Assembly: GCA_001724265.1 (NCBI GenBank)
Contig: MEDY01000036.1
Location: 62,001-126,000, forward strand
Source: Rhizaria sp. SCN 62-66
Lineage: Eukaryota
Direction: 5' to 3'
Length of the DNA: 64,000 nucleotides
In this document: positions 1-64,000 of the stretch, piece after piece
How the letters are laid out: each line of letters starts with the position of its first letter
Position numbering within the stretch: position 1 is the stretch's first letter
Notes under the pieces: generated by a model
What the model was told of the DNA's origin: nothing
The model's input: only the letters and a program-made list of their open reading frames with translations
The model's database searches: none
Position numbers and translations under genes: made by a program

Positions 1-2964
1 CTCGGACTCGAGCGCGCTCTCATTGCCATAGCCAACATCACAACCCTCAGTGCGATTGTAAATGCCATTCCGACTGCTGGCATCCTGCGCTTGCACACCT
101 GCACTCGCACCACCCGCGTCAACAGCAGAAGCGATGGTACCATTGTTGATGTTAGCATTGTTGCCGTTGGTGGTGTTACCTGTGATAGGCGCATCGAACC
201 TGCGAATCAGCGACGGGTTTGCGCTGGCATACTCGACCGCGCTCTCGGGCTGCTCAGGCGCAAACACGCCAAATGGCACAAACTCAGTGGTATTTCCTGT
301 CTTCCCGCTTGCGTTTGCATTTGCACCGACCGCGCTTGTCGGGGGCGCTGGGAAGCGAGGTAAAGCGGCAATGGCAGCGCGCGCAGCAGCGGCGGACGCA
401 GCGGAGGCTGCCTCGGCGCGCGCTGCCTTACTTAGTTTCCGGCCAGTTCCAGTTCCACTCGCAGTCGCAGTCAAGGCGGTGTCCGTTGCAGTGGCATTTA
501 AGGGATCGGCCACGGCAGGATTTTCACTATTGTTGTTGTTGCTTTTGTTGTTGGTCGTGTTGAGATCTTGTTTGCTTGATTCGCCCTTGGATCTCTTTGC
601 AGTGCTTGTGTTGTCGCCTGCACTTGCATTGTTGTTGTCAGCATGAGCGCCGCTATCATCCGTGGTCGCGCTAACCGGCTTGTTAGCGAGCGTAAGCTTC
701 TTCTTCCATTTGTTAATAAAGTCGATGTTATTATTGATCTTGACTAAGTATGCGTTCATGTAGGGAGGCCAGGACACCCTGCCATGCGTCAGTGTAAGCG
801 CCCACAGCCACTCGGCGCGCACAACATACACGGAGGAGCTCGTATTAGCTCCAGCAGCAGCTGCGGGGGCACGATCCGCGGTCGAGACTGCAGCTGGTGA
901 GGCTGGAGAGTTGATGTTCGCGTTGTTGTTAAAAGCTGCAGCCGCTTCAACGGCAGGTGCGGCGGCCGCAGTGACGTATAAAGGACCAGGCAACATCAAC
1001 GGGGCAGCGTCACTGCTGCTGTCATTCATGTTCCCGCTGTCTCCGTCAGCATCTGACATCGCTATAGCGCTCGCGCTCGCGCTCGCGCCGAGACTATTGG
1101 TAGCCGAGGCTGTTGGAGCAAAATTAGCGGAAGGCACGCCATGGTACGTTGAGTCGACGATCAGGTACTTACATTCTGGGGTAAGGACCTCGCTTACAGT
1201 GCCGCCAAGCTCGCGGATACGCTTGGACACAGCAGCGCGCATTCGGCGTTCGTGCGCTTCAGAGAACGTGTTCCTGTTTATGTCGCTATTGCTCAGAGGA
1301 GGAGGCGCAAGACCCGCGATGCAGACGGTTTGTCCTTGCAAGTAAACCGAGAACAAACCGACTTTCACACTGTCACACACACTCGCGAGCGTCGTGCAAT
1401 CACTGCTAGCGCTGGTGCGTAAACTCCGGCGCACTATAGGGACTCGAAGCCCGCAGTCGTGGCCGTACGCATCGTAGATCGCGCTCACAGTTGCAGAGCT
1501 GCTGACAACCGCGCTGGAGCCCACGATAGCCTTTGTGCTGGAATTCACGCCTGCGCTCGCGCCGTGAGCCATCGCCACAGCCGCCACGGCCAGGGACCCA
1601 TAACGCAGCGCAAAGGCGAGGAAGTCATGCGACACGACGGTCATTCCGTCGTTGTTAACGGCGAACTGGTACTTTTTCGACCCGGGCGCGACCGCGACGA
1701 CGTGCGTGCACACGTTGGGCATCAGCGCGTCCGTGACCGCGGCGCCGCACAGCGTGGCCAGGAGCTCGAGCTGGCCGGACCGCAGCAGGAGGGCGCCGCC
1801 GGTGACTGTGAACACGGCGGTGCCAAGGCAGCGCGCGCGCGCGAGGAGGAAGGCGTTTAGACACGCAAGGAAGAGAGTCGGCGAGCGCAAGACGGGGGCA
1901 GCGGCGGGGATTGTGAACGCGGGCGCAGTAGCAGAACTGCCACTCGCACTGAACATGGGCGATGCTTGGACAGTGCTGTTGGAGTGACTAGCGGCGGAGG
2001 ACCCGTCGTCAGTATTCGTGGAGTTTGCGACAATGACGGCATTGAGGCGCTGCGACGACGACCATAAAATCTCTAGCGTTGTCGTGCTTACATCCGCGTC
2101 TTCATTCACATTTGCAGAGTCAGTCTGTGCCGTGGGCGTGACGGATAGAAACGACAGCGGTCGCGGCTGCGGGAACGTAATCAACAGCTCAGACAGGTCA
2201 CTGCGGCCAAGGCCCGTCGTTGCGCCCGCAGCAGTGACGTCGGCGTACAGGGAGCGCGCGAGCTGCGCCTGAGGACACGCGTTGAGAGACTGGAAGTTCG
2301 CCACAACCCGCGGTTCCTGCAGTGGCGACTGCGGCTGCGGGTTCCATGCGGGGTACAGAGTCGATAAATCGGCATCGTTTAGTAGCGGGGCGACGTCGAC
2401 TGTGGGCGTCTCAAGCAAGGCAAGCTCGAGGAACGTGACGACGTCGACGAACTCAAGCACGGGCACTGCGAATAACAGCTCTGCAAGCATCGACGTGGGC
2501 TCTTTCGTCATCGAAAGCTTGTTGGCAGCTGCAGAACCTAGATAGGGGCTAGCAGTGGCATCATTTGCAACTGTCGCAGCGGCCGCATTCGGAGCGTCAG
2601 CTGTTGTGGCTTGCTGTTGCTACTGTTCCTTCTGCTGTTGGATCGCGCGCGCTGCAAGTCCAGCTCCGACGTCGATGTCGGTTTGCGCCAGCAGGGCTGA
2701 GAGGCGGTCTTTGATAACACCCGGAACGGACGGATCGTTACTTGAGATAAGGTAATAAAACTTGCCATCGAACGTATTATTCGCCGAGCGCTTCGTTAGG
2801 AGTCGCTGCAGAGCGTTGAAAAAGGTGTCTTGCGAGGTCGTGAGACCCATGTTGGAGGCGCTCGCGACAGCCCGGACAACAGAGACATAAGGGCTGCGCA
2901 CGTCTAAGTAGACAATGCCACTGAAGCGCTTCGCCGGCGCAGCGCGGGGCGCGGGGTCAGACAT
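1..2964 (-). CDS. Multi-BRCT-domain protein (TopBP1/Rad4-like or similar); 3' end runs off the window; in-frame TAG at 2620-2622
   Basis: ATG at 2964. After the TAG at 2620 (context QQQKEQ*QQQA) the same frame stays open to position 1. BRCT-like segments: 'FTVTGG...LATLCGAAVTDALMPNVCTHVVAVAPGSKKYQFA...VVSHDFL' (~1815-1615) and 'LQGQTVCIAGL...IRELGGTVSEVLTPECKYLIV...VVRAEWLW' (~1340-800). Confidence 0.75.
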
Positions 2965-3584
2965 GGCTGGGCGGGAGGCAGCGCTGAGGCTGGGCCAGGG
3001 AGTGTGACAAAATGGGTGCGCGGTGGAGTGGAAGTAAACTGCGGATATAGAAACAAGGCGGTAATATTAGCAAGTATAATTACAGTTCCTAGTAAAAGAA
3101 TTTATTTCAGTACTATTCATTGGACGTCTTTTCTGTTACACGGAAGTTTGACGTAGATCACGCACTTGGAAATCGGCCGTTAGTCAGAGCGCCAAGGAAG
3201 CCGCAGCTTCTGCCCGCCTCCCACCTAAAGCACATTTTGCACGGTTTCGGGTGTATATATTTATTTAACCTCTAAAAATCAAGTCGGTACATAAATATGG
3301 AGTGACATGAAATGTGTATTCACAAATTATGCGGAATTTAACAACAACCGCGCGTATCAAAGCTAAGTATTCAGTCGCCACTTCACTGAAGCAGCGACAT
3401 CAGGGAGCAGATCCTAAGAGCGTGCACATACAACGAAACGAGGCATCAGAACTCTCTCTATATCACAAGAGGTCACAAGCGATCCGTCTTCGGGACCACA
3501 TATTGCCACAACAACAAAAAATAAACAAGAAACATCTAATATACGAAGCGCCGTAGAGAGTGAGGACAGCAGCGAGTGGCTTGC

Positions 3585-5827
3585 TTACATGGCGAGGTTG
3601 TTCTTCACATTCTCGGCGTGCGCAAGCGTCTCCCGGAGCATGTCCTGCATATTGCCCAGGTGTGCTGCCGCGAGGTCGGTGATCTCGCACAGATCAGCGT
3701 TGAGCCGCTCACGCTCGAGCTCCTGCTGGAGGTCCTGCTCGCGCTTGTCCTTGCGCAGCCCCTCGAGTCGGTCCCGCGCGCCCGCCAGCTCCTCCGCCTT
3801 GCCGTGGCCCAGCGCCGCGTTCTCCTCGCCCAGCGCAAGCATCCGGTCGCCCAGCCGCTTAAGCTCGGCGCCCGTGTCGCGCTCTCTGGCGGCGGCGCGC
3901 TCGCGCACGGCCTCGAGCCGCACCTTGAGTGCGTTGAGAGTTTCGGTGCGCCGCTGCAGCAGCGCCGCGCCGTCCTCCTCGTTCGCGTCGCACTCGTCGC
4001 GCGCCTTCTTCGCGCTCTGAATGCGCGTGTCAAGCCGGGCGCCATACGCCGCGAGCGCGGGGGCGACGGCGCCGGCCAGATCGACCGAGGTGTAACCCTT
4101 GTTGTTGCTGGGTGACGGGTTGACGCCGACCTTGAGCGTGATCAGCGGCTCGCCCGTCGCCGCTACCACGGCGCCCGTGCCATCCGCAAGGTCCAGGTGG
4201 TCGAGCACCGTGTTGAGCTCGGCCGCGAGCGCCTCGACGTCCTGCAGCTTCGCCGCGATCTCGGCCTGCGCGGCAGCGAGCTTGCTCTCAGAGAGAGACT
4301 TCATCGTCGCCTTGTCCGCCTCGGACTTGCGCAGCTTCTCCAGGCTCTGGCGCATCAGCTCGGCGTCCGCAGGCGTCACAGCCTGGGTGGAAACCTTGTT
4401 GCGACAGCTGTTGATCAGCTCCTGGATGTCGCTCGCCTCGGCCTAAACAAGAAAAAGAAACCGCCGAAATAAGAAATGTAACATAAGAAGAATGTGAGCG
4501 ATAGTCAATACAATATTTTACATCAACATTCCATGATACATAATATTAAGTACACGTGAATTTAATGCGCATTAGTTCCAATCACACGGAGATATCTCAA
4601 CTATTAGATATTATGCACATCGAGAGTCGGTGGGTTGACTGACGAACCTGGTACTGGCGGACGCGCTTCTCGCCCTCGGCCAGGCGGGGCGCAAGCTTGG
4701 CGATCATGTCCTCGAGGCTGGCGTAGTACGCTTCCATCTTGCTCTTGTCGCTGCGCAGGTCCGTGCGCTGCCCCTCGAGCACGGCCATCTCGCCGCCGCG
4801 CTCGCGGACCGCGGCAGTCTCCTTCACCAGCGCGGCGCAGCGGGCCTCGGCGGCCGCGATCCCGGTCTCCAGCTCGGCGCGCTTGCTGCGGATCGATTCC
4901 TCCAGCTTCGGGTCTAGCAGCGTGATCTGCTCGCCCGCGCCGAGAAGCCAACGCTCGTAGCCGCTGGCGGAGACGAGGAACATCGCGAACGTGTTGAAGT
5001 CCTCGCTCACGGGGGAGCTGTTGTCGCCATTACCGCCGCCAGCGGGCGTGGGGACAAGGGGCATGTCGGCGGCGGCGTCGAACATGTCCTCAAAGTGGAC
5101 GATGTTGTCGATGAGCCACACGAGGCACGCCAGCAGCAGCGGCGCGGACGACTGGGAGCGGATCCAGGACTTCTGGAACGCGTGGGGGTATCCCAGGAGC
5201 CTGAGCAGGCGCGGGAAGTCCTCTTCAACGGACTTGTCGGTAATCTGCGTGCTGTGGTCAATGCTGGCGAGCACGACGTTGGCGGCGATAATAAAGTCGC
5301 GGCGGGACAGAGGGGAACTGATCTGGACGTTGGCGTTGCGGCTCAGCATGAAACGGAGCAGCTTGGCCATGTTCGAAGTGTTGTTGTTCACTGCAGTCTG
5401 GCGCAGCGCCGACGAGTTCGAGTACGAAAACGCAGGCTTAGATGTAAAAACACTCAGGCGACGGCTAAAAAGAAAGGTTGAGAGAGAAATACAGAGAGGG
5501 ACGGAGCGGGCGAACAAAGAAGCGAGTTGGTGAAGAGGTGAGCTGGAGGATTCTGTCGGGTTTCTGGAGTAGAAACAGTCCAGAAAGGAAATTAAACAAT
5601 GTGACAGGATAGATAAATAGTACATATAAGAGGACGTACCTGTCGGTGGTGGAAAGACCCGCACTCTTGCCGCCCATGCTGATGCGCGAGGAGGCGCGGG
5701 TGGCGCGTTGCTCGGAGGCAAAGTCGGCAGACTTCATGAGACCATCGAGGCCGTTACCGCCAATAGACTGGCGTGTAGAACGACCGTTGCCAATAGAAAG
5801 TGGCATAGTAGAAAGACGACGAGCCAT
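3585..5827 (-). CDS. NDC80: Kinetochore protein Ndc80/Hec1; exons 5827-5640, 5464-4648, 4442-3585 (~620 aa)
   Basis: Basic N-tail with RRLS motifs, CH-like domain 'EEDFPRLLRLLGYPHAFQKSW...LLACLVWL', long coiled coil. The GT-AG introns keep the frame; stop is TAA. Confidence 0.85.
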
Positions 5828-5904
5828 CTTTTGATTTTACGATCGCCTTAGCGTCAAACACATAAACGTAACCACCCCGGTTTCGTCTCCCTCGCAGCTG
5901 CCGC

Positions 5905-5915
5905 TCCAACGGCTA
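5905..5915 (+). promoter_or_regulatory. MSA/MYB-like element TCCAACGGCTA upstream of NDC80
   Basis: Matches the YCYAACGGYY consensus and lies ~80 bp from the NDC80 ATG. Confidence 0.45.
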
Positions 5916-6126
5916 TTTTGTTCGCTACCTAGGCCCACAGTCAGAGGCGATTTGTGGTCAGTCCGGGACCTTGACTTGGAACACGCATATCTCATTATTT
6001 AGATCGTTAATTGGTATTTAAGCGATGCATCTTACTTTAAATATTCCCTAAATATTATGCATTGATTTATCAGTCCTTAGACACTTTATTACGTTGCAGC
6101 AGATCGTCGTAATTGACCTGTTCCAG

Positions 6127-6780
6127 ATGTAGCCTCAGGGCCCTCCGCCCTTCTCTGCCTCTATCGCTTCACCCTCATCCTCTCAGGCTTATGCAGCTGA
6201 TGAAGAGCCCGACACGACGGAAAGTGCGATGAATAGATTTGCGCCGGACGAGCACACTGCGTTCACCGCGCAGAATTGGGCCGAAATGGCCGCGGCACTG
6301 TGCGACGACAATACCCCGCCGCCGCCACCGTCCCCGCCGCGAACTCCGGCGCTACCCTCTGCATTCACAGAGCAGGCGTCCTTATCATCACCACAGTCTC
6401 TGGTGGACGCGATTGTTGATGCTGAAGAGTGTGAAATGATCCCTGCGTCGCGTATCTACCGCCCGCCGCGCTTCTCGCCGCCCTCATCGCCGTGGGCCTT
6501 CCGCCCGCCGCCCGGTCCGCCGCAGTCCGTGCCGTCGCTGGTGACGCTCGTCACCGAACGGCTCTCGCACCGCATGGACCTGGCGGGCCCGCGGCTGGCG
6601 GCGCTGCCCGAGGACGTGGCGGAGCAGCTGCTTGTGCACATCATCACGCGTGGCGGCCTCACACCCAGCAACGCGCGCTGGTTCTACGACTGCGGACACG
6701 CAAAGGTGGAGAAGTTCATGCGCGAGAACGTCAGTTTGTTCCGCGGGATCCCGCCGCCGGACCAGCCAGGGTGCCACTGA
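6127..6780 (+). CDS. Small protein of unknown function with a globular C-terminal domain; start at 6127 (ATG TAG CCT...) if TAG is sense, otherwise 6229
   Basis: GC-rich ORF 6229-6780 ending TGA, with a folded-looking segment 'VPSLVTLVTERL...LAALPEDVAEQLLVHII'. An in-frame upstream ATG at 6127 is followed by TAG and 32 sense codons. Confidence 0.65.
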
Positions 6781-7530
6781 GCGGGCGTTGTTTGCTCGTT
6801 GCACAGGGGCGCATTATCTATCTAGTCTGCTACATAGTCGACTGTTTACATCATTAAGCTTATTGAGCCAATACACTCATGAATACGCTGTTTCTTCGCA
6901 CTTACCGAATCTTATCATATACTAGTAGTATGATGCGGTTTTTTTTTTAGCGAACGTCACGCCTGAAATGTATGACGATTTAAGTCCGTTTTAAGTTTTA
7001 CGGTGTATTTCTGTTTAGAAAGCACGTGAACAAGATGATATCGCAAGCCACTGAAGCTATAGTTTAAAAGAAGCACATCATCTGTATCAGTATGTGCTGT
7101 GACGTCTGCGGTCTTATTTGATGAAACGGCAGTCCAAGTGCCGTCTGTTATAGTCGGTGCTCTTTCCCTCCGGAGCGCACAGCGGACGGAGAAAGACGAG
7201 TACAACAAGGATCCCAAACGTCATAAAAAGAAATAAGAAACGTGTACGAATACGTACGTTGACATATATACAAAACATAAACACAAATCAACTACTTTAG
7301 AAAAGGGGCAACATGCGTTTCACATGCGATGCCCTGTGAAGTCACCAATGCATTGGTGGCCCGTATCATCAATGAAGGTCCAAGCGCAATGGTCACAAAA
7401 TAAACAAGGAAAAACAACAACAAAAGCAAAAGAGTCCCGTCAACTATGAAAAACGACGCGATTCAAGACTCCTAGCAGTGAGCTTTACTCATAACAAAAG
7501 CAGGCGCGTGAGCCCAATTTGCTGTCTCAC

Positions 7531-10500
7531 TCAATACGTCTGAGCGAGCTTCGCCACGATCTCATCCGTCTCCGCGGCCTCGGCGGCCAGCTGTCCGAGC
7601 ATGCGGCGCTTGCTCTCGCCCAGCAGGCGCGACAGCTCGCTGTGCGCGCGCAGGTAGGCTGAGAAGAGCATCGGGTCGACGCTGCCGTTGCCGCTGCCCG
7701 TGGCCTGTTCGTAGAGCGCACTGACCTTGGCGGCCGCTGCCTCGACGGAGCCAGGCGTGAGCACGACCGCGGGAGCAGCGCTCATGCTCACACTCGCACT
7801 TGCAGTAGCTGAGGCAGGGTAGCTAATGACGGACTCGGTCGTCGCGGCCGCCGCAGCAGGGGCGGATACAGGCGCTGGAGTGCCGGCGGCACGAGCAGGG
7901 CCCTTGCTGTGCGCACTGTTGGCGCTGGCGCTGGGCCCGGCGAGCGCGGCGGCGGCAGCAGCGGCGGCGGCGGCCCACTGCGCGCTGTTCTTGCCCGCGG
8001 CCGCGGAGCCGGCGTCGTCGCTTGTGCCGGAGATGTACGCCGTGAAAACGTTGGGGCCGGTACCGACCGCGGGGGGCAGGAACTGCGTCAGGTTCTGCGC
8101 CGCCGTCGAGGGGGACGCGGCGGACGGGGCCGCCTCGGCCGCAGCAGCCGCGCCTGCGCCGTTGGCCCGGTTCTTGCGCGGCGTGGACTTGGAGATGGGG
8201 AGGCCGAAGGCGTTGGTGATGCCGTCGCGGCCGTCCTGCTTGGAGCGCTTGAGCTTGGACGTGATCTCGGTCACGCTGTCAACGGTAAACAGAGCGTTCT
8301 TGGCAGCGGCAGCAGCAGCGACAGGCGCAGCTGTGGTGACGTTTGCCGTGCTGTTCATGGCGCTATTGTTATTGATCACCTCAACATCAGTCATAGCATT
8401 GATGTTGGCGTTGTTGTCAGAGTCTAAGTCCTTGGAGGGGGACATCTCGCCGCTCAGCCGCTTAAGACCGCGGTTACCGCCAGCAGCCGCAGAGTCGGAA
8501 GAAACCTCCGCCACAGGTGCAGTTGCAGCCACCGCGGCAGCTGGAGTCTGGGGGCAAACACTCACGTTAGTGGAGACGTTCACGCCTGCATATGCCGATA
8601 CAACGCGAGACACAGTGCTTGAGTTCACGTTATTAGCGCTCAAGCTCGTGTTCGCAGCGGAGCCGGAGCCGGAAGCGAGGGCTGAGAGGGCCTTCGTGCG
8701 CTGCTGCAGGGAGCTCGAGCTAGCGTTGTTGGCGCTGCTGCCGCTGGCGCCGGTGACGACAATGGGGACGGCGGCGGCGACAGTGGGAACGACACGAGGT
8801 GCAACGACGGGAGCAATGCTAGCGCTGACGCTGTTATTAGGAACAACAGCGCTGCGGCGAGGAGTGAGAGGACGACCGCTGCCGCTACTTTTGACTGTGC
8901 TCGCGTTCACGCCGTTGACTGAGCTGTTATTCGCCGCGTTGCTCGTCGTGTTCACGATTGCGCTGTTGTTGTTCGAAGCAGAGACGACAGGACGGCAGAC
9001 GTTGGACGAAACGCCCGTGCGCGCGTCACAGGGCGCAAACGAGACATCGATCTCGCTTTCCACCGCACTGCCGTTGCCAGTACCCGCGGCGGCAGCACTA
9101 AGATCGTTGCCAGCGCTGTCACCCATTAAGGCTACTGCGCTGCTGGACGCGGCGGCGCTGACTGAGGGAGCGAGCGCAAGCGTGGGACGGTGGTCGTCGC
9201 TGCCGCGGACGGGCGAGCGGTCAAAAGCGCTGACAAACGACAAGTCCGAAGCGCTGACAGCGGTGGCGGCGTCCACAGCAGCAGCGGTAGCAGAAGCAGA
9301 GGTTGCAGGGGCGACCATAGGGGCAACGGAGACGCCAACGATGTCGTCCTCGTCGTCGTCAGCCTTCGCGGTGTCGTTGCTTGCCTCCGCACTGTTCACG
9401 GCGTCAGCGCTCACATCAGCGCCGCTGACGTTGGCGCTGTTGTTTCCGCTCTGCGCCTGAGACTGCGCCTGAGACTGCGACTCGTCGGTCTCGTAGGGGT
9501 TGTAGAGCAGAGAGCCGCGGCGGTGGCCGACTGCGGCCCAGTTTGGGGGCGAAAACGGCAGCACAGCGGCGCCGGCACCAAAACTGAAGCCAGCGCCAGA
9601 GCCAGAGGTGGAGTTGGCCGCGCTGGAAGTGACCACGGTGCGCTTCGCACCGGCTACGCTGGCTGCGGTCGCGCTGGTGATGAAGCCGCTGTTCATAGTG
9701 TTCGCACTTGTCGAGCTAGCAGCAGTGTTCACATCATTGCTAGCGATGGCGACGTGGTTTGCGGGAGACATCAGAGCCGCCTCAGCGCCGGCGCCGGAGT
9801 CGGCAGCGGCGATGTTGAGGCCCGCGAGCGCGGGGCGGCTAGAACTGGAAGCGTCGGCGGCGGCGTCAGAAGTGGAGAGGTTCGAGGTGGAGGACTCGGC
9901 GGCCTCCTCTTCGTAATCAGCGCTGTCATCGTTGTTGTTGTCGGTGTCGACAACAGCAGCATCGGCATCAGCCGCAGCAGCCTCAGTCTCAGTCGGAGCA
10001 GCAGCCTCAGTCTCGGTTTCAGCAGCTGCGTCATTGCCGTCTGCCTCGTTGTTCCGACTCACAGCCTCATCAGGCTGAACAGCAGGAGCATTTCTCTCAC
10101 CGTTGACGTCGAAGCTTGCACTCGCCGTCTCAGTGGCAGAAACCGTCACTGTGGCCGTGGCCGCGGCGGCGGGGAGCAGACTGGGCCTGTTGGGGGTCTG
10201 CGAGAGCGAGACGCGTCCGCTGCCGCTGGGCCCGTCGCTGGCAACAGTGAGCGCTAGCTGCTTAAACGCCTCTGCCATATCCACGCCCATCTTGGCCAGC
10301 ACAGAAACGTAGTACGCGGGGTCAGCTACGCGTGCCATGAGTTCCACCACGCGCCGCGCCAACGCTTGCGTGGCCGCGGTCTTGTCGCGCGACAAATGCA
10401 CGCTCGCGGTGCAGAGGGCCGTGAAGTAGTCCTGCGTGATGTCCTCGCGCGTGGCGAGCTCAAGGCAGGTAATGAGGCTCAGTGCGGCGTTGTACCGGAT

Positions 10501-11646
10501 CGCACTGTTGCTGTGCAGGGCAGCGGGATCGCACGACCTGAGAGGGAGAAACGCGCAAGAGAAGAAAATGCAGGATACCAAACGCATTAGTCATCAGTAG
10601 ATCATAAATTGATATGAATTTTGAACATTACTTTGTGGATTTATGCGTATCAGTTTAGGATAGGCAATTATAACAAAGTTGTACTGATGTGTGAAGCGTA
10701 AGGAAATTAGTGAAAAGCTCGTTGTTGAGGGAAGAGATTTAGGAACGTACCTGGTGAAAGTCTCGAGGAATTTGCACTTGGTGACAACGCAGAGCGCATG
10801 CAGCGCCTCCTTGGCGGCCGCGGCAAGCGGTTTGGAGCCCGTGCGCGCGGAAGTGGCGATGAGGATCTGCGCCGCAGCGTGCAGCTTGGGCATCTGCAGC
10901 AGCGCCGGCGCGAGTACCGGCTGCGAAAACACGTCGCGGAAGCAAAAGTACGTGTAGATCTGCAGCTCGGGCCGCTCAGAGACGGAGGCGCGGAGCAGCG
11001 GGCGGTAAAACTGCTTGAGCTGCTGCTGTAGCACGGCTGGGTGGTGGATCGCGAGGCGGCGCACGGTGATGATCATCCTTGCCTCCTCAAGCCAGTCCGT
11101 GATCGTCGGCAGCGCTGCGATGCGGAGGGCCTCGGCGAACGCCACAGCGGGGTCATCGAATGCAGCGGGGGGCGCGGGGTCGCGCAACTCGTCCGTCATC
11201 GCCTGTTTGGCGAGTGCGGCGGCCGTGTTGGGCGTCGCGGCGCCGTTGGCGCTGCCGTTGCCGCTGGGAGCGCTGTTATTGGTGCCGTTGGCGGTGGCGG
11301 TCGGCACGGAGAAGCGAGGCACGGCGGAAGAAAACGCAAGCGGGAGGTCGTCCAACGGCGTGTCGGAAACCGTGGCGGCGCGGTGGCGCGAGGCGAGAAC
11401 GCGGGACTTGGTCGCGGAGTGCGCTGCAGCGGAGAGCGGGGGCAGCGCGGCCGACGTCGGGGTGGCCGCCACAGGCGCGATGTTCTCGTGCGCCATACCG
11501 TCGCCGTTCTCGGCAACAAAAACGCTGGGGCCAGACGCCTGTGTAGAACAGCGCGCGGGCGGGGTGGCGGGAGCGAGCGCGGACGACTCGCCGTCACGTG
11601 AAGGCAACATGACACGCCTAGAGCCTGTGGTAGGGCACGAGGGCAT
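7531..11646 (-). CDS. TOG/CLASP-N (TOGARAM/crescerin-like) HEAT-repeat protein with a long disordered tail; exons 11646-10751, 10537-7531
   Basis: 'DWLEEARMIITVRRLAIHHPAVL...LLRASVSERPEL...CFRDVF' resembles TOG HEAT repeats. Intron GTACGT...CTCAG joins the two ORFs in frame; stop is TGA. Start codon uncertain. Confidence 0.65.
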
Positions 11647-11810
11647 GCGGCGCGAGGGCGATGATAATAAATAGAGAAATGGATCGAAAAACGCAATGCT
11701 GTTAGTAAAACACAATATTAAATGGCGATTTTAATAAGAAACCGTTATTTGATGCGCCATACACGGTGCTTTCATGTCACACATAGAGGTCTTAGTTTCC
11801 CACCTCGGCT

Positions 11811-11832
11811 GCCAACGGATCTAGCCGTTGGG
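11811..11832. promoter_or_regulatory. Inverted pair of MSA/MYB-like elements (GCCAACGGATCTAGCCGTTGGG) in the divergent TOG/SAS-6 promoter
   Basis: CCAACGG and its reverse complement CCGTTGG are separated by 6 bp; TTTGAA/TTCAAA (CHR-like) motifs follow at 11918-11970. Confidence 0.5.
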
Positions 11833-12240
11833 CCTCGAGATGACCGACAGCCACCGCGCCACCACCTTGCCGACTGTGAGCCCAAACTAAAGACGCTCAT
11901 CGGACGAAGAAGGGCATTTTGAATTCAAATTGCAGAAGTGTACAATCGGTTTTTTGAAATGTGATTCAAATATCATATTTTAAAGTGGGTTTTCTGCTAC
12001 ATTCTGTTTAAACATTGTCGCTAACGATGGATATATGTCAGGAACTGTGTCAGAGTGGCACCACGATTTTGAACCTCCTCAAGTCTGCCTCCACTCCTCT
12101 TCCGCGCGCGCTAGCGCTCACTAACAAAGTCCTTGAGAAACACGGCTCTTAATTTCACTATTCTTAGGTACTATATTTCTGTATCGCACTAAACATATTC
12201 CTTCATGTATCTGTTTGTGCCGTCTACTCCCTCCAGGTTG

Positions 12241-15200
12241 ATGGACCCCTTCGCGTCCATGTACGCCTCGCCGTCGTCGCGGCAAACGCGGCCCGTCTAC
12301 ACTAAGGACCACGCCTACAACGCCGCCATGGCCGGGCCCCGTCCTGCCCAGCATTACCACGCACAGCACCCCGGCACCCGCGCCGCGCACAACAATGGCA
12401 CCAACTACGTTGACTCCTCGTCCTCCTCAGCCCAGCAGCAGGGAGGTGTTGTCAGTTCCAACGTCGGCGCTCTCAGCGGCGTTTCATCGGCGTCCTCTGT
12501 GCCATCGTACACGCCGCTGCCGTACTCGCAGCTGGCTTTTGCGCAGGTGGTGCCCGTGGCGCTCAGCACGCCGGGCCGCGAGCGCCGCGTGCTGCCTCTG
12601 ACGTGCAAGATCTTCGTCTCTTTCCCCGCCTCGGCATCGGCCTCGACGCTGCCCGATAACCACAACGGCGGCGTTCAGGGCCACCACGGTCACAGCCCTG
12701 CTGCTGCCGGCCGCGCCGCCGCGAACGCGGGCATCAATACGACGGGCACGCAACGCGCGCTGCTGCTGCAGCTGACGGACGAGACAGATCCCTACTTCCT
12801 CTACACCATGACTCTGACCGAGTCCGTGTTCCTCACGCTCAAGCGCGAACAGGACCTCGTCGTCGACTTCGGCGGCCTCCCCGCCTATCTCATCCGCCTT
12901 CTCGAGCACTGCATCGCCGTCCCCACCGCTAGCGGTGTGAACAACGGCTCGCGCAGCAACGCCCAGTCGGGCCACAGCACTGCCAACACCACGGCGGTGA
13001 ACCTCACTAACAACGCCAACGCCGCGACGCCCGCCCGCCGTGCCGCGCCCGCCGCGGTGAACTCGAGCGCTGCCGCGGCGTCGTCGTACCCGCCGTCGCC
13101 CGACATGACCGCTATGACTGCGCTCGATGAATCGTTCGCGTCCTTGACTACCGTGCCCGACCGCTCCTTCGCGCAGCTCATGCGCTCGCCGCCCGCAAAC
13201 GCCTCCGCCGCTGCTGCCGCCGCCGCTGTGGCCGCGGCTCACGGTCACTCGGCGAGCGCGCACGGGCGCAACGCTGCTGCCGCCGCTGCCGCTGCCGCTG
13301 CTGCTGCTGCGGCTCCGAAGTTCACTGCCGTGCTCGAGCTCACTGCCCGCGCTTCCGCCGGCTTTGATGATGACAGTGATAGCAATGGCTACTACCACGG
13401 TGAGGCCAGCCCTGAAGACACCCCCGGCAAGCACTATGGCCACAACGGCCAACCCCGGTCAAACACCGGCAATACTGCTGGTAGCACTGCGAGTAGCACT
13501 GTGTGGGATTGCAGTCTGCGCATCATCGAGAGCAACCAGTTCAAACACATCCAGCACCTCGCGCTGGCCGTAACACCGGGCAACGACGCGGGCGTCAAGG
13601 TCTACCTCGCGGAGCGCCTCATGGCGGCCAAGCGCGTTGTCGCAGACCTGCGCGCCGCCCTCTCGCGCGCGCAGGCCGACGCCGCCGCGCGCGCGGCCTC
13701 GGCGGCGGCGCTGGGGCAGGAGACGGCGGCGCTGCGGGCGCAGCAGGCGAGGGCTGCCGAGGATGCCGCGCGCGCGCATGCCGACGCCGTTTCTGCGCTG
13801 CGGCGCGCGCACGGGGACGAGCTGCAGGCTGTGCGCGCCACTGCCGACTCGCGCGTCGCCGAGAGCGATACCCGCCGCCGCGCGGACGCTGCCGAGGCCG
13901 CCGAGGCCGCCGCCGCGCTCAGGGCCGAGCTCAGCGCGGCCACGACGGCGCTCGCAGAGGCCGAGGCCGCGCGGCGCAGCGGCGAGGCGGCGCTGGCGGC
14001 GGCGACGCACGAGCTTGCCATCACGCGGGACGAGCGCGATAGGCTCGCGGGCAGGAAGGAGAGCCTCGAGACGGCGCTTGCCGCTGCAGAGCGCGCGGGA
14101 CAGCAGAGCCAGGTACGTCGCAAGCAGTCTAAATGTAAATCGCGATATGATTGGTCTATTTCGAAAATAACAATCTGTACTTAAACGTGTTGTACACTTT
14201 CTTATTGAAGTTCAATTTTTTTTCATAATTCTCACCGATTCGCATTTTAATATATCTTTTGTTTTGTTTTGTAGGTCCGTCTGGCCTCGCTGGAGGAGCG
14301 CGTGGCGCAGCAGGACGCGGCCCTCGCGGCGACCAGCACGCGCGCCGCCGCCGCCGAGGTGCGCGCGCGCGAGGACGGCGACACGCTGGCCGTGTTCAAG
14401 CGCGCCAACGCGGGCTTCGAGCGCAAGCTGGCCGAGGCGGCGGGCGAGATCGACAAGGCGAACCGTGTGATTGCGGTGCTGCAGACGGAGCTTAAGGCCG
14501 CGCGCGCGAAGGCCAAGACGCGCGGCGCTGCGGCGGCAGTCGCCGAGGGCAAGACTGGCGAGGCCGCGGCGGCCGTGGCGGAACTGCGGGGCGAGTTGGC
14601 GGCGGCGCGCGCGGCGGCGGCGGCGGCCGAGGCGGCGGCGGCGGCGCGCGCGGCCGAGACCAAGGCGGCGCAGGAGCAGCTGCACGAGGCGCGGGAAGGA
14701 CTGGCCGAGAGCGCGCGCATGATCGAGTGGCTCAACAAGGAGGTCGACCGCGCCAGCTCCAGCGCGCTCAACGCCAGCAGCGGCAGCAGCGGTCACCGTC
14801 AGACTGCGCTCACAGTCGCTCGCGGCAGCAACTCTGGCGGGAGCGCTAACAAGACTGCCTTTGTGACCGCGCTTGCTGACCCGCTTGTTAACCGTGCGAC
14901 TGCTGTAGGCGGCAATTCTGGCTACGGCGCGAGCGACGCGTTTGTGCCGACCTTTTCCCCTTTCAGCCCTACTTTGCTCCACACGCCTGCTGCCGCTGCC
15001 ACTGCTGCTGGGACCGTGTCCGCGGCAGCGGTGCTGACCGTGCCAGTCTCGGTACGCTCGCCGCTGCACGTTACGAACGCACTCGCGCGCGCTGGCTTTA
15101 ACAGCAACAACGGCAATGGCAGTAACGCGAATGGCACTGTGAGCGCGTTCACGTCGCCTGCGCACGTGTCGATTCTCAACAACACGACGTTCGCCAACAA

Positions 15201-16227
15201 CACCACCAATCTTGCCAGCGCCAGTGCGAGCAAGGGCGCCCCGCACAGCCCCGCGCTCATCGGCGCCGGCGTGACCGTGAGCCCCGGCGTGACCGTGGGC
15301 AGCGGGGTGACCGTGAGCGGCCCAGGCCTCGCCCGCAGTCACAACCACGGTCATAACGGCCTCACAGAGCAGGGCCACACAGCGCCGCATGATTTGGCTG
15401 GGCTGAGCTCGCCGTTCCACCCGCGCTTCCCCGCGCTGTCCTCCGCGCCCGGCTCCCCCGCCGGCGCGAGTCACAACACCGCCGCCACCACCGCTGTCGT
15501 GAGCGGCGCTGGGACTGCTGGCGACGCGCCGACGCCGCGCACCGCGGTGCCGCGGCCCACGCCCATCAGCGCAGCCATTTCTGCCCTCGGGGCCGCCGGC
15601 GCGGCGCACCACAACAACAACAACAGTGCGTTTGCGCTAGGATCCACGGGCTCTCCCTTCGGCCCCTCGCGTCCCCACACCGGCATCACCACTGTCAGCG
15701 AGACGAGCTCTAGCTCAAGCTCGCCGTTGCGCTCGTCATTTCTCCCCCCTTCTGCCGTGACGGCTGACAGCGTCAGCAGCAGCAGTGGCAGTGGCAGTCC
15801 CACCCCTATCGCTGCCCCTGTACACGCTCACAATCAAGCTCACGGCCACTCGGCCGCGGGCGTGATGTCGCCGCTGTCGCCACACTCGGCCCGCCTCACC
15901 AGCTCGCTGCTCTCGCTGCAGCAGCGCTGGGGCGTCGGCGCCGCCGCGAACGCCACGGACGCCGTTGCCGCAGGTACTGTCACTGGTCCCGCTGCGGGGA
16001 CGCACAGTGCTGAGCTCGACGATGAGGACGAGGACGATTATGACGCGTATGCACAGTACGCCGCTGCGTTTGCGGCGCCCGACGACCCGCTACCGCTCCC
16101 TCGCCTCTTCACTATGGGCGACACCAACGCCGTGCAAAACAACAACAGCAATGCGAGCCAGCTCGAGGCACTGCCCGCGGCGACGGTGCACGGGGCGGGT
16201 GCGAGCATGTCCAGCGCGTACTTCTAA
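12241..16227 (+). CDS. SAS6: Centriolar cartwheel protein SAS-6; exons 12241-14112, 14275-16227 (~1274 aa)
   Basis: PISA head motif 'LTDETDPYFLY...FLTLKREQDLVVDF...LIRLLEHC' and 'IESNQFKHIQHLAL...GND..VKVYLA', then an Ala-rich coiled coil containing 'MIEWLNKEV'; stop is TAA. Confidence 0.92.
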
Positions 16228-16545
16228 ATTCAACAAAGTACCTCATGTGTGTTGATATTAGCGTGATTAATTCGTATTTTGTTTATATATTCATATACAT
16301 ATGTACACTGTATATTCGTGGAAGGCTCTTTGCTTTGTTTCGTAATACATCTGTTCGACTTCCGTACCAAAACGTTTAAATATACATGTAAGCTTAAGTA
16401 AAAAACAAAAAGGCGATATCAACTACTAAAGACGATATCAACTCACGGAAGAGATTAAGATGTGTCGCTGTCAGCATTAAGATCAGTGAATATATTTGTT
16501 TATTGTGTCATCTGTCGAGTTGAGTACCGGCTTCATAGGACGCAG

Positions 16546-18525
16546 TCAGTTGTACTGATGCAGCCGCAGCAGCTTCTCCGGCGCGCACTCGGCCCTGCAG
16601 AGCGGGCAGCGCGGCTCCTTGCGCACAGCAACGGCAATGCAGCCCCAGCAGAAAAGGTGGCCGCAGTCTGTAGCCGTCGTGTGTGTGCGCGGCTCCATGC
16701 AAATCACGCACGTGCTGGTCGGCCGCGTCTCGAGCACCACAACCTCCACAGCAGCACCACCAGCAACAGCGCCGACATTCGCAACGACGCCAGCAGCAGT
16801 AGCAGCCGTTGCAGAGCTATTCGTGCTGTTGTTTGCGCTGTAGTAGTAGCCGCCGAGCAGAGGACCGTCCTCCGCCTCCTCGACCCCCCTTACACTTGTC
16901 TTGCAGCCGCTATCACTATCTGTGTTCGAGTTGCCACTCGAGTTGCTGTTGCTGTTGCTGTTGTTGATGTTGTTAGTTAGCATGAGGGTGGACTCCAAGG
17001 CCTCAATCCCGCCAGCCGCCTCCGCTTCAGCGTCGACTTCAGCCAGAAACGGCGTCAAATCACGCAAATCGGCGTATTTTTCACTCTCAAGCCCCTCGGC
17101 CTCGGCCGCCGCTTCCGCTTCCGCGGCTGCAGCGGTTTCGCGCTGCCTCGCCGCCTCGGCCGCAGCCGCAGCCTCCGCCTTAACGCGCGCGCGCTCGAGC
17201 CGGACCGCATCACTAACAACCGCACCGCCGGCGCTCTCGTAATCGTCGTCGCCTTTGTGATAGCTGCTGCTCAGCGCGCCGACGTCGTTGCTGTTGCTGC
17301 TATGCTCCCGCATGGCGCGCGCCCGCGCGAGCTGCGCCTGCCAGCGCCGCTGCGCCGCGGCCGTGAGTTGGCGCACGGCCACGGCGGCGGCCTGCTTCTC
17401 GCGCGCGCGCGCCGTGCGGAGCCGGTCCCAGTGCGCGCGTCGCGCCGCCCGCGCGCGCGCCGCCGCCAACCGCCGGCCCGCGGCGACGAGCAGGCGCAGG
17501 GACAGCAGGAAGGCCAGCACGGCGAGCTGCGTGCGATGGCCGGGCCGCGAGAGCGCAACGTAGCGGACGCCGGCGAGACGGTGCGCGAGCGTGTAGTAGG
17601 CGCCCGCGGCGTAGAAGGCGAGCAGGTGCAGCGGCGCGATGACGGGCTCCCACGAGCGGTGCCAGTGCAGCGCCAGCCGCAGCGCATGCAGCGCCGCCGT
17701 GGGGACAGTCTGCGTCGCCGAGAAGCGCAGCAGCGCAGCGTAGTGGCGGATAAAGCGGGCGACGCGGGCAAAGAAAGATGGCTTTTGTGGCGCTGCGCTC
17801 GCACTGTTTATCGCACCGTTGTTGATGTCGCTGCTAACTGAGTCGGAGTAACGGAATTGCGGTAGATGCAATGCCGGACGCGCACTAGGCGTGAATTTGG
17901 CGGCCAAATAGGGGCCAACGGTGTTGAGGAACACGTAGATGGCCCTGTGTACCGGCGCGAGCGGTGAGTAGGCGAGCGTCGGCGGCAGCTGGACCGCGTG
18001 CGGAGACTGCCTGAGGGGCTCCGCCGCTGCTGACTCAGTCACTGTTGCAGGTTGAAAAAGCGCATGAGCAGCAGCAGCAACAGTCGCAGTCGCAGACTCG
18101 TCATCCAAGCGGGAGCTGGGGTCCGCGCTCGACGTGGCGACCGTCGGCGGTGGCAGGGGCGGGTCCGAGGCCGCGGGGGCGCGGGGGCCGAAGAGCAGCG
18201 CGTCCGCGGCCGGCAGCGCCAGCGACGAGCCCGGGTTGGCCGTGTCGACAAGCAGGGCCGCGCGGCGCGGCTCCGCGGGTGAGATGGTCGGCGCGAGCGG
18301 AAAGAGGTCGCAGTACTCCTCGCCCATGGTGCGCCCGCCCGCGAGCGTCGTGGCGCCGTAGTACGCGAGGGAGCACGCCAAGTCAATTTCCGCGCTAAAG
18401 CGGGTCGCGTTCTGGCGGAAAAGCTGTTGTGCGATGTCTTTGACTTCGTGGCGCATGGAATCGACGTAGGAGACATCCTTTTGGGAGGCGCGAATGAGTT
18501 CCGGCTGCGGTGCCCAGAGGAACAT
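16546..18525 (-). CDS. PEX10: Peroxisome biogenesis factor 10 (Pex2/Pex12 N-terminal domain plus C3HC4 RING)
   Basis: 'APQPELIRASQKD', 'RTMGEEYCD', 'LHLLAFY..GAYY..AHRL.GVRY' and C-terminal 'CVIC...CGHLFCWGC...CPLCR'; stop is TGA. Confidence 0.93.
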   Translation of the reverse strand: MFLWAPQPELIRASQKDVSYVDSMRHEVKDIAQQLFRQNATRFSAEIDLACSLAYYGATTLAGGRTMGEEYCDLFPLAPTISPAEPRRAALLVDTANPGSSLALPAADALLFGPRAPAASDPPLPPPTVATSSADPSSRLDDESATATVAAAAHALFQPATVTESAAAEPLRQSPHAVQLPPTLAYSPLAPVHRAIYVFLNTVGPYLAAKFTPSARPALHLPQFRYSDSVSSDINNGAINSASAAPQKPSFFARVARFIRHYAALLRFSATQTVPTAALHALRLALHWHRSWEPVIAPLHLLAFYAAGAYYTLAHRLAGVRYVALSRPGHRTQLAVLAFLLSLRLLVAAGRRLAAARARAARRAHWDRLRTARAREKQAAAVAVRQLTAAAQRRWQAQLARARAMREHSSNSNDVGALSSSYHKGDDDYESAGGAVVSDAVRLERARVKAEAAAAAEAARQRETAAAAEAEAAAEAEGLESEKYADLRDLTPFLAEVDAEAEAAGGIEALESTLMLTNNINNSNSNSNSSGNSNTDSDSGCKTSVRGVEEAEDGPLLGGYYYSANNSTNSSATAATAAGVVANVGAVAGGAAVEVVVLETRPTSTCVICMEPRTHTTATDCGHLFCWGCIAVAVRKEPRCPLCRAECAPEKLLRLHQYN

Positions 18526-18933
18526 CGCGCAACACCTACTGATTGGAAAGATCGCATACAGAGATAGATTTGTGAGTGAATATGAATTATTTACAAGCTA
18601 TTGCACCATGGTTCAGTACGCATACTTCGGTTGACGGTCCCTGTGAGCAGGTATCTAGGAGGCCGAATGCACTCGACTCGACTTCAGCAGTCGACGCTGG
18701 CTCGTGGTGGCTTGAAGGGGGTCAGAGCCGTTGGATGTAAACACCACTCATGTTCTACAGTCTGATCGTCAAACTCAAATGCACACACTTATATCTATTT
18801 TTTGTATTGTATATTTTTTATGATTTAAATTATAGAGCACGAAACTTTAACTAATAGCTGCATCTAGCTTCGTTCGTGTCTAGGCTCTTGATAGCGTCCG
18901 CACTCCCCTTGCGTTGCTGCATTGCTCCTGCCT

Positions 18934-21900
18934 ATGAGCCGTCCCGTGTTCTCCCTCGGTGACGATCTTGTCACCGTGGACACCGCTACTGACAGCCTGC
19001 TCTCCGCTATTCGCGTGACCTCCCTCGCTTCCGGCCTCACCACAACCACTCACACAGCATCAGGCGACACCGTGACAGGCGCCTCTGCGTTGCTGCCGTC
19101 CACAGCCTTTGCCGCGACTGCCAGCGGTGCGTCATCGTTGCTGCGCCCTTTGCCGACTCTGGAGGCGCTGACGCAGGCGCTTCCACGCAGCGTTACTGGC
19201 GCTATCGTTGCTGGCCACGACTCAATCCTCTCGTCCCCCTCATCGACCCACAGCATCAACAGCAACAGCAGCAGTGCAGCTGTGGCCGCAAGTGGCGATG
19301 TGAAGGCGGGCAAGCGCGTGTTTGCGCCGCTGCCGTGGCAGGAGAACGGTGGGATCCGCGACCTCACGCGGCCCGTGCGTAGGGCAGACTCCACTGCCAA
19401 CAGCGGTAACCGCAGTGCTCCCAATAATAGCAATCCCAATCCTAACCCAAGTGCGAGCGCGAGTGCAGGCGGGGTGCAGTGGGGGGTTGATGCGCTGTCG
19501 AGCGACGACGAGGCCGACGCTGCTGTTGAGACAGTGCTCAAACAGCTTGCGTTCGGACATGCGATCACTGAAGACAACAGCGATGACACGAATCAGATCA
19601 GCTCGAGTGTGAAGAGCCCTCCATACAGTGATCTCAAGTCGGGCGGCGCTGGCTTTGTTGTTGATGTTACTGACTCTGTCCCGGCCCCTTCTACCACCAC
19701 TAACAACATCACGCTAAACTCTAACGCCCACACACTCTGCAGCCCACAGTCACCGTCAAAGCCCCATGCGCAGTCCGCTGCCGCCACTGGGGCGTCGTCG
19801 CGGCTGGCCGCGCTTGTCTCCGGCTGGGGCCACGCCACGGCGGCCCGCGGCGGCGCGGCGGGGCTCGCTGCGCACAGTCAGCTGCTGGCTGCGCTCTGCG
19901 ACGTCGGTGATAACGGTGGCGCCGACGGGGCGCTGCGGCGACTCGCGGGCGCAGCCATCGTGAGCGGGGGCGCGGCTCAGCAGGTGCAGAGCGATGATGC
20001 CAACATGGACAACACTATTGAGGACGAAGTTGTTGCTATTGGGAGTAAATATGCCGACAGTGACGACATCGGTGGGTTCGCTGCCGCTCTCGCTGCTGCA
20101 GCTGCTGTTGCACACAATGACGACGAAAATGCGATTTTGAGTGGTTTCGCTGCTGTTTCTGACGACAATGACGATGGGGACGATAACGACAACGGATATG
20201 AGTCTGACGCTAAGACGTTGCCTCCGTGGGAGTCGATTCTCGCCGCCGCTGCTGCTGCCAAGTCTCCTGCCGCCGATGCCGCTGCTGCGACGAATGGCAC
20301 AGCTAAGAATGACGGCGAGTTGCTCAAAGTGTCCGAGTTCAGCGACAACGACGACGACGACGACGATGAGACCTACGGCAAGCAAGTCATCCCGGCTGAG
20401 AAGAAGAGCGACGTCGACGAGGATGACCTGATGGCGAAGCTCGTCTCCGCCGGTGCGCTCATTCTCCCTCCGTCGATGCGCTCTGTGAAGAAGAGCAACG
20501 ACAACAAAAACACGGCAAGTAAAGTTGGCGACAGTAATACGAAGGCTCACTCTCGCATTCAGGCGAATCTTGGTGATAATGACAACAACGCTAAGATTAT
20601 TAGCCCGTCTTCCTCGACTCCTGCCCCTGCCAACCTCACCGGTGCCGCGAATGTCTCTGCCCCCGCTTCTGCTGCTGTTGGTGACGCCGCTGACGACGAC
20701 GACGATGATGACGATGGCTACATCTTATCGAGCAGCTATTTGCACTCGAAGTACCTCAATGCACTGCCTAGTGACACCACTAACCTGCGTGATACGGCAA
20801 CTGATGTCCACACGAACACAAGCAGAAGCAGGAGCAACTACAACGACAGTCTCGTCAACGACAGTAAATCTGCTGACTCCGCGCTCAGGCAGGTGTCGTC
20901 CTACTTGTCCCACGCGCTCGCTTCCTCCTGTGCGCTGCCGCCGCCCTCGGTGCTGCCGTACGCAGATGTTAAGCCGCATTACCTCCGCGACGATAGCGAC
21001 TACAACAAGGTCGACACGAGGGGTACAGAGTCCTACGCGCAACAGCAACCGTTTGCCTCATCATCTTCCTTGTCTTCTTCTTCATTTGCTTCTGCCTCGA
21101 GTGGTTCCGTCAATGTGGCCGCCGCGATGGACAGTACGCTCGCCGCGCTGGCCGCGAGCGACAGCGCGCTGCTGGCCTCCGCGCGCCGCGCAGTCACCAC
21201 TCAGTCACGCTTCCCTCAATCACAGTTGCAGCCGCAGCTCCAGTCTGAGTCGTTCGGTGGCGCCGGTGTCCACGGCAGTGTCCGCGGGAACGCTGCAGGG
21301 ATCACGATCGGAGACGGCGACATCAACGCTGACTACGACGACTACGAGAAGGAGGCCGCGTTTGTGCGCCGTGCACTGTTTGCCTCTCTCGGCAGCGATG
21401 CGCCAGTCATGAGTACGCAGCGGACCGATGACGCTCGCGCCGCTGTCGCCGCCGCCGCCAACGCCGCCGCAAGCGCTGCTGCAAACGCCGCCACTGCTGC
21501 GATCACCGCGCGTAGCGTCTACGTGCCCAGTGCAAGCGCGCTCGCGTCCACTGCAGGTGGTGTGCGCGAATCCAGTGCGAGGGCGAGTGCGTTTGCCGGC
21601 GTGGTGCAGCCGTCTGCCGAGCTCCTCGCGCGCTACGGCGACGCTTTTGTGGCGCCTACACTCGCCAAAGCGAGGCACGGGGTTGCTACGTCGCAATACA
21701 GCGTTGATACAGCGCGTTATAGTGCTGATACGGCAAGTTTCAGTGATAGTAATGCTGCTGCGGTGCGGTGCGGCAGTGCTGTTGAGAGCTGCGCTGGAAG
21801 CCAGCGCTATCAAAGCGGGTCCAGCTATCAGACCGCCGACGACAAGTTAGAGTCTACGCGTGCTGATATGTTGCCCGCTGCGTTTGCGGCTGTGTTTGTC

Positions 21901-22857
21901 TCGTCACCGCCGCCTCGCAGCGCAACTCAGCACACGGTGAGTATGAACGCTCGTGACCGTGAGCAACACTTCAGTGACCGTGAGCAGGAGTGGCAGCAGC
22001 AGCGCGCGCGGCTGATGTCGGACGACATTGCCTCGGCTCATAGTCGCATGATAGCTAAGGTTCTGTTGCCGCAGACGCCGTCACCGCAAAAGTACGCTCA
22101 TCAGTACAACATGAACAATAGCAACAGCAGTAGCTCGAGCAGCGACGACCTCCGCTTTAGTGACAGCGATAGAGCCAGTATGAATAGCTATGCTCACTGC
22201 TCGGCTGGCAGTCAATACCCTGCTCCGGCTGCGGCCGCTGCTGTCTACAGGCGCCCAACCTACGCCAACAGTCTTGCAGCGAACAAGTTTTCACTGTCTC
22301 GGCCTGACGCTGACGTTGCGCACGACTTCCTCGCGGTCTCGTCGCAGGCGCGCGCCACTGCCGCTGCGGCCGACGCGCGGTACTTGCCGGCCTTAAGTAC
22401 CCGTGAGTACGATGTGAGCACGCGTGACGGCGGGTACGACGTTAGCCCTCGCAGCAGTGCAAGTACACTTGATGCAGCCGCGCGCGGCGCTCTCGTGTAC
22501 AACACGCGCGCCAGCTGGGGCAACCACAGCTCAACCGTGCGTGGGAGCGCGACTCGAGCGACGGCGAGCCATGAGAACAGTAGCAGCAGCAACAAGAGCC
22601 GTTGCGCCGATGTCGGTGCTGGGCAGCTGATTCACGACTTAAACAACACAATGACGGCGCTGCGGCAAACGCGCGAGATGCTGTCTGCCGCAGGATACAA
22701 AACATCGCTCTCATCTGTTCATACGGCGACTGACTCGCGGCCTAACTTCACTGGGACAGACTATAACAGCGGTAACAATGGGCGTGGCTCGTATGGGTAT
22801 GGACTGTCGTTGGCGCGGAATCGCGGCAATGAGGGCGATCACTCGCTGTTCCTGTAA
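18934..22857 (+). CDS. Large low-complexity (Ala/Ser/Asp/Asn) protein of unknown function, single exon
   Basis: ~1300-codon open frame with coding-like composition, first ATG at 18934, TAA stop, AT-rich flanks. No recognisable domain. Confidence 0.7.
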   Translation: MSRPVFSLGDDLVTVDTATDSLLSAIRVTSLASGLTTTTHTASGDTVTGASALLPSTAFAATASGASSLLRPLPTLEALTQALPRSVTGAIVAGHDSILSSPSSTHSINSNSSSAAVAASGDVKAGKRVFAPLPWQENGGIRDLTRPVRRADSTANSGNRSAPNNSNPNPNPSASASAGGVQWGVDALSSDDEADAAVETVLKQLAFGHAITEDNSDDTNQISSSVKSPPYSDLKSGGAGFVVDVTDSVPAPSTTTNNITLNSNAHTLCSPQSPSKPHAQSAAATGASSRLAALVSGWGHATAARGGAAGLAAHSQLLAALCDVGDNGGADGALRRLAGAAIVSGGAAQQVQSDDANMDNTIEDEVVAIGSKYADSDDIGGFAAALAAAAAVAHNDDENAILSGFAAVSDDNDDGDDNDNGYESDAKTLPPWESILAAAAAAKSPAADAAAATNGTAKNDGELLKVSEFSDNDDDDDDETYGKQVIPAEKKSDVDEDDLMAKLVSAGALILPPSMRSVKKSNDNKNTASKVGDSNTKAHSRIQANLGDNDNNAKIISPSSSTPAPANLTGAANVSAPASAAVGDAADDDDDDDDGYILSSSYLHSKYLNALPSDTTNLRDTATDVHTNTSRSRSNYNDSLVNDSKSADSALRQVSSYLSHALASSCALPPPSVLPYADVKPHYLRDDSDYNKVDTRGTESYAQQQPFASSSSLSSSSFASASSGSVNVAAAMDSTLAALAASDSALLASARRAVTTQSRFPQSQLQPQLQSESFGGAGVHGSVRGNAAGITIGDGDINADYDDYEKEAAFVRRALFASLGSDAPVMSTQRTDDARAAVAAAANAAASAAANAATAAITARSVYVPSASALASTAGGVRESSARASAFAGVVQPSAELLARYGDAFVAPTLAKARHGVATSQYSVDTARYSADTASFSDSNAAAVRCGSAVESCAGSQRYQSGSSYQTADDKLESTRADMLPAAFAAVFVSSPPPRSATQHTVSMNARDREQHFSDREQEWQQQRARLMSDDIASAHSRMIAKVLLPQTPSPQKYAHQYNMNNSNSSSSSSDDLRFSDSDRASMNSYAHCSAGSQYPAPAAAAAVYRRPTYANSLAANKFSLSRPDADVAHDFLAVSSQARATAAAADARYLPALSTREYDVSTRDGGYDVSPRSSASTLDAAARGALVYNTRASWGNHSSTVRGSATRATASHENSSSSNKSRCADVGAGQLIHDLNNTMTALRQTREMLSAAGYKTSLSSVHTATDSRPNFTGTDYNSGNNGRGSYGYGLSLARNRGNEGDHSLFL

Positions 22858-23256
22858 AACATATCACCATCTGCGCTCGTTAGAAAGTGGAGCTTGAATA
22901 ACATCACTCAAATGATTATAATAATAATTCAGTTTTAAAATATAGATTTTTAGAGCAAATACAAAAGTGTTTAATACCAGAGTCAACTTGAAGTCATGAC
23001 TGTACGCAGAATGCATGCACAGTCATCTTGGTTTCACTCGCCACCGCGACAACAAGACGGCACTCTCCATCTTAAAACTTAACTGATCTTGCTACATAGA
23101 CGGAAAAACTCATTTTATAATGCCTTTTCAACGTGTTTTCAGGTTAATTTATTATTAAAAATGTATCTTGATACATGACCTTATTGCTTCAAGTTGTATT
23201 CTGCTTCCCCAACAAACCCCTATTCACTCTCCGCTGCCAGAGCGCGCGTCACGTAC

Positions 23257-25851
23257 ATGGGACGTCGCGTCCTCTCCCCATCAAGCTCCCGTGTAAGCCG
23301 GGCACTTCCTCCAGGCTACATTACCGGCTATGCTCTCGTCCGCATTTTTGCCATGACGCTCATGGCGGCGGATCACTACGGATACTACGTCCTCACCTCA
23401 GCGCCCTGGTGGCGCGCCCTGGGCCGCGGCGCTGCACCGCTTTACTTCTTCATGCTTGGCTATAACCTCACCTTTACACTCGACACTACGCTGCTTTTCT
23501 GCGCCGTGCTTATGACGTTTACGCACTGGCTTTGCGGCCGCGTGCTGCCGTTAGACGTGCTCTGGAGCGTTGTTGCCATCCGTCTCGTGCTGCACGTCCT
23601 CGCTCCCCCGCTCATCGCGCTGCAAAACCACCTCTTCACGTCGCACACCGCGCCCGTCGCGCGCGCCCTCTCCAACCCAGCCTCGCCCGACGCCGCCGCG
23701 CTGTCCCCGGTGCCGAGAGCGGCCGGCGGCGGCGGCGGCGGGCTTGCACGGACCAGCAGCGGTCGCCGCCGCGGACAGCGCCGGCGCCGTGGCTCCTCGG
23801 CAGCCCACGGTCACAGCATCGACAGCCTTAACGGCGGAACCAGCAGTGGCAGCAGCAGTGCCAACACGTCACCCAACAGCAGCGGCGGCGATGGCGCTTA
23901 CTCTGGCCCGACGTCGCCTGATGCGCTCGCTGCCAGCATCAACGCGACTAGTGCTCTCGGTAATGATGGCGGTAACGGGGACATTTACGGCGGCAGTTAC
24001 AATGGGGCTGTTTTCAACGGGCGCGCGCAGTCCGCTGTTGCAGCAACTCTGATCTCTGGTGCCAGCCCGGCTGTTGATAGCGCTAATAACATTATCAACA
24101 ATAATATTGCTGGTAGCAATGTTGGTATGACTGCCGATAGCTACTACAATACACGCCGTGGCAGCCTTAACGGCACTGGCGCAAGCAACCCGTTGCTCGA
24201 CAGTTATCGCTCTCTTCTGTTTCCCGAGAACTCTATCAAGATTACCGCTGCATCTGCCAGTCTGCAGCCGCGTCTTAACCGCTATTACGCGCTCTGCAGT
24301 CGCCACATGCTTGCCCGTCGCACGTTTACACAAAGCGACTGGGCCAAGCGTGCCGCTGCGGTTTCTATGCTCACGTTTGCGTTGTTTGCGACGCTTATGC
24401 TATTGCAAACGTGGCTCAACAAGCACTCTGCGTACCTGTTCGATTATGATCTGTGCGGTATCTTATTCGCTCTCGTCGGTGTGCTTGCGCGCGCTAATGC
24501 CACAACTACCGCGGTTACAACCGCAGTGTTAATGCTCTTGCACGAGCGCACGCAGGCGTCACTGTTCCATTTTGACGGCAGCGACCGGGTTCTCTCAGCT
24601 GCTGTTCTGCTCGCAGTCGCCGTCGTAATGATGACCTTTTCGCGTGTATCACAGCGAATCATTGCACTGCCACAGACCCGCTACACAAACCAGGTTGCAT
24701 CCGCATCCGCAACACTCGCGCGTAAATCACTGATGTTCTACGTTGTGCATATGTTGCTGCTGCAGACAGTGTTCTTGATCGCGTATCACGGTCAAACCCC
24801 AGGGTTCGGTCATGTTGGCAACTTTGACTACTTAGTGTCGTCGACTCTGAGCGGTCTCTCGGCCACACTAGGCACACTCAAGACCACAACGGCTGGCTAC
24901 TATACAAGTGGCGGTGCCGCACTTGGCTTAAGCACCTCCAGCTCTGGTATCGGGACACCTGGCCTTGGTGGCAAAGTGAACACTGATCCAACGCAATACA
25001 TGGAAAACAATGAGAAGGCTACTGGTGGCAACGGCGCTGCTACGCCTCTCGTTGGCGAGAACAACGGTTGGTATGACAGCAACGTAAACCACATTCCAGC
25101 GAACGCAGCTCCGATTCACAACGATCACAACGGACATTCGCATGAAAACCTACACGGTGTCAGCAGTCACGAGACAAGAAGCGGCGGTAACATCAACAGC
25201 GGCGGTGTTGAACGTGATGAGAGCTATAGCGATTACACGAGTATCCCTGCCTCTGCTGTGTTTAATAACAATGACGACGAAGACGATGACTTTGGGCATC
25301 ACGGCGGCAACGACAATCACAACCACATTCAACGCCAGCGTCAACAGCAACAACAGCAACAACAACAGTTCGAGTTCTATCAGAAGCAGCAAGCCCACGC
25401 ACAAGCGCAAGCGCAGGCGCAGGCTCGAGCACAGGCGCAAGCGAGAGCCCAGACCCAGGCCCAGGTCCAGGCTCAGGCTCTGGCGAAAGCTCAAGCTCAA
25501 CGTCAGGCTTCCGCTCACAGTCACTCAGCTCACGGTCACACAAGTCACGGCCAAAGTGGCGGCAGCGAAGATGCATGGGTTGGTTACTACCGCTCGCAGC
25601 AGAACGAGCTCGGCGTAGCGCATACGCAAGGCCGGCTGTCGACGCAGCAGTACCAGCAGGCGATGCGGCAGCTGCAGGCGGAGGCGCAGCAACACGAGCG
25701 ACAGAGGGCAATGCTGCTGCAACAGCAACAGCATCAGCAACAGCAACAGATGTGGCAGCAGCAACAGCATCACCAGCAGCACTACAATGTGCATGGACAC
25801 GGTCACAATGCGCACGGTCACAATAGCTACGGCATGCACGCCAGGGGCTGA
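23257..25851 (+). CDS. TraX-family (acyltransferase-like) multi-pass membrane protein with a Q/H-rich tail
   Basis: 'YALVRIFAMTLMAADHYGYY...WWRALGRGAAPLYFFMLGY' matches the TraX N-terminal signature; further hydrophobic helices and 'SLMFYVVH'. Intronless, TGA stop. Confidence 0.72.
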   Translation: MGRRVLSPSSSRVSRALPPGYITGYALVRIFAMTLMAADHYGYYVLTSAPWWRALGRGAAPLYFFMLGYNLTFTLDTTLLFCAVLMTFTHWLCGRVLPLDVLWSVVAIRLVLHVLAPPLIALQNHLFTSHTAPVARALSNPASPDAAALSPVPRAAGGGGGGLARTSSGRRRGQRRRRGSSAAHGHSIDSLNGGTSSGSSSANTSPNSSGGDGAYSGPTSPDALAASINATSALGNDGGNGDIYGGSYNGAVFNGRAQSAVAATLISGASPAVDSANNIINNNIAGSNVGMTADSYYNTRRGSLNGTGASNPLLDSYRSLLFPENSIKITAASASLQPRLNRYYALCSRHMLARRTFTQSDWAKRAAAVSMLTFALFATLMLLQTWLNKHSAYLFDYDLCGILFALVGVLARANATTTAVTTAVLMLLHERTQASLFHFDGSDRVLSAAVLLAVAVVMMTFSRVSQRIIALPQTRYTNQVASASATLARKSLMFYVVHMLLLQTVFLIAYHGQTPGFGHVGNFDYLVSSTLSGLSATLGTLKTTTAGYYTSGGAALGLSTSSSGIGTPGLGGKVNTDPTQYMENNEKATGGNGAATPLVGENNGWYDSNVNHIPANAAPIHNDHNGHSHENLHGVSSHETRSGGNINSGGVERDESYSDYTSIPASAVFNNNDDEDDDFGHHGGNDNHNHIQRQRQQQQQQQQQFEFYQKQQAHAQAQAQAQARAQAQARAQTQAQVQAQALAKAQAQRQASAHSHSAHGHTSHGQSGGSEDAWVGYYRSQQNELGVAHTQGRLSTQQYQQAMRQLQAEAQQHERQRAMLLQQQQHQQQQQMWQQQQHHQQHYNVHGHGHNAHGHNSYGMHARG

Positions 25852-26581
25852 GGCTTGTTGCTACGAGATCTATTGATGGCAAATCAATAACGAGATCACA
25901 AGATATTTCTTTAACAATGAATTCAAGTAATTTACTCGTGCATTTCACATTGCTTTTGGACTTCTTTGAATGTGCGATTTCAATGACATAAAAATACAAC
26001 TTCACATCGACTGAAAACGCGGCAACGAAAATTGCGACGCTAATGTAAACGGGAGATAAGAAAAACAAGGATTTGGTGTTATGTATTGTCTATATGAATG
26101 ACGCAAGTGATTATATATATAGATGTAAAAAGAATGAAAAGCTATGTCTCAGTGAAAACCACCCAGTGCATACACAAACATGTCAACAAGCGCTTTTAGA
26201 CAACTTGTTGTGGTTGTAGTGAAGGATCGCAGTTGGCTTTAGAATTAGTGTTGCTGTAGCTTGTGCTGGTGCTGTACCTATTGCTTGTCACCGTGCGGTG
26301 TACTTAGCCTGTCTCTGCCTCTCGGCGTTGTCGCTGCCTCAGGCATATGCGAATGGAGGACTCTGAGTTCTTATGTGTCCCTGAAGTCGGAAGCAAGCAA
26401 GTCGCATCACGAAAGCCAATGCGCATAGTGCAGCATAGCGTGTCATGCCAACAATGTCACAGTATGTGCGCGTGCCACAGAGAAAGAAAGAACGCAAAAG
26501 GACCAACGGGACGCGAATGACGGCAGAACGAAGGTCTAGCATAGCACCCAGCGCAATCAGCACGCGCGTTCGCGACCGCGC

Positions 26582-26848
26582 TTACCGCGTCTTGGGAGCG
26601 TAGTTGGTGACGGTGACGGGGTCGAGGGACTCGAGCATCATGATGCTGCTGCCGCGCACGACGGCAGTGCCGTAGTTGACGCCGGGCTTGCCGTCCTTCT
26701 GCAGCGGCACGAAGTCCTCGATCGTCATGTTCATGAACTGGTCGTAGCCGCGGAGAACGCCGGTGATCTGGCGCCCACAGTCAAGCTTGACAATGAGACG
26801 CTTGTCAACGTACTTCATCAGCTCCGGGGGACGCACCTTGCTCGCCAT
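26582..26848 (-). CDS. SNRPG: Small nuclear ribonucleoprotein Sm G
   Basis: 'PPELMKYVDKRLIVKLDCGRQITGVLRGYDQFMNMTI...GTAVVRGSSIMMLESL' contains Sm1 and Sm2 motifs typical of SmG; stop is TAA. Confidence 0.92.
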   Translation of the reverse strand: MASKVRPPELMKYVDKRLIVKLDCGRQITGVLRGYDQFMNMTIEDFVPLQKDGKPGVNYGTAVVRGSSIMMLESLDPVTVTNYAPKTR

Positions 26849-27320
26849 CGGGGGAGAGTTGGTCTGTGGGGGCGAAGTGTTGAGAGAAGAGGAAGTGGGG
26901 AAGGAATGCGCAGGTGAGTTGGTTGGGATCATATGTGTGGTTTCGAAATTAACAATAAAACGTATTCACTAAAACGAGGTGGCAATACACATAGAATACT
27001 TAGATCTCTGTTGACGGTCAGTGTCAAGCAGTGGCTATTCCTCAAAATTCAAGCTTTGGTTTGGGTGGTCGTTGGCTGGGCGCGACAATTTTTGCGAACC
27101 AGTGAGACAAACTTCACTTCTCCACCTTTAAGTTCTCCTATTTTTCATTATATCTCATTATATTGATCGTCAATCGAATTTACTTTGCGAACCTCCGAAG
27201 TAATTGTTAGGATTGTGTTTGTTTTCTTATTATTTTTCCTAACCTGTTTGTATATCTCTTTTAATCGACCCCTCCTTTCTGTTGACGCGACCTGTCGCGT
27301 CGCCTCCTCGTCGCCACAGC

Positions 27321-30300
27321 ATGTTCTCGGCAAAGCCCGACGACTTAGCCACCGACGCCCCTGTACGTATCTTCAGGCGTTTGATCTCCGCCGTACTAGC
27401 GTTTTCGTGTTGCATTTTCTCTTATGTCGTGTATATCTCATGTATTGTACTCTGTTTTCCGTCTTGCACGCCCGGCTCCACCACAAATCGCTCACCGCGC
27501 ATTCGCCCGTACGCCACCCCTCACAGTACTGGCCGTCTTTTGCCGCGCAGCCCCAGGCGACGTCCGCCAAGGACCGCCGTCACGGCGCTACGTCCAGCGA
27601 CTCTTTTTGGAAGTCCTCCAACTGGTTCCGCCCCGACTCCGCCGCCGCCGCCGCCGCCACGCTCTCCGCGGTCGATCCCACCTTCGACGCCATCGCTGCT
27701 CACGCTGCCAACGGCGCTGGCGTCACTGCCGCGACCGCCCCCGTTGCCGCGGTTGTTGCGGCAAGCGGCGTTTTGCCCGCGGCGCTGCCCGGCTTCCCCT
27801 CCTTCCCGGCCGCCATCCCGCAGAGCTACTACTGCGCCAGCCGCGACGCGTCGCCAGGCTCCGGCCCGCGGACCTCGGCGCCGTCGGTCAACGGGCAGGC
27901 AGCGGTGGAGGTCGGCGGCGCGCTCTGCTACTCGCGGTTTACCGTGAGCCGGAACCGCTCTCTGCCGCTGACTCCGCTCGCCCCCAGCACCGACTCGGCC
28001 TCGCCCACGGCCGTCTCAGCGCACGCTTCTGCTTCTGCGACTGTTGAGGATGGCAATGGCAGCAAGGGCTAGACGACTGGGAGCGAGGGCGATAACAAGG
28101 TGCCTGAGGCCGACGTTGACGCTGAGGCTGAGACTGCCTCTAACTCAAGCTCTGGTGTTGTTCTGAACAACAACGCTGGCTCCACCTCCAGCACCAAGCC
28201 TGGCTCTGGCTATGCTCCCGGCCCCGGCTCTGGCCCCGGCTCTGGCCCCGGCTCTGGCTCTGGCTCGGACCCTAGAGCAAACCATAACAACAACAAGAAC
28301 AACAACCACTCCAGCAACGACTACCGTCGTCTCAACTCCCTCCCCCCCATCTCCGCCGCTGCTACAACAGCAACGGCGGCTGGAGCGCTAGCAGCTGTAG
28401 CGCCCGCGGCGGCGTACTGCCCGCGCACGGCGCCGCTGCTCGCCCACTCGCTGCGCGTCTCCGCCGCGCCCGCGCTGACCCAGGCCTTCGCGCGCCACCG
28501 GTCTGCCGCGCTCGCCCGCCTGGGGGCGCAGGCCCGCATGCTGCCCGCGTTGCGCCTGCTCACGCTCACCTCGCTGCCCCTTGCGCGTCCGCAGTCGCGA
28601 GACGCCCTCGCGCGCGCGCTGGTCCTGCCGCTGCGCTTCCCCTCGGCGTTCGCCGCGGTTGGCGCGCCGCCGCCGCGGGGAGCAGTCGTGGTCGCCGGCC
28701 CGCGCGGCGCCGGCAAGAGCCACGCCGTGCGCGCGCTCGCCAAGGAAACCAACGTCTACTACCAGGAGGTGTCGGCGCGCGAGCTCGTGCGCGACGCCAA
28801 GGCGGGGACTGTGAGCGCGGGACGCGCGAGTCACGAGTACTATGGCAACCCCGCGTGCGGCGTGGACCCGTTCCTGTCGCAGAGCGAGCATCCTCTGGCG
28901 CGTCTGTTCGACGTGGCGCGGGAAAACGCGCCCGCGATCGTGTTCATCGACGACGCCGACGTCCTGCTCACGGGCAGGGACGTCGAGGGCGGGCTTCAAG
29001 TCCTTGAAGAGGAGCAGCGGGAGGAAGAGATCGCCAGGAAAGGAGGCTATCTCTCTGACTCTGAGTCCAGCTGCTACTCCAGCAGTGACAGTGGCAGTGA
29101 CTCTGAGAGTGGTTCTGAGAGCGGCTCTGACGCGGACGCGGACGCTGAAGCCAACTCTGGGGCTGTTGTTGCTCTGGGCGCCAACACGAAGCGTCGTCGT
29201 CTTGCAAACTCTAACAACAATAGCAACAACAGCAACAGCAACAAGAGCAAGAGTGGCGGCCGTACGCGCCGCTGCCTTTGCGCCTGCGCTCACTGCGTGT
29301 CAGCGCGCCTCGCTGCCTCCGCCGCCGCCACTGCGGCAGCCAAGCTTTACGCCAACAGCAGCGGCGGCGGCTCTAACAACAACAGCAACCTGCTCTCGGG
29401 CTACCGCGCAACCCACGGCAGCAGCGGTGGCAGCGGCGTTCCCGGCGACGCCTCGGCTGCGGCGTCCGCGGGCGCGCCCGGCGGCGGCGATCGTGAGGCG
29501 GCCGAGCCCGCGGGCGTAACCGTGACGCGAGCCGTGCTCTGCGCCGAGCTCGACCGGCTCTGGGGCGTGGCTAAAGCGCGCAATGAGGCCTCGCTGGCCG
29601 AGGCCGTGGCGCAGGCCCTCAAAGTCGAGGACGCCAAGGGGCTCGCAGCGCTCAAGGCGGGGCTCGTGGTCAGTGGACACAAGGCTAGCGCGAACAAAGC
29701 GGAGGACGGCCATAGTGAGGCGGCGGGGGGAAACAGCGGCCGGCTGACGAACAAGCAGTGGGCCTCCGTCTTCGGCACCAGCGCTACTAGCTTGACTACC
29801 GACGCTAGCCCTGGCACTGGCAGCGCGGGTAAGAGTGCGATTGCCGCGACTGGCAAGGTCGAGGCCGGCCTGCCGCGGCTGCCGAGCGTGAGCGCAGTGC
29901 GTCACCAGCTGCGGGCCGCGGCGGGTGGGGCGTGGCGGCACACGACGCCCGGCTCAGTGCTTGGCAGTGATCACATCAACGACAATGGCAGTGTCGCTGC
30001 GACCGCTGCTAACCCTCGCGACAAAAGCTCAGCGACTGCGATGACGGACGCCGAAACTGTTCTCGATGCTGAGCTTGACACTGACGCGACTCGTCTAACG
30101 AGTCGCGGACCTGATGTAAGTACCTCGCGCGCGCCGCCGCACGCCGCGCTGGCACACAAGCGCTGGCTGCAGCAGCAGGCTGAGGCCGAGGCCAAACTGC
30201 TCTCTGCACGCACTGCCGCGTCTACTGCTGCTACGCCGACTGCAACAGCAAGTGGTGGCACTAGCGCTGCGACGGTGGCTACGGCTAGCACTGGCTCTGC

Positions 30301-33300
30301 TGCCATGAGTGACGTTACTCCTGCTCGTGTTGCTGCGACTGCGGCCGCGGTGGTGCCGATTGACGCGGACTCGCTGTGCTCGACCGGCCCCGCGCCCAAC
30401 ACCAGCATCACCAGCACCGGCCCGATCAAAGGGCTATGGACGACGACGACGGCGCCCGTGGTCTCCAGCGGTCGCCCCCGCCGCGCCACCGCCAAGGACA
30501 GCGTGTTCGCGTCCTTCATGGGCAACTCTAACGCAAGCATGAGCGCCGCTGACAGCAGTGTACCCACACCGACGAGTAGTGCCGAATCTAAGGGGGTACT
30601 TACACCTGCGCCCGCGACTGTCACGGTGAGTGTCCCCACGGCTCCGGACCACAACGCAGAGCTCCTCGCCTCTCTGCCCAGCGCCGCCGCGGTTAAGCCG
30701 CCTGTCAGCAGCACCAGTAGTCACGGGTACTCTGCGCTCGCGGCACGCATGGGTGGCGTAACGACTCTGCCCCGCGCCCCACACCCCTCGCTCGCCGCCC
30801 CCAACATCACGAACACCAACCCGACGACCGAGGCCGCCGCCGCCAAGGCCGCCGCCGCCGCCAAGGCTGCCACCGAGGCCGCCGCCGCCGCCAAGGCCGC
30901 CGCGGAGTCTGTGCCGATGCCGGCGTCGCTGCGGGAGCAGTTCGCGCGGTCGGCGGCGGCGCGCGGCAGCGGCCGGGCCAGCGGCGCGATGCCGACTGCG
31001 CACCCAGTCATCGTCGTGCTCGCGATTACCGCGCCCGTCAAGACGACGAAGCTCGCGTACGGCAACAACAGCAGCAGCACTGCTAACGCAAAGAAGTCGA
31101 ATGCTGTTGACGTCACGACTGCTGCTGACATGAGTCTCCCTGTGCTGCTGCCTGGCTGCTGCTGCCCCGGCCTCCGCCGCCGCCGCCCCTGTCCGTCCTC
31201 TGCCCACGGTCACTTGACCACCGCCCACGGTCACTCCTCCCTCGCGACCCCTGCCGTGACCACGGTCGCCCTGGCCCCGGCCGCGGCGCCGCTGCTGCCG
31301 TGCTTCGCGCCTCTCTCGCGCCGCATTGCCGCCACGGTGCCCTGGGCGCTGCCCTCGCGCCGCGCGCGCCGCGCGCTGCTGGCCGACGCCGCGCTGCCGC
31401 TGCTGCTCGCGCCCGGCGTGTTTGCCACGGCGGCCACCACCGACGGCGCGCTCGCCGCGGCTGCGGAGGCAGTCGTCGCCGCGCGCGGCCTCCCGGTCAC
31501 CGCAGCCTATGGCAACAACACGTATCCCAGCAAGGCTCTCTCGCACCCGCGCAAGCGCGCGCCGACTGCGGCTGGCGCTGGCGCTGTGGCGGTGCAGTGT
31601 CCGCTGCTGCGGTACCTGGCGCGCGCGACGGCGGGCTTCTCGCCCCGTGACCTCTCTGCGCTCGTCGAAGCAGCGGCGCAGCTGGCCGTGGCAGAGGCTG
31701 TGGACGCGCATGTTGACGCCATTATTGCGAGGTACGGGCTCGCAAAATTTGCACCGTACATCAGTGTTTGATAACTTTTCTTTTTTCCCAATCTCAAATC
31801 GCTTAGATGACCTTCCATAATAACAATTCTAACAAACTTCTCTCTGCACTCCTTGTTTGTTTGTTTTTTCTTCGTCTCAACAGGGACAAGACGATGCGCC
31901 GCGAGCGCCGCCGCGCCGAGCGCGCGCAGCTCCGCGCCGCCACTGCAGCTGCCACCGCTGCCGCTACCGCTGCTGCTGCTGCTGGGACGATGCGGAACGA
32001 GGCAGAGCTGGCTGGGCGCAGGGCCTTGGCGGCCACCGCCGCCTCCGCCTCGGCCGCCGCTGTCGCCGCTAAGGCCCGGTCTAAGGCGGAGGCCAAGGCC
32101 AAAGCGAAGGCCAAGACCACGGCTACCGGCGCTTACTACAGCGACAGTGGTGATGATGATGAGGATGATGACGAGAGCAAACAAAAGGACAGCTCATCCT
32201 TGACTGTGCCAACTGCTAATAGCGATGCTAGCGCACTGAGCGTGAGCCGTGGCGGCTTAACTTTCGCACGCTCGCTCCGCCACGCGCTGGCCTCCTCGAG
32301 CGTCGGTACGCGCTCCCACGCCTCAGCCGCCGTCGCCGCCGCCACCGGCCTGTCCTCTGCAGCAGCGACACCAGGCACCACGAAGAGTAAGAGCACGAGC
32401 AGCACTCGCATGACTGACACAGACGCCGCCGTTGACGCTGCCGGTGCAGGCGCTATCCCGGGTGAGAACGACGATGCTGCTGGCAGCGGCAGTGACAGCG
32501 GCTCCGAGAGCGATGCCGACGCCCGCCGCCACGCCGCCATCGACGCCCTGCTCGACCGCGCTGACCCAGTTGCGGAACGCGACGCGCGCCGCGCCGCCGC
32601 CGCGGTCGTCACGGGGCCTGCACGCGCGGGGCAGGCGCACCTCTCCAAGGCCGCCGGTGGCTCGCGCTTCCCTGGCCTCTACAGCAGTGCGAAGACCGAC
32701 ACCGGCGCCGGCGCTGGCGCTGGTGCGGGCGCCGTGGCGGCTGCGAGCGACGCGCTTGTGCGCTTGCGCTTCCCCGGCTTGCTGCCGCCCGCGCCGCCCG
32801 CGGTGCCCCCGGGCCACTCGGCGCTGGCGCTGCCCACCGCGCTGTCCCCGCAGGTGCGCGACAGCACCGCCGTCACCGCACGCCACTTTCTGCTCGCGCT
32901 CGTCGATGCGCCGCGCACCTGTGACGCAGTGCGCAAGGCGGCCGCGGACGCGCTTGCGGACGCCGCGTATCTTGCTGCGGCGCCGCTGAGCCAGGCGAGT
33001 CGCACTGAGTACACGGTTGCGTATGAGCACGCGCTTGCGGGACTTGGAAGCGCGCGCGCCAGTGTTGGAAAGAGCAAGGGCTCTAGCTTCCCCGCGGTCG
33101 GCGCTGGCATCGTGCGCATGATCTGCCCGCCCAGGCCTCCCCTCGTCTCTAGTGCTCCAGTGGCTGCGACGGCGACTGTTGTTGTGAGTGGAGCGGTGGC
33201 GGGCCCGGAAGCGGGCGCGGCGGCTGCGGAGACAGAGGCTGCGCTGCAGTGGCAGCTGCTGTCGGAAACACAACAAGACACTGCCAATGCTACCGCTAAC

Positions 33301-35472
33301 ACTCCCGTTGACGATAGCGTTGGCGTTTTGAGCGCTGTTGCCGGCAAACGCGACGGCAGCAGCACTGGCAAGCCCGCGAGTGATGAGCAGCCGTCCCGCT
33401 TTTCCCAGTCTCTGGCGCAAAGCACTCGCAGCCTCGCGGCCGCGGGCAGCGGTGCCGTGGCGCCGCGCGTGCCGTCTGTGCGGTGGGCCGACATCGGCGG
33501 CAACACGAGCCTCAAGCGCGTAATCCGCGCTGTTGTCGAGGCGCCGCTGCTCTACCCCACGCTCTACCGCCAGTACGGCGTCGCGCCTTCCTCGGGTGTG
33601 CTGCTGTACGGTCCCTCGGGCTGCGGCAAGACACTCGTCGCCAAGGCCATTGCCAGCGAGGTCAATGCGACGTTCATGTCCGTCTCGGCCGCCGAGCTGC
33701 TGTCGCCGTACGTAGGCGAGGCCGAGGGCAGGATCCGCGAGCTCTTTGCGCGCGCCCGTGCGGCGTCGCCGTGCGTGCTCTTCTTCGACGAGCTCGACGC
33801 GCTCTTTACCAAGCGCAGCACGGGCGGCGACGCGGCGACCGCGGCCGACAGGCTAGTGGGGCAAATCCTCACCGAGATCGACAACCCGCTGTACTTGTCC
33901 TCAAACTCTAACACTAACGCAAGCCACTCTGCTGCGAAGTCTTCTAAGAGCCAGAGTCAGGGCCACAGCGGTCCGACTGTATTCCTGGTGGGCGCGACGA
34001 ACCGGCCCGAGGCCATCGACCCCGCGCTGCTGCGGCCGGGACGGCTCGATCACAAGCTCTACGTGGGGCTCCCCGGCGCCGCCGCGCGACTTGACATCCT
34101 CGTCAAGGCGCTCGGACTCAAGCGGCCCGTCGCCGGCGACGGCAACAGCAACAGCAACCGCTCGTCTGGCGCGACAGAGGATGAGGACGAGGACGAGGTT
34201 TCTCACCTCGCTCAGGACGTCACGCGTACGTAGCAAATGCCGATCAATGAACTCAAAATGCCATATCTTTGCTGTTTTCCAACTCTATTTTTAGGTATTC
34301 TCTTGTTATTGTCTCAATTTTTGTATTCTCTTTATTTTTATCTTCTGACTGACGACAGACGAGTCGCTGGCGCCCCTGGCTCTGCGCAGCGCGGGTCTGA
34401 GTGGCGCCGACCTCGCCTCTCTCGCCAGCCGCGCGAAGCAGGCCGCGATCCGCCGCGTGCTCGCGCTCCATCGGCGCGTACCTGCCGCGTGTCTGCGCAC
34501 GGGCGCCGCGAGCGACCGGGAGTGGGCGCGGGCCGGCTGCGTTTCGCTGCGGGATGTGACGGCGGCGATGAAGGACGCGCGGGCGAGTGTGAGTGTCGAG
34601 TCGGTGATCGCGTTCATGCGGTACAAGCACATCGAGCACCGCTCCGCGACGGGTGCCGCCGATGATGACGATGGCAAGGCCAGTGACGCTAGTGATGAGC
34701 AGCAGCAGCAGCAGCAGCAGATGAGTGACCGTGAGTCCGCTGTGAGCGACACCAGCAGCGCTAGCGCTGCCATTGACGACGCCAACAACGGCTACGACGA
34801 CGAGGAAGCCGTGGAGATCGCCTACGCGACTGCGCTGTGCGGCGGGGGCGAGATTGAGGACGAGGCGGAGGTCATGGTGCTGGAGAGCGCGGGCGTGGAC
34901 ACTGCGCCGCTGAAGCACCCCATGGCCAAGGACATCATCGCAAGGTACGCACATCTTAAGTCGAACTTAGACATGACATATTCACATTAAAGGTCACTTA
35001 TGGTCTTGATCGTGCGTTTATTCTATCTTGCTTACAGGTTTATTTTTAATTTGTTTTTTACATCGTTCTTTATAGGATGAGCAAGCAAGGCAACGACTTC
35101 CTTCGCGCCGCTCTCTCGACGAACACCAACACACAGAGCACCAGCGACGGCGCTGCGGACGGCGTTGATGCTGCTATTGCGAAAGCCAGCGCCAGTGCCG
35201 ACGCTGTTGGCGTCGATCTGGACGCGCTGCGTGCGCAGGCGCGCGCCGCCGTGGCGGGGGCGACGCAGGGGCGCGTCATGGCCAGTGTGGAACCCGGGGA
35301 GCGTGACGCGATCGTGCGCGACATCTTCGCCCGCTTTCACCGCCCTCCGACCGACAGCGGCGACAACTCTGGTGGCAACACGGGCGACGTGAGTGCGAGT
35401 GCAGGCGCTGATACCAACGCTGATGATGAACCTAGCTCGGGGAAGCAAGCGCAAACGATGCGCTTTCGGTAA
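27321..35472 (+). CDS. CDC48/p97-family double-AAA ATPase, much expanded (~2520 aa); exons 27321-27362, 27527-31731, 31884-34225, 34359-34944, 35076-35472; in-frame TAG at 28070-28072
   Basis: D1: GPRGAGKS and IVFIDDAD. D2: 'VRWADIGG', GPSGCGKT, VLFFDELD, 'GATNRPEAIDPALLRPGRLD', lid 'GLSGADL'. All four GT-AG introns are phase-compatible. Confidence 0.82.
28198..28268 (+). repeat. Coding tandem repeat (GGCTCTGGCCCC)n encoding GSGP
   Basis: A 12-bp periodicity is directly visible. Confidence 0.8.
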
Positions 35473-35887
35473 AAAGTGTCAGTTTCCTTGTGTTGGGCTG
35501 ACAGTTTACAACTTTTCTTAAGAGTGAAAGATTACACGACAGCTCTTTGATTTCAATTAATTTTTCTTACATAGACAATATTGACTTGCTTATCAATAAA
35601 GCTAATTCTATATCTCGAGCTAAACGCATAAACGCATTAACACTCACTTTGTTTAAGTGACAGTGAGCAATCCGTAACTTGAAGTTGATCACAAGACCTG
35701 TCTAACATTCACGTCGAATGGGTGTCGTATCACATTGTCGACCTGAACTTTCATTCGTATTTATGAGTATAATCTATGTTACTAGACTTGAATAAGTTTG
35801 AAATTGCGTCGTGCTCATGTTACCTTCTTCGGACTTCGTACTTTTATAGAACAAGACATCGCAGCCGTTTTGTTGCCCTTTATCCTC

Positions 35888-36799
35888 ATGCGCTCTCTTG
35901 CAACAGTAGCAGGTTTTCTGTGCTTATTATTATGCATTATAAATATTGTGATAGTATGTTCATCTGGTGTTCTTGACTACTCGCCGCAAGGCGTTTGGGG
36001 CGCACTTCCTGCCTTCCCAGTTTTCACCACCTTCGCGCACGCAACTCTACAGCAACAGCAGCTGCAGCAGCAGCAGATTCAACAGCAGCAACTTCGCGCG
36101 CAGCGTCTTACTACTCTCAGCTCTCTTACGCCAGCATCTCCTGCTCCGTTCAATGGTGCCGCCAACGCTCTCAGTAGCAGCTCTGACGAAGCACTGCGAT
36201 TGCGGCAGTCAGAGCTGCGCTCACGGTCGTCCCGCTCTAACTCGGCTGAGTTCTCACGTGTTGGTCGCACGTCGCGCACGAATTCGCTTGCCAGTAACTT
36301 GCTTCAAGTTAACATGGAACATGAGGGGATGCACTCAACGCTACAAGTGCCGCCGCCACCGCTGCTGCCTCTGACTCCTGCTCCTGCCCCAGCTCCAGTG
36401 CCCGCGCTTGGCATACCCCCCCTGGCACCGTTACCGATTATTCCTTTGAGTGCTCCAAGTACTAAACTCCACCAACAGCATTAGCAACATCAAGTGCAGC
36501 CGCAACCGTTTGCGGTCCAGTCAAACACTGTCTCTTGGCAGACTGTGCCGCCGCAACACGCAATGAAAACGCAGTCACAAATTCAAACACCGTTACAAGT
36601 GCCTGATCGTACAGCCGCCGTTGCAGCGCAGCCTCAAACTCGGCACACTCTAGCAGTGCCTCCGCCGCCCGCGCCCGCTCCTGTACCGGCGCCTGCGCCA
36701 GTCCCTGCGGCAGCACCGCTGCCGTTCGTCCCTGCCCCTGCGCCTGCGCCTGCCCCTGCCCCTGCCCCTGCGCCTGCGCCTGGGCTTGCGCCTGGGCTT

Positions 36800-36832
<33 letters not shown>

Positions 36833-39800
36833 CCTGCTCCAATCCCGTCCCCAGTGGTTCCCCTTGCTTTCAGTGGCCGCACGCGCCATGTCACCACTGC
36901 AACAGCGACAGCTGCTACAAACGCTGGCACTAATGCGGCCAATTTTGCCAATGTGCCCGTAGCAACGGAGACGCGGCAGTTCACGCCGAGGACAGCCGTT
37001 CATATATCTCCAACAACTGCCTCCGGACTGACAGCAACAGAAGCTAGCCCTGCTCCGCCCAGTGACGTTAGCGCTGCGCCTCCTAGCACAGCTGAGTCTT
37101 GGGGTGACACATTCAGAACCGCTCTTAGCGCTCCCTTAGAGACCATCAGCAATCTGGGCGCCTCCGCGTCCGCTGCGGCAAGCTCACTCGCATCGCGTGT
37201 GCTGGCCTCAACCGCAAGCGTTACGTCGGTGGCGCAGACCACACTAACTATGCGCTCTGCAGCCGGTAGTTCTGACAGTGGTAGTCACGATGGCGTGATG
37301 TAGTATGACTTCACGGAAACCCTCGGTACTGCTCACGGAGCCCCTGTCACAGTCTCATGGTCGCTTATCTCTGACACAGCGGGTAAGAGTAGTGGTACAA
37401 ACAGTAGTACTGGCCATCAATCCGCGACGTCTGCAGTGCGAATGTCGATCAAGGCTCGCCCAGCGCCTCTTAGTTCCACTGGCAGCGCAGATGCAGATGC
37501 GATTGTGGGCAACTATCTGTCAGTCGCGTTTGCAGAGAAAGAAGGCACAATGATTGGCAGCGAGGCTGTTGTTGGCTGGCTTTCTGACGCAAAGACTGCC
37601 ACAAATGAAGGCAGTGGTCGTGTGCTAAATCAACACGTGAATGTATACCGTCTAACCTCAAAGTCGAGCCGAGCTGTTGCTAATGCAGTTGTGCCAGTGT
37701 CAGCGGGGTACTTACGTGATGCAAGCATTGAACCGGTGAGTGATGACACTGGAATGCTCGAGCTGCGTTTTACTCGTCCGCTGTCAGTTCCAACCATCGC
37801 GGGCTCAGCTCCGTTCCTTACACTCACAGTAGAGTCAGGCTCTGACAGCACTAACAGTGGCGAGGCATCCTTGCGAACCTCAGGTGCCCTTGCTGCAACG
37901 CTTCGCAGCAGCGGGACGCCAATCCTCTGGGCCGCTGGCCCCGCTTCCGCCGCCTCATCCCCGCCGGCCTCGGCCCCCAACAGCAGCCCATCGTACCACG
38001 GCGACGAGCGCGGCGCTGCTACACTGCATCTGCGCTCAGGCCAAGCCACAGCGGCGCGCAAGCACGACGAGTGGGTTCCGTACTATATTGTTGCTGTGTG
38101 GTGCGCGTTGCTTCTTATCTTGGGCACATTAATGGCGTGGTGCGGCTATAAGTCAGAGACTCTGCGCAGTGCAAGCGAGCAGGGGATCTTTGCCCCAATT
38201 CTGCTCTGGGGGAACAGGATAATCCGCAGTCACACAAAGATTAATCCTCCAGCTGCACAGACAGCAACGCTGAATGGCAGCAGCAATGGCAAAAACAATG
38301 TGGTGAGCCAACGCGTAAAGCCTCGTACTGCGGCAAATGATGACCGCAAGCATGACGGCAATAGAACTCTTTCGGGTCGGGGCGACAACGATGAAGATGA
38401 AGAAGAAAGCGACTACACGCAAATGCAGCAGTACAACGGTGCTGGTGTTGGCAATCGATGGGTTGAGCTACTGCCAGTTGCTTTGAACAACCATGGTGCT
38501 GATGCTAATGCAAACGCGGGCGGTAATAACACCGCGCTGACGCAGCAACAGCAGCAGCAACAAAGTAAAGCGACAACTAAACGCAATGTGAGTAGTCACG
38601 AGTACACCAGCACTTTAGCGCGTGCCCTAGCAACTGTGCGCGCGCTTACGCCAGGGTACATATCACATGCCACGCTGCCGCACATGCTGTTCTTCGTCCT
38701 TGTGGCAACCATGCTCATTGTCTTTGCAATTACGCGCTTTGACTCGAAGCCCACCGGCTCTCAGGCCTGGCGCGGCGCCCTCGGCGACACAACAATGCTC
38801 TGTCTCGCCCTGACTTTGCTTGCGCCTAACCGCCACTCAGCGCCCGCATTCATGCTTCAAGTGCCCTGGGAGTCTGCTGTTATCTGGCACAGGCTTGCTG
38901 GTCGCGTTGCGCTTATATTTTCCATAGCGCATTTCGCCCTAGGTCCTACCGCAGCAGTTGAGCATCCAACTGGACTTGCCGCATTCATCCTGCTCATGCT
39001 CATTGCCGTTCTCTCTGTTGGCCCGCTGCGCCGCATGTCGTACAACGCGTTCTACGTGTTACACATGCTGATGTCTCCCGCGCTGTTAATACTTGCGTGT
39101 TTCCACGCTCCAACCGTGCGGACTCTGGCTATCCTTGTCATCCCCGTTGCGGTAAAGCTCGCCGACTGGGCCTGCCGTGCCGGCGAACGCTGCAGCACTG
39201 CGCACCTGCTCTCATTGCGCGCCTATGACAAGTTCACCGAGGTCACCGTGCGCGCGCCTAAGGGTCTGCGCTGGGACCCTGGAGCACACTGCCATCTGTA
39301 CATACCGGCGCTGGACGCCGCCGTAGCCCACCCGTTTTCAGTTGTCAACGCAGTGTGGTGCGGCGAGGCAGCGGCGGGGGTTGCAGCAGCGTTGCGCGCG
39401 TTGGACTCCGCGGGATTGACTCATAGTAGCATGATTATAAACAGTGGCGCGGACGGTAAGACAGCTGTTGCAAAAAGCAGTAGCGTAAGCACGCTTGGCA
39501 TCAGCACCTTGGCAGCTAATGTAAGGGGCAAACGGGAGCTTATACTGCCGATTATTGGGTGCAGCAACGAGCGTAGCAAGAGCGATCAGAGGAAGTATTT
39601 TTACTATCCCAACGGGATTCCCGCGCAGGTTCGGCGCACAAATATTAACAACTACGCTGTCACAAACTCATCGCTGCCATATCCCGTTTTTTCCCACGTG
39701 AATGCGAGCGCTACTACCCAAACCTCAGCACGAGCGCTGCCGCCGCTGCCGCCCAACAGTGGCAAGAGTGCGGATGTTAGTACCTCCGGTGGTGCTGGTA

Positions 39801-42800
39801 CCTCTGCTGAGATGGCCACCGGACCCAGTGCCCGTGCTCCGCTGCCGCCTCCGTCAGTGCCGCCAGAACACTTTGGCGACAATGGCTACTTACATCCAGG
39901 TCAGCCAAGCTACACCAGATCTTACACTGAGCCAACGCACAGCCACAGCTACGATGACTACGACGACAGTAGTCACGGCCACACTAACGATGAAGACGGT
40001 GATCAGAGTGTCGTTGATAGCGAAGGGGTGGATAGTCACAGATACGTCCCGTGGTCGTCGTTGCTTGCGACACCTGCAACAACGGTATTTTCTCCTCACA
40101 ACAACCTACATGTGAACAATATTGAGATCAGCAACACTGCTAGTTACCCTAACGCAGGCGTTCATCTCACCGAGACTAACATTGCTGTGACTGGTAGCAA
40201 TAGTGGCGCTACTAACAGCAGCGCTAGCCCTGATCCGCCCGCGACTGCAAACGCAACCGCTGGCAATCGGCTTCCTGCTACCGTTAGCAACAACAACAAC
40301 GCTCATGTTGTTGCGGTTGCGAATCGTCCGACGAATGCAAACACGCAGCGCACCCCTCGCGCGCGCCGCCACTTCCCTCCTCCGACAAGTGTCACACACG
40401 CAAATGGCAACGGTATGTTGAGCAACACAAACGCTAATCTGGTTAACAATGGCAGCGGCAATATTGTCGACTTTAGCTCGTTTGCCTCAGCGACTGCCCC
40501 GACGCCGGCCCCGCTTACGGTCACGCCGTGGGACGCCGCGGCTGCAGCGCACAGACTACCGGTTCACGGTCACTTGATCAACGCCCATGGGCAACCTATT
40601 CTTCGTGGTCATTTTGACATTAACGAAGATGGAATCGATGGCGGCGGCGACGGCGGCACAGTTTCGCACAGCCTTGTATCGCAACATCAACAACAGCAGC
40701 AGCCTAACAATGGTGGCGTTGATCGTGGAGTGTTTGGCCCTGGAAACAACGCTGCTCGTGGCAGTATTCACATGGCCCACTTGCCGACGCCTATGGCGGA
40801 CTCGAGCAACAACGACATGGTAAACAACGCGATCCCCACAAACCCTGTTGGCATGCGTAGTGGTGCGCCCAATAATAGCAGTAGTGCTGCAGTTTACTCC
40901 AGCCAACCTGGCGTTACTTTGCACAGTGATGCCTGCTGCTACGCGCCTGCGCCTCCTGTGGCATCGGTGCCCGGCGCATGGGGCTATTTGACTGCAAAGC
41001 CGACTGTCACACCACCTGCAACATGCCCTCGCTGCAACCACAGCTACGACGACGAAGTTGACGCGAACGGTAACATTATCGTGAACTCCTGCAAGCATGG
41101 CGGTGAGAACTGTAGCATCGGTGTCGCTCAGCGTAACGGCAACGTTAAGTGCGTACGTTGCGGGTATAAGCTCACCACAACCGTCCAGCAGCAACGACAG
41201 CGGCAACAGCAAGCCCGTGCCAGCGCCTATTACCGCTCAGTCGCCGCCTCTCTCGGACTCCCGTGGCTAACCCCTGCCACCGCTGCCGCGTTCGGTCGCG
41301 AGGCCGAAGTGACTGATCCGGGTCTGGGGCCTGTGATGACGTTCTACGTCAAGAACATGGGCGATGACACGTGGACTGGCAAGCTGCATGCGCGGGCGAC
41401 TCAAATCACGCAGCAACAACGCGCTAAGGCTGAGCAGGACAAATACAACGCTGACGTGCGTTATTGGAGCCGCGGTGAAACAGGCGGGCCACCGCAAACG
41501 CAGCGCCAGGGCAACTATCAGGCTGATGAAGCTACAATGCTGAGGGACTGTGAGCAAGGCTTACTTAAGCTGCCAAAATCCCTGCCTCTGTACCCTGGCA
41601 TGCCTGTGTCACCCGTGCCACCGGCTCCACCTTTGGACGCAGTAGCAGCAGCAACAGCAGCACCGCCAGCAGCAAATGCTGCAGTAACTGCAGGGAGCAC
41701 GGTGGGTAAGAATGAGCAGCTTGGGGCCTTGACTGACTACGCTAAGCGATACAAAGACGGTAGCTCGAGTACTGCGACGAATTTTCCTGCAGCCACGGAT
41801 AGTGTTCAGGATAGTTTGATGCGAACTCGTGATGGCGACTGGGGTGATGCCAAGCACGACGAGTATAATAGCAAGAACTCTACCGCGACTCTTCCGACAA
41901 ATGCCCACTGTAGCACAAGCACCAACGCTCACAATAGTCACGCTGGCGGAAAGCACGCTCGAAACAAGAAACGAGGCAAGGGCAAGGGGAAGCACAGCCC
42001 CAGTATCCACAGCCCTAACAAGAGCGACAACAAGACTCACCAGCAGCAACGGCAGCCGCAAGAAGAGGAAGAAGAAGACGGTACTGTTACTGCCGGTCCT
42101 GCTGTTGCACTCACAAACGCGGCCCGCAGCAGTCTCACTGTTGTTTCTCCGCCGAGCACGAACAACAATAACGCGAGTAGAAATAACGCCGGTGTCGGCG
42201 ACACGCTAATCGACATTGCGCTCTCACCGCCTCATTCAACAACTACATCAACCCTATCGTCCAAGGCAGCTCTCCCCAGCACCACCAGCAGCACAAAGGA
42301 CGTGACTAGCAAAGCTCAAACCCAAGCCGCCTCAAACAAGATCAAGAGTGGCGATCTAACAAAGATGGGCAGCTTACCTTTAATTCGCGTGCAGCGTCCG
42401 CTGTCGGGCGCACCTTACCTTTCCGTCTCGCTAGCGCACACCCGCAACCTGCTGCTCTGCTGCGGCGGCACCGGCATCACGCCCGCGCTCGCCTACGTCC
42501 ACCGCCTCTGGCAACTCAGCATCATCGCCCGCGCGCGCGCAGTGACGCTCGCGGTGCGGGCGCGTGGCGTCAAGGTGCCCGCGGCGGCGGAGGACGCGGC
42601 CGGGCTGTCGTCGCTGACGCCACCCGCGCAGGCGCACCCCGACGTATTTTGCTGCAGTCCGGACGCCGCGCAGGAGCTGCGCGACAGGCGCTGCGAGCAC
42701 GGCCAGTCTAGCAGCATTATAAGCAGCAGTAGTGGCGCAGCCAGTGCGGCTTACACTCGGGCCACGGGTGGCGCTCATGGTTACTCTACGACTCACAGTC

Positions 42801-44458
42801 ATCCGCCTGTCAACGACAGTGTGTGGGGCGACTGGGAGGAGAAGGGGCAGCGGCGTGTGCTGCTTGTGTGGTGCGTAAACGACCTGGAGCTCCTGTCAGT
42901 TGTGCTACCAAGGCTGCAAGCGTTTGCGGCGCCCGCGGTGGCTGAGATCGAGCTAAGTACTCCCTTAGCTGCGCCGAGTGCAAACAAGGGACGCGTTGAC
43001 TTAAGTAGCAGCAACACAAGCAACAAGAACATCCAGACTACTGCTACAACGGCCACAGCAAGCAGCGCGGAAAACCCTAGCATTGAAACTGGTGCTGCGG
43101 TTTCTGCTCCTGGCCGCAGTGATGTCAACGTTCCTAGTGCTGCACCTGCCAGCAGCATCGCTTCCAGCGCTGCCAGCAGTCTCAACAGGGCTCAAGCGTG
43201 GTACAGTGTTGGCTTCATCCATATCGCAGTGTTTTACACTGGCACCGAACTCTATCCCGACAATATGGCAGCAACTGACAACACTACCGAGTACAAGTAT
43301 GCGAATCAGTCAGCAAACATTCTCCCGCAGCCGACTGTGACAGTAGCGAAGAGCGGCAACTCTGGCTCACAGCCGCAGGGTCAAGCTGCTCAAGAGCAAG
43401 CGCGGTCGCGATCGGCGTCCCGCTCCAAGAGCGTTGTCATCACTGACATGTCCGGCGTCGCGGAGCAAACGTGGGACGAGAACGCTGCGCACGCGCCCGT
43501 GTTAGCAGACGCTGCGTTCAACGGCACTTTGCTCGATGCGATCACAAGCGTCACTCCGCCCAGCGCTGTCGCAGCAGCGGCAAAGCATGGTCATAGAGGC
43601 TCGAAGGAGTCCAACACGTACACATACGCCGGCGTTAACACGGGCAATATTAACGCCAATGCTAGCGTCGATACTGCTGCCAACCCAGGAGCTCCACCGC
43701 CAATTCCTCCTCGGCCTGCGCACAGTCACTCTACTGCTGTTCACGGTCACCCAGCCATTGCCCACAGTCAACCTACTGCCGCATACTCGCAACCGGCAGT
43801 GTCATTTGCAGCGACCGCAGCGGCGCCAACGTGCCTGTATGATATTGCTCCGCTTGCACTTGCAACCGTGCCAGCAGCGTTCCGTGGCGGCGTCGACATC
43901 ATCGTGGGGCGGCCTAACTTCAAGTCGCTGATGTCTGCGTTCCTCCACACCGACGAGGTGGCCAAGGCAAAAACCGAGGCCGCGCGCGGCGGCACCGTCG
44001 GCCTGCGTGGCAGCGGCGGCTCGGGCGCGGGGGTGCGCGCTGCGTACGCGCACAGGAAGCAAGAGCAGCGGCAGAAGCGCCAGCCCAGTGATTCCGATGA
44101 CGACAACGACGATGACGGCAAGGAAGAAGAGGACGAACAAGACGAGGAAGGTCGCGTCGGCACCGGCGTCAATATCAATGGTAGTAGTGTTCGCGGCCAT
44201 GTTGCTGGCGGCCACGGTCACGCGGCGGCGCATAACCTCGGCGCGTTCCAGAGCAAGGCCGCCGCACTTGCCTGGGACCACGTGCTCCGCACTGACCGCA
44301 ACCACCGCACTCTAAACAACAGCTGCAGCGGCGGCTGCGGGCTTGATGCGAGCGACACCGCGGTGTTTACGTGCGGACCTGAGGCGATGGTGACCGATGT
44401 GAGGGCCGTGGCGCTTGAGATGGACATCCCAGTCCACTCCGAGCAGTTTTACATTTGA
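35888..44458 (+). CDS. Signal peptide + Pro/Ala linker + DOMON domain + ferric reductase (TM heme, FAD- and NAD(P)H-binding) fusion, ~2856 aa if the TAGs at 36482 and 37301 are sense
   Basis: Signal-like '[26 protein letters not shown]'. DOMON: 'YLSVAF...[10 protein letters not shown]', 'LRFTRPL', 'ILWAAG', 'YHG'. FRD: 'WHRLAGR...AH', 'FYVLH...FH', 'HPFS', 'GGTGITP', 'CGPEAM', 'HSEQF'. ORFs 35798, 36494 and 37436 share one frame and are separated only by TAGs. Confidence 0.85.
36662..36842 (+). repeat. Coding (CCTGCG/CCTGCC)n repeat encoding a Pro-Ala stalk
   Basis: A 6-bp periodicity is directly visible, translating as PAPAPA. Confidence 0.85.
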
Positions 44459-44560
44459 GAACTTAAAGAACATTTGAATAAACATGAATACACTCCTTAT
44501 TTGGTTAGTGGTCCTGTAAACATAAAAAATCGACTTTATTTGGAATTTTCATGCGGTCGT

Positions 44561-45608
44561 TCAGTCCTTCTTGCGCGCCGCAAGCATGGCCTTGAGCTAG
44601 CCCTCAGCCCGCTGGCACTCGCTCTTCACCTCCGCGTGATGCCGCTGGGCCTCCGCGACCTCCTTCTGCGCGCGCGCCAGCTCGCCGCCGCCGTCCGCGG
44701 CCGCCAAGCGCGAGAGCTCTCGGGTTAAGCGTGCCTCCTCCTCCAGGTTCGCGCGACACACGGCCTCGAGCTGGGCAAGCTCTCCTCGCAGCCGCGTGGC
44801 CTCGGCCGCTGACGCCGACGCCGCGGTCGTTAGGGCCTCGCAGCGGGCGCGCGCGGCAGTGGCGGCGCGACGACGGCGCGCACCCTCGGCTTTGAGCGCA
44901 ATGAGCTCGGCGGTGGCGGCGCGCAGGTCCGCCTCGGTGGAGTTAGCGTTGTCGCAGAGGTCTAAGAAGGAGGTGTGGTTTTGAACCATGCTGATCATCT
45001 TATCCTGCAAGTCAAGTCTGTGAAAAACAAGTAAAGAAAGGTTTTTGCTTTTAATATTGTAGAATGTCGCGCGAACAAGTGAAAACATCGTGTCTTCAAG
45101 TCTTGATCGAACGTAAGAGAAGTTGGGATTTGACGTACTCTGCCTGCATCAGACTGGCCTTGGCGGCGCGCACATCGGACTCGAGAGATGCGATCTCATC
45201 ATCCAACTTACGCTCCTCACACAGCTCAAACGCGGTGCTGCTAGCAGCGTTGTGTTCCGCGTCGAACTCAAGCTGTTGGATCTCAAGTTCAAGTGACGCC
45301 TTAATGCTATACGACAGTGCCAAGTGTGACGAACAGGGACGAAAGTTAGAATACGATGTACCACACGCATTCGGCTATTCCAAGACAAAAACAGCAAATG
45401 ATAATATGACAACGTACTGATAAAGCTCCTTTAGGCGCGCGTTGTGCTCGATATCAGCCTCGTCGAGCTCTTGCCTGCGTTGCTCGAGTTGGTCGGCGTG
45501 TTGACGCGCTTCCTCGAGCTCTTTGCGCACGCGCACAGTGTCGCGCTCAAGCAAATCGACTTTTGCAAATAGCGACGAAACAGTGTCCGCGATGGACGAG
45601 GATGACAT
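44561..45608 (-). CDS. Coiled-coil protein of unknown function (~271 aa); exons 45608-45418, 45306-45139, 45017-44561; in-frame TAG at 44597-44599
   Basis: Heptad-rich sequence and two phase-compatible GTACGT...AG introns. After the TAG the frame continues as LKAMLAARKKD to a TGA at the GC/AT boundary. Confidence 0.72.
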
Positions 45609-46008
45609 AATACTTTTGTCGGTGCTTGACGACTTCAGTCGAGAGATCTAGCAGTCTTTCCTTCGTCGGATTGTTCAAGTCGTGAAAGCAGTGGTTCGTG
45701 GCAAGATTTGTGTTTAAAAGTGTATTATTGAGATCAAACTATAATATGATTGGAGAAACGTATATGTAAGAAAGAAAACAAAGCAAAATGAAACGAAAAA
45801 CGAAAATGAAAGAACAAAGTAATATCTACGTAGAACAAGCGTGTGTCGTGTTCGTTGAAAAGACAAGCAAACAGCAGCACATCAATGAGGAGAGTTATTA
45901 TAAGCAAGCGTAAGCCAGCAATACATGTTTGACAAGCAGAAGCCTTAGGTAGAACGGTACTCAAAAAGCACAACCTAAGATCAACTAATTTGCAGCTGAC
46001 ATGTTTGC

Positions 46009-48522
46009 TTACTTCTTGGCAGCCTTCTTGCCGGCCGCGGGCGCAGGCGCAGCAGCAGCCTTGGGGGCGGGCGCAGCAGCCTTAGCCGGGGCAGCCTTAG
46101 CAGCAGTAGCAGCGACCTTGCCGGCGGGAGCAGATGCAGCCTTCGCGCCGGCCTTGCCGGCGGGCGCAGCGGCGACGGGGGCGGCCTTGGCGCCCTTGGA
46201 CTGCACGCGAGCGTCCTTGGGCTGGGCGGCACGGATCATGTCCATCAGACTGCCCATCTTTGCGCCGTCGTCGTCGCTGTCGTCGTCCTCATCCTCGTCC
46301 TCGTCCTCGTCCTCGTCGGCGTCGGCGTCCTCGTCAGAGAAGACGACGGCCTCGCCACCGGCGTTGTCGTCGTCGTCCTCATCATCGTCGCCCTCGATGA
46401 AGTCGCCCTCGTCGTCCTCGTCCTCGTCGTCGTACATCATGTCGCCTTCGTCGCCCTCGCCCTCAAACATGTCCTCCTCGTCGTCCTCGTCCTCGCCGTC
46501 GAAGCCGTCGGCCTCGTCGTCCGAGACCTCGCCCTCCTGGATGGCGCGCGCACGGGCCTCGGCAACGCGCGCGGCGACCTTGGCCTCGAGCTCGGCGTCG
46601 AAGCCGCGCTCCTCGTCCTCGTCCTCGTCGTCGTCGCTGTCGCCGCCGCGCTTGCCGTTGCCGCCCTCGGTCTGCCCGGGGCGCAGCTTGGGTCCGGCCT
46701 TTAGGACCTTGATGCGGGCGACGTAGAAGCCGTCCATGTTGTGCGTGTGCGGATAGTAGCGCATCGTCTTGGCCACGCTGGGGTGGAACTCGCGCGCGCG
46801 GTACCGCTTGAACCCGGGCGTACCGAACGGCAGGAACGTCGGCTCGATGCTGATGTTGCGCTTGCGCAGCGCGTAGTCAACCACGGCCTCATTCTCCTCG
46901 ACGGCGATGGAGCACGTCGAGTAGACGACAATGCCGCCCGTGCGCGACTTGGGGTTGATCATGTCGATCGCCGTCAGCAGCAACTCCTTCTGCAGCGCCG
47001 CGCACATCTTGACGTCCTCGTCCGTCTTATTGAGCTTGATCGAAGGGTCGCGCGAGATGACGCCCAGGCCGGAGCACGGCGCGTCAAGCAGCACGCGGTC
47101 CAGCCGCTTGAAGTGCTTGGCCAGCTTGCGGCCGTCGAAGTGCGTGATGACAGCGTTGCGCACGCCCATGCGGTGCAAGTTTGCCGTCAACGCGGGCAGA
47201 CGCGGCTTGTGCACGTCGTTGGCGATCAGCACGCCCTGGTTCTTCATCAGCGCCGCCATGTACGTGGTCTTGCCACCGGGCGCGGCCGCCATGTCGAGGC
47301 AGATCTCGTCCGGCTGCGGCGCCAGCGACATTACGGGCATGAACGACGACGCGGACTGGCGCATGTAGTGGCCGGCCAGGTACTCGGGGGTCGCGCCGAT
47401 GGGAACCTGCGAGTCGTAGATCTTGAGCCCGACCTTGGACCAGTCGCCCAGCGGGTCGAGGTTGACGCCGCGCTGGATGAGCACCTCGGCGAGGTCGCGG
47501 CGGCGCGTCTTGAGCGTGTTGGTGCGGATCACGAGCGGGCGCGGCGTCTCGTTCGCCTCCAGGAACTCAAGGCACTCCGAGGGCGGGAACATGTCGAGGA
47601 AGCGGCGCACGAGCTCGGGGAGATAACCGAAGTACTCTGCGAGGTCGCGCTGCAGCAGGTCCATATACTGCTGGCGCGACACGCCGGGCGCGCGGCGCGT
47701 GGAGAAGCCCGAGAGCACGAAAATGACGTCACGGATACGCTGCATGATCATCGTCAGGTCCGGCACGGCCTGCGCCTCGGCTTCAAGCTCCTCCTCGGTC
47801 GGCAGCGTGAAGGTCGGCTCGTCGCTCTGGCCGGACTGCTGCTGCTCCAGCGCAGAGTCGCGCTCGATGCGCGCCTGCCGGGCCTTCATCTTGGCCGCGC
47901 GCGCCATGAAGTCGCCGCGGCCGCCGCCGTCCTCGTCGTCGTCGTCCTCGGCGTTCGAGTCGTAGTCGGAACCGCTGTAGTCCTCCTCCTGCTCGCTGTC
48001 GCTCTGCTCCTCCTCGTCATCGTCGTCGTCGTCGCTGTCAACGGCGCGGCGGGCGTTCTTGGCGTTCTTGGCGCCCTTAGCGGGGGGGGCACTATCGTCG
48101 CTGTCGCTGTCGTCGAACATGGCGAGCGTGGCCTTCTTGCCGCCAGAAGCGGCGGCGGCGGAGCGGGCGACGGCCGCGCGGCGGGCGCTCTCATCCTCAC
48201 TCTCCTCCTCCTCCTCATCATCGTCGTCGTCCTCGTCGTCGAAGTCGCCAGAGTCTTCGTCCTCGTCCTCAGCGTCCTCGTCGTCATCGTCCTCAGACTC
48301 GGAAACCGGCGCGGGCGCGGCGCGGCGCTTGGTGGCCGCCGCGGCGGGGGCAGGGGCAGATCGCTTCACCTGCGTCGTAGCAACGGGGGCGACGGGGACG
48401 GCCTTAGCCTTCGCGGCGGGCTTGGCAGCGGGGGCGACCGCCTTAGACTTGGGAGCGGGCGCCGGGACAGCGGCCTTCTTGGCCGCGGCGGGGGGCGCGG
48501 ACGCCGGCTTCTTCGGGGGCAT
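46009..48522 (-). CDS. NOP2: 25S/28S rRNA cytosine-C5 methyltransferase Nop2/NSUN1
   Basis: 'IGATPEYLAGHY', 'LDMAAAPGGKT', 'DRVLLDAPCSG', 'VYSTCS', 'PHTHNMDGFY', with acidic tracts at both ends; stop is TAA. Confidence 0.97.
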   Translation of the reverse strand: MPPKKPASAPPAAAKKAAVPAPAPKSKAVAPAAKPAAKAKAVPVAPVATTQVKRSAPAPAAAATKRRAAPAPVSESEDDDDEDAEDEDEDSGDFDDEDDDDDEEEEESEDESARRAAVARSAAAASGGKKATLAMFDDSDSDDSAPPAKGAKNAKNARRAVDSDDDDDDEEEQSDSEQEEDYSGSDYDSNAEDDDDEDGGGRGDFMARAAKMKARQARIERDSALEQQQSGQSDEPTFTLPTEEELEAEAQAVPDLTMIMQRIRDVIFVLSGFSTRRAPGVSRQQYMDLLQRDLAEYFGYLPELVRRFLDMFPPSECLEFLEANETPRPLVIRTNTLKTRRRDLAEVLIQRGVNLDPLGDWSKVGLKIYDSQVPIGATPEYLAGHYMRQSASSFMPVMSLAPQPDEICLDMAAAPGGKTTYMAALMKNQGVLIANDVHKPRLPALTANLHRMGVRNAVITHFDGRKLAKHFKRLDRVLLDAPCSGLGVISRDPSIKLNKTDEDVKMCAALQKELLLTAIDMINPKSRTGGIVVYSTCSIAVEENEAVVDYALRKRNISIEPTFLPFGTPGFKRYRAREFHPSVAKTMRYYPHTHNMDGFYVARIKVLKAGPKLRPGQTEGGNGKRGGDSDDDEDEDEERGFDAELEAKVAARVAEARARAIQEGEVSDDEADGFDGEDEDDEEDMFEGEGDEGDMMYDDEDEDDEGDFIEGDDDEDDDDNAGGEAVVFSDEDADADEDEDEDEDEDDDSDDDGAKMGSLMDMIRAAQPKDARVQSKGAKAAPVAAAPAGKAGAKAASAPAGKVAATAAKAAPAKAAAPAPKAAAAPAPAAGKKAAKK

Positions 48523-49015
48523 CGGAAGCGGGGACTTCGGTGGTTGTAGTTGTGGGGGAAACAGGGTGAACGAAGGGTGCAAGAAGGGGGTCAGTTGTGA
48601 GGCAAGGACAGTTTGTGGAAACATATAAATAGGGCGATAAATAAAATAGTGCAAGATCATCTCATACATCCATCAATAACAATATTCCACGAAATAGACA
48701 CGACGCTGGAGACGTTTTGCGGGGCGCTCCTCTCGACTCACCGACCGACCAACTGGAACTGGGACCGTGGGCCAAAGTTAAGCCTGCGAGTGACTGTGAG
48801 CGACGGCCGGCCCGACCGACTTGGGAACGAATGGTCAGCTCGAAAAACAAGCAAACTGGGTGCATTAATTGTTACCTTAAAGGATATTAAAACAAAATCA
48901 ATTTATATAATTGGGCGATATAACTTATATCGACTCAACACTTCTACTGACGGATGTTTCATGCCACTGTGCGCTAACTTCTGCTCTTTTTTTGGTTGTC
49001 ACTCGCTTGCCACAG

Positions 49016-52000
49016 ATGCACGCTTTCCAGCCTGCATTGATCCGCGTTGCCACGTGCAACTTGAATCAATGGTCGATGGAATTTGAGACCAATCTCCGCA
49101 ACGTGCGCACCTCTATCCTTGAGGCCAAGCGTCAAGGAGCCTCCTACCGCACCGGTCCCGAGCTCGAGGTCCGTCTTTGGCACGCACCCCGTCGACATCT
49201 TCTTTAAGTCCGCACACTGTCCCCATAACGTCTCTCCTCGAACTGTTTACTTTTGTCATAGATCCCTAACCTCACATTTGTTTGCTTTCCTATGCTTTTA
49301 TGTCTACAGCTGTGCGGCTACGGCTGCGAGGACCACTTCTACGAGGCCGACACGGAGGCCCACTGCTGGGAATCGCTGGTCGCTCTCCTGACTGACCGCG
49401 CGCTCGACGGCCTGCTCTTCGACGTCGGCATGCCCGTCTCGCACTGCGGCGCGCGCTACAACGCTCGCGTGTGGTGCTACTCGGGCGCCATTCTCGCGAT
49501 TCGCCCCAAGCTGGTGCTCGCCGACGACGGCAACTACCGCGAGCCCCGCTGGTTCACTGCGTGGAACCCCGCCCTTTCTCGCGCGCCCACACACACCGCA
49601 GCCCCCGCGTTCTCCGCAGCAGCCGCAGCGACCGCCTCCGTGGGCCCCGGCGCGGCTGCCGTCGTGCTGCCGAGTCCGCTGCCCGCGACGCTGGCGCAGT
49701 TCGGGCTCCCGGCCGCCGTGACCGCCGCGACGGGGCAGGCGTGGGCGCCGATGGGCCTGATCGCAGTGGCCGCCGCCGACGTCACGCTCGCCAGCGAGAT
49801 CTGCGAGGAGCTCTTCGCGCCGGAGCCCGTGCACGGCAGGCTCTACGCCGCCGGGGTCGACATCGTGTCCAACGCGTCGGTACGCGATATCCCACTAACA
49901 CGAACAATTAGATAATGTACTATCCTGCGTAGTATGCTGTGCGCGTGCTGCCTGACGCCTATCTTGTTCTTTACGTCAAAATCAACGGTTTTATTTTATC
50001 TCACAACATGTTTTGTCTTTTTATTTTGTTTTGTTTGCATATTGTACATAATAGGGCTCGCACCACTCTTTGCGCAAGCTTGACCTGCGCCTGGACCTTA
50101 TCCAGGGCGCGTCGCGGCGCTACCACGCGGCCTACGTCTACGCCAACCAGCAGGGATGCGATGGGGGCCGGCTTTACTTCGACGGCTGCGCGTGCGTGGC
50201 CAGCGAGGGCGCTATCGTCGCCCAGGGCTCGCAGTTTGGGCTCAAGGACGTCGAGGTCGTCACCGCGGTGCTCGATATCGACCGGCAGAGGGCCGCCGTG
50301 CTCGCGCACACCAGGTACGATCCTATAACGTCGCAGGAGAGAAGAAACAACAACTTGAGAACAATATTAGCGATACCGTTGATGCATTATAACTGTGCTC
50401 CATGATGTTCCGACGATGCTGAATTATGAAGATTTCGTTGACGTTGTTGTTGTTGTTTTTTTACTAATTTTGTGTTCATATGTTTTGCTTTGTGCTATCC
50501 ATCACCGGTTTAGTGCGCGCGTTGTCAGCGCCTCCGCGGCCACTGTGCCCACCGTCCACCTCTCAGTCCCCCTGTGTCTGGCCGCGACCACCCCTGCCCC
50601 CGCCGACAGCACGGTGACTGGCCTGGAGAGCCGCCTGAGACAGCTCCCGGCGTTCGCGACCGTGCACAGCAAGACCACGCAGTTCTCTGCTCAAAGCAAC
50701 GTTACCAGCAGTCAGCTGCTGCTGTCCCCCGCGCCCTCCCCCACCATCAACACTACCGCCGCCGCCGCCGCCGCCGCCGCCGCTGCTGCTGCTGCTGCTG
50801 CTGCTGCAGGCGACTCTGCCACCAGCAGCAGCAGCAGCGCCGTCGCACCCACTGCCGCCGCTGCTGGCGCTGTGACTAGCGCTGCGGCTGGCGGTAGGTG
50901 TGTTGTGCACGCGTCGCCACCGCTCGCCCCGCTTCTGCACTCCTTCACCGAGGAGATCGCGCTGGGCCCAGCGTGTTGGCTGTGGGACTACCTGCGGCGC
51001 TCGGGCATGGCGGGCTTCTTCCTCCCGCTCTCCGGGGGCGCGGACAGCGCCGCCACGGCCGCCATCGTTGGCGCCATGTGCACGCTTGTCGCCAACGCCT
51101 ACGCAATGGGCATCCCGGAGGTACGTCGTCGTAATTGCCTCTTTATTCGTAGTCAAAGAACAAAAAAATTGAACTGAAATATGATCAATCTTTAAAGTGA
51201 AAGTGTGTTTTTTTAGATATTTTTAAACGACGAAAGTATGATTTCTCACTAAGTATGTTTAATATGCGTTTTTGTTGTGCTATATCCGATCTGTGCAGGT
51301 TGTCGCGGACCTGGACCGGCTGTACCCGCGGCCCGCCAACGCGCTGCTGCCGACGCGGCAAGCGATCGCTGCTCACCTCTTCTTCACGTGCTACATGGGC
51401 ACCGTTAACTCCTCCGCAGACACGCGCGCGCGCGCCCGCGCCGTGGCGGCCGACATCGGCTGCACACACAGCGAGGGCGACATCGATGCCGTGGTCGAGT
51501 CCTCGGTGTCATGGGTTACCACGCTCACGGGTACGCGGCCTACCTTCGAGTCGGGCGCGCGCACCGAGAACCTCGCGCTGCAGAACGTGCAGGCACGCGT
51601 ACGCATGGTCCAGTCTTACCTCGCCGCCCAGCTGCTCCTGGCCGCCCGCGGCCGCAGCGGCGCTCTCCTCGTCCTCGGCTCTGCCAACGTCGATGAAGGG
51701 CTGCGCGGGTTCCTCACTAAGTACGACTGCTCGGCCGCGGACATCAACCCCATCGGCGGCATCTCCAAGCTCGACCTCCGCGCGTTCCTCTACTGGGGCG
51801 CCGGTGCCTCGGCGCTCAACTATCCGGCGCTGGCGACTGTCGCCGCGGCGGCCGCGTCGCCCGAGCTCGTCCCGGCCTCGGCCACCGCGGGCGGCGCGCA
51901 GGTCAGCGAAGAGGACATGGGCTTCAGCTTCGAGGAGCTGGGCGCCATGGGCCGGCTTAGGAAGCTGCAGGCCTGCGGCCCGGTGGGCATGTACGTGCAG

Positions 52001-52406
52001 CTCAGGCGGGTCTGGAGTAGCTCCAAGAGCGCCAAGGCGGTGGCAGAAAAGGTACGCTTTCATATCAACCAATATATTCGCTCTATTGGGACACTGCTCT
52101 CATCAATTTGCCGTTTTTTGGATTTAAGATCACAGATCAAATCCGGCTTCTCACTTTTGTTTTGTTTTGTGGTTATTTTCTCCTGCACGTATGTAGGTCA
52201 AGTCGTTCTTCCGCTACTACGCCATCAACCGGCACAAGATGACCACTATCACGCCCTCGTACCACGCGGAGAGCTACAGTCCCGACGACAACCGGTTCGA
52301 CTTGCGACAGTTCCTCTACTGCGTTGCCTGGCCCCGGCAGTTCGCCACGATCGACAAGCTGGTGGCCGCGGAGGAGGCTACTGCGAGAGCGCAGTGCAAG
52401 CTGTGA
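49016..52406 (+). CDS. NADSYN1: Glutamine-dependent NAD+ synthetase; exons 49016-49168, 49310-49879, 50055-50314, 50514-51120, 51299-52051, 52197-52406 (~850 aa)
   Basis: Nitrilase domain '[10 protein letters not shown]', 'GPELE', 'RPK', 'EICEELF', 'SGSHH'. Synthetase 'LPLSGGADS', 'LALQNVQAR', 'TKYDCS', 'NRHKMT', '[10 protein letters not shown]'. Ends in CKL followed by TGA. Confidence 0.96.
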
Positions 52407-52626
52407 ACAGACTGACTGAGTCTTAGGACCGAAAAAACTTAGGAATCTGCGTCTATCGCGTCGGGCCTGGCCTGAACGACGATATACGGCGCTGATGCTG
52501 AGCTTTTAATGCGTTGGCGAGAGTGAGTTAGCTTTTTGATGTGTTCATTCATGTGCTGTTTGAGTGCTTGTATGTGGTACAGTCGTGAATTGGCAGAAAT
52601 CGTCGGTCCAGCTCAGCTGTGGTCAG

Positions 52627-52673
52627 TAGAAACAAGTGTATCACGTTCAGGACTAGAAACAAGTGTATCACGT
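52627..52673 (+). repeat. Intergenic 20-bp direct repeat TAGAAACAAGTGTATCACGT x2
   Basis: Exact copies at 52627-52646 and 52654-52673. Confidence 0.85.
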
Positions 52674-53298
52674 GCATATCAAGTTAATTCTCACATATAC
52701 TGTTAACTATAGAAACACAACATGATTAATAATAAGAATACAAAGTTCAAATCCCAAATCACGGATTTTTACCCGTCTTATGACTCCGTTTTGCGTTTTC
52801 CTCGCAACCCTCGCCCACTCGTCTCGCCTCGGTCCGCCTCAGCCCCTCTGTCCCTCGTGTTGGGAGACGGTGGCAGGGGGCCAGCAGCGGCTGCTGGGCG
52901 TGGAGCTGTGGAGGAGGCCAACGATCTCTCCGTGAAACAAAACGCTGGTGATGATGATATAGACGTCATTTATTTCGCGTGCTTTTGTGCTGTTTTGATA
53001 TAAGTCATGATTTAGTTTTTGATTTTAAACACTTTGAGCACCGTCGTGGACAATTGACAGCGCTAGGCCTGCCTCTCAGTGTCAAAACTGGGATGATTTG
53101 CAGAGATGGTTGCGAATTCCTCATTTTCTATTTCTATCATCAAATAACATATCTCCAGTCGCAATGACAATTCATTCATCTTTAATGTGGTTGCGCGTAT
53201 CTATTAGTCCCGATTTTGTTAACTTTCACTTTGTTTATGACCGAAATCTCGCCCTCTTTGTGCGTGGCCTTAGGAAGGGGATCTGGAGAACAACTCGG

Positions 53299-56200
53299 AT
53301 GCAACCCTCCCTCTCTCCCGCCGCTGTGGACGCGCACCCCGTGTCCGCCCCGCCGCCCGAGCCCGTGCGCCCTGCGCTGCCGGACCTCCGCAACTCGTCC
53401 TGCGTCTGGGCCGGCAACGTGTGCCCCACACTGACGGACGGTGAGGTCCGAGCCGCCTTTGAGCCCTTCGGCGAGATCATCGACTCCCGCCGCTTTTCAA
53501 CCTCCAACTGTGCCTTTATCACTTACAGGACGATCGACAGCGCGCGCGCTGCGCTCGTGCTTGAAGGCACGACGCTGGGCACGATGACGCTCACGCTCAA
53601 CATCGGGCAGACCTCGCGGCATCTCTGGGTCGGCAACCTACCCGAGGACATCACGTCGCAGGAAATTGCAGACATCTTTGCCGTCTATGGCCGGGTTGAG
53701 AGCACATGGCTCATGGCTAATTCCAGGGTTCGTCTTTTTTTGTATCTCTACTTTACCGTCAAATTTGATAACCTAGTTTGTATTTACTGCAATTCGTCCC
53801 GACAAGGTGACGCATGCCTTGCTCACGTCGACCGTTCTGCTCTGCTCTTTGATCTCGCCTTAAATTGCAATTATAGAGCTGCTTTGTCAACTACGACGAC
53901 TTGTATGATGCTGAGGTTGCATTCAATGCCATGAACGGTGCTAAAATTAATGACAAGGTGCGTTTCACGAAACACTGCGCCCACAATCCCACTTTTTTAA
54001 TTCGCATGTTTCCCCTCCTGTCAGCTTTCTTATTTGACCGTTTTTTCCCTTTCATGCGTTTTAAGTTAGTTTTTGACTTTTATTTACTGTATCAGTGCAT
54101 ATCTCCCGCAATTCTCTCATTCTTGCCCTGTATGTCTCTCTCTTGACTCTGTTCAGGTCATCTCCATCAACTACCAGTGGAACAACTCCCGCCGCAACGG
54201 CATCGCCACAAAAGTCTGCACCAGCGGCGACCACCCCGCCGGCCACAAGGGTGGCCCCAACGGCAACGGCAGCGGCAACGACGATAGCAACGGCGACGGG
54301 GTCGAGGGCAAGTCCAACAGCAGCGCCCCGAGCGTGACCGTGAACGGCATCAGCATCAGCAACCACGGCAACCACGGCAACAACGCTGCTGCCGTGGGCG
54401 TGAACGCCACCAGCAACGGCGCCAACAACGGCCGCCTGCGCAAGGCGAACAAGATCGCCGCCGCCATCGCCGCCGCCGCGATGGGGGAGGGCGCGCCGCT
54501 TGCGCTGGCCGCGTCGCTGCTCACCGCGGGCAGCAGCAACAACATCAACATCAACACGCACGCCCACGCGCACAACGCCGCTGGAAGCGCCGCCAACGCC
54601 GGTAAGCAGGCCGGCGCGGGCAAGGGGAGCAAGAACAAGGCCACACGGGCCAACGGCGGCGTTTCGAACGTCATGTCGGGGGCGCCCGGGCTGAACTTCG
54701 ACTTTAGCGCTGCCGCGCTCGCCGCCGCGTCGCTGTCAAACGCTGCTGCCGGCAGCGCAGGCGACGCTGCCACCACTGCTGCTGCTGCTGCGGCCGGTAC
54801 GAGTGATGACGCGGTGGCCGCCGCTGTTGGCGCTACGGTCAAGAGCGGCGGCAAGAGCAAGCGCGCCCGCAGCGCCGCCAAGCACGCCGCCATGATGGCC
54901 GCCGCGGCCGCCGCCTCCGCGGACGTGACCGCCAACGCCGCCGCGGCCGCGGGCGAGGGCCCGACGAACCAGCTGTTTGTGTCGAACATCCACGCGGGCA
55001 TCGAGGCGCACGCGCTCATCGCGTTCCTGACCACGCAGTTCAACCTTTACTCGAACAACCGTGTCGTGTGCGTCAAGGCCTTTCCCGCGCGCGGCTTCGC
55101 GTTCGTGACGTTCGACTCGACCGAGGCCGCCGCCACGGCCAAGGCGCGCGCGCGCGTCGAGCCCGTACTGCTGCTGGGACTGCCGCTCAAGGTCGGCTTC
55201 GGCAAGCACGTGAGCTACACGGGCATGTTCCCCGAGCGCATCGACCCCGTGCGCATGCTGGCACAAATCTCAGCCGCCTCGACCGCGCAGAAGGGCTACT
55301 GGGCCACGCTCATGCAGACGCCCGCAACCACCGCGGGCGCCGCGGGTGCGACTGTGGGCGCCACGGGTGCCACGGACGCCGCGACCGTGGGCGGCGCGAG
55401 TTCCGGCTCCGCCTCCACGATGCAGGCCACCCACGCTGCCGCTGCCGCTGCCGCCGGCACTGGCACTGGCGCGGGCGCCGGGTCTGGCGCGGGCGCGAGC
55501 GCTGTGGGCGGCGCGAGCGACGACGCGGCGGCCGCGGCGGCGCTCATGGCGGCGTTGGGTGGCGGCGCGGACCCAGCCTCCGCCGCGGCCGCAGCTGCGG
55601 CCGCGGCTGCCGCCGTTGTCGCTGCAGCCGCCAACGCCAACGGTGGTGTTGGCGCCAATACCACGAACGCGCTGGCGAGTCTCAATGCGCTGAACGTTAG
55701 CAACCTCAACGGTCTGAGCCTTAACGCTGCCGGTCTGGCCGGGCTCGGGGCGAATGGACTGACCGCGAATGCGCTGGGCGCCTCAGGACTAAACGGCATT
55801 AATGCCAACGCATTGGGTGGGATGAACTCTGTGGCGTTGGGCTCGCTGCAGAGCACGCTGCCGCTGTCTCTGCCCATGACTCTGCCCAACGGCCTCCAGA
55901 CTGGCCTCCAGACCGATCTCTCTGCGGGGCTCCAGGCCGGGCTATCGACGGGACTTCAGACGGGGTCGCTACTTCTGCAGAACGCTCTGCAGCCCAACGC
56001 TCTACAGGCCAGTAGTAACGCACTGCAGGCGAACGCTGCGCTTACTGGCGCTGCGCTCGGCGGCGCGATGCCGCAGATGGCGCAGATGTCGCAGATGCAT
56101 GGCCTGCCGCTGTCGCTCCAGTCGAGCGCCACGCTCGCCGGTGGCAGCCTGCAGACCGGGGGCTTGACCGGCGCGCTGACGATGAGCAACGGGATGTCCA

Positions 56201-58227
56201 TGTCTCTGCCACTGCCGCTACAGATGCAGCAACAGCAGCAACAACAGCAGCATCAGCAGTTGTTGCAGCAGCATTACCTTCAGCTGCAGCTTCAGCAACA
56301 GCAGCAGCTGTCTCCCGCCTCCGCTGCCGCCGCCGCCAACGCCATGATGCAGCCGGCCCTTCAGCTGCCTCCGCGCGCGCAGTACACCCCCCAGTCTCCG
56401 GCTAAGTCGCTCGGGCTTCCGCTGTCCCAGCAGCCGCCGTCGCCGTCGGTCGCAGCCACAACCCCGCAGGCGCAGCTGTCGCAGCAGGTGACGTACGTGC
56501 AGCTGCCCGATGGCACCGTCGTCGGAGTGCTGCCCGAGCAGCTCGCGCTTCACGGGGGCTCCGCCACCGCGGCGGCCACGACCGCAGCTAACGCCGCCAA
56601 TGCCGCCGCAGCAGCAGCGGCAGCCGCTGTCGCCGCTGGTGCAAATATGAACATGAACATGAATATGAACATGAACGCGGGTGCGGGCCTGAACGCGGGC
56701 CTGAACGTGAGCTCTAGCGTGAGCGTGGGGAGCGGACACAGCGCCCCGTCCTCGCGCGCGCACTCGCCCGCCGACCTTTCACTCGCTCTTAACGGCAACG
56801 GCAGCGTCAACGCAGTCGGCAGTGGCGGCCGCATCCGCAGCGCCAAGAGCTCCGCGAACGCGCACGCCGGCACCGGCGGCGGCGACTGCGGGAGCGACAT
56901 CAGCCCCCACGGCAGCATTGACTCGGCGCAGTCAGCGTCGTCGCCGTCGCTGCCGCCGCTGCTGCCGCCCCCGGGCTGCGTCGGATCCGTGTCGGCCGCG
57001 GGGTCCACCGTAGGGCTGCCCCACGTCCACACGGCCGCGGGCAGCGTGGCGGGAGGCAGTAGAGTCGAGTCGCCCTCGCCGGTGGACTCGACCGCCGCGC
57101 TCCCGCTCCTGCTTGGCGGCGGCCACAACCACGGCCACGCGAACGCGAACGCGAATGGCATTAGCATTCATCGGCAGCGGGCAGTGAGTGCGCGTGCCAG
57201 TGTGAGCAATGACAATCAAGCACCGTCGCAGCCTCAGTCATACACGGTTCACGGTCACTCGATTCCTGCCTACAATGCTCACAATGCTCATAACGCCTAC
57301 GGTAACTTTTTCCCCGGACCCAACGGCGTCCCGGCTGGTAACGGCGCCGTCGCCGCGACCGCTCACCCCACGCCCTCTGCGGCAGCGGCGCACGGCATGA
57401 GCCCCTACGCGCCCCCGGGCATGGTGGCCCTGGCCGCGCCGGGCGGCGGATACTACTATGTGCCTGACTTCAACAACATCAACACCGCCGCTGCCAACGC
57501 TCACGGTCAAGCTCACGGCCACGGCCACGGTCACGGTTCCAACCCGTACTTGGCTGCTGCTCACGGTCAGGGACACCAGCAGCCCTCGGATACACACGGT
57601 CTCTTGTCTGGACAGGGGTTTTACTACCCCCCGCCTCAGCACGCCCACGGTCACAGTCACGGTCACGGTAATGCTCACGGTCTCAGTCAAGGTCACTTCT
57701 ATCCGAATTCCCCTGCTGCTCACGGTCACTCTGCTCACGGTCACTCTGCCCTTGCCCACGGTCACTCCGCACACAGCCACGCGGGCTACCCGTATCCGCC
57801 GAATCCCTTCGGCTACGGCAGCCACCCCCTGCCCCCCATCACCACTCCTAATACTGCGAATGCGACTACGAGTACGGGCGCACCGTCACACCCGCGCGTG
57901 TCCACTGTCGCCGCGGCTGCTGCGCATGCTGCGACGGCCCCCGTGGCCGCTGCTGCGGCGGCGGCGGCGGCGAATAACTCGAATAGCGGGCTCGCAACAT
58001 ATCCGTACCCCTACTCCGGCCAATCCGCCTCCGTCTCCGCCGCCGCCGCCATCGTCCCCGGCAGCAAGACTGCCGGTAACAGCAACGGCGTTCAGGTGCG
58101 CGCGCAGTCGGCAACGTCCAGCACCAACCCCAGCGGCAGCAATGGCGCTGGCAAGGGTGGGCGCAACAGCCAAAACAACAAAAATGGCAGCAACAACGCT
58201 GCCCGTGGCAAGCAAGCCAGCGAATAA
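53299..58227 (+). CDS. RNA-binding protein with three RRMs and a long low-complexity tail; exons 53299-53727, 53877-53957, 54157-58227 (5' end uncertain)
   Basis: RNP2/RNP1 pairs 'VWAGNV...CAFITY', 'SRHLWVGNL...SCFVNY', 'LFVSNI...RGFAFVTF'; phase-0 introns; stop is TAA. Confidence 0.82.
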
Positions 58228-60135
58228 TGTGTTTCTTCGAAGTTTTACCAGCTTCATTGGATAACTAACCTGTGTTTTATCGCGCGGCTTTACTCTCTTT
58301 TGCTCAATATTCATGTTCCTGTGCGTCTTTACATCTTTTCTTGGAACTTGTTGCACTTTATGATGTCTTCGCTTTTTATGGCTAAGCCTTGTCTTTTTAT
58401 GTTCATCCCATCGGATGTTAAGTTTTGCTTTTAACGCGAGTAACGTGCAACAACATCAGCATGACAACAGTAACAGCAACAGTAACATGAACAGCGTTCT
58501 TCTTTTTTGTTTTGCAATTGCTGAGTTGTCTCTCCAGTTTGTTACACAGTTCGCTTCTCCCAGCGCCTCCGCCTCGGTCGCCTATTATGTGTTCTTCGTG
58601 TGTATCCGCCGTCACCGGCTATGAGACATCTGTGTTAATATGTGTTTGTGTGTGCTTCTATTTTGTTGTGCCTCCTGCACATGCATCACTTGATCACGCA
58701 CACTGTCTGTTTGTCAGTCAGTTCCGATCCGAGTCACACCACACAGCCTCTGTCCGTCGAGTCAGTGCCATCACAGTCAGTCACTTCAGTTGCTTAGTTT
58801 AAGAGGCCTACCAGAAATTCAATTGAGTCGTTTGCATTGTTTGTGCGGGCGGCGCACTTCCACAAGTGCTTTCGTTGCTGATGCTGGTATGTCAGCTGTG
58901 TTCATATTTTGTGTTGCTCTGTTGCAGATTTTTACGCACGCTCACACGCACACTTGCACACGCACGCGCACACGGTGTACACCGCTGAAAAAAAAAGACC
59001 ACTGACTGCAGTTGTCACGGTCACATAAGCTTAGATTGTTTGTAAGATTTTTGTATTGCTCTTTTTTTTTTATCGTTTAATCCCATGATTTGATCGTTTC
59101 TCACTTTGCGCCTCATTTAGTCTCTTCCGTCTCCCTCCCTGTTTACCTATGCGTATGTTTATCTTGCTTGCTTATTGGACAGCAACAAGCTTTGAAATCT
59201 TTTCCTAGTATCCCTGCATCTGAAAATTTGTTTCATCCCTTCATCTTTTCACATCGAGGAGAAGATCCACTCTCCCGTGGCATTCCCTCGATATCCTGCA
59301 TTGGCCGTTCATCTCTCTGTATATCCTTAGGATTGACGCTGTTTCCTCTAGTCATCACCACTCCCGCAAACACTACACTTTTCTCACTTTGCTTTGTTTC
59401 TCTCACTGCAACTGCACTGTCCATGTATAATTCTTTCTCCGTACTTATATACTACCGGTATTAGTATATTCTGTGTGTGGCTATGTTAACCCAACCCAAC
59501 TCGTGTCAATAACAACCATGGTCTATATTTCTCGCATGCGTACATCTTCTCCTTCGACGTACATTTACAATTGTAAGTGTAGGTCTGCTCTGTGAACTTG
59601 CGCTACTTAAATGTTGTCGTGGAGAGATGTCGTTCGTCATCTTCCCTCTTTATTATCGCTTTGTGTTTCCGACTGTATGTATCGCGCCTCTGCTGAATGA
59701 ATCAAGGCAGTTGGTGTACTACATATGACCCTGGACTAGCCTCGCTGACGTCACTGCACTTATCTTTTGTAAGGTCAGTTTGTGCGTGTGGGGTAGCCGT
59801 GAAATGGAAACTCACTGTGTTTTGTTTCATATGATCTCCTTTTGTGCTGTTATATCAATAAACCTCATTTCTTCAACTCAATATAACTCTCTTTATTTTA
59901 ATTGAAAGTTTTGTGTTGCTTTTATCTTGTCACCAAAGAGGTTTTCATTTTCGGCGATATTTTTTTGCATCGCCAGAAATTTGTTTAAGATTTATAAAAA
60001 GACACAAGCATCTCAAGTGGAGAAATAAAAAATGAATTCAATAGTATTAAATCCAAAAATTAATGATTAATACTTTCTAATGTGTATTTTTTCGCTTTTT
60101 GTACTTTAGATTTACTTAACATTTACGTTACCTCG

Positions 60136-60136
<1 letters not shown>

Positions 60137-60175
<39 letters not shown>
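60137..60175. repeat. T39 homopolymer (A39 on the minus strand) between convergent genes
   Basis: Directly visible. Confidence 0.9.
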
Positions 60176-60178
<3 letters not shown>

Positions 60179-60675
60179 TCTATCTTACACGTTATACATT
60201 GCAAGCTGAATCATCTCTGCAATGGACGAGGTTGTTCGCGTGATGTTGAACTTGTTTCGAAGAGCGAATGTATGGAATCACACATTTTGATGTGTATGAG
60301 ATCGTTAGGTCCTTACAAATAGACAAGGAAGACACCAGCTCACAGAGTTCGATTCATCTATGATCCTTACAACTTATGTTACAAACGCCTCATGGAAAAC
60401 AAAAGAGGTACTCGAAGAGGATATTAGAAAGCATAAAGCAATTACACTCAAACAAAAAGACTCAATAGCTCATGATACCTAGAGTATTACACAAACAAAT
60501 ACGTCCGTATCGAGATAAACAGACACTAGTAATCATCAAATACATTGGGATAAAACGCAGCAGAACAATCCATGACATTTCTTCAACTGAGTTCTGGCCC
60601 GGAGTACCAGAAGGCAATTCGAGCAAATATGTGATGCTGACATAACATCAACTGCTTACAATGTCGTTTACATCA

Positions 60676-62299
60676 TCACATCACGACACACTTACCCTTC
60701 TTCTTACCCTCTTTCCCACTTTCCTTGCTGTCCTTACCTGGCTGCTGCTGCTGCAGCTGGTCGGCATTGGCAGTCGTGTTCGCCCCCGTACCTGCGTTGC
60801 CGTTGTCGCCGTGCGCGTCCGCAGCCTCCTGATCGAACTCGTGCTCTAGCACCCGCGCCCCGCCGCGCCCCGCCGCGCCGCCGGTGACGAAGCCCTCGGA
60901 GTAGCCAGGCACGTCGATGCTGCGATCGAACCCGGCGCCGTCGCCCTTGCTCGCGCTTGTAAACGCCGCTCTCCCGCCACCGTTGCCAGTGCCGGTGCCG
61001 CGCGGACTGGGCGCGGGGCGCGCGCGCGCGGGCGTGGAGGGCAGAAGCCCCACGGTGGTGTTCTCAAGCGCGCCGGGGATGGCGGACATCGAGGGCACCG
61101 CAGAGACCTTGACGGCCAATCCGCCGGGGCCGTGGTCGCCGCTGCTGTTGTGGCCGCCGAAGCTGTCGCCGCTGTGGTTGAAGCTCTGGTTGGTGAGCGC
61201 CTTGTTGTTTTTGGTGCTGTTCGCGCCTGCGTTGCAGTGGTTGTTGTTGGTAGCGCTGCTGGACCGGTGGATGTAAGCCGTGGCGACGTACTCGAAGATG
61301 TCCGGCAGCGGCGACGGCGACGTCAGCGCAGTACGGTAGAGCTTGGCGCCCATCTGCCGCGCAAGCGCCTCGACCTCTGCGGGCGGCGTGGCCGACTGCT
61401 CGACCTTGTCCATCATGTTCTGCACCAGCACGGGGACGATGGCCGAGGCGCCGCACTCGGCCATGATGAGCGAGTGCCACTTCGGGATCGCCAGGAACGA
61501 GTCGCGGTCAATCGTGGAGAAGACATAGATCACCGCCACGGCGCCGCGGTAGTAGTTGCGCGTCACAGAGTTGAACATGTCTTGGCCTATACGTGGAACA
61601 ACATACAGCGAGACACACAACTTACATGGTGAGCTCCTTGATTCGTCTTGTAAGAACAGGTATTTCTTACATCAACACAAAACAGCACACACATTTAATC
61701 AAACAACGCAGAGATGATGAGTTGGCGCATTTTATTGGTGAAATTGAGCCATAAAACGTACCAGCAGTGTCCCAGACCATGAGAGACGCAACGTCACCAG
61801 AGGGAAGAGTGATGTCCTTCTCCATAAAGTCTACAAAAGCAGAGCGTAAACAAAGCAGAGCAATAGTAAACACAAGTGTACGACAGAACACAAAGCAATA
61901 GATTGTAAAACAACGGGTCGCACCATACGGTCGCGATTTTAGAGATATAGAGCTTGTTTCGTGGTCGTACCTGCGCCGATCGTCTTCTTATAGCGCTCGA
62001 CAGTAACGCCGCGGGTGAAGCGGTTGATAAGCGTGGTCTTACCCACCATACCGTTACCAACAATCAAAACTTTGATGTTCAGCTCTGTGTCAAGCTCCTG
62101 CAACGGGAAACACAAGTATTTGTGAATGAGAGGAGACAAACAGCATGACAGTGTCACAGCAGAAGGCGGCGTGCGCGAGCGAGTCGGAAAGTCGACAGAG
62201 TGCAGTATGAGCATTAAACAAGAAAACAAGAAAGATTCATAACAAAATCATCAGAATATAATACTTAAGAATGCTTGGAGAGAGACTTACTTGCATCAT
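60676..62299 (-). CDS. RAB23: Rab23-like small GTPase; exons 62299-62291, 62097-61971, 61830-61762, 61586-60676 (~371 aa)
   Basis: 'IKVLIVGNGMVGKT', 'YKKTIGADFMEK', 'WDTAGQ', 'YYRGA', 'FSTIDRDSF' are Rab23-type signatures; C-terminal CVVM; stop is TGA. Confidence 0.85.
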
Positions 62300-63478
62300 T
62301 GATGTACACGGGCGTTGAAGTACGCCTTAGGGTGTGATTGCGAACATGGGGCGCAGGGGCAAAAGTAAAATGCATCGTAACACACGGTTAGCCCAAACTG
62401 TTTGAATTATTATTAAAACGGAGCGTATAAATTCACAATTAAAAATCAGTACTCACAGTAACAGAGGCTTTTGACGACTGAGGTGTTCAAATGCGCTTTG
62501 CCCATATCCCGAAGCCAAGGCAGAATCGCATGCTGCAGCTAGCCACCCGTTGAGCACGATCTCGAAAAATTGCATTTCAACGCAATATAACCCAGAATCT
62601 TCACAGCTCGCGAATCGTGAGCAGTGTTGGAGAATGACACAATGATAGTAGTGTATGATATATTGAAGAAAGTGCATTTAAGAAAAAACTCAACTCCCCA
62701 CCTGCGTCAAAGAGCACCGTGGCGAGATTGCGGTGATGTCGACTGAGTGCAAGAGCGAGAAAAAAAGTCCGTGTTACGCTCCCCGCATGCTGCTGGCGTT
62801 GCGCGCTACCGCTGTCAGTCGCGATGCAGTGAGGAACATCAGTGACAGCAGCAGCAGTCGCAGCAACAACAGCACACACGAGGAACATGACATGAAAATG
62901 ATAACTGAAAAGTAGATGAAAGGAGGGCGTTGAAGAGGGGAAATGAGGTGCTTAGTGCATATCGCGCACCCCGAAGCGAAAAACGAGTCAGATTCCACTG
63001 CATCACGCACCACGAAGATCTAAGTACTCGAAGTGCTTTGGTATTTCGTCTCTCGAGAGGAGGATTGTTATGCAGGGAACGTGACGAAGGGGGATGGTTA
63101 TTAGGTAAGAGGGTAACAGCAGCACACGGTGCCAGTCGCAATATCATTGAGCCTACAGAGTCAATGTATTGGTGACAAAGCGTGTCAGCAGTGCCAACGT
63201 GCTAGTGCGCATGCTTGTGTAATAAATCGTCAAGTATCCACACACAACCCACACACACACACAACGTGCGATGAATAAATAACGGTAACATTACTTAAAA
63301 CAACAACTACTATGACTAAAACTCAACAACACACATACGAATTTTTTTTTCTCGGAATTATTTTAGAGAAACACGATGAAAGAAAAGAAAGTAAAAGAAA
63401 ATGAATTCGAACAACTGATCTAAGCTCACAGCAACCAACACGTCGGCACGGCTAAGCTTAAGTTAGACTTATTTTAGC

Positions 63479-64000
63479 TTACCGGGGCTGGCCGTTGGGC
63501 CCGCGCTGCTGCGGGTACTGCGCATTGGGCGCCCCATTGTTGTTGTTGTTTGCGTAGGGGCTGCCCATACCCATGCCCATCATGGGTCCGCCCATGGGTC
63601 CCATCGGGGAGCCCATGTGGCCGCCCATCGGCAGCATGCCCATGCCCATGCCAAGCCCCATCGGCGGCGCCGCGTAGTGCGGCGCGGCGTACTGGCCGTA
63701 CTGCGCGGGGTACACGTAGCCGGCGGGCACGGCGCCCGCGGCAGCCGCGGCGGCGGGCACAGCGCTGTTGTTGTTGGCATTGGCGCTCGCGTGCGATGAG
63801 TAGAGCACGTTGGAGGCGGTGGACACCGAGTAGCCGGTGTAGCCAGACGACAGCGCGGCGTAGGCGCCGCCGACGGGGATGCCCGACACGCCGGGCACAG
63901 GCGTCGCCATGGCGCCCGCCGCGCCCGCCAGGCCGCCCGCGGCGGCGGGCGCGGCGGGGGAACCGCCGGCGGCGTCGGCGGCGGCCAACATCTGGCGCAG
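63479..64000 (-). CDS. 3' end of a gene encoding an Ala/Gly/Met/Pro/Tyr-rich C-terminus (truncated by the window edge)
   Basis: GC-rich open frame ending CGG TAA at 63479, followed by an AT-rich 3' region. Confidence 0.65.
   Translation of the reverse strand: MRQMLAAADAAGGSPAAPAAAGGLAGAAGAMATPVPGVSGIPVGGAYAALSSGYTGYSVSTASNVLYSSHASANANNNSAVPAAAAAAGAVPAGYVYPAQYGQYAAPHYAAPPMGLGMGMGMLPMGGHMGSPMGPMGGPMMGMGMGSPYANNNNNGAPNAQYPQQRGPNGQPR

Follow-up and report, generated by a model that had tools for sequence, protein, structure and literature searches.

The window, meaning the whole 64-kb stretch of DNA analysed, comes from an uncultured, GC-rich wastewater eukaryote and encodes three very long genes in which an otherwise open reading frame is broken by TAG. 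A BRCT-domain gene on the reverse strand (1..2964) begins at an ATG at 2964 and continues past the window start. On the forward strand lie an AAA ATPase gene (27321..34990, with a TAA end at 34988) and a ferric-reductase/NOX-like gene (35888..44458, with a TGA end at 44456). The initial annotation had proposed a variant nuclear code on the basis of six in-frame TAGs. All six are present in the DNA and lie in the frame of adjoining long ORFs. Flanking by coding sequence on both sides holds for 2620 (-), 28070 (+), 36482 (+) and 37301 (+), here called the solid sites, and is weak for 6130 (+) and 44597 (-).

The TAG at 2620..2622 (-) is approximately codon 115 of the ~2640-codon BRCT-domain gene and was recovered by both frame scoring and the bridge test described below. 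Its context is QQQKEQ*QQQ (CAA CAG CAG AAG GAA CAG TAG CAA CAG CAA; the asterisk marks TAG), and Pfam PTCB-BRCT and BRCT matches lie downstream. The database proteins P0126 (2479 aa) and P0128 (2486 aa) start just past this TAG, and the upstream ORF (2623-2964) is recorded from 7 contigs as a separate 114-aa protein, P0137. When the N-terminal part of the BRCT protein, translated across the TAG, was searched for homologues, the window's own protein was the sole match of similar length; no longer protein matched, though the search tool rates this last result as weak evidence. ESM Atlas gave the 114-aa ORF an uninformative best score of 0.75, with a TM below 0.5.

The TAG at 28070..28072 (+) falls in the N-terminal part of the double-AAA ATPase gene, in the context GNGSKG*TTGSEG. 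This gene has three exons, with intron sequences read at ~31732-31805 and ~34226-34358 (+), and Pfam AAA and AAA_lid_3 matches extend across three ORFs. Its start is uncertain: translation may begin at the ATG at 27440, or at the ATG at 27321 with a small intron thereafter. The ORF before the TAG (27440-28069) is recorded from 5 contigs as P0135, and a variant with three substitutions, P0136, has the same end at the TAG. Another TAG, at 34231..34233 (+), was considered as an end of this gene and rejected: it lies inside an intron (5' splice site GTACGTAG), with the AAA domain before it and AAA_lid_3 after it.

The ferric-reductase-like gene contains two TAGs. The first, at 36482..36484 (+), is codon 199 and has the context HQQH*QHQ (CAC CAA CAG CAT TAG CAA CAT CAA); the ORF ending there is recorded from 7 contigs as P0134. 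The second, at 37301..37303 (+), is codon 472 (GVM*YDFTETL) and directly precedes a DOMON-like region. The predicted protein comprises a hydrophobic N-terminus, a low-complexity stretch, the DOMON-like region, Ferric_reduct transmembrane segments and NAD_binding_6. The latter two are Pfam assignments, and the DOMON match is weak (E=0.23). By inspection, the sole hydrophobic, signal-like N-terminus of the gene sits upstream of both TAGs. A phmmer search with the region around 37301 against 1.84 billion representatives found only the window's own protein and one low-complexity match, and an AlphaFold model of the DOMON-like region made without an alignment was unusable (mean pLDDT 33).

The two weak sites lie at the extremities of their genes. 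The TAG at 6130..6132 (+) directly follows an ATG at 6127, at the head of the ORF 6133-6780. Over the 32 codons that separate it from the next ATG the coding margin is only 8 nats, and the database protein P0138 begins downstream, at the ATG at 6229. The TAG at 44597..44599 (-) belongs to a coiled-coil gene of three exons (ATG at 45607), in whose last exon it stands 11 codons before a TGA at 44561, and it may be either a sense codon or a real stop. Were it the latter, UAG might be position-dependent as in Condylostoma, Parduczia and Blastocrithidia, acting as a sense codon far from the mRNA 3' end and as a terminator near it. The other in-frame TAGs are indeed far from 3' ends, and 44597 is the sole 3'-proximal one. 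Yet the 11 codons that follow it outscore, in coding character, the corresponding stretch beyond every one of the 18 modelled stops (rank 1 of 19), and its +4 base, C, is unlike that of real stops. Known ambiguous codes, moreover, involve two or all three stop codons in frame, whereas here only TAG, and never TAA or TGA, is found in frame. Such a dual meaning appears highly improbable.

Coding character was assessed with six frame models trained on the other exons of the window. At each solid site at least 100 codons on either side fit in-frame codon usage, in GC-rich DNA that carries no intron signature. In-frame coding is the top-scoring model for all four upstream segments, by margins over the next-best frame of 45 (2620), 47 (28070), 22 (36482) and 30 nats (37301). 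The bridge test took all same-frame ORF pairs in the window in which each ORF had at least 100 codons and one stop lay between them. Both sides are coding-like in 4 of 11 TAG bridges, against 0 of 2 for TAA and 0 of 17 for TGA (Fisher estimate for 4/11 against 0/19, p ~0.01). The TAGs are real DNA within continuous coding frames without an intron signature, and no modelled gene needs a TAG terminator.

Several features would nevertheless suit a standard code in which the TAGs terminate translation, the ORFs before them represent remnants or uORFs, functional, N-terminally truncated proteins start at downstream ATGs, and 44597 is a plain terminator. All four solid TAGs lie near the 5' end, within the first 4-17% of very long genes (chance ~7e-4 under uniform placement, calculated post hoc), and public gene calls hold the pieces as separate proteins (P0137, P0135, P0134, P0132 and P0121). 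Strain differences in two of the TAG-bearing genes are nonsynonymous in 14 of 16 cases, indicating that these regions are weakly constrained. The initial annotation had also argued that random C-to-T decay should have produced TAA and TGA as well, an argument that proves weak. Single-transition stop targets here comprise 420 CAG, 106 TGG, 139 CAA and 37 CGA codons, with CAG to TAG the commonest nonsense route. TAG is the outcome for 526 of 808 targets (65%), making it the most accessible nonsense codon, so that four nonsense changes would all be TAG with p ~0.18.

Against termination stand the upstream segments themselves, which span 114-301 codons, remain open with in-frame codon usage, and contain no TAA, TGA or frameshift. 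Beyond the TAG, too, the sequence stays coding-like up to the next ATG, over 155 codons at 28070 and 46 at 37301 (margins of 58 and 15 nats, respectively), parts that a standard-code ATG start could not supply. No AT-rich spacer such as real intergenic regions show is present, the stops are shared by 5-7 contigs and by samples from several studies, and 3 of approximately 19 genes in 64 kb would have to be disrupted. The context of the TAGs, too, differs from that of real stops: the following base is a pyrimidine at 5 of 6 TAG sites, whereas 15 of 18 real stops are followed by a purine (Fisher p=0.007). We regard the true-stop explanation as improbable.

Gene ends are consistent with UAG being a sense codon. 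The earlier count of 8 TAA, 8 TGA and no TAG among 16 ends becomes 9 TAA, 9 TGA and no TAG among 18 modelled ends, a small sample in which the zero depends on reading 44597 through, the figure otherwise being 1 of 18. With TAG at a normal share of 20% of stops, the probability of 0 of 18 would be 0.018 and that of 1 of 18 ~0.1. An exon set of 16,369 codons, defined as free of TAA and TGA, contains 5 in-frame TAGs and no TAA or TGA. TAG is not rare out of frame, with counts of 47 and 141 against 62 and 179 for TAA. The statement that genes have no in-frame TAA or TGA was borne out, every apparent break examined being an AT-rich intron or lying after a frame change. Tandem stops at 10591-10596, considered as TGA readthrough, were rejected as lying inside an AT-rich intron. 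Similarly, a TAG at 52424..52426 (+) was rejected as a terminator; it lies in the 3'UTR of an NAD synthetase gene, where it closes an out-of-frame ORF. The homology between that gene and human NADSYN1 (6ofb) extends as far as an intron, and the gene's last exon, in another frame, ends at a TGA at 52404.

It could also be imagined that the TAGs never reach the ribosome, being removed within unrecognised GC-rich introns, corrected by U-to-C mRNA editing, or present only as sequence errors. Five introns read in the window end in TAG, which the initial annotation did not mention, indicating that TAG can serve as a splice acceptor. None of the 8 contigs listed for a polyA RNA run (X9) spans a TAG, and no real splice joint is visible among the listed joints, which are mostly repeats. 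No AT-rich intron lies near the TAGs, however, as had been claimed: the GC content of 60 nt on the coding side is 0.42-0.82, compared with 0.26-0.39 in six verified introns. These GC-rich flanks also share one coding-like frame, a property not required of an intron, and no GTACG-type 5' splice site occurs between the proposed start and the TAG at any site.

Assembly error is likewise countered by independent data. ORFs ending exactly at 2620, 28070 and 36482 recur in 7, 5 (plus 1 variant) and 7 contigs, and two further runs from other studies keep 36482 and 37301, one of them also keeping 44597. This cross-run comparison spanned 20 kb that leaves out 2620 and 6130, and 28070 is in none of the listed contigs. 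TAG 36482 is retained in a run X4 contig (31234-36723) and a run X2 contig (35457-36723), the latter with 4 other differences, none at the TAG; TAG 37301 is retained in contigs from X4 (36993-38439) and X2 (37245-37896), and TAG 44597 in an X4 contig (43668-44638). That the TAGs never reach the ribosome seems very improbable.

If UAG is translated, its context points to glutamine. Gln-rich runs had been cited in favour of this assignment, and they are found at 2620 and 36482, both in runs of CAR codons; alignment adds nothing, since no homologue covers any site. At these two sites TAG is the sole non-CAN codon in a CAN run, giving Q*Q at 2620 and H*Q at 36482, the latter with 4 Gln within 4 codons either side; 28070, 37301 and 44597 have no Gln flank. 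At least three Gln codons occur within 4 codons either side of 2 of the 5 TAGs in the exon set, as they do for 23.8% of Gln codons and for only ~1-5% of Leu, Glu, Lys, Tyr, Trp and Ser codons. These neighbourhood counts yield a likelihood ratio of ~65 for Gln over Leu.

Usage is tiny, with 5 TAGs against 559 CAG and CAA codons among 16,385 exon codons (~1% of Gln codons), and no conserved domain overlaps any of the TAG sites. The 5'-proximal pattern would be expected either of tolerated N-terminal nonsense or of costly, inefficient readthrough. Together with the frequent C at +4, these properties keep leaky near-cognate readthrough a live rival, albeit an unlikely one. Under a standard or near-standard code, premature stops derived from codons such as CAG within disordered N-terminal regions would be partly read by a near-cognate tRNA (tRNA-Gln at the Q-flanked sites), and UAG would be avoided at gene ends because it terminates poorly. 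Of the six sites, four have C at +4, the classic leaky context; the codon is used very rarely, and the four solid sites lie where abortive termination costs least. In standard-code yeast, engineered premature stops in Q-X-Q contexts of Gln-rich mRNAs are reported to be partly read through with insertion of Gln (PMC13192750); site 2620 fits this pattern, and 36482 fits it in part. The pattern does not extend to 28070 (G*T, A at +4) or 37301 (M*Y, T at +4), which have no Gln context, and the yeast case also differs in that TAG is absent from the 18 gene ends here. A gene with two TAGs would lose product at both, and known near-cognate readthrough is incomplete, yet ORFs of 2400-2900 codons have been retained in these genes.

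The programmed readthrough motif of the plant-virus literature is UAG-CARYYA. The two codons 3' of the six TAGs are CAA CAG, CAA CAT, ACG ACT, TAT GAC, CCT CAG and CTC AAG, and at none of the six is the second of them YYA.

Because the genes are broken only by TAG and no clear TAG gene end is seen, UAG is probably translated, most likely as Gln. The original proposal that UAG is a sense codon while UAA and UGA remain stops stands in so far as UAG is non-terminating at at least four positions and UAA and UGA are the sole terminators seen. Its assignment to Gln is the best contextual fit, and the change may be a full genome-wide reassignment or leaky, near-cognate readthrough. On balance we favour, with modest confidence, a code used very sparingly in which UAG specifies an amino acid and UAA and UGA terminate. 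Most likely a glutamine-carrying tRNA whose anticodon is CUA would decode UAG, while eRF1 would recognise UAG poorly and still terminate at UAA and UGA. We infer that ribosomes read through the TAGs with insertion of Gln and that this holds genome-wide. According to Panek et al. 2017, a tRNA with a CUA anticodon is the sole way to read UAG without reading UAA (PMC5304391). A tRNA scan of the 64-kb window found no tRNA genes, an Rfam scan of it found nothing, and the eRF1 gene lies outside it. The public gene calls split genes at TAGs (P0137, P0135, P0134 and P0132), so standard-code annotation would be wrong wherever TAG is in frame.

More tentatively, the window may capture an early, low-usage takeover of UAG by Gln in a previously unsampled, non-ciliate wastewater lineage, with UAG purged from gene ends and tolerated in 5'-proximal disordered regions and weak-termination contexts. 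If true, this would show a natural codon reassignment under way along the 'ambiguous intermediate' route. In a Nop2 tree the organism does not group with the sole alveolate included, and although the best named Nop2 matches suggest a stramenopile, that tree does not support such an affiliation. Metagenome scans with Nop2 found no relative when acidic low-complexity patterns served as the query; with the Nop2 core they found 48 loci, all at most 61% identical, and did not reach the 83%-identical relative P0002. Prokaryotic genomes scanned for misbinned contigs gave only 4 loci, all prokaryotic. The literature searched, supplementary files excluded, describes no nuclear UAG change in any eukaryote from wastewater or among the stramenopiles.

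UAG-only changes in which UAA is kept as a stop are few, comprising Iotanema, one rhizarian and some ciliates, and each new case tests how UAG and UAA can be uncoupled. A case in which the codon is used very sparsely, with a bias towards 5' positions and certain contexts, would help to show whether stop codons are captured through an ambiguous intermediate or after prior codon loss. Translation of UAG as Gln with UAA and UGA as stops is a rare change that already exists as NCBI table 15, the Blepharisma nuclear code, a point missing from the initial annotation. As in table 15, the code favoured here reads TAG as Q and keeps the other stops. The same is described for the ciliates Hartmannula sinica and Trochilia petrani, in which, according to McGowan et al. 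2024, sense UAG is widespread and UAA is the preferred stop (PMC11687900); TAA and TGA are instead used equally here (9 and 9). The fornicate Iotanema spirale, as presented by Panek et al. 2017, likewise has UAG alone in frame, UAA and UGA as terminators and Gln as the inferred meaning (PMC5304391). There, aligned conserved positions and a likelihood test established the meaning, whereas homologues align at no site here. Unlike I. spirale, the present organism is aerobic-looking (Pex2/12 and the NOX-like gene), GC-rich and unplaced, with very low TAG usage. Reassignment of UAG alone, with UAA and UGA kept as stops, is also described for the rhizarian exLh, with 384 UAGs in 71 genes or ~5 per gene (PMC5304391), and for the TARA phyllopharyngean ciliates (PMC11687900). 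In both of these UAG encodes Leu, whereas the context of the TAGs in the window favours Gln.

All six in-frame TAGs named in the initial annotation are present, at 2620 (-), 6130 (+), 28070 (+), 36482 (+), 37301 (+) and 44597 (-). The coding sequence claimed to flank them holds firmly at four: 2620, in a BRCT-domain gene, 28070, in an AAA ATPase gene, and 36482 and 37301, both in a ferric-reductase/NOX-like gene. Six codon-frame models were trained on 15 exon segments lying outside the tested regions and used to score the segments adjoining the TAGs; in-frame coding was the best fit for the segments upstream of these four sites. All same-frame ORF pairs of at least 100 codons each with one stop between them were also scanned, yielding 11 TAG, 2 TAA and 17 TGA bridges. 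Only four TAG bridges are coding-like on both sides, and they are exactly the same four. The coding-like stretch from the TAG to the first ATG spans 155 codons after 28070 and 46 after 37301. The remaining sites are weaker: 6130 is an ATG-TAG, while 44597, near the end of a coiled-coil gene, is followed by 11 codons and a TGA, although these 11 codons outscore those following each of the 18 modelled stops. At four positions or more, UAG very probably does not end translation in this organism.

These TAGs are real DNA. Contigs from a public sequencing run of another study (X4) cover 36482, 37301 and 44597 and are identical to the window there, while those of a second run (X2) keep TAG at 36482 and 37301 despite other single-base differences nearby. 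Database proteins corresponding to the upstream ORFs end exactly at the stop: P0137 (2623-2964; 7 contigs), P0135 (27440-28069; 5 contigs) and P0134 (35888-36481; 7 contigs). P0136, a variant of P0135 with three substitutions, has the same end. Public assemblies also include contigs of 187 kb and 122 kb on which these genes are found. Assembly error is therefore excluded at the TAG sites covered by the runs and database proteins.

Introns in the window are short and AT-rich (GC 0.26-0.39 in six measured) and lie inside GC-rich genes. Their 5' sites read GTACGT, GTACGG, GTACGC or GTACTT, and their 3' ends are YAG, often TAG, after a pyrimidine tract. Introns with AT-rich sequence and a GTACG(T/G/C) donor lie at 4443-4600, 10540-10745, 14180-14274, 31732-31805, 34226-34358, 45020-45135, 45310-45415 and 52053-52196. 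The SAS-6 gene thus takes in ORFs 12193-14184 and 14275-16227 as exons, the Ndc80 gene takes in ORFs 4597-5733 and 3585-4442, and the AAA gene has three exons; 7531-11730 (-) is a single gene with two tandem stops inside its intron. The strong GTACG donor and YAG end should be useful to a gene finder for this organism. A possible small first exon of the AAA gene (region 27321-27530) has an ATG at 27321, 14 codons and a GTACGT donor at 27363, so the true start of this gene is uncertain; TAG 28070 is unaffected. As first described, no AT-rich intron accompanies the in-frame TAGs, whose flanks are GC-rich and lack a GTACG donor. RNA contigs from a polyA metatranscriptome (run X9) fall inside the ORFs that precede TAGs 28070 and 36482; none of the eight listed spans a TAG. 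Removal of the TAGs by splicing or editing is a less likely explanation than a sense reading.

The initial count of no genes ending in TAG was borne out when 44597 is read through, the 18 modelled ends then being 9 TAA and 9 TGA. Two apparent TAG terminators proved otherwise. TAG 34231 lies in the second intron of the AAA gene (donor GTACGTAG), with the AAA domain before it and AAA_lid_3 after, and TAG 52424 closes the NAD synthetase ORF only after that ORF has passed an intron and left the coding frame; the stretch homologous to human NADSYN1 ends at query residue 272, and the true last exon leads to TGA 52404. TAG is not generally rare: exon frames 2 and 3 contain it 47 and 141 times, and TAA 62 and 179 times. 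Next to real TAA and TGA stops the +4 base is a purine in 15 of 18 cases (window 3585-64000), whereas the six TAGs have C, C, A, C, T and C there (pyrimidine versus purine, Fisher p=0.007). The in-frame TAGs do not resemble terminators. A dual, position-dependent meaning of UAG is a less likely explanation. The four robust TAGs all fall within the first 4-17% of genes 2400-2900 codons long.

That 5' bias calls for caution and bears on a tolerated N-terminal nonsense mutation, again a less likely explanation. It had been argued that random decay should produce TAA and TGA interruptions too, but TAG would result from 526 of the 808 codons that a transition can turn into a stop, and the TAG-only pattern is therefore not strong evidence by itself. 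None of the TAGs lies within a conserved domain, consistent with the poor conservation first noted around them. Run X2 departs from the window at 16 single bases across the AAA and ferric-reductase genes (27440-44455), and 14 of these strain differences are nonsynonymous, suggesting either little constraint or diversifying selection on these long, low-complexity genes.

The neighbourhood of the TAGs favours Gln as the amino acid, as originally proposed, though the same pattern would equally fit a CAG-to-TAG mutational origin. At 2620 and 36482, TAG is the sole non-CAN codon within a run of CAA, CAG, CAC and CAT. At least three Gln codons lie within four codons either side of 2 of 5 exon-set TAGs and of 23.8% of Gln codons, compared with about 1-5% of Leu, Glu, Lys, Tyr, Trp and Ser codons. 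Database searches found no homologue covering any TAG site, so alignments do not contribute to this assignment. The main rival to a sense codon is a near-standard code with leaky near-cognate readthrough: PMC13192750 describes Gln insertion by readthrough at premature stops in Q-X-Q contexts in yeast, which uses the standard code. TAG amounts to only about 1% of Gln codons here (5 against 559 CAG and CAA in 16,385 codons), and C occupies +4 at 4 of 6 TAGs.

The window is eukaryotic, with a GC content of 45-69% in 2-kb windows. Its Pfam domains include SAS-6, Ndc80, Pex2/12 with a RING finger, Nop2, a double AAA ATPase, ferric-reductase/NOX-like, Gln-dependent NAD synthetase, LSM, RRM and Ras-like; scans of the window for tRNA genes and Rfam families returned no matches. 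Very long proteins of 1000 to about 2900 codons (1-2964, 7531-11646, 18895-22857, 27440-34990, 35888-44458 and 54070-58227) carry Ala-, Ser-, Asn-, Gly- and Pro-Ala-rich low-complexity inserts separating small recognisable domains, and for most of them homologues beyond this organism were not detected. Region 58300-60600 is AT-rich (GC about 0.45) with strong T skew and no convincing gene; a long poly-T run within it translates, in one frame, as a row of Phe residues. Window DNA is found in public metagenome runs from bioreactors, wastewater and activated sludge; one of these may be the source, and three others contain 85-86% of the sampled words. The best named matches of Nop2 (46009-48522, -) are oomycete, but in a single-gene tree of 38 rows the window falls outside the oomycete group and joins seven database proteins (SH-aLRT 99), the closest at 83% identity by BLASTP and 76% over tree columns.

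UAG as a sense codon, with UAA and UGA as stops, remains the best single explanation, and Gln its most likely meaning. Outside supplementary files, our literature search found no wastewater or stramenopile eukaryote for which a code of this kind has been described. The proposed code itself is already known: PMC5304391 describes it in Iotanema spirale and PMC11687900 in Hartmannula and Trochilia, and it exists as NCBI table 15. If confirmed, the present case would extend a known code type to an unplaced lineage outside the ciliates, which uses the codon unusually sparsely and with a 5' bias.

Follow-up and report, generated by a model that had tools for sequence, protein, structure and literature searches.

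Sites of the Word in the Window

The window, by which we mean the whole 64-kb stretch of DNA that was analyzed, contained 26 exact copies of a 9-bp core, CACGGTCAC, 19 on the plus strand and seven on the minus strand, and all of them were found where the original prediction had listed them. G-Y-T usually precedes the core, extending it to the 12-mer GYTCACGGTCAC, and the 12-mer GCTCACGGTCAC occurred eight times. Within conserved proteins, the copies occupy inserts that are lineage-specific. In the SAS-6 gene, a single HGH copy (12685–12693, plus strand; QGHHGHSPA) is located in the N-terminal extension encoded by exon 1, and a single AHGH copy with a GCT flank (13240–13248, plus) falls within an insertion separating two conserved SAS-6 blocks, which is 201 aa long here compared with 75 aa in the homologue P0124. 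Three copies spaced 18 nt apart and read as GVTVSPGVTVGSGVTVSG (15271–15315, minus) are antisense to the disordered tail in SAS-6 exon 2. For the ORF of this exon (14275–16224, plus), GC3 is 0.81 and the codon score +33, and the minus-strand ORF opposite it gives an Arg-rich translation.

Two full 12-mers GCTCACGGTCAC, 21 nt apart (21953–21982, minus), are antisense in the ORF at 18895–22854 (plus), where the copies at 21953 and 21974 are read as RDREQ and SDREQ; the minus-strand HGH frame is closed by stop codons at both. The ORF at 23179–25848 carries a single AHGH copy (23806–23814, plus) and, at its C-terminal end, two copies 15 nt apart (25798–25821, plus; HGHGHNAHGHN). An exact AHGH copy at 25531 follows the one-mismatch copy CACAGTCAC at 25516 (25516–25539, plus). 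In the ORF at 28100–31771, two copies 21 nt apart with unrelated spacers (31205–31234, plus; AHGHLTTAHGH) occupy a long low-complexity stretch between an AAA P-loop (aa 197–293) and an AAA lid (aa 1170–1203). Downstream of its own AAA lid domain, the ORF at 34349–34987 (plus) contains a single antisense copy read as SDRES (34725–34733, minus), with a codon score of +41 for the plus frame.

A 2384-codon NADPH-oxidase-like ORF holds three single plus-strand copies: VHGH at 40565–40573, VHGH at 43742–43750, with CACAGTCAC 21 nt upstream (43721), and GHGH near the C-terminal end (44213–44221). The one-mismatch copy CACAGTCAC at 48790–48798 (minus) is intergenic, between the divergent genes for NOP2 and glutamine-dependent NAD synthetase, as had been proposed for the NOP2/NADSYN1 region. 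Near the start of the ORF at 54070–58224 (plus), a single antisense copy (54334–54342, minus) is read as SVTVN where the plus frame has a codon score of +56, and a single VHGH copy follows at 57250–57258 (plus). Further along the plus strand, the variants CACGGTCAA (57502) and CACGGCCAC (57514, 57520) lead up to an exact copy at 57526 (57502–57534). Two exact copies (57646, 57658) follow in a degenerate 6-nt periodic stretch (57646–57696), and then three copies at 57716–57765 (57721, 57736, 57757), the first pair of which makes up a perfect tandem unit of 15 nt. The sole exact copy outside the ORFs (59016–59024, plus) lies in AT-rich DNA ~790 nt downstream of this ORF; it falls outside all ORFs of at least 120 aa, in line with its earlier placement outside coding sequence.

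Abundance of the Word

Across 100 dinucleotide-preserving shuffles, CACGGTCAC occurred 0.66 times on average and four times at most, and none of the shuffles reached 26. The 9–12-base word was in excess by ~39- to 40-fold relative to these shuffles. Of the 40 commonest 9-mers in the window, all but CACGGTCAC are mono-, di- or trinucleotide repeats, and CACGGTCAC also ranked first among the non-simple 9-mers when codons were shuffled with the amino acids preserved (25 observed, 5.0 expected). In 2000 within-gene synonymous shuffles, the 18 sense copies in ORFs compared with a null mean of 3.92 (maximum 12), and the seven antisense copies with a null mean of 0.94 (maximum 5). Under the strictest null, with tandem copies collapsed and codons shuffled inside 60-codon blocks, the sense excess persisted (13 clusters vs. 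6.9 expected, P = 0.002), while the antisense clusters (4 vs. 2.5 expected, P = 0.15) were not significant. The enrichment thus withstood the synonymous shuffling and tandem collapse named in the original prediction, except for the antisense clusters under this strictest null. In the window's 14.6 kb of non-coding DNA, a small sample, one exact copy was present where 0.083 were expected (P = 0.08), along with six one-mismatch copies where 2.5 were expected.

Codon Choice and Reading Frames

The window copies were read as HGH (18), VTV (4) and DR(E) (3), with one non-coding, confirming that the reading depends on strand and frame. Among the 25 ORF copies, seven run antisense to ORFs that are well supported (VTV 4, DR 3). 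All 18 sense copies use the HGH frame, which indicates that the protein level filters the copies or partly drives them. Glycine was encoded by GGT in 20 of 26 His-Gly-His tripeptides, and the exact word was present in 18 of the 26 and at 13 of 18 independent HGH loci. Window-wide, GGC made up 64% and GGT 17% of glycine codons; outside HGH but within 40 codons of it, there were 83 GGC and 16 GGT codons (GGT 14% locally). The use of GGT where GGC is common was therefore correctly predicted. No general codon-pair rule for glycine before CAC was seen, as such glycines outside HGH were encoded by GGC 18 times and by GGT twice. The peptides derived from the word (AHGH, VTVS, DREQ, LTVT and SRS) are unrelated to one another and lie in low-complexity segments.

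Edges, Phase and Flanks

The flank was GCT, GCC or GTT in 18 of the 26 copies, including six of the seven on the minus strand, and so is indeed shared between orientations. The six hexamer phases were very unequally represented (26, 18, 8, 4, 2 and 2 copies), with 26 copies of CACGGTCAC compared with two each of GGTCACGGT and GTCACGGTC. A (CACGGT)n microsatellite was rejected given the unequal phases and only two occurrences of CACGGTCACGGT. No one-mismatch variant matched the count of the exact word; the commonest, CACGGCCAC (seven copies) and CACAGTCAC (six), are transition products. In 310 pairs of unlinked copies, no flank sharing was found beyond column composition (mean extension 1.19 vs. 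1.20 in the null), and nothing was in common past the 12-mer GYTCACGGTCAC, which argues against the exchange of any longer patch. An exact neighbour was located within 60 nt of 14 of the 26 copies and was absent for the other 12. Spacers between neighbouring copies were 46% identical compared with a background of 34%, and the cores were exact. Tandem Repeats Finder reported arrays at 15266–15318 (period 18), 57646–57696 (period 6) and 57716–57749 (period 15); the last, with 100% identity across 2.3 units of 15 nt, is a plain tandem duplication.

Other Contigs and Strain Comparison

One contig, L049, was 100% identical to window positions 57181–59012, and 12 further contigs have the same contig-name prefix as L049. 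Given this common prefix and the one identical contig, we take these contigs to be probably from the same organism. They were retrieved using the word pair itself and consequently cannot be used to measure abundance. Their reading frames were called mostly by codon score, often with two or three frames open, and a domain anchor was available only in L066. On an RRM-protein contig the word is read both as SRS (rare codons TCA CGG TCA) and as DRDR, and in one 986-aa ORF on another contig it is read as HGH twice and as PTVT three times. Contig L094 has an identical 33-nt stretch to window positions 57714–57746.

Two sequencing runs were also compared: X6, which is polyA RNA, and X4, whose kind is not on record. 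Dozens of X4 and X6 contigs matched positions 57715–57749 and then diverged on both sides, with a summed depth of ~32,000 there vs. ~8 elsewhere. Long clean X4 contigs showed four differences from the window in ~3,900 bases. One of the three copies that they cover, at 40565, has C for T at 40570, the wobble base of GGT; in this sole strain comparison, the difference suggests turnover instead of strong conservation, as a single event. No whole-word insertion or deletion polymorphism was seen in the one stretch compared, and no Rfam family matched the window.

Weighing the Explanations

The excess on both strands and in several frames suggests that the genome keeps or copies the DNA word and not the encoded peptides. 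Synonymous positions are held against local codon preference in both orientations and several frames, which agrees with the earlier claim that a DNA-level word, not a peptide, is the unit. We accordingly read it as a duplex DNA word that is kept or re-created whatever the frame, with the inserts as hosts and the peptides as by-products (probability about 0.8). Selection for a peptide, in which Ala-His-Gly-His in disordered segments would be favored for, e.g., metal binding, would account for the 26 HGH tripeptides (~0.8 expected from composition), for the HGH frame in 18 of 25 coding copies and in every sense copy of the window, and for the many copies amid alternating-His text. Codon identity would then come from a translational or codon-context preference, and the other frames from chance or from the reuse of His-rich DNA after a frameshift or inversion. 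Synonymous sites should vary under such selection, yet GGT stands at 20 of 26 against 17% overall and 14% locally, and the GGC before CAC outside HGH speaks against a codon-pair effect. The same 12-mer also gives VTVS, DREQ and PTVT, as well as SRS, which is written with rare codons in an SR-like protein whose frame is anchored by a domain, and at 21953 and 21974 the HGH frame is interrupted by stop codons; we therefore regard peptide selection as improbable. Still less credible is an RNA element, an mRNA CACGGUCAC bound by an RNA-binding protein or small RNA with the antisense copies as by-products. The ORF copies are 18 sense to seven antisense, the non-coding copy is sense-oriented downstream of a plus-strand gene, and polyA RNA contigs of run X6 match the 57715–57749 array; however, a 3:2 sense excess is expected regardless because TGA closes one of the antisense frames, antisense copies are as exact as sense copies and have the same flank, and the window is without an Rfam match.

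A mini- or microsatellite dynamic, in which a hexamer or a 15–18-nt unit grows through replication slippage and unequal exchange in low-complexity DNA and exchange among similar arrays at separate loci keeps units alike, draws on the three Tandem Repeats Finder arrays, the 14 copies with close exact neighbours, the 33-nt identity with L094 and the likeness of neighbouring spacers. Unequal hexamer phases, the rarity of CACGGTCACGGT, exact cores beside near-random spacers, the 12 copies lacking a close neighbour and the unshared flanks of unlinked copies weigh against it, and we think it hardly likely, if slightly better placed than peptide selection. A stronger, though still unlikely, competitor is a function-less, sequence-specific mutational generator, such as biased repair or insertions copied from a single fixed template, writing the same 9–12 bases in either orientation; frame-open copies would survive and then decay by point mutation. 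This fits the sharp edges without common flanks among unlinked copies, the presence of both orientations, the wobble T held against codon preference, the transition-product variants CACGGCCAC and CACAGTCAC, and the T/C strain difference, which falls on precisely the wobble base of the copy at 40565, and Eimeria offers a precedent in genome-wide repeats, some of them telomere-like (PMC4199364). Against a generator, no template or enzyme is known, whole-word insertions or deletions were lacking in the one stretch compared, and a single frame for all sense window copies demands a strong extra filter.

Comparison with Known Systems

In bacteria, Chi sites and DNA uptake sequences are over-represented, asymmetric intragenic words recognized by DNA-processing machinery. 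What defines them is their known reader, together with a strand bias linked to replication or uptake. The present word is likewise over-represented, asymmetric and intragenic, but it is eukaryotic. Micro- and minisatellites resemble its three local arrays (periods of 6, 15 and 18 nt) and differ in that here the hexamer phases are unequal, the spacers show no relation and singletons account for about half of the copies. Like His-rich (HGH, HxH) disordered segments, most copies encode alternating-His text, although the codons are fixed and four other peptide types are encoded too.

The proposed analogy with HIP1 is fair as a description of a hyper-iterated word, because what recurs is a word in the DNA rather than a peptide. 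Orphan methyltransferases have reportedly been linked to HIP1 in the literature. HIP1 is the palindrome GCGATCGC, highly iterated in cyanobacteria at 15- to 300-fold above expectation and with sites conserved between genomes, and the authors' work supported neither a peptide nor an RNA role (PMC5861425). Both words are short, exact and hyper-abundant (~39-fold here), and both are mostly intragenic in any frame, overriding codon choice. HIP1 is palindromic and bacterial with conserved sites, whereas this word is asymmetric and eukaryotic, concentrated in low-complexity inserts, often clustered, and altered in one of three copies in one strain comparison. In Eimeria, CAG and telomere-like short repeats fill coding sequences, and a DNA-level role was proposed by the authors (PMC4199364). 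There too, a DNA repeat prefers coding sequence and gives different amino-acid runs in several frames and strands, within structurally neutral regions across many unrelated proteins. Those repeats form genuine tandem arrays of tri- and heptanucleotides with homopolymer runs as the product, in contrast to a phase-specific 9–12-mer occurring alone or loosely clustered with unrelated spacers.

Proposed Mechanism

For the duplex DNA word, a fuller mechanism can be offered tentatively, at somewhat less than even odds: the word would be a putative recognition sequence for a sequence-specific factor, with its exactness kept by selection. The candidate factor would act on duplex DNA at the word and might belong to the architectural proteins of chromatin or to the enzymes of repair, recombination or modification. 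New copies may arise via point change or short local duplication, those compatible with an open frame would persist, and selection would hold the word exact, as with HIP1 in cyanobacteria.

Being frame-independent, phase-specific and not a microsatellite, the word supports the original view that a discrete DNA-level unit shapes low-complexity protein segments, as do its sharp edges and its unrelated peptides. The host genome, that of a GC-rich, gene-dense, uncultured eukaryote, would thus keep or re-create the word in any frame; its low-complexity protein inserts may serve as tolerant hosts, and the AHGH, VTVS, (S/R)DREQ, L/PTVT and SRS peptides would be by-products of the word.

Abundance of the word in the window

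The window contained 26 exact copies of the 9-mer CACGGTCAC (hereafter, the word). Nineteen were found on the forward strand (12685, 13240, 23806, 25531, 25798, 25813, 31205, 31226, 40565, 43742, 44213, 57250, 57526, 57646, 57658, 57721, 57736, 57757, and 59016) and seven on the reverse strand (15271, 15289, 15307, 21953, 21974, 34725, and 54334), which reproduces the original prediction in number, strand, and position. Dinucleotide-preserving shuffles of the 64 kb (n = 100) yielded a mean of 0.66 copies and a maximum of four. Amino-acid-preserving shuffles of the window ORFs gave 5.0 expected copies, compared with the 25 observed there. A discrete DNA word of 9–12 bp is strongly over-represented, and the excess of this one exact short sequence within 64 kb amounts to an order of magnitude or more.

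Among the 40 commonest 9-mers of the window, the word was the only one that was not a mono-, di-, or trinucleotide repeat. Simple repeats aside, the word and the 9-mers overlapping it came out on top when all 9-mers were compared with amino-acid-preserving shuffles. The extended 12-mer form, GCTCACGGTCAC, occurred eight times. Variants with one mismatch summed to 49 copies, the commonest being CACGGCCAC (seven copies), CACAGTCAC (six), and CACGCTCAC (five), and the exact word outnumbered each single variant. The word is asymmetric rather than palindromic, its reverse complement being GTGACCGTG.

The window was GC-rich (64% in coding and 46% in non-coding DNA), with long ORFs dense on both strands. 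Twenty-five of the 26 copies lay in long ORFs. The copy at 59016, which had been placed outside coding sequence, was indeed found in AT-rich DNA downstream of ORF 54070–58224. The non-coding DNA, only 14.6 kb in the window, held this one exact copy against 0.083 expected (P = 0.08), along with six one-mismatch copies against 2.5 expected.

The coding sequence showed a further feature in the form of alternating CG/GC runs of 8–13 bases, which were seen at 58 places in the window (e.g., 1831–1843, 17400–17412, 51423–51435, 55144–55156, and 61018–61030) and were far too common inside ORFs. With 69 copies where amino-acid-preserving shuffles gave 17.9, CGCGCGCGC had the biggest excess among all 9-mers. 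These runs are a second DNA-level bias of the coding sequence.

Host genes, reading frames, and strands

Pfam matches in the window comprised SAS-6, a Pex2/Pex12 RING protein, two AAA ATPases, a ferric-reductase/NADPH-oxidase-like protein, NOP2, a glutamine-dependent NAD synthetase, Ndc80-like, RRM, and BRCT proteins, and a Ras-like GTPase. This gene set therefore indicates a eukaryote with centrioles. Rfam returned no match in the window. Gaps of 88–118 nt with a GC content of 0.24–0.30 separated GC-rich ORFs of the same strand at 14182–14274, 34231–34348, and 51175–51262, and these short AT-rich gaps look like introns. The two introns that could be placed start with GTAC and end with AG. Given this intron reading, SAS-6 would span 12205–16224 in two exons. 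The GTGAGC of the antisense word was considered as a splice-donor mimic and rejected because the placed introns begin with GTAC.

The word had been described as being translated into HGH, VTV, or DRE depending on strand and frame, and the 25 coding copies bore this out, being read as HGH 18 times, as VTV four times, and as DR(E) three times. All 18 sense copies were in the HGH frame; two of these, at 25798 and 25813, were missed by the codon score because a stop codon of the ORF falls in the scored flank. Seven copies were antisense to the ORF covering them. Three of the seven, read as VTV, lie in the tail of SAS-6 exon 2, where the forward-strand ORF had a GC3 of 0.81 and a codon score of +33 and the overlapping reverse-strand ORF was Arg-rich. 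A fourth VTV copy lies at 54334, and the DR(E) copies lie at 21953, 21974, and 34725. Both copies at 21953 and 21974 carry the full 12-mer, 21 nt apart, and stop codons close the HGH frame of that strand. The 19:7 strand ratio of copies in the window follows gene orientation. The word is present on both strands and in several frames, independently of reading frame and peptide, yet HGH is clearly favored; its dominance among the sense copies shows that persistence is at least filtered at the protein level.

The copies are placed in low-complexity segments inserted into proteins that are conserved elsewhere along their length. Homologues of SAS-6, which were used to place copies in inserts, were distant only (best identity of 36%, HMMER against representatives), and a word-index homologue search with SAS-6 exon 1 gave no match at E = 1e-5. 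The conserved blocks of SAS-6 are 201 residues apart compared with 75 in the homologue P0124, and this stretch contains the copy at 13240. In the AAA protein encoded by ORF 28100–31771, copies occupy the stretch of ~880 residues that separates the P-loop part from the lid. The word sits in tolerant inserts of proteins that are unrelated to one another. Very long low-complexity inserts were seen to split conserved domains at 28100–31771, 12205–14181, and 37304–44455, the last of these being the NADPH-oxidase-like ORF of 2384 codons.

Codon usage within and around the word

The HGH tripeptide was observed 26 times against ~0.8 expected from composition, a ~30-fold excess by arithmetic on residue counts. 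The original prediction had pointed to the use of GGT in the word despite GGC being common elsewhere. This was evident in the codon counts: glycine overall was encoded by GGC in 64% and by GGT in 17% of cases, while GGT was used in 20 of the 26 HGH tripeptides. The exact word encoded 18 of the 26 (binomial P = 5e-11) and 13 of 18 independent HGH loci (P = 5e-7). A general codon-pair rule favoring a T-ending codon before CAC was rejected, glycine before CAC outside HGH being GGC 18 times and GGT twice. A regional shift in codon usage was rejected as well, other glycine codons at most 40 codons from HGH being GGC (83), GGT (16), GGG (9), and GGA (9). The synonymous positions of the word are thus kept even though codon preference in the surrounding sequence runs the other way.

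Synonymous shuffling within genes (2000 runs) left the excess in place, with 18 sense copies compared with a mean of 3.92 and a maximum of 12, and seven antisense copies compared with a mean of 0.94 and a maximum of five. Under a stricter shuffle inside 60-codon blocks, 9.2 sense copies (maximum 16) and 3.6 antisense copies were obtained against the observed 18 and seven (P = 0.005 for antisense). After copies were collapsed to clusters, the excess in the 60-codon shuffle persisted for sense clusters (13 vs. 6.9, P = 0.002) and was no longer significant for antisense clusters (4 vs. 2.5, P = 0.15). The excess of the word is not merely the product of a peptide and codon bias.

Relation of the copies to one another

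A (CACGGT)n microsatellite was rejected as the source of the copies, since the six hexamer phases were not equally frequent (26, 8, 4, 2, 2, and 18) and the 12-mer CACGGTCACGGT was present only twice. Copied patches, whether of a mobile element, a paralogous segment, or gene conversion, were rejected since no sharing of flanks beyond the core was detected. Across 310 unlinked copy pairs (at least 100 nt apart), the mean flank extension was 1.19 compared with 1.20 for permuted flank columns, and none reached nine bases or more. The common flank that had been reported in both orientations was recovered as G-Y-T only (GCT in eight, GCC in six, and GTT in four of the 26 copies), and the copies share nothing beyond their own 12 bases.

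An exact neighbor was present within 60 nt for 14 of the 26 copies. When the spacers of 25 neighboring pairs were compared in register, 136 of 297 positions were identical (46%) compared with 34% between unlinked copies, while the cores were exact, an exactness that is by construction, as copies were picked as exact. With spacers that have drifted to 46% identity, it is not possible that both units kept nine bases by chance. Tandem Repeats Finder identified three arrays, one of them perfect (57716–57749, period 15). Units that are alike including the spacer, as in a minisatellite with a 15–18-nt unit, were found at 57716–57749 only, and the word is only partly minisatellite. Simple repeats of other kinds were also observed: a CCTGCG hexanucleotide array at 36731–36837 (17.8 copies, 85% matches), in the ORF upstream of the NADPH-oxidase-like ORF, and an intergenic run of 39 T at 60137–60175, upstream of the Ras-like gene.

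Occurrence of the word in other contigs

Metagenome contigs were scanned for the 12-mer followed by the 9-mer within 3–30 bases, and at least 120 loci were obtained. Thirteen of these were on contigs with a common name prefix. One of the thirteen, L049, was 100% identical to window positions 57181–59012 over all 1832 bases. On account of the shared prefix and this identity, we infer that the twelve other contigs (~30 kb) are further parts of the same genome. The contigs were found via the word itself, so the frames in which it is read are informative and its abundance is not; the evidence base accordingly consists of the 64-kb window and ~30 kb of other contigs ascertained by the word.

Codon scores assigned the 42 copies in the twelve contigs to HGH (15), VTV (11), TVT (10), DR (3), and RS (3), although these frames are uncertain where several are open and disagree with the domain-anchored frame for three of four copies in contig L066. 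The L066 ORF encodes an RRM domain (E = 1e-10) and SR-like sequence, in which two copies are read as SRS through TCA CGG TCA; other Arg-Ser runs of this ORF use CGC with TCC, TCG, or TCT. Two more copies on the opposite strand are read as DRDR. In contig L048, a single ORF of 986 residues reads the word as HGH twice and as PTVT three times.

Among the matches listed, 107 loci did not carry the prefix of L049. We inspected 28 of them, including 22 with at least four copies, eight in detail, and rejected these as kin of the window; they were unrelated local arrays comprising LTVT strands in high-GC bacterial repeat proteins, His-Gly repeats, a 20-nt satellite, and RD repeats. The other 79 had just two to three copies each. 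In the high-GC bacterial contigs (L015, L062, L065, L075, L107, and L111), the 9-mer was common as the LTVT/TVT strand of Ig-like repeats written in preferred codons, and the cause of the excess there is quite different from that in the window. Viral contigs gave 20 loci with the pattern, with two to four copies each. Four of these contigs (L128, L129, L131, and L138) were alike, with two copies 18 nt apart and a third inverted 1242 nt off, and probably represent one virus family with a repeat protein, unrelated to the window. A 27-mer was absent from prokaryote genome contigs.

For NOP2, no relatives were found in metagenome contigs; oomycetes (68–69% identity) were the best among organism-named matches, and closer matches exist. 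The runs containing the window stretch are, by their records, bioreactor, wastewater, and activated-sludge metagenomes. Four run entries from three studies hold at least half of the words sampled, and one of the entries may be the source of the window.

Dispersal and strain differences

Contigs of four sequencing runs (X2, X3, X4, and the polyA RNA run X6) were compared with window positions 40000–59999. The long pieces obtained from X2 and X3 matched the window without any difference. In X4, depth summed to ~32,000 at 57730 compared with ~8 across most of the stretch, and groups of 16–33 contigs diverged from the window on one or the other side at 57713–57731 and 57746–57749. A like pattern with fewer contigs (8–11) was seen in X6. 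Consensus sequences of the loose ends had an agreement of just ~0.4–0.6, and two of them carried further copies of the word. The diverging contigs at 57713–57749 indicate that the array sequence sits in many contexts in those samples, although some of these contigs may come from other organisms. Contigs of independent assemblies (L049 and record 8 of X2) end at 59012, four bases before the copy at 59016, and record 8 starts at 57720, the edge of the 15-nt array. Sequence starting near the array copies and the copy at 59016 may be repeated elsewhere.

A 6008-base X4 contig showed four differences from the window over 3.9 kb, one of which replaced T by C at 40570, where the copy at 40565 has the wobble base of its GGT codon. 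Long, clean X4 contigs covered three copies, of which the one at 40565 differs and those at 43742 and 54334 are unchanged. The T/C difference indicates that the word is gained or lost between close strains.

Discussion

The closest parallels of the word are HIP1 and the repeats of Eimeria. For HIP1 (PMC5861425), the likeness lies in an exact word that is hyper-abundant inside genes, in any frame, and that overrides codon choice. HIP1 is a bacterial palindromic octamer (GCGATCGC), whereas the word of the window is not a palindrome and is eukaryotic. In Eimeria, over half of all proteins carry CAG and telomere-like repeats, which are read in several frames, and the authors suggest a DNA-level role for them (PMC4199364). 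The word shares with these the presence of one DNA repeat in several frames and on both strands in many unrelated proteins; it differs from them in that the Eimeria repeats are tandem tri- and heptanucleotide arrays giving homopolymer runs. Elements of the Chi or uptake-sequence type are defined by a known reader and by a strand asymmetry linked to replication or uptake. Full-text literature contained the 9-mer in 915 papers, of which the 25 listed were primer or construct matches. Searches for a phenomenon of this type returned unrelated papers, and the literature searched contained no account of such an asymmetric, phase-specific word in eukaryotic exons.

The enrichment, the held codons, the spread over strands and frames, the sharp edges, and the placement in inserts together lead us to regard the recurrent peptides as consequences of the DNA word, with a probability of roughly 0.8. 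The original proposal of a DNA-level signal that shapes low-complexity regions is thereby upheld for the unit, while a reader of that signal is carried as a tentative proposal. The mechanism that we prefer, itself tentatively, is a candidate duplex-DNA site kept by selection, by analogy with what is argued for HIP1 (PMC5861425). The sharp edges, exactness, and loose homotypic clusters would fit the look of a recognition sequence. Somewhat more doubtful is a HIP1-like genome tag, in which the 12 bp would be a putative recognition site for chromosome architecture, for the targeting of repair or recombination, or for base modification. Demand for such a tag would write AHGH, VTVS, DREQ, LTVT, and SRS into the disordered parts of many of the proteins, a large share of the total.

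Nearly as good a fit as the selected site is offered by a sequence-specific generator without function, which is favored by the transition-type one-mismatch variants and by the T/C difference between strains at the wobble base; we consider it unlikely, if less so than the explanations that follow. Slippage with homogenization fits worse than either the selected site or the generator and seems improbable. A peptide motif locked to one frame with free synonymous positions was rejected, as seven of the 25 copies in ORFs are read in a frame other than HGH, GGT serves in 20 of the 26 HGH tripeptides, and the exact word is present at 13 of 18 independent loci; a peptide motif with some codon effect, also a worse fit than those two, is a shade more improbable than slippage. 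An RNA element, again fitting worse than the selected site or the generator, would be the most surprising outcome, and we give it very little credence.

If the word is selected, it would give eukaryotes a counterpart to the hyper-iterated words of bacteria, the function of which is, to our knowledge, still open, and would be a clear case of DNA constraint dictating the look of disordered protein segments. If it is written by sequence-specific repair or insertion, it would represent a new mutational mechanism creating low-complexity protein sequence. Either way, low-complexity peptide motifs should not be taken as functional before the DNA has been checked, and codon-based gene finders would be misled in genomes of this kind.
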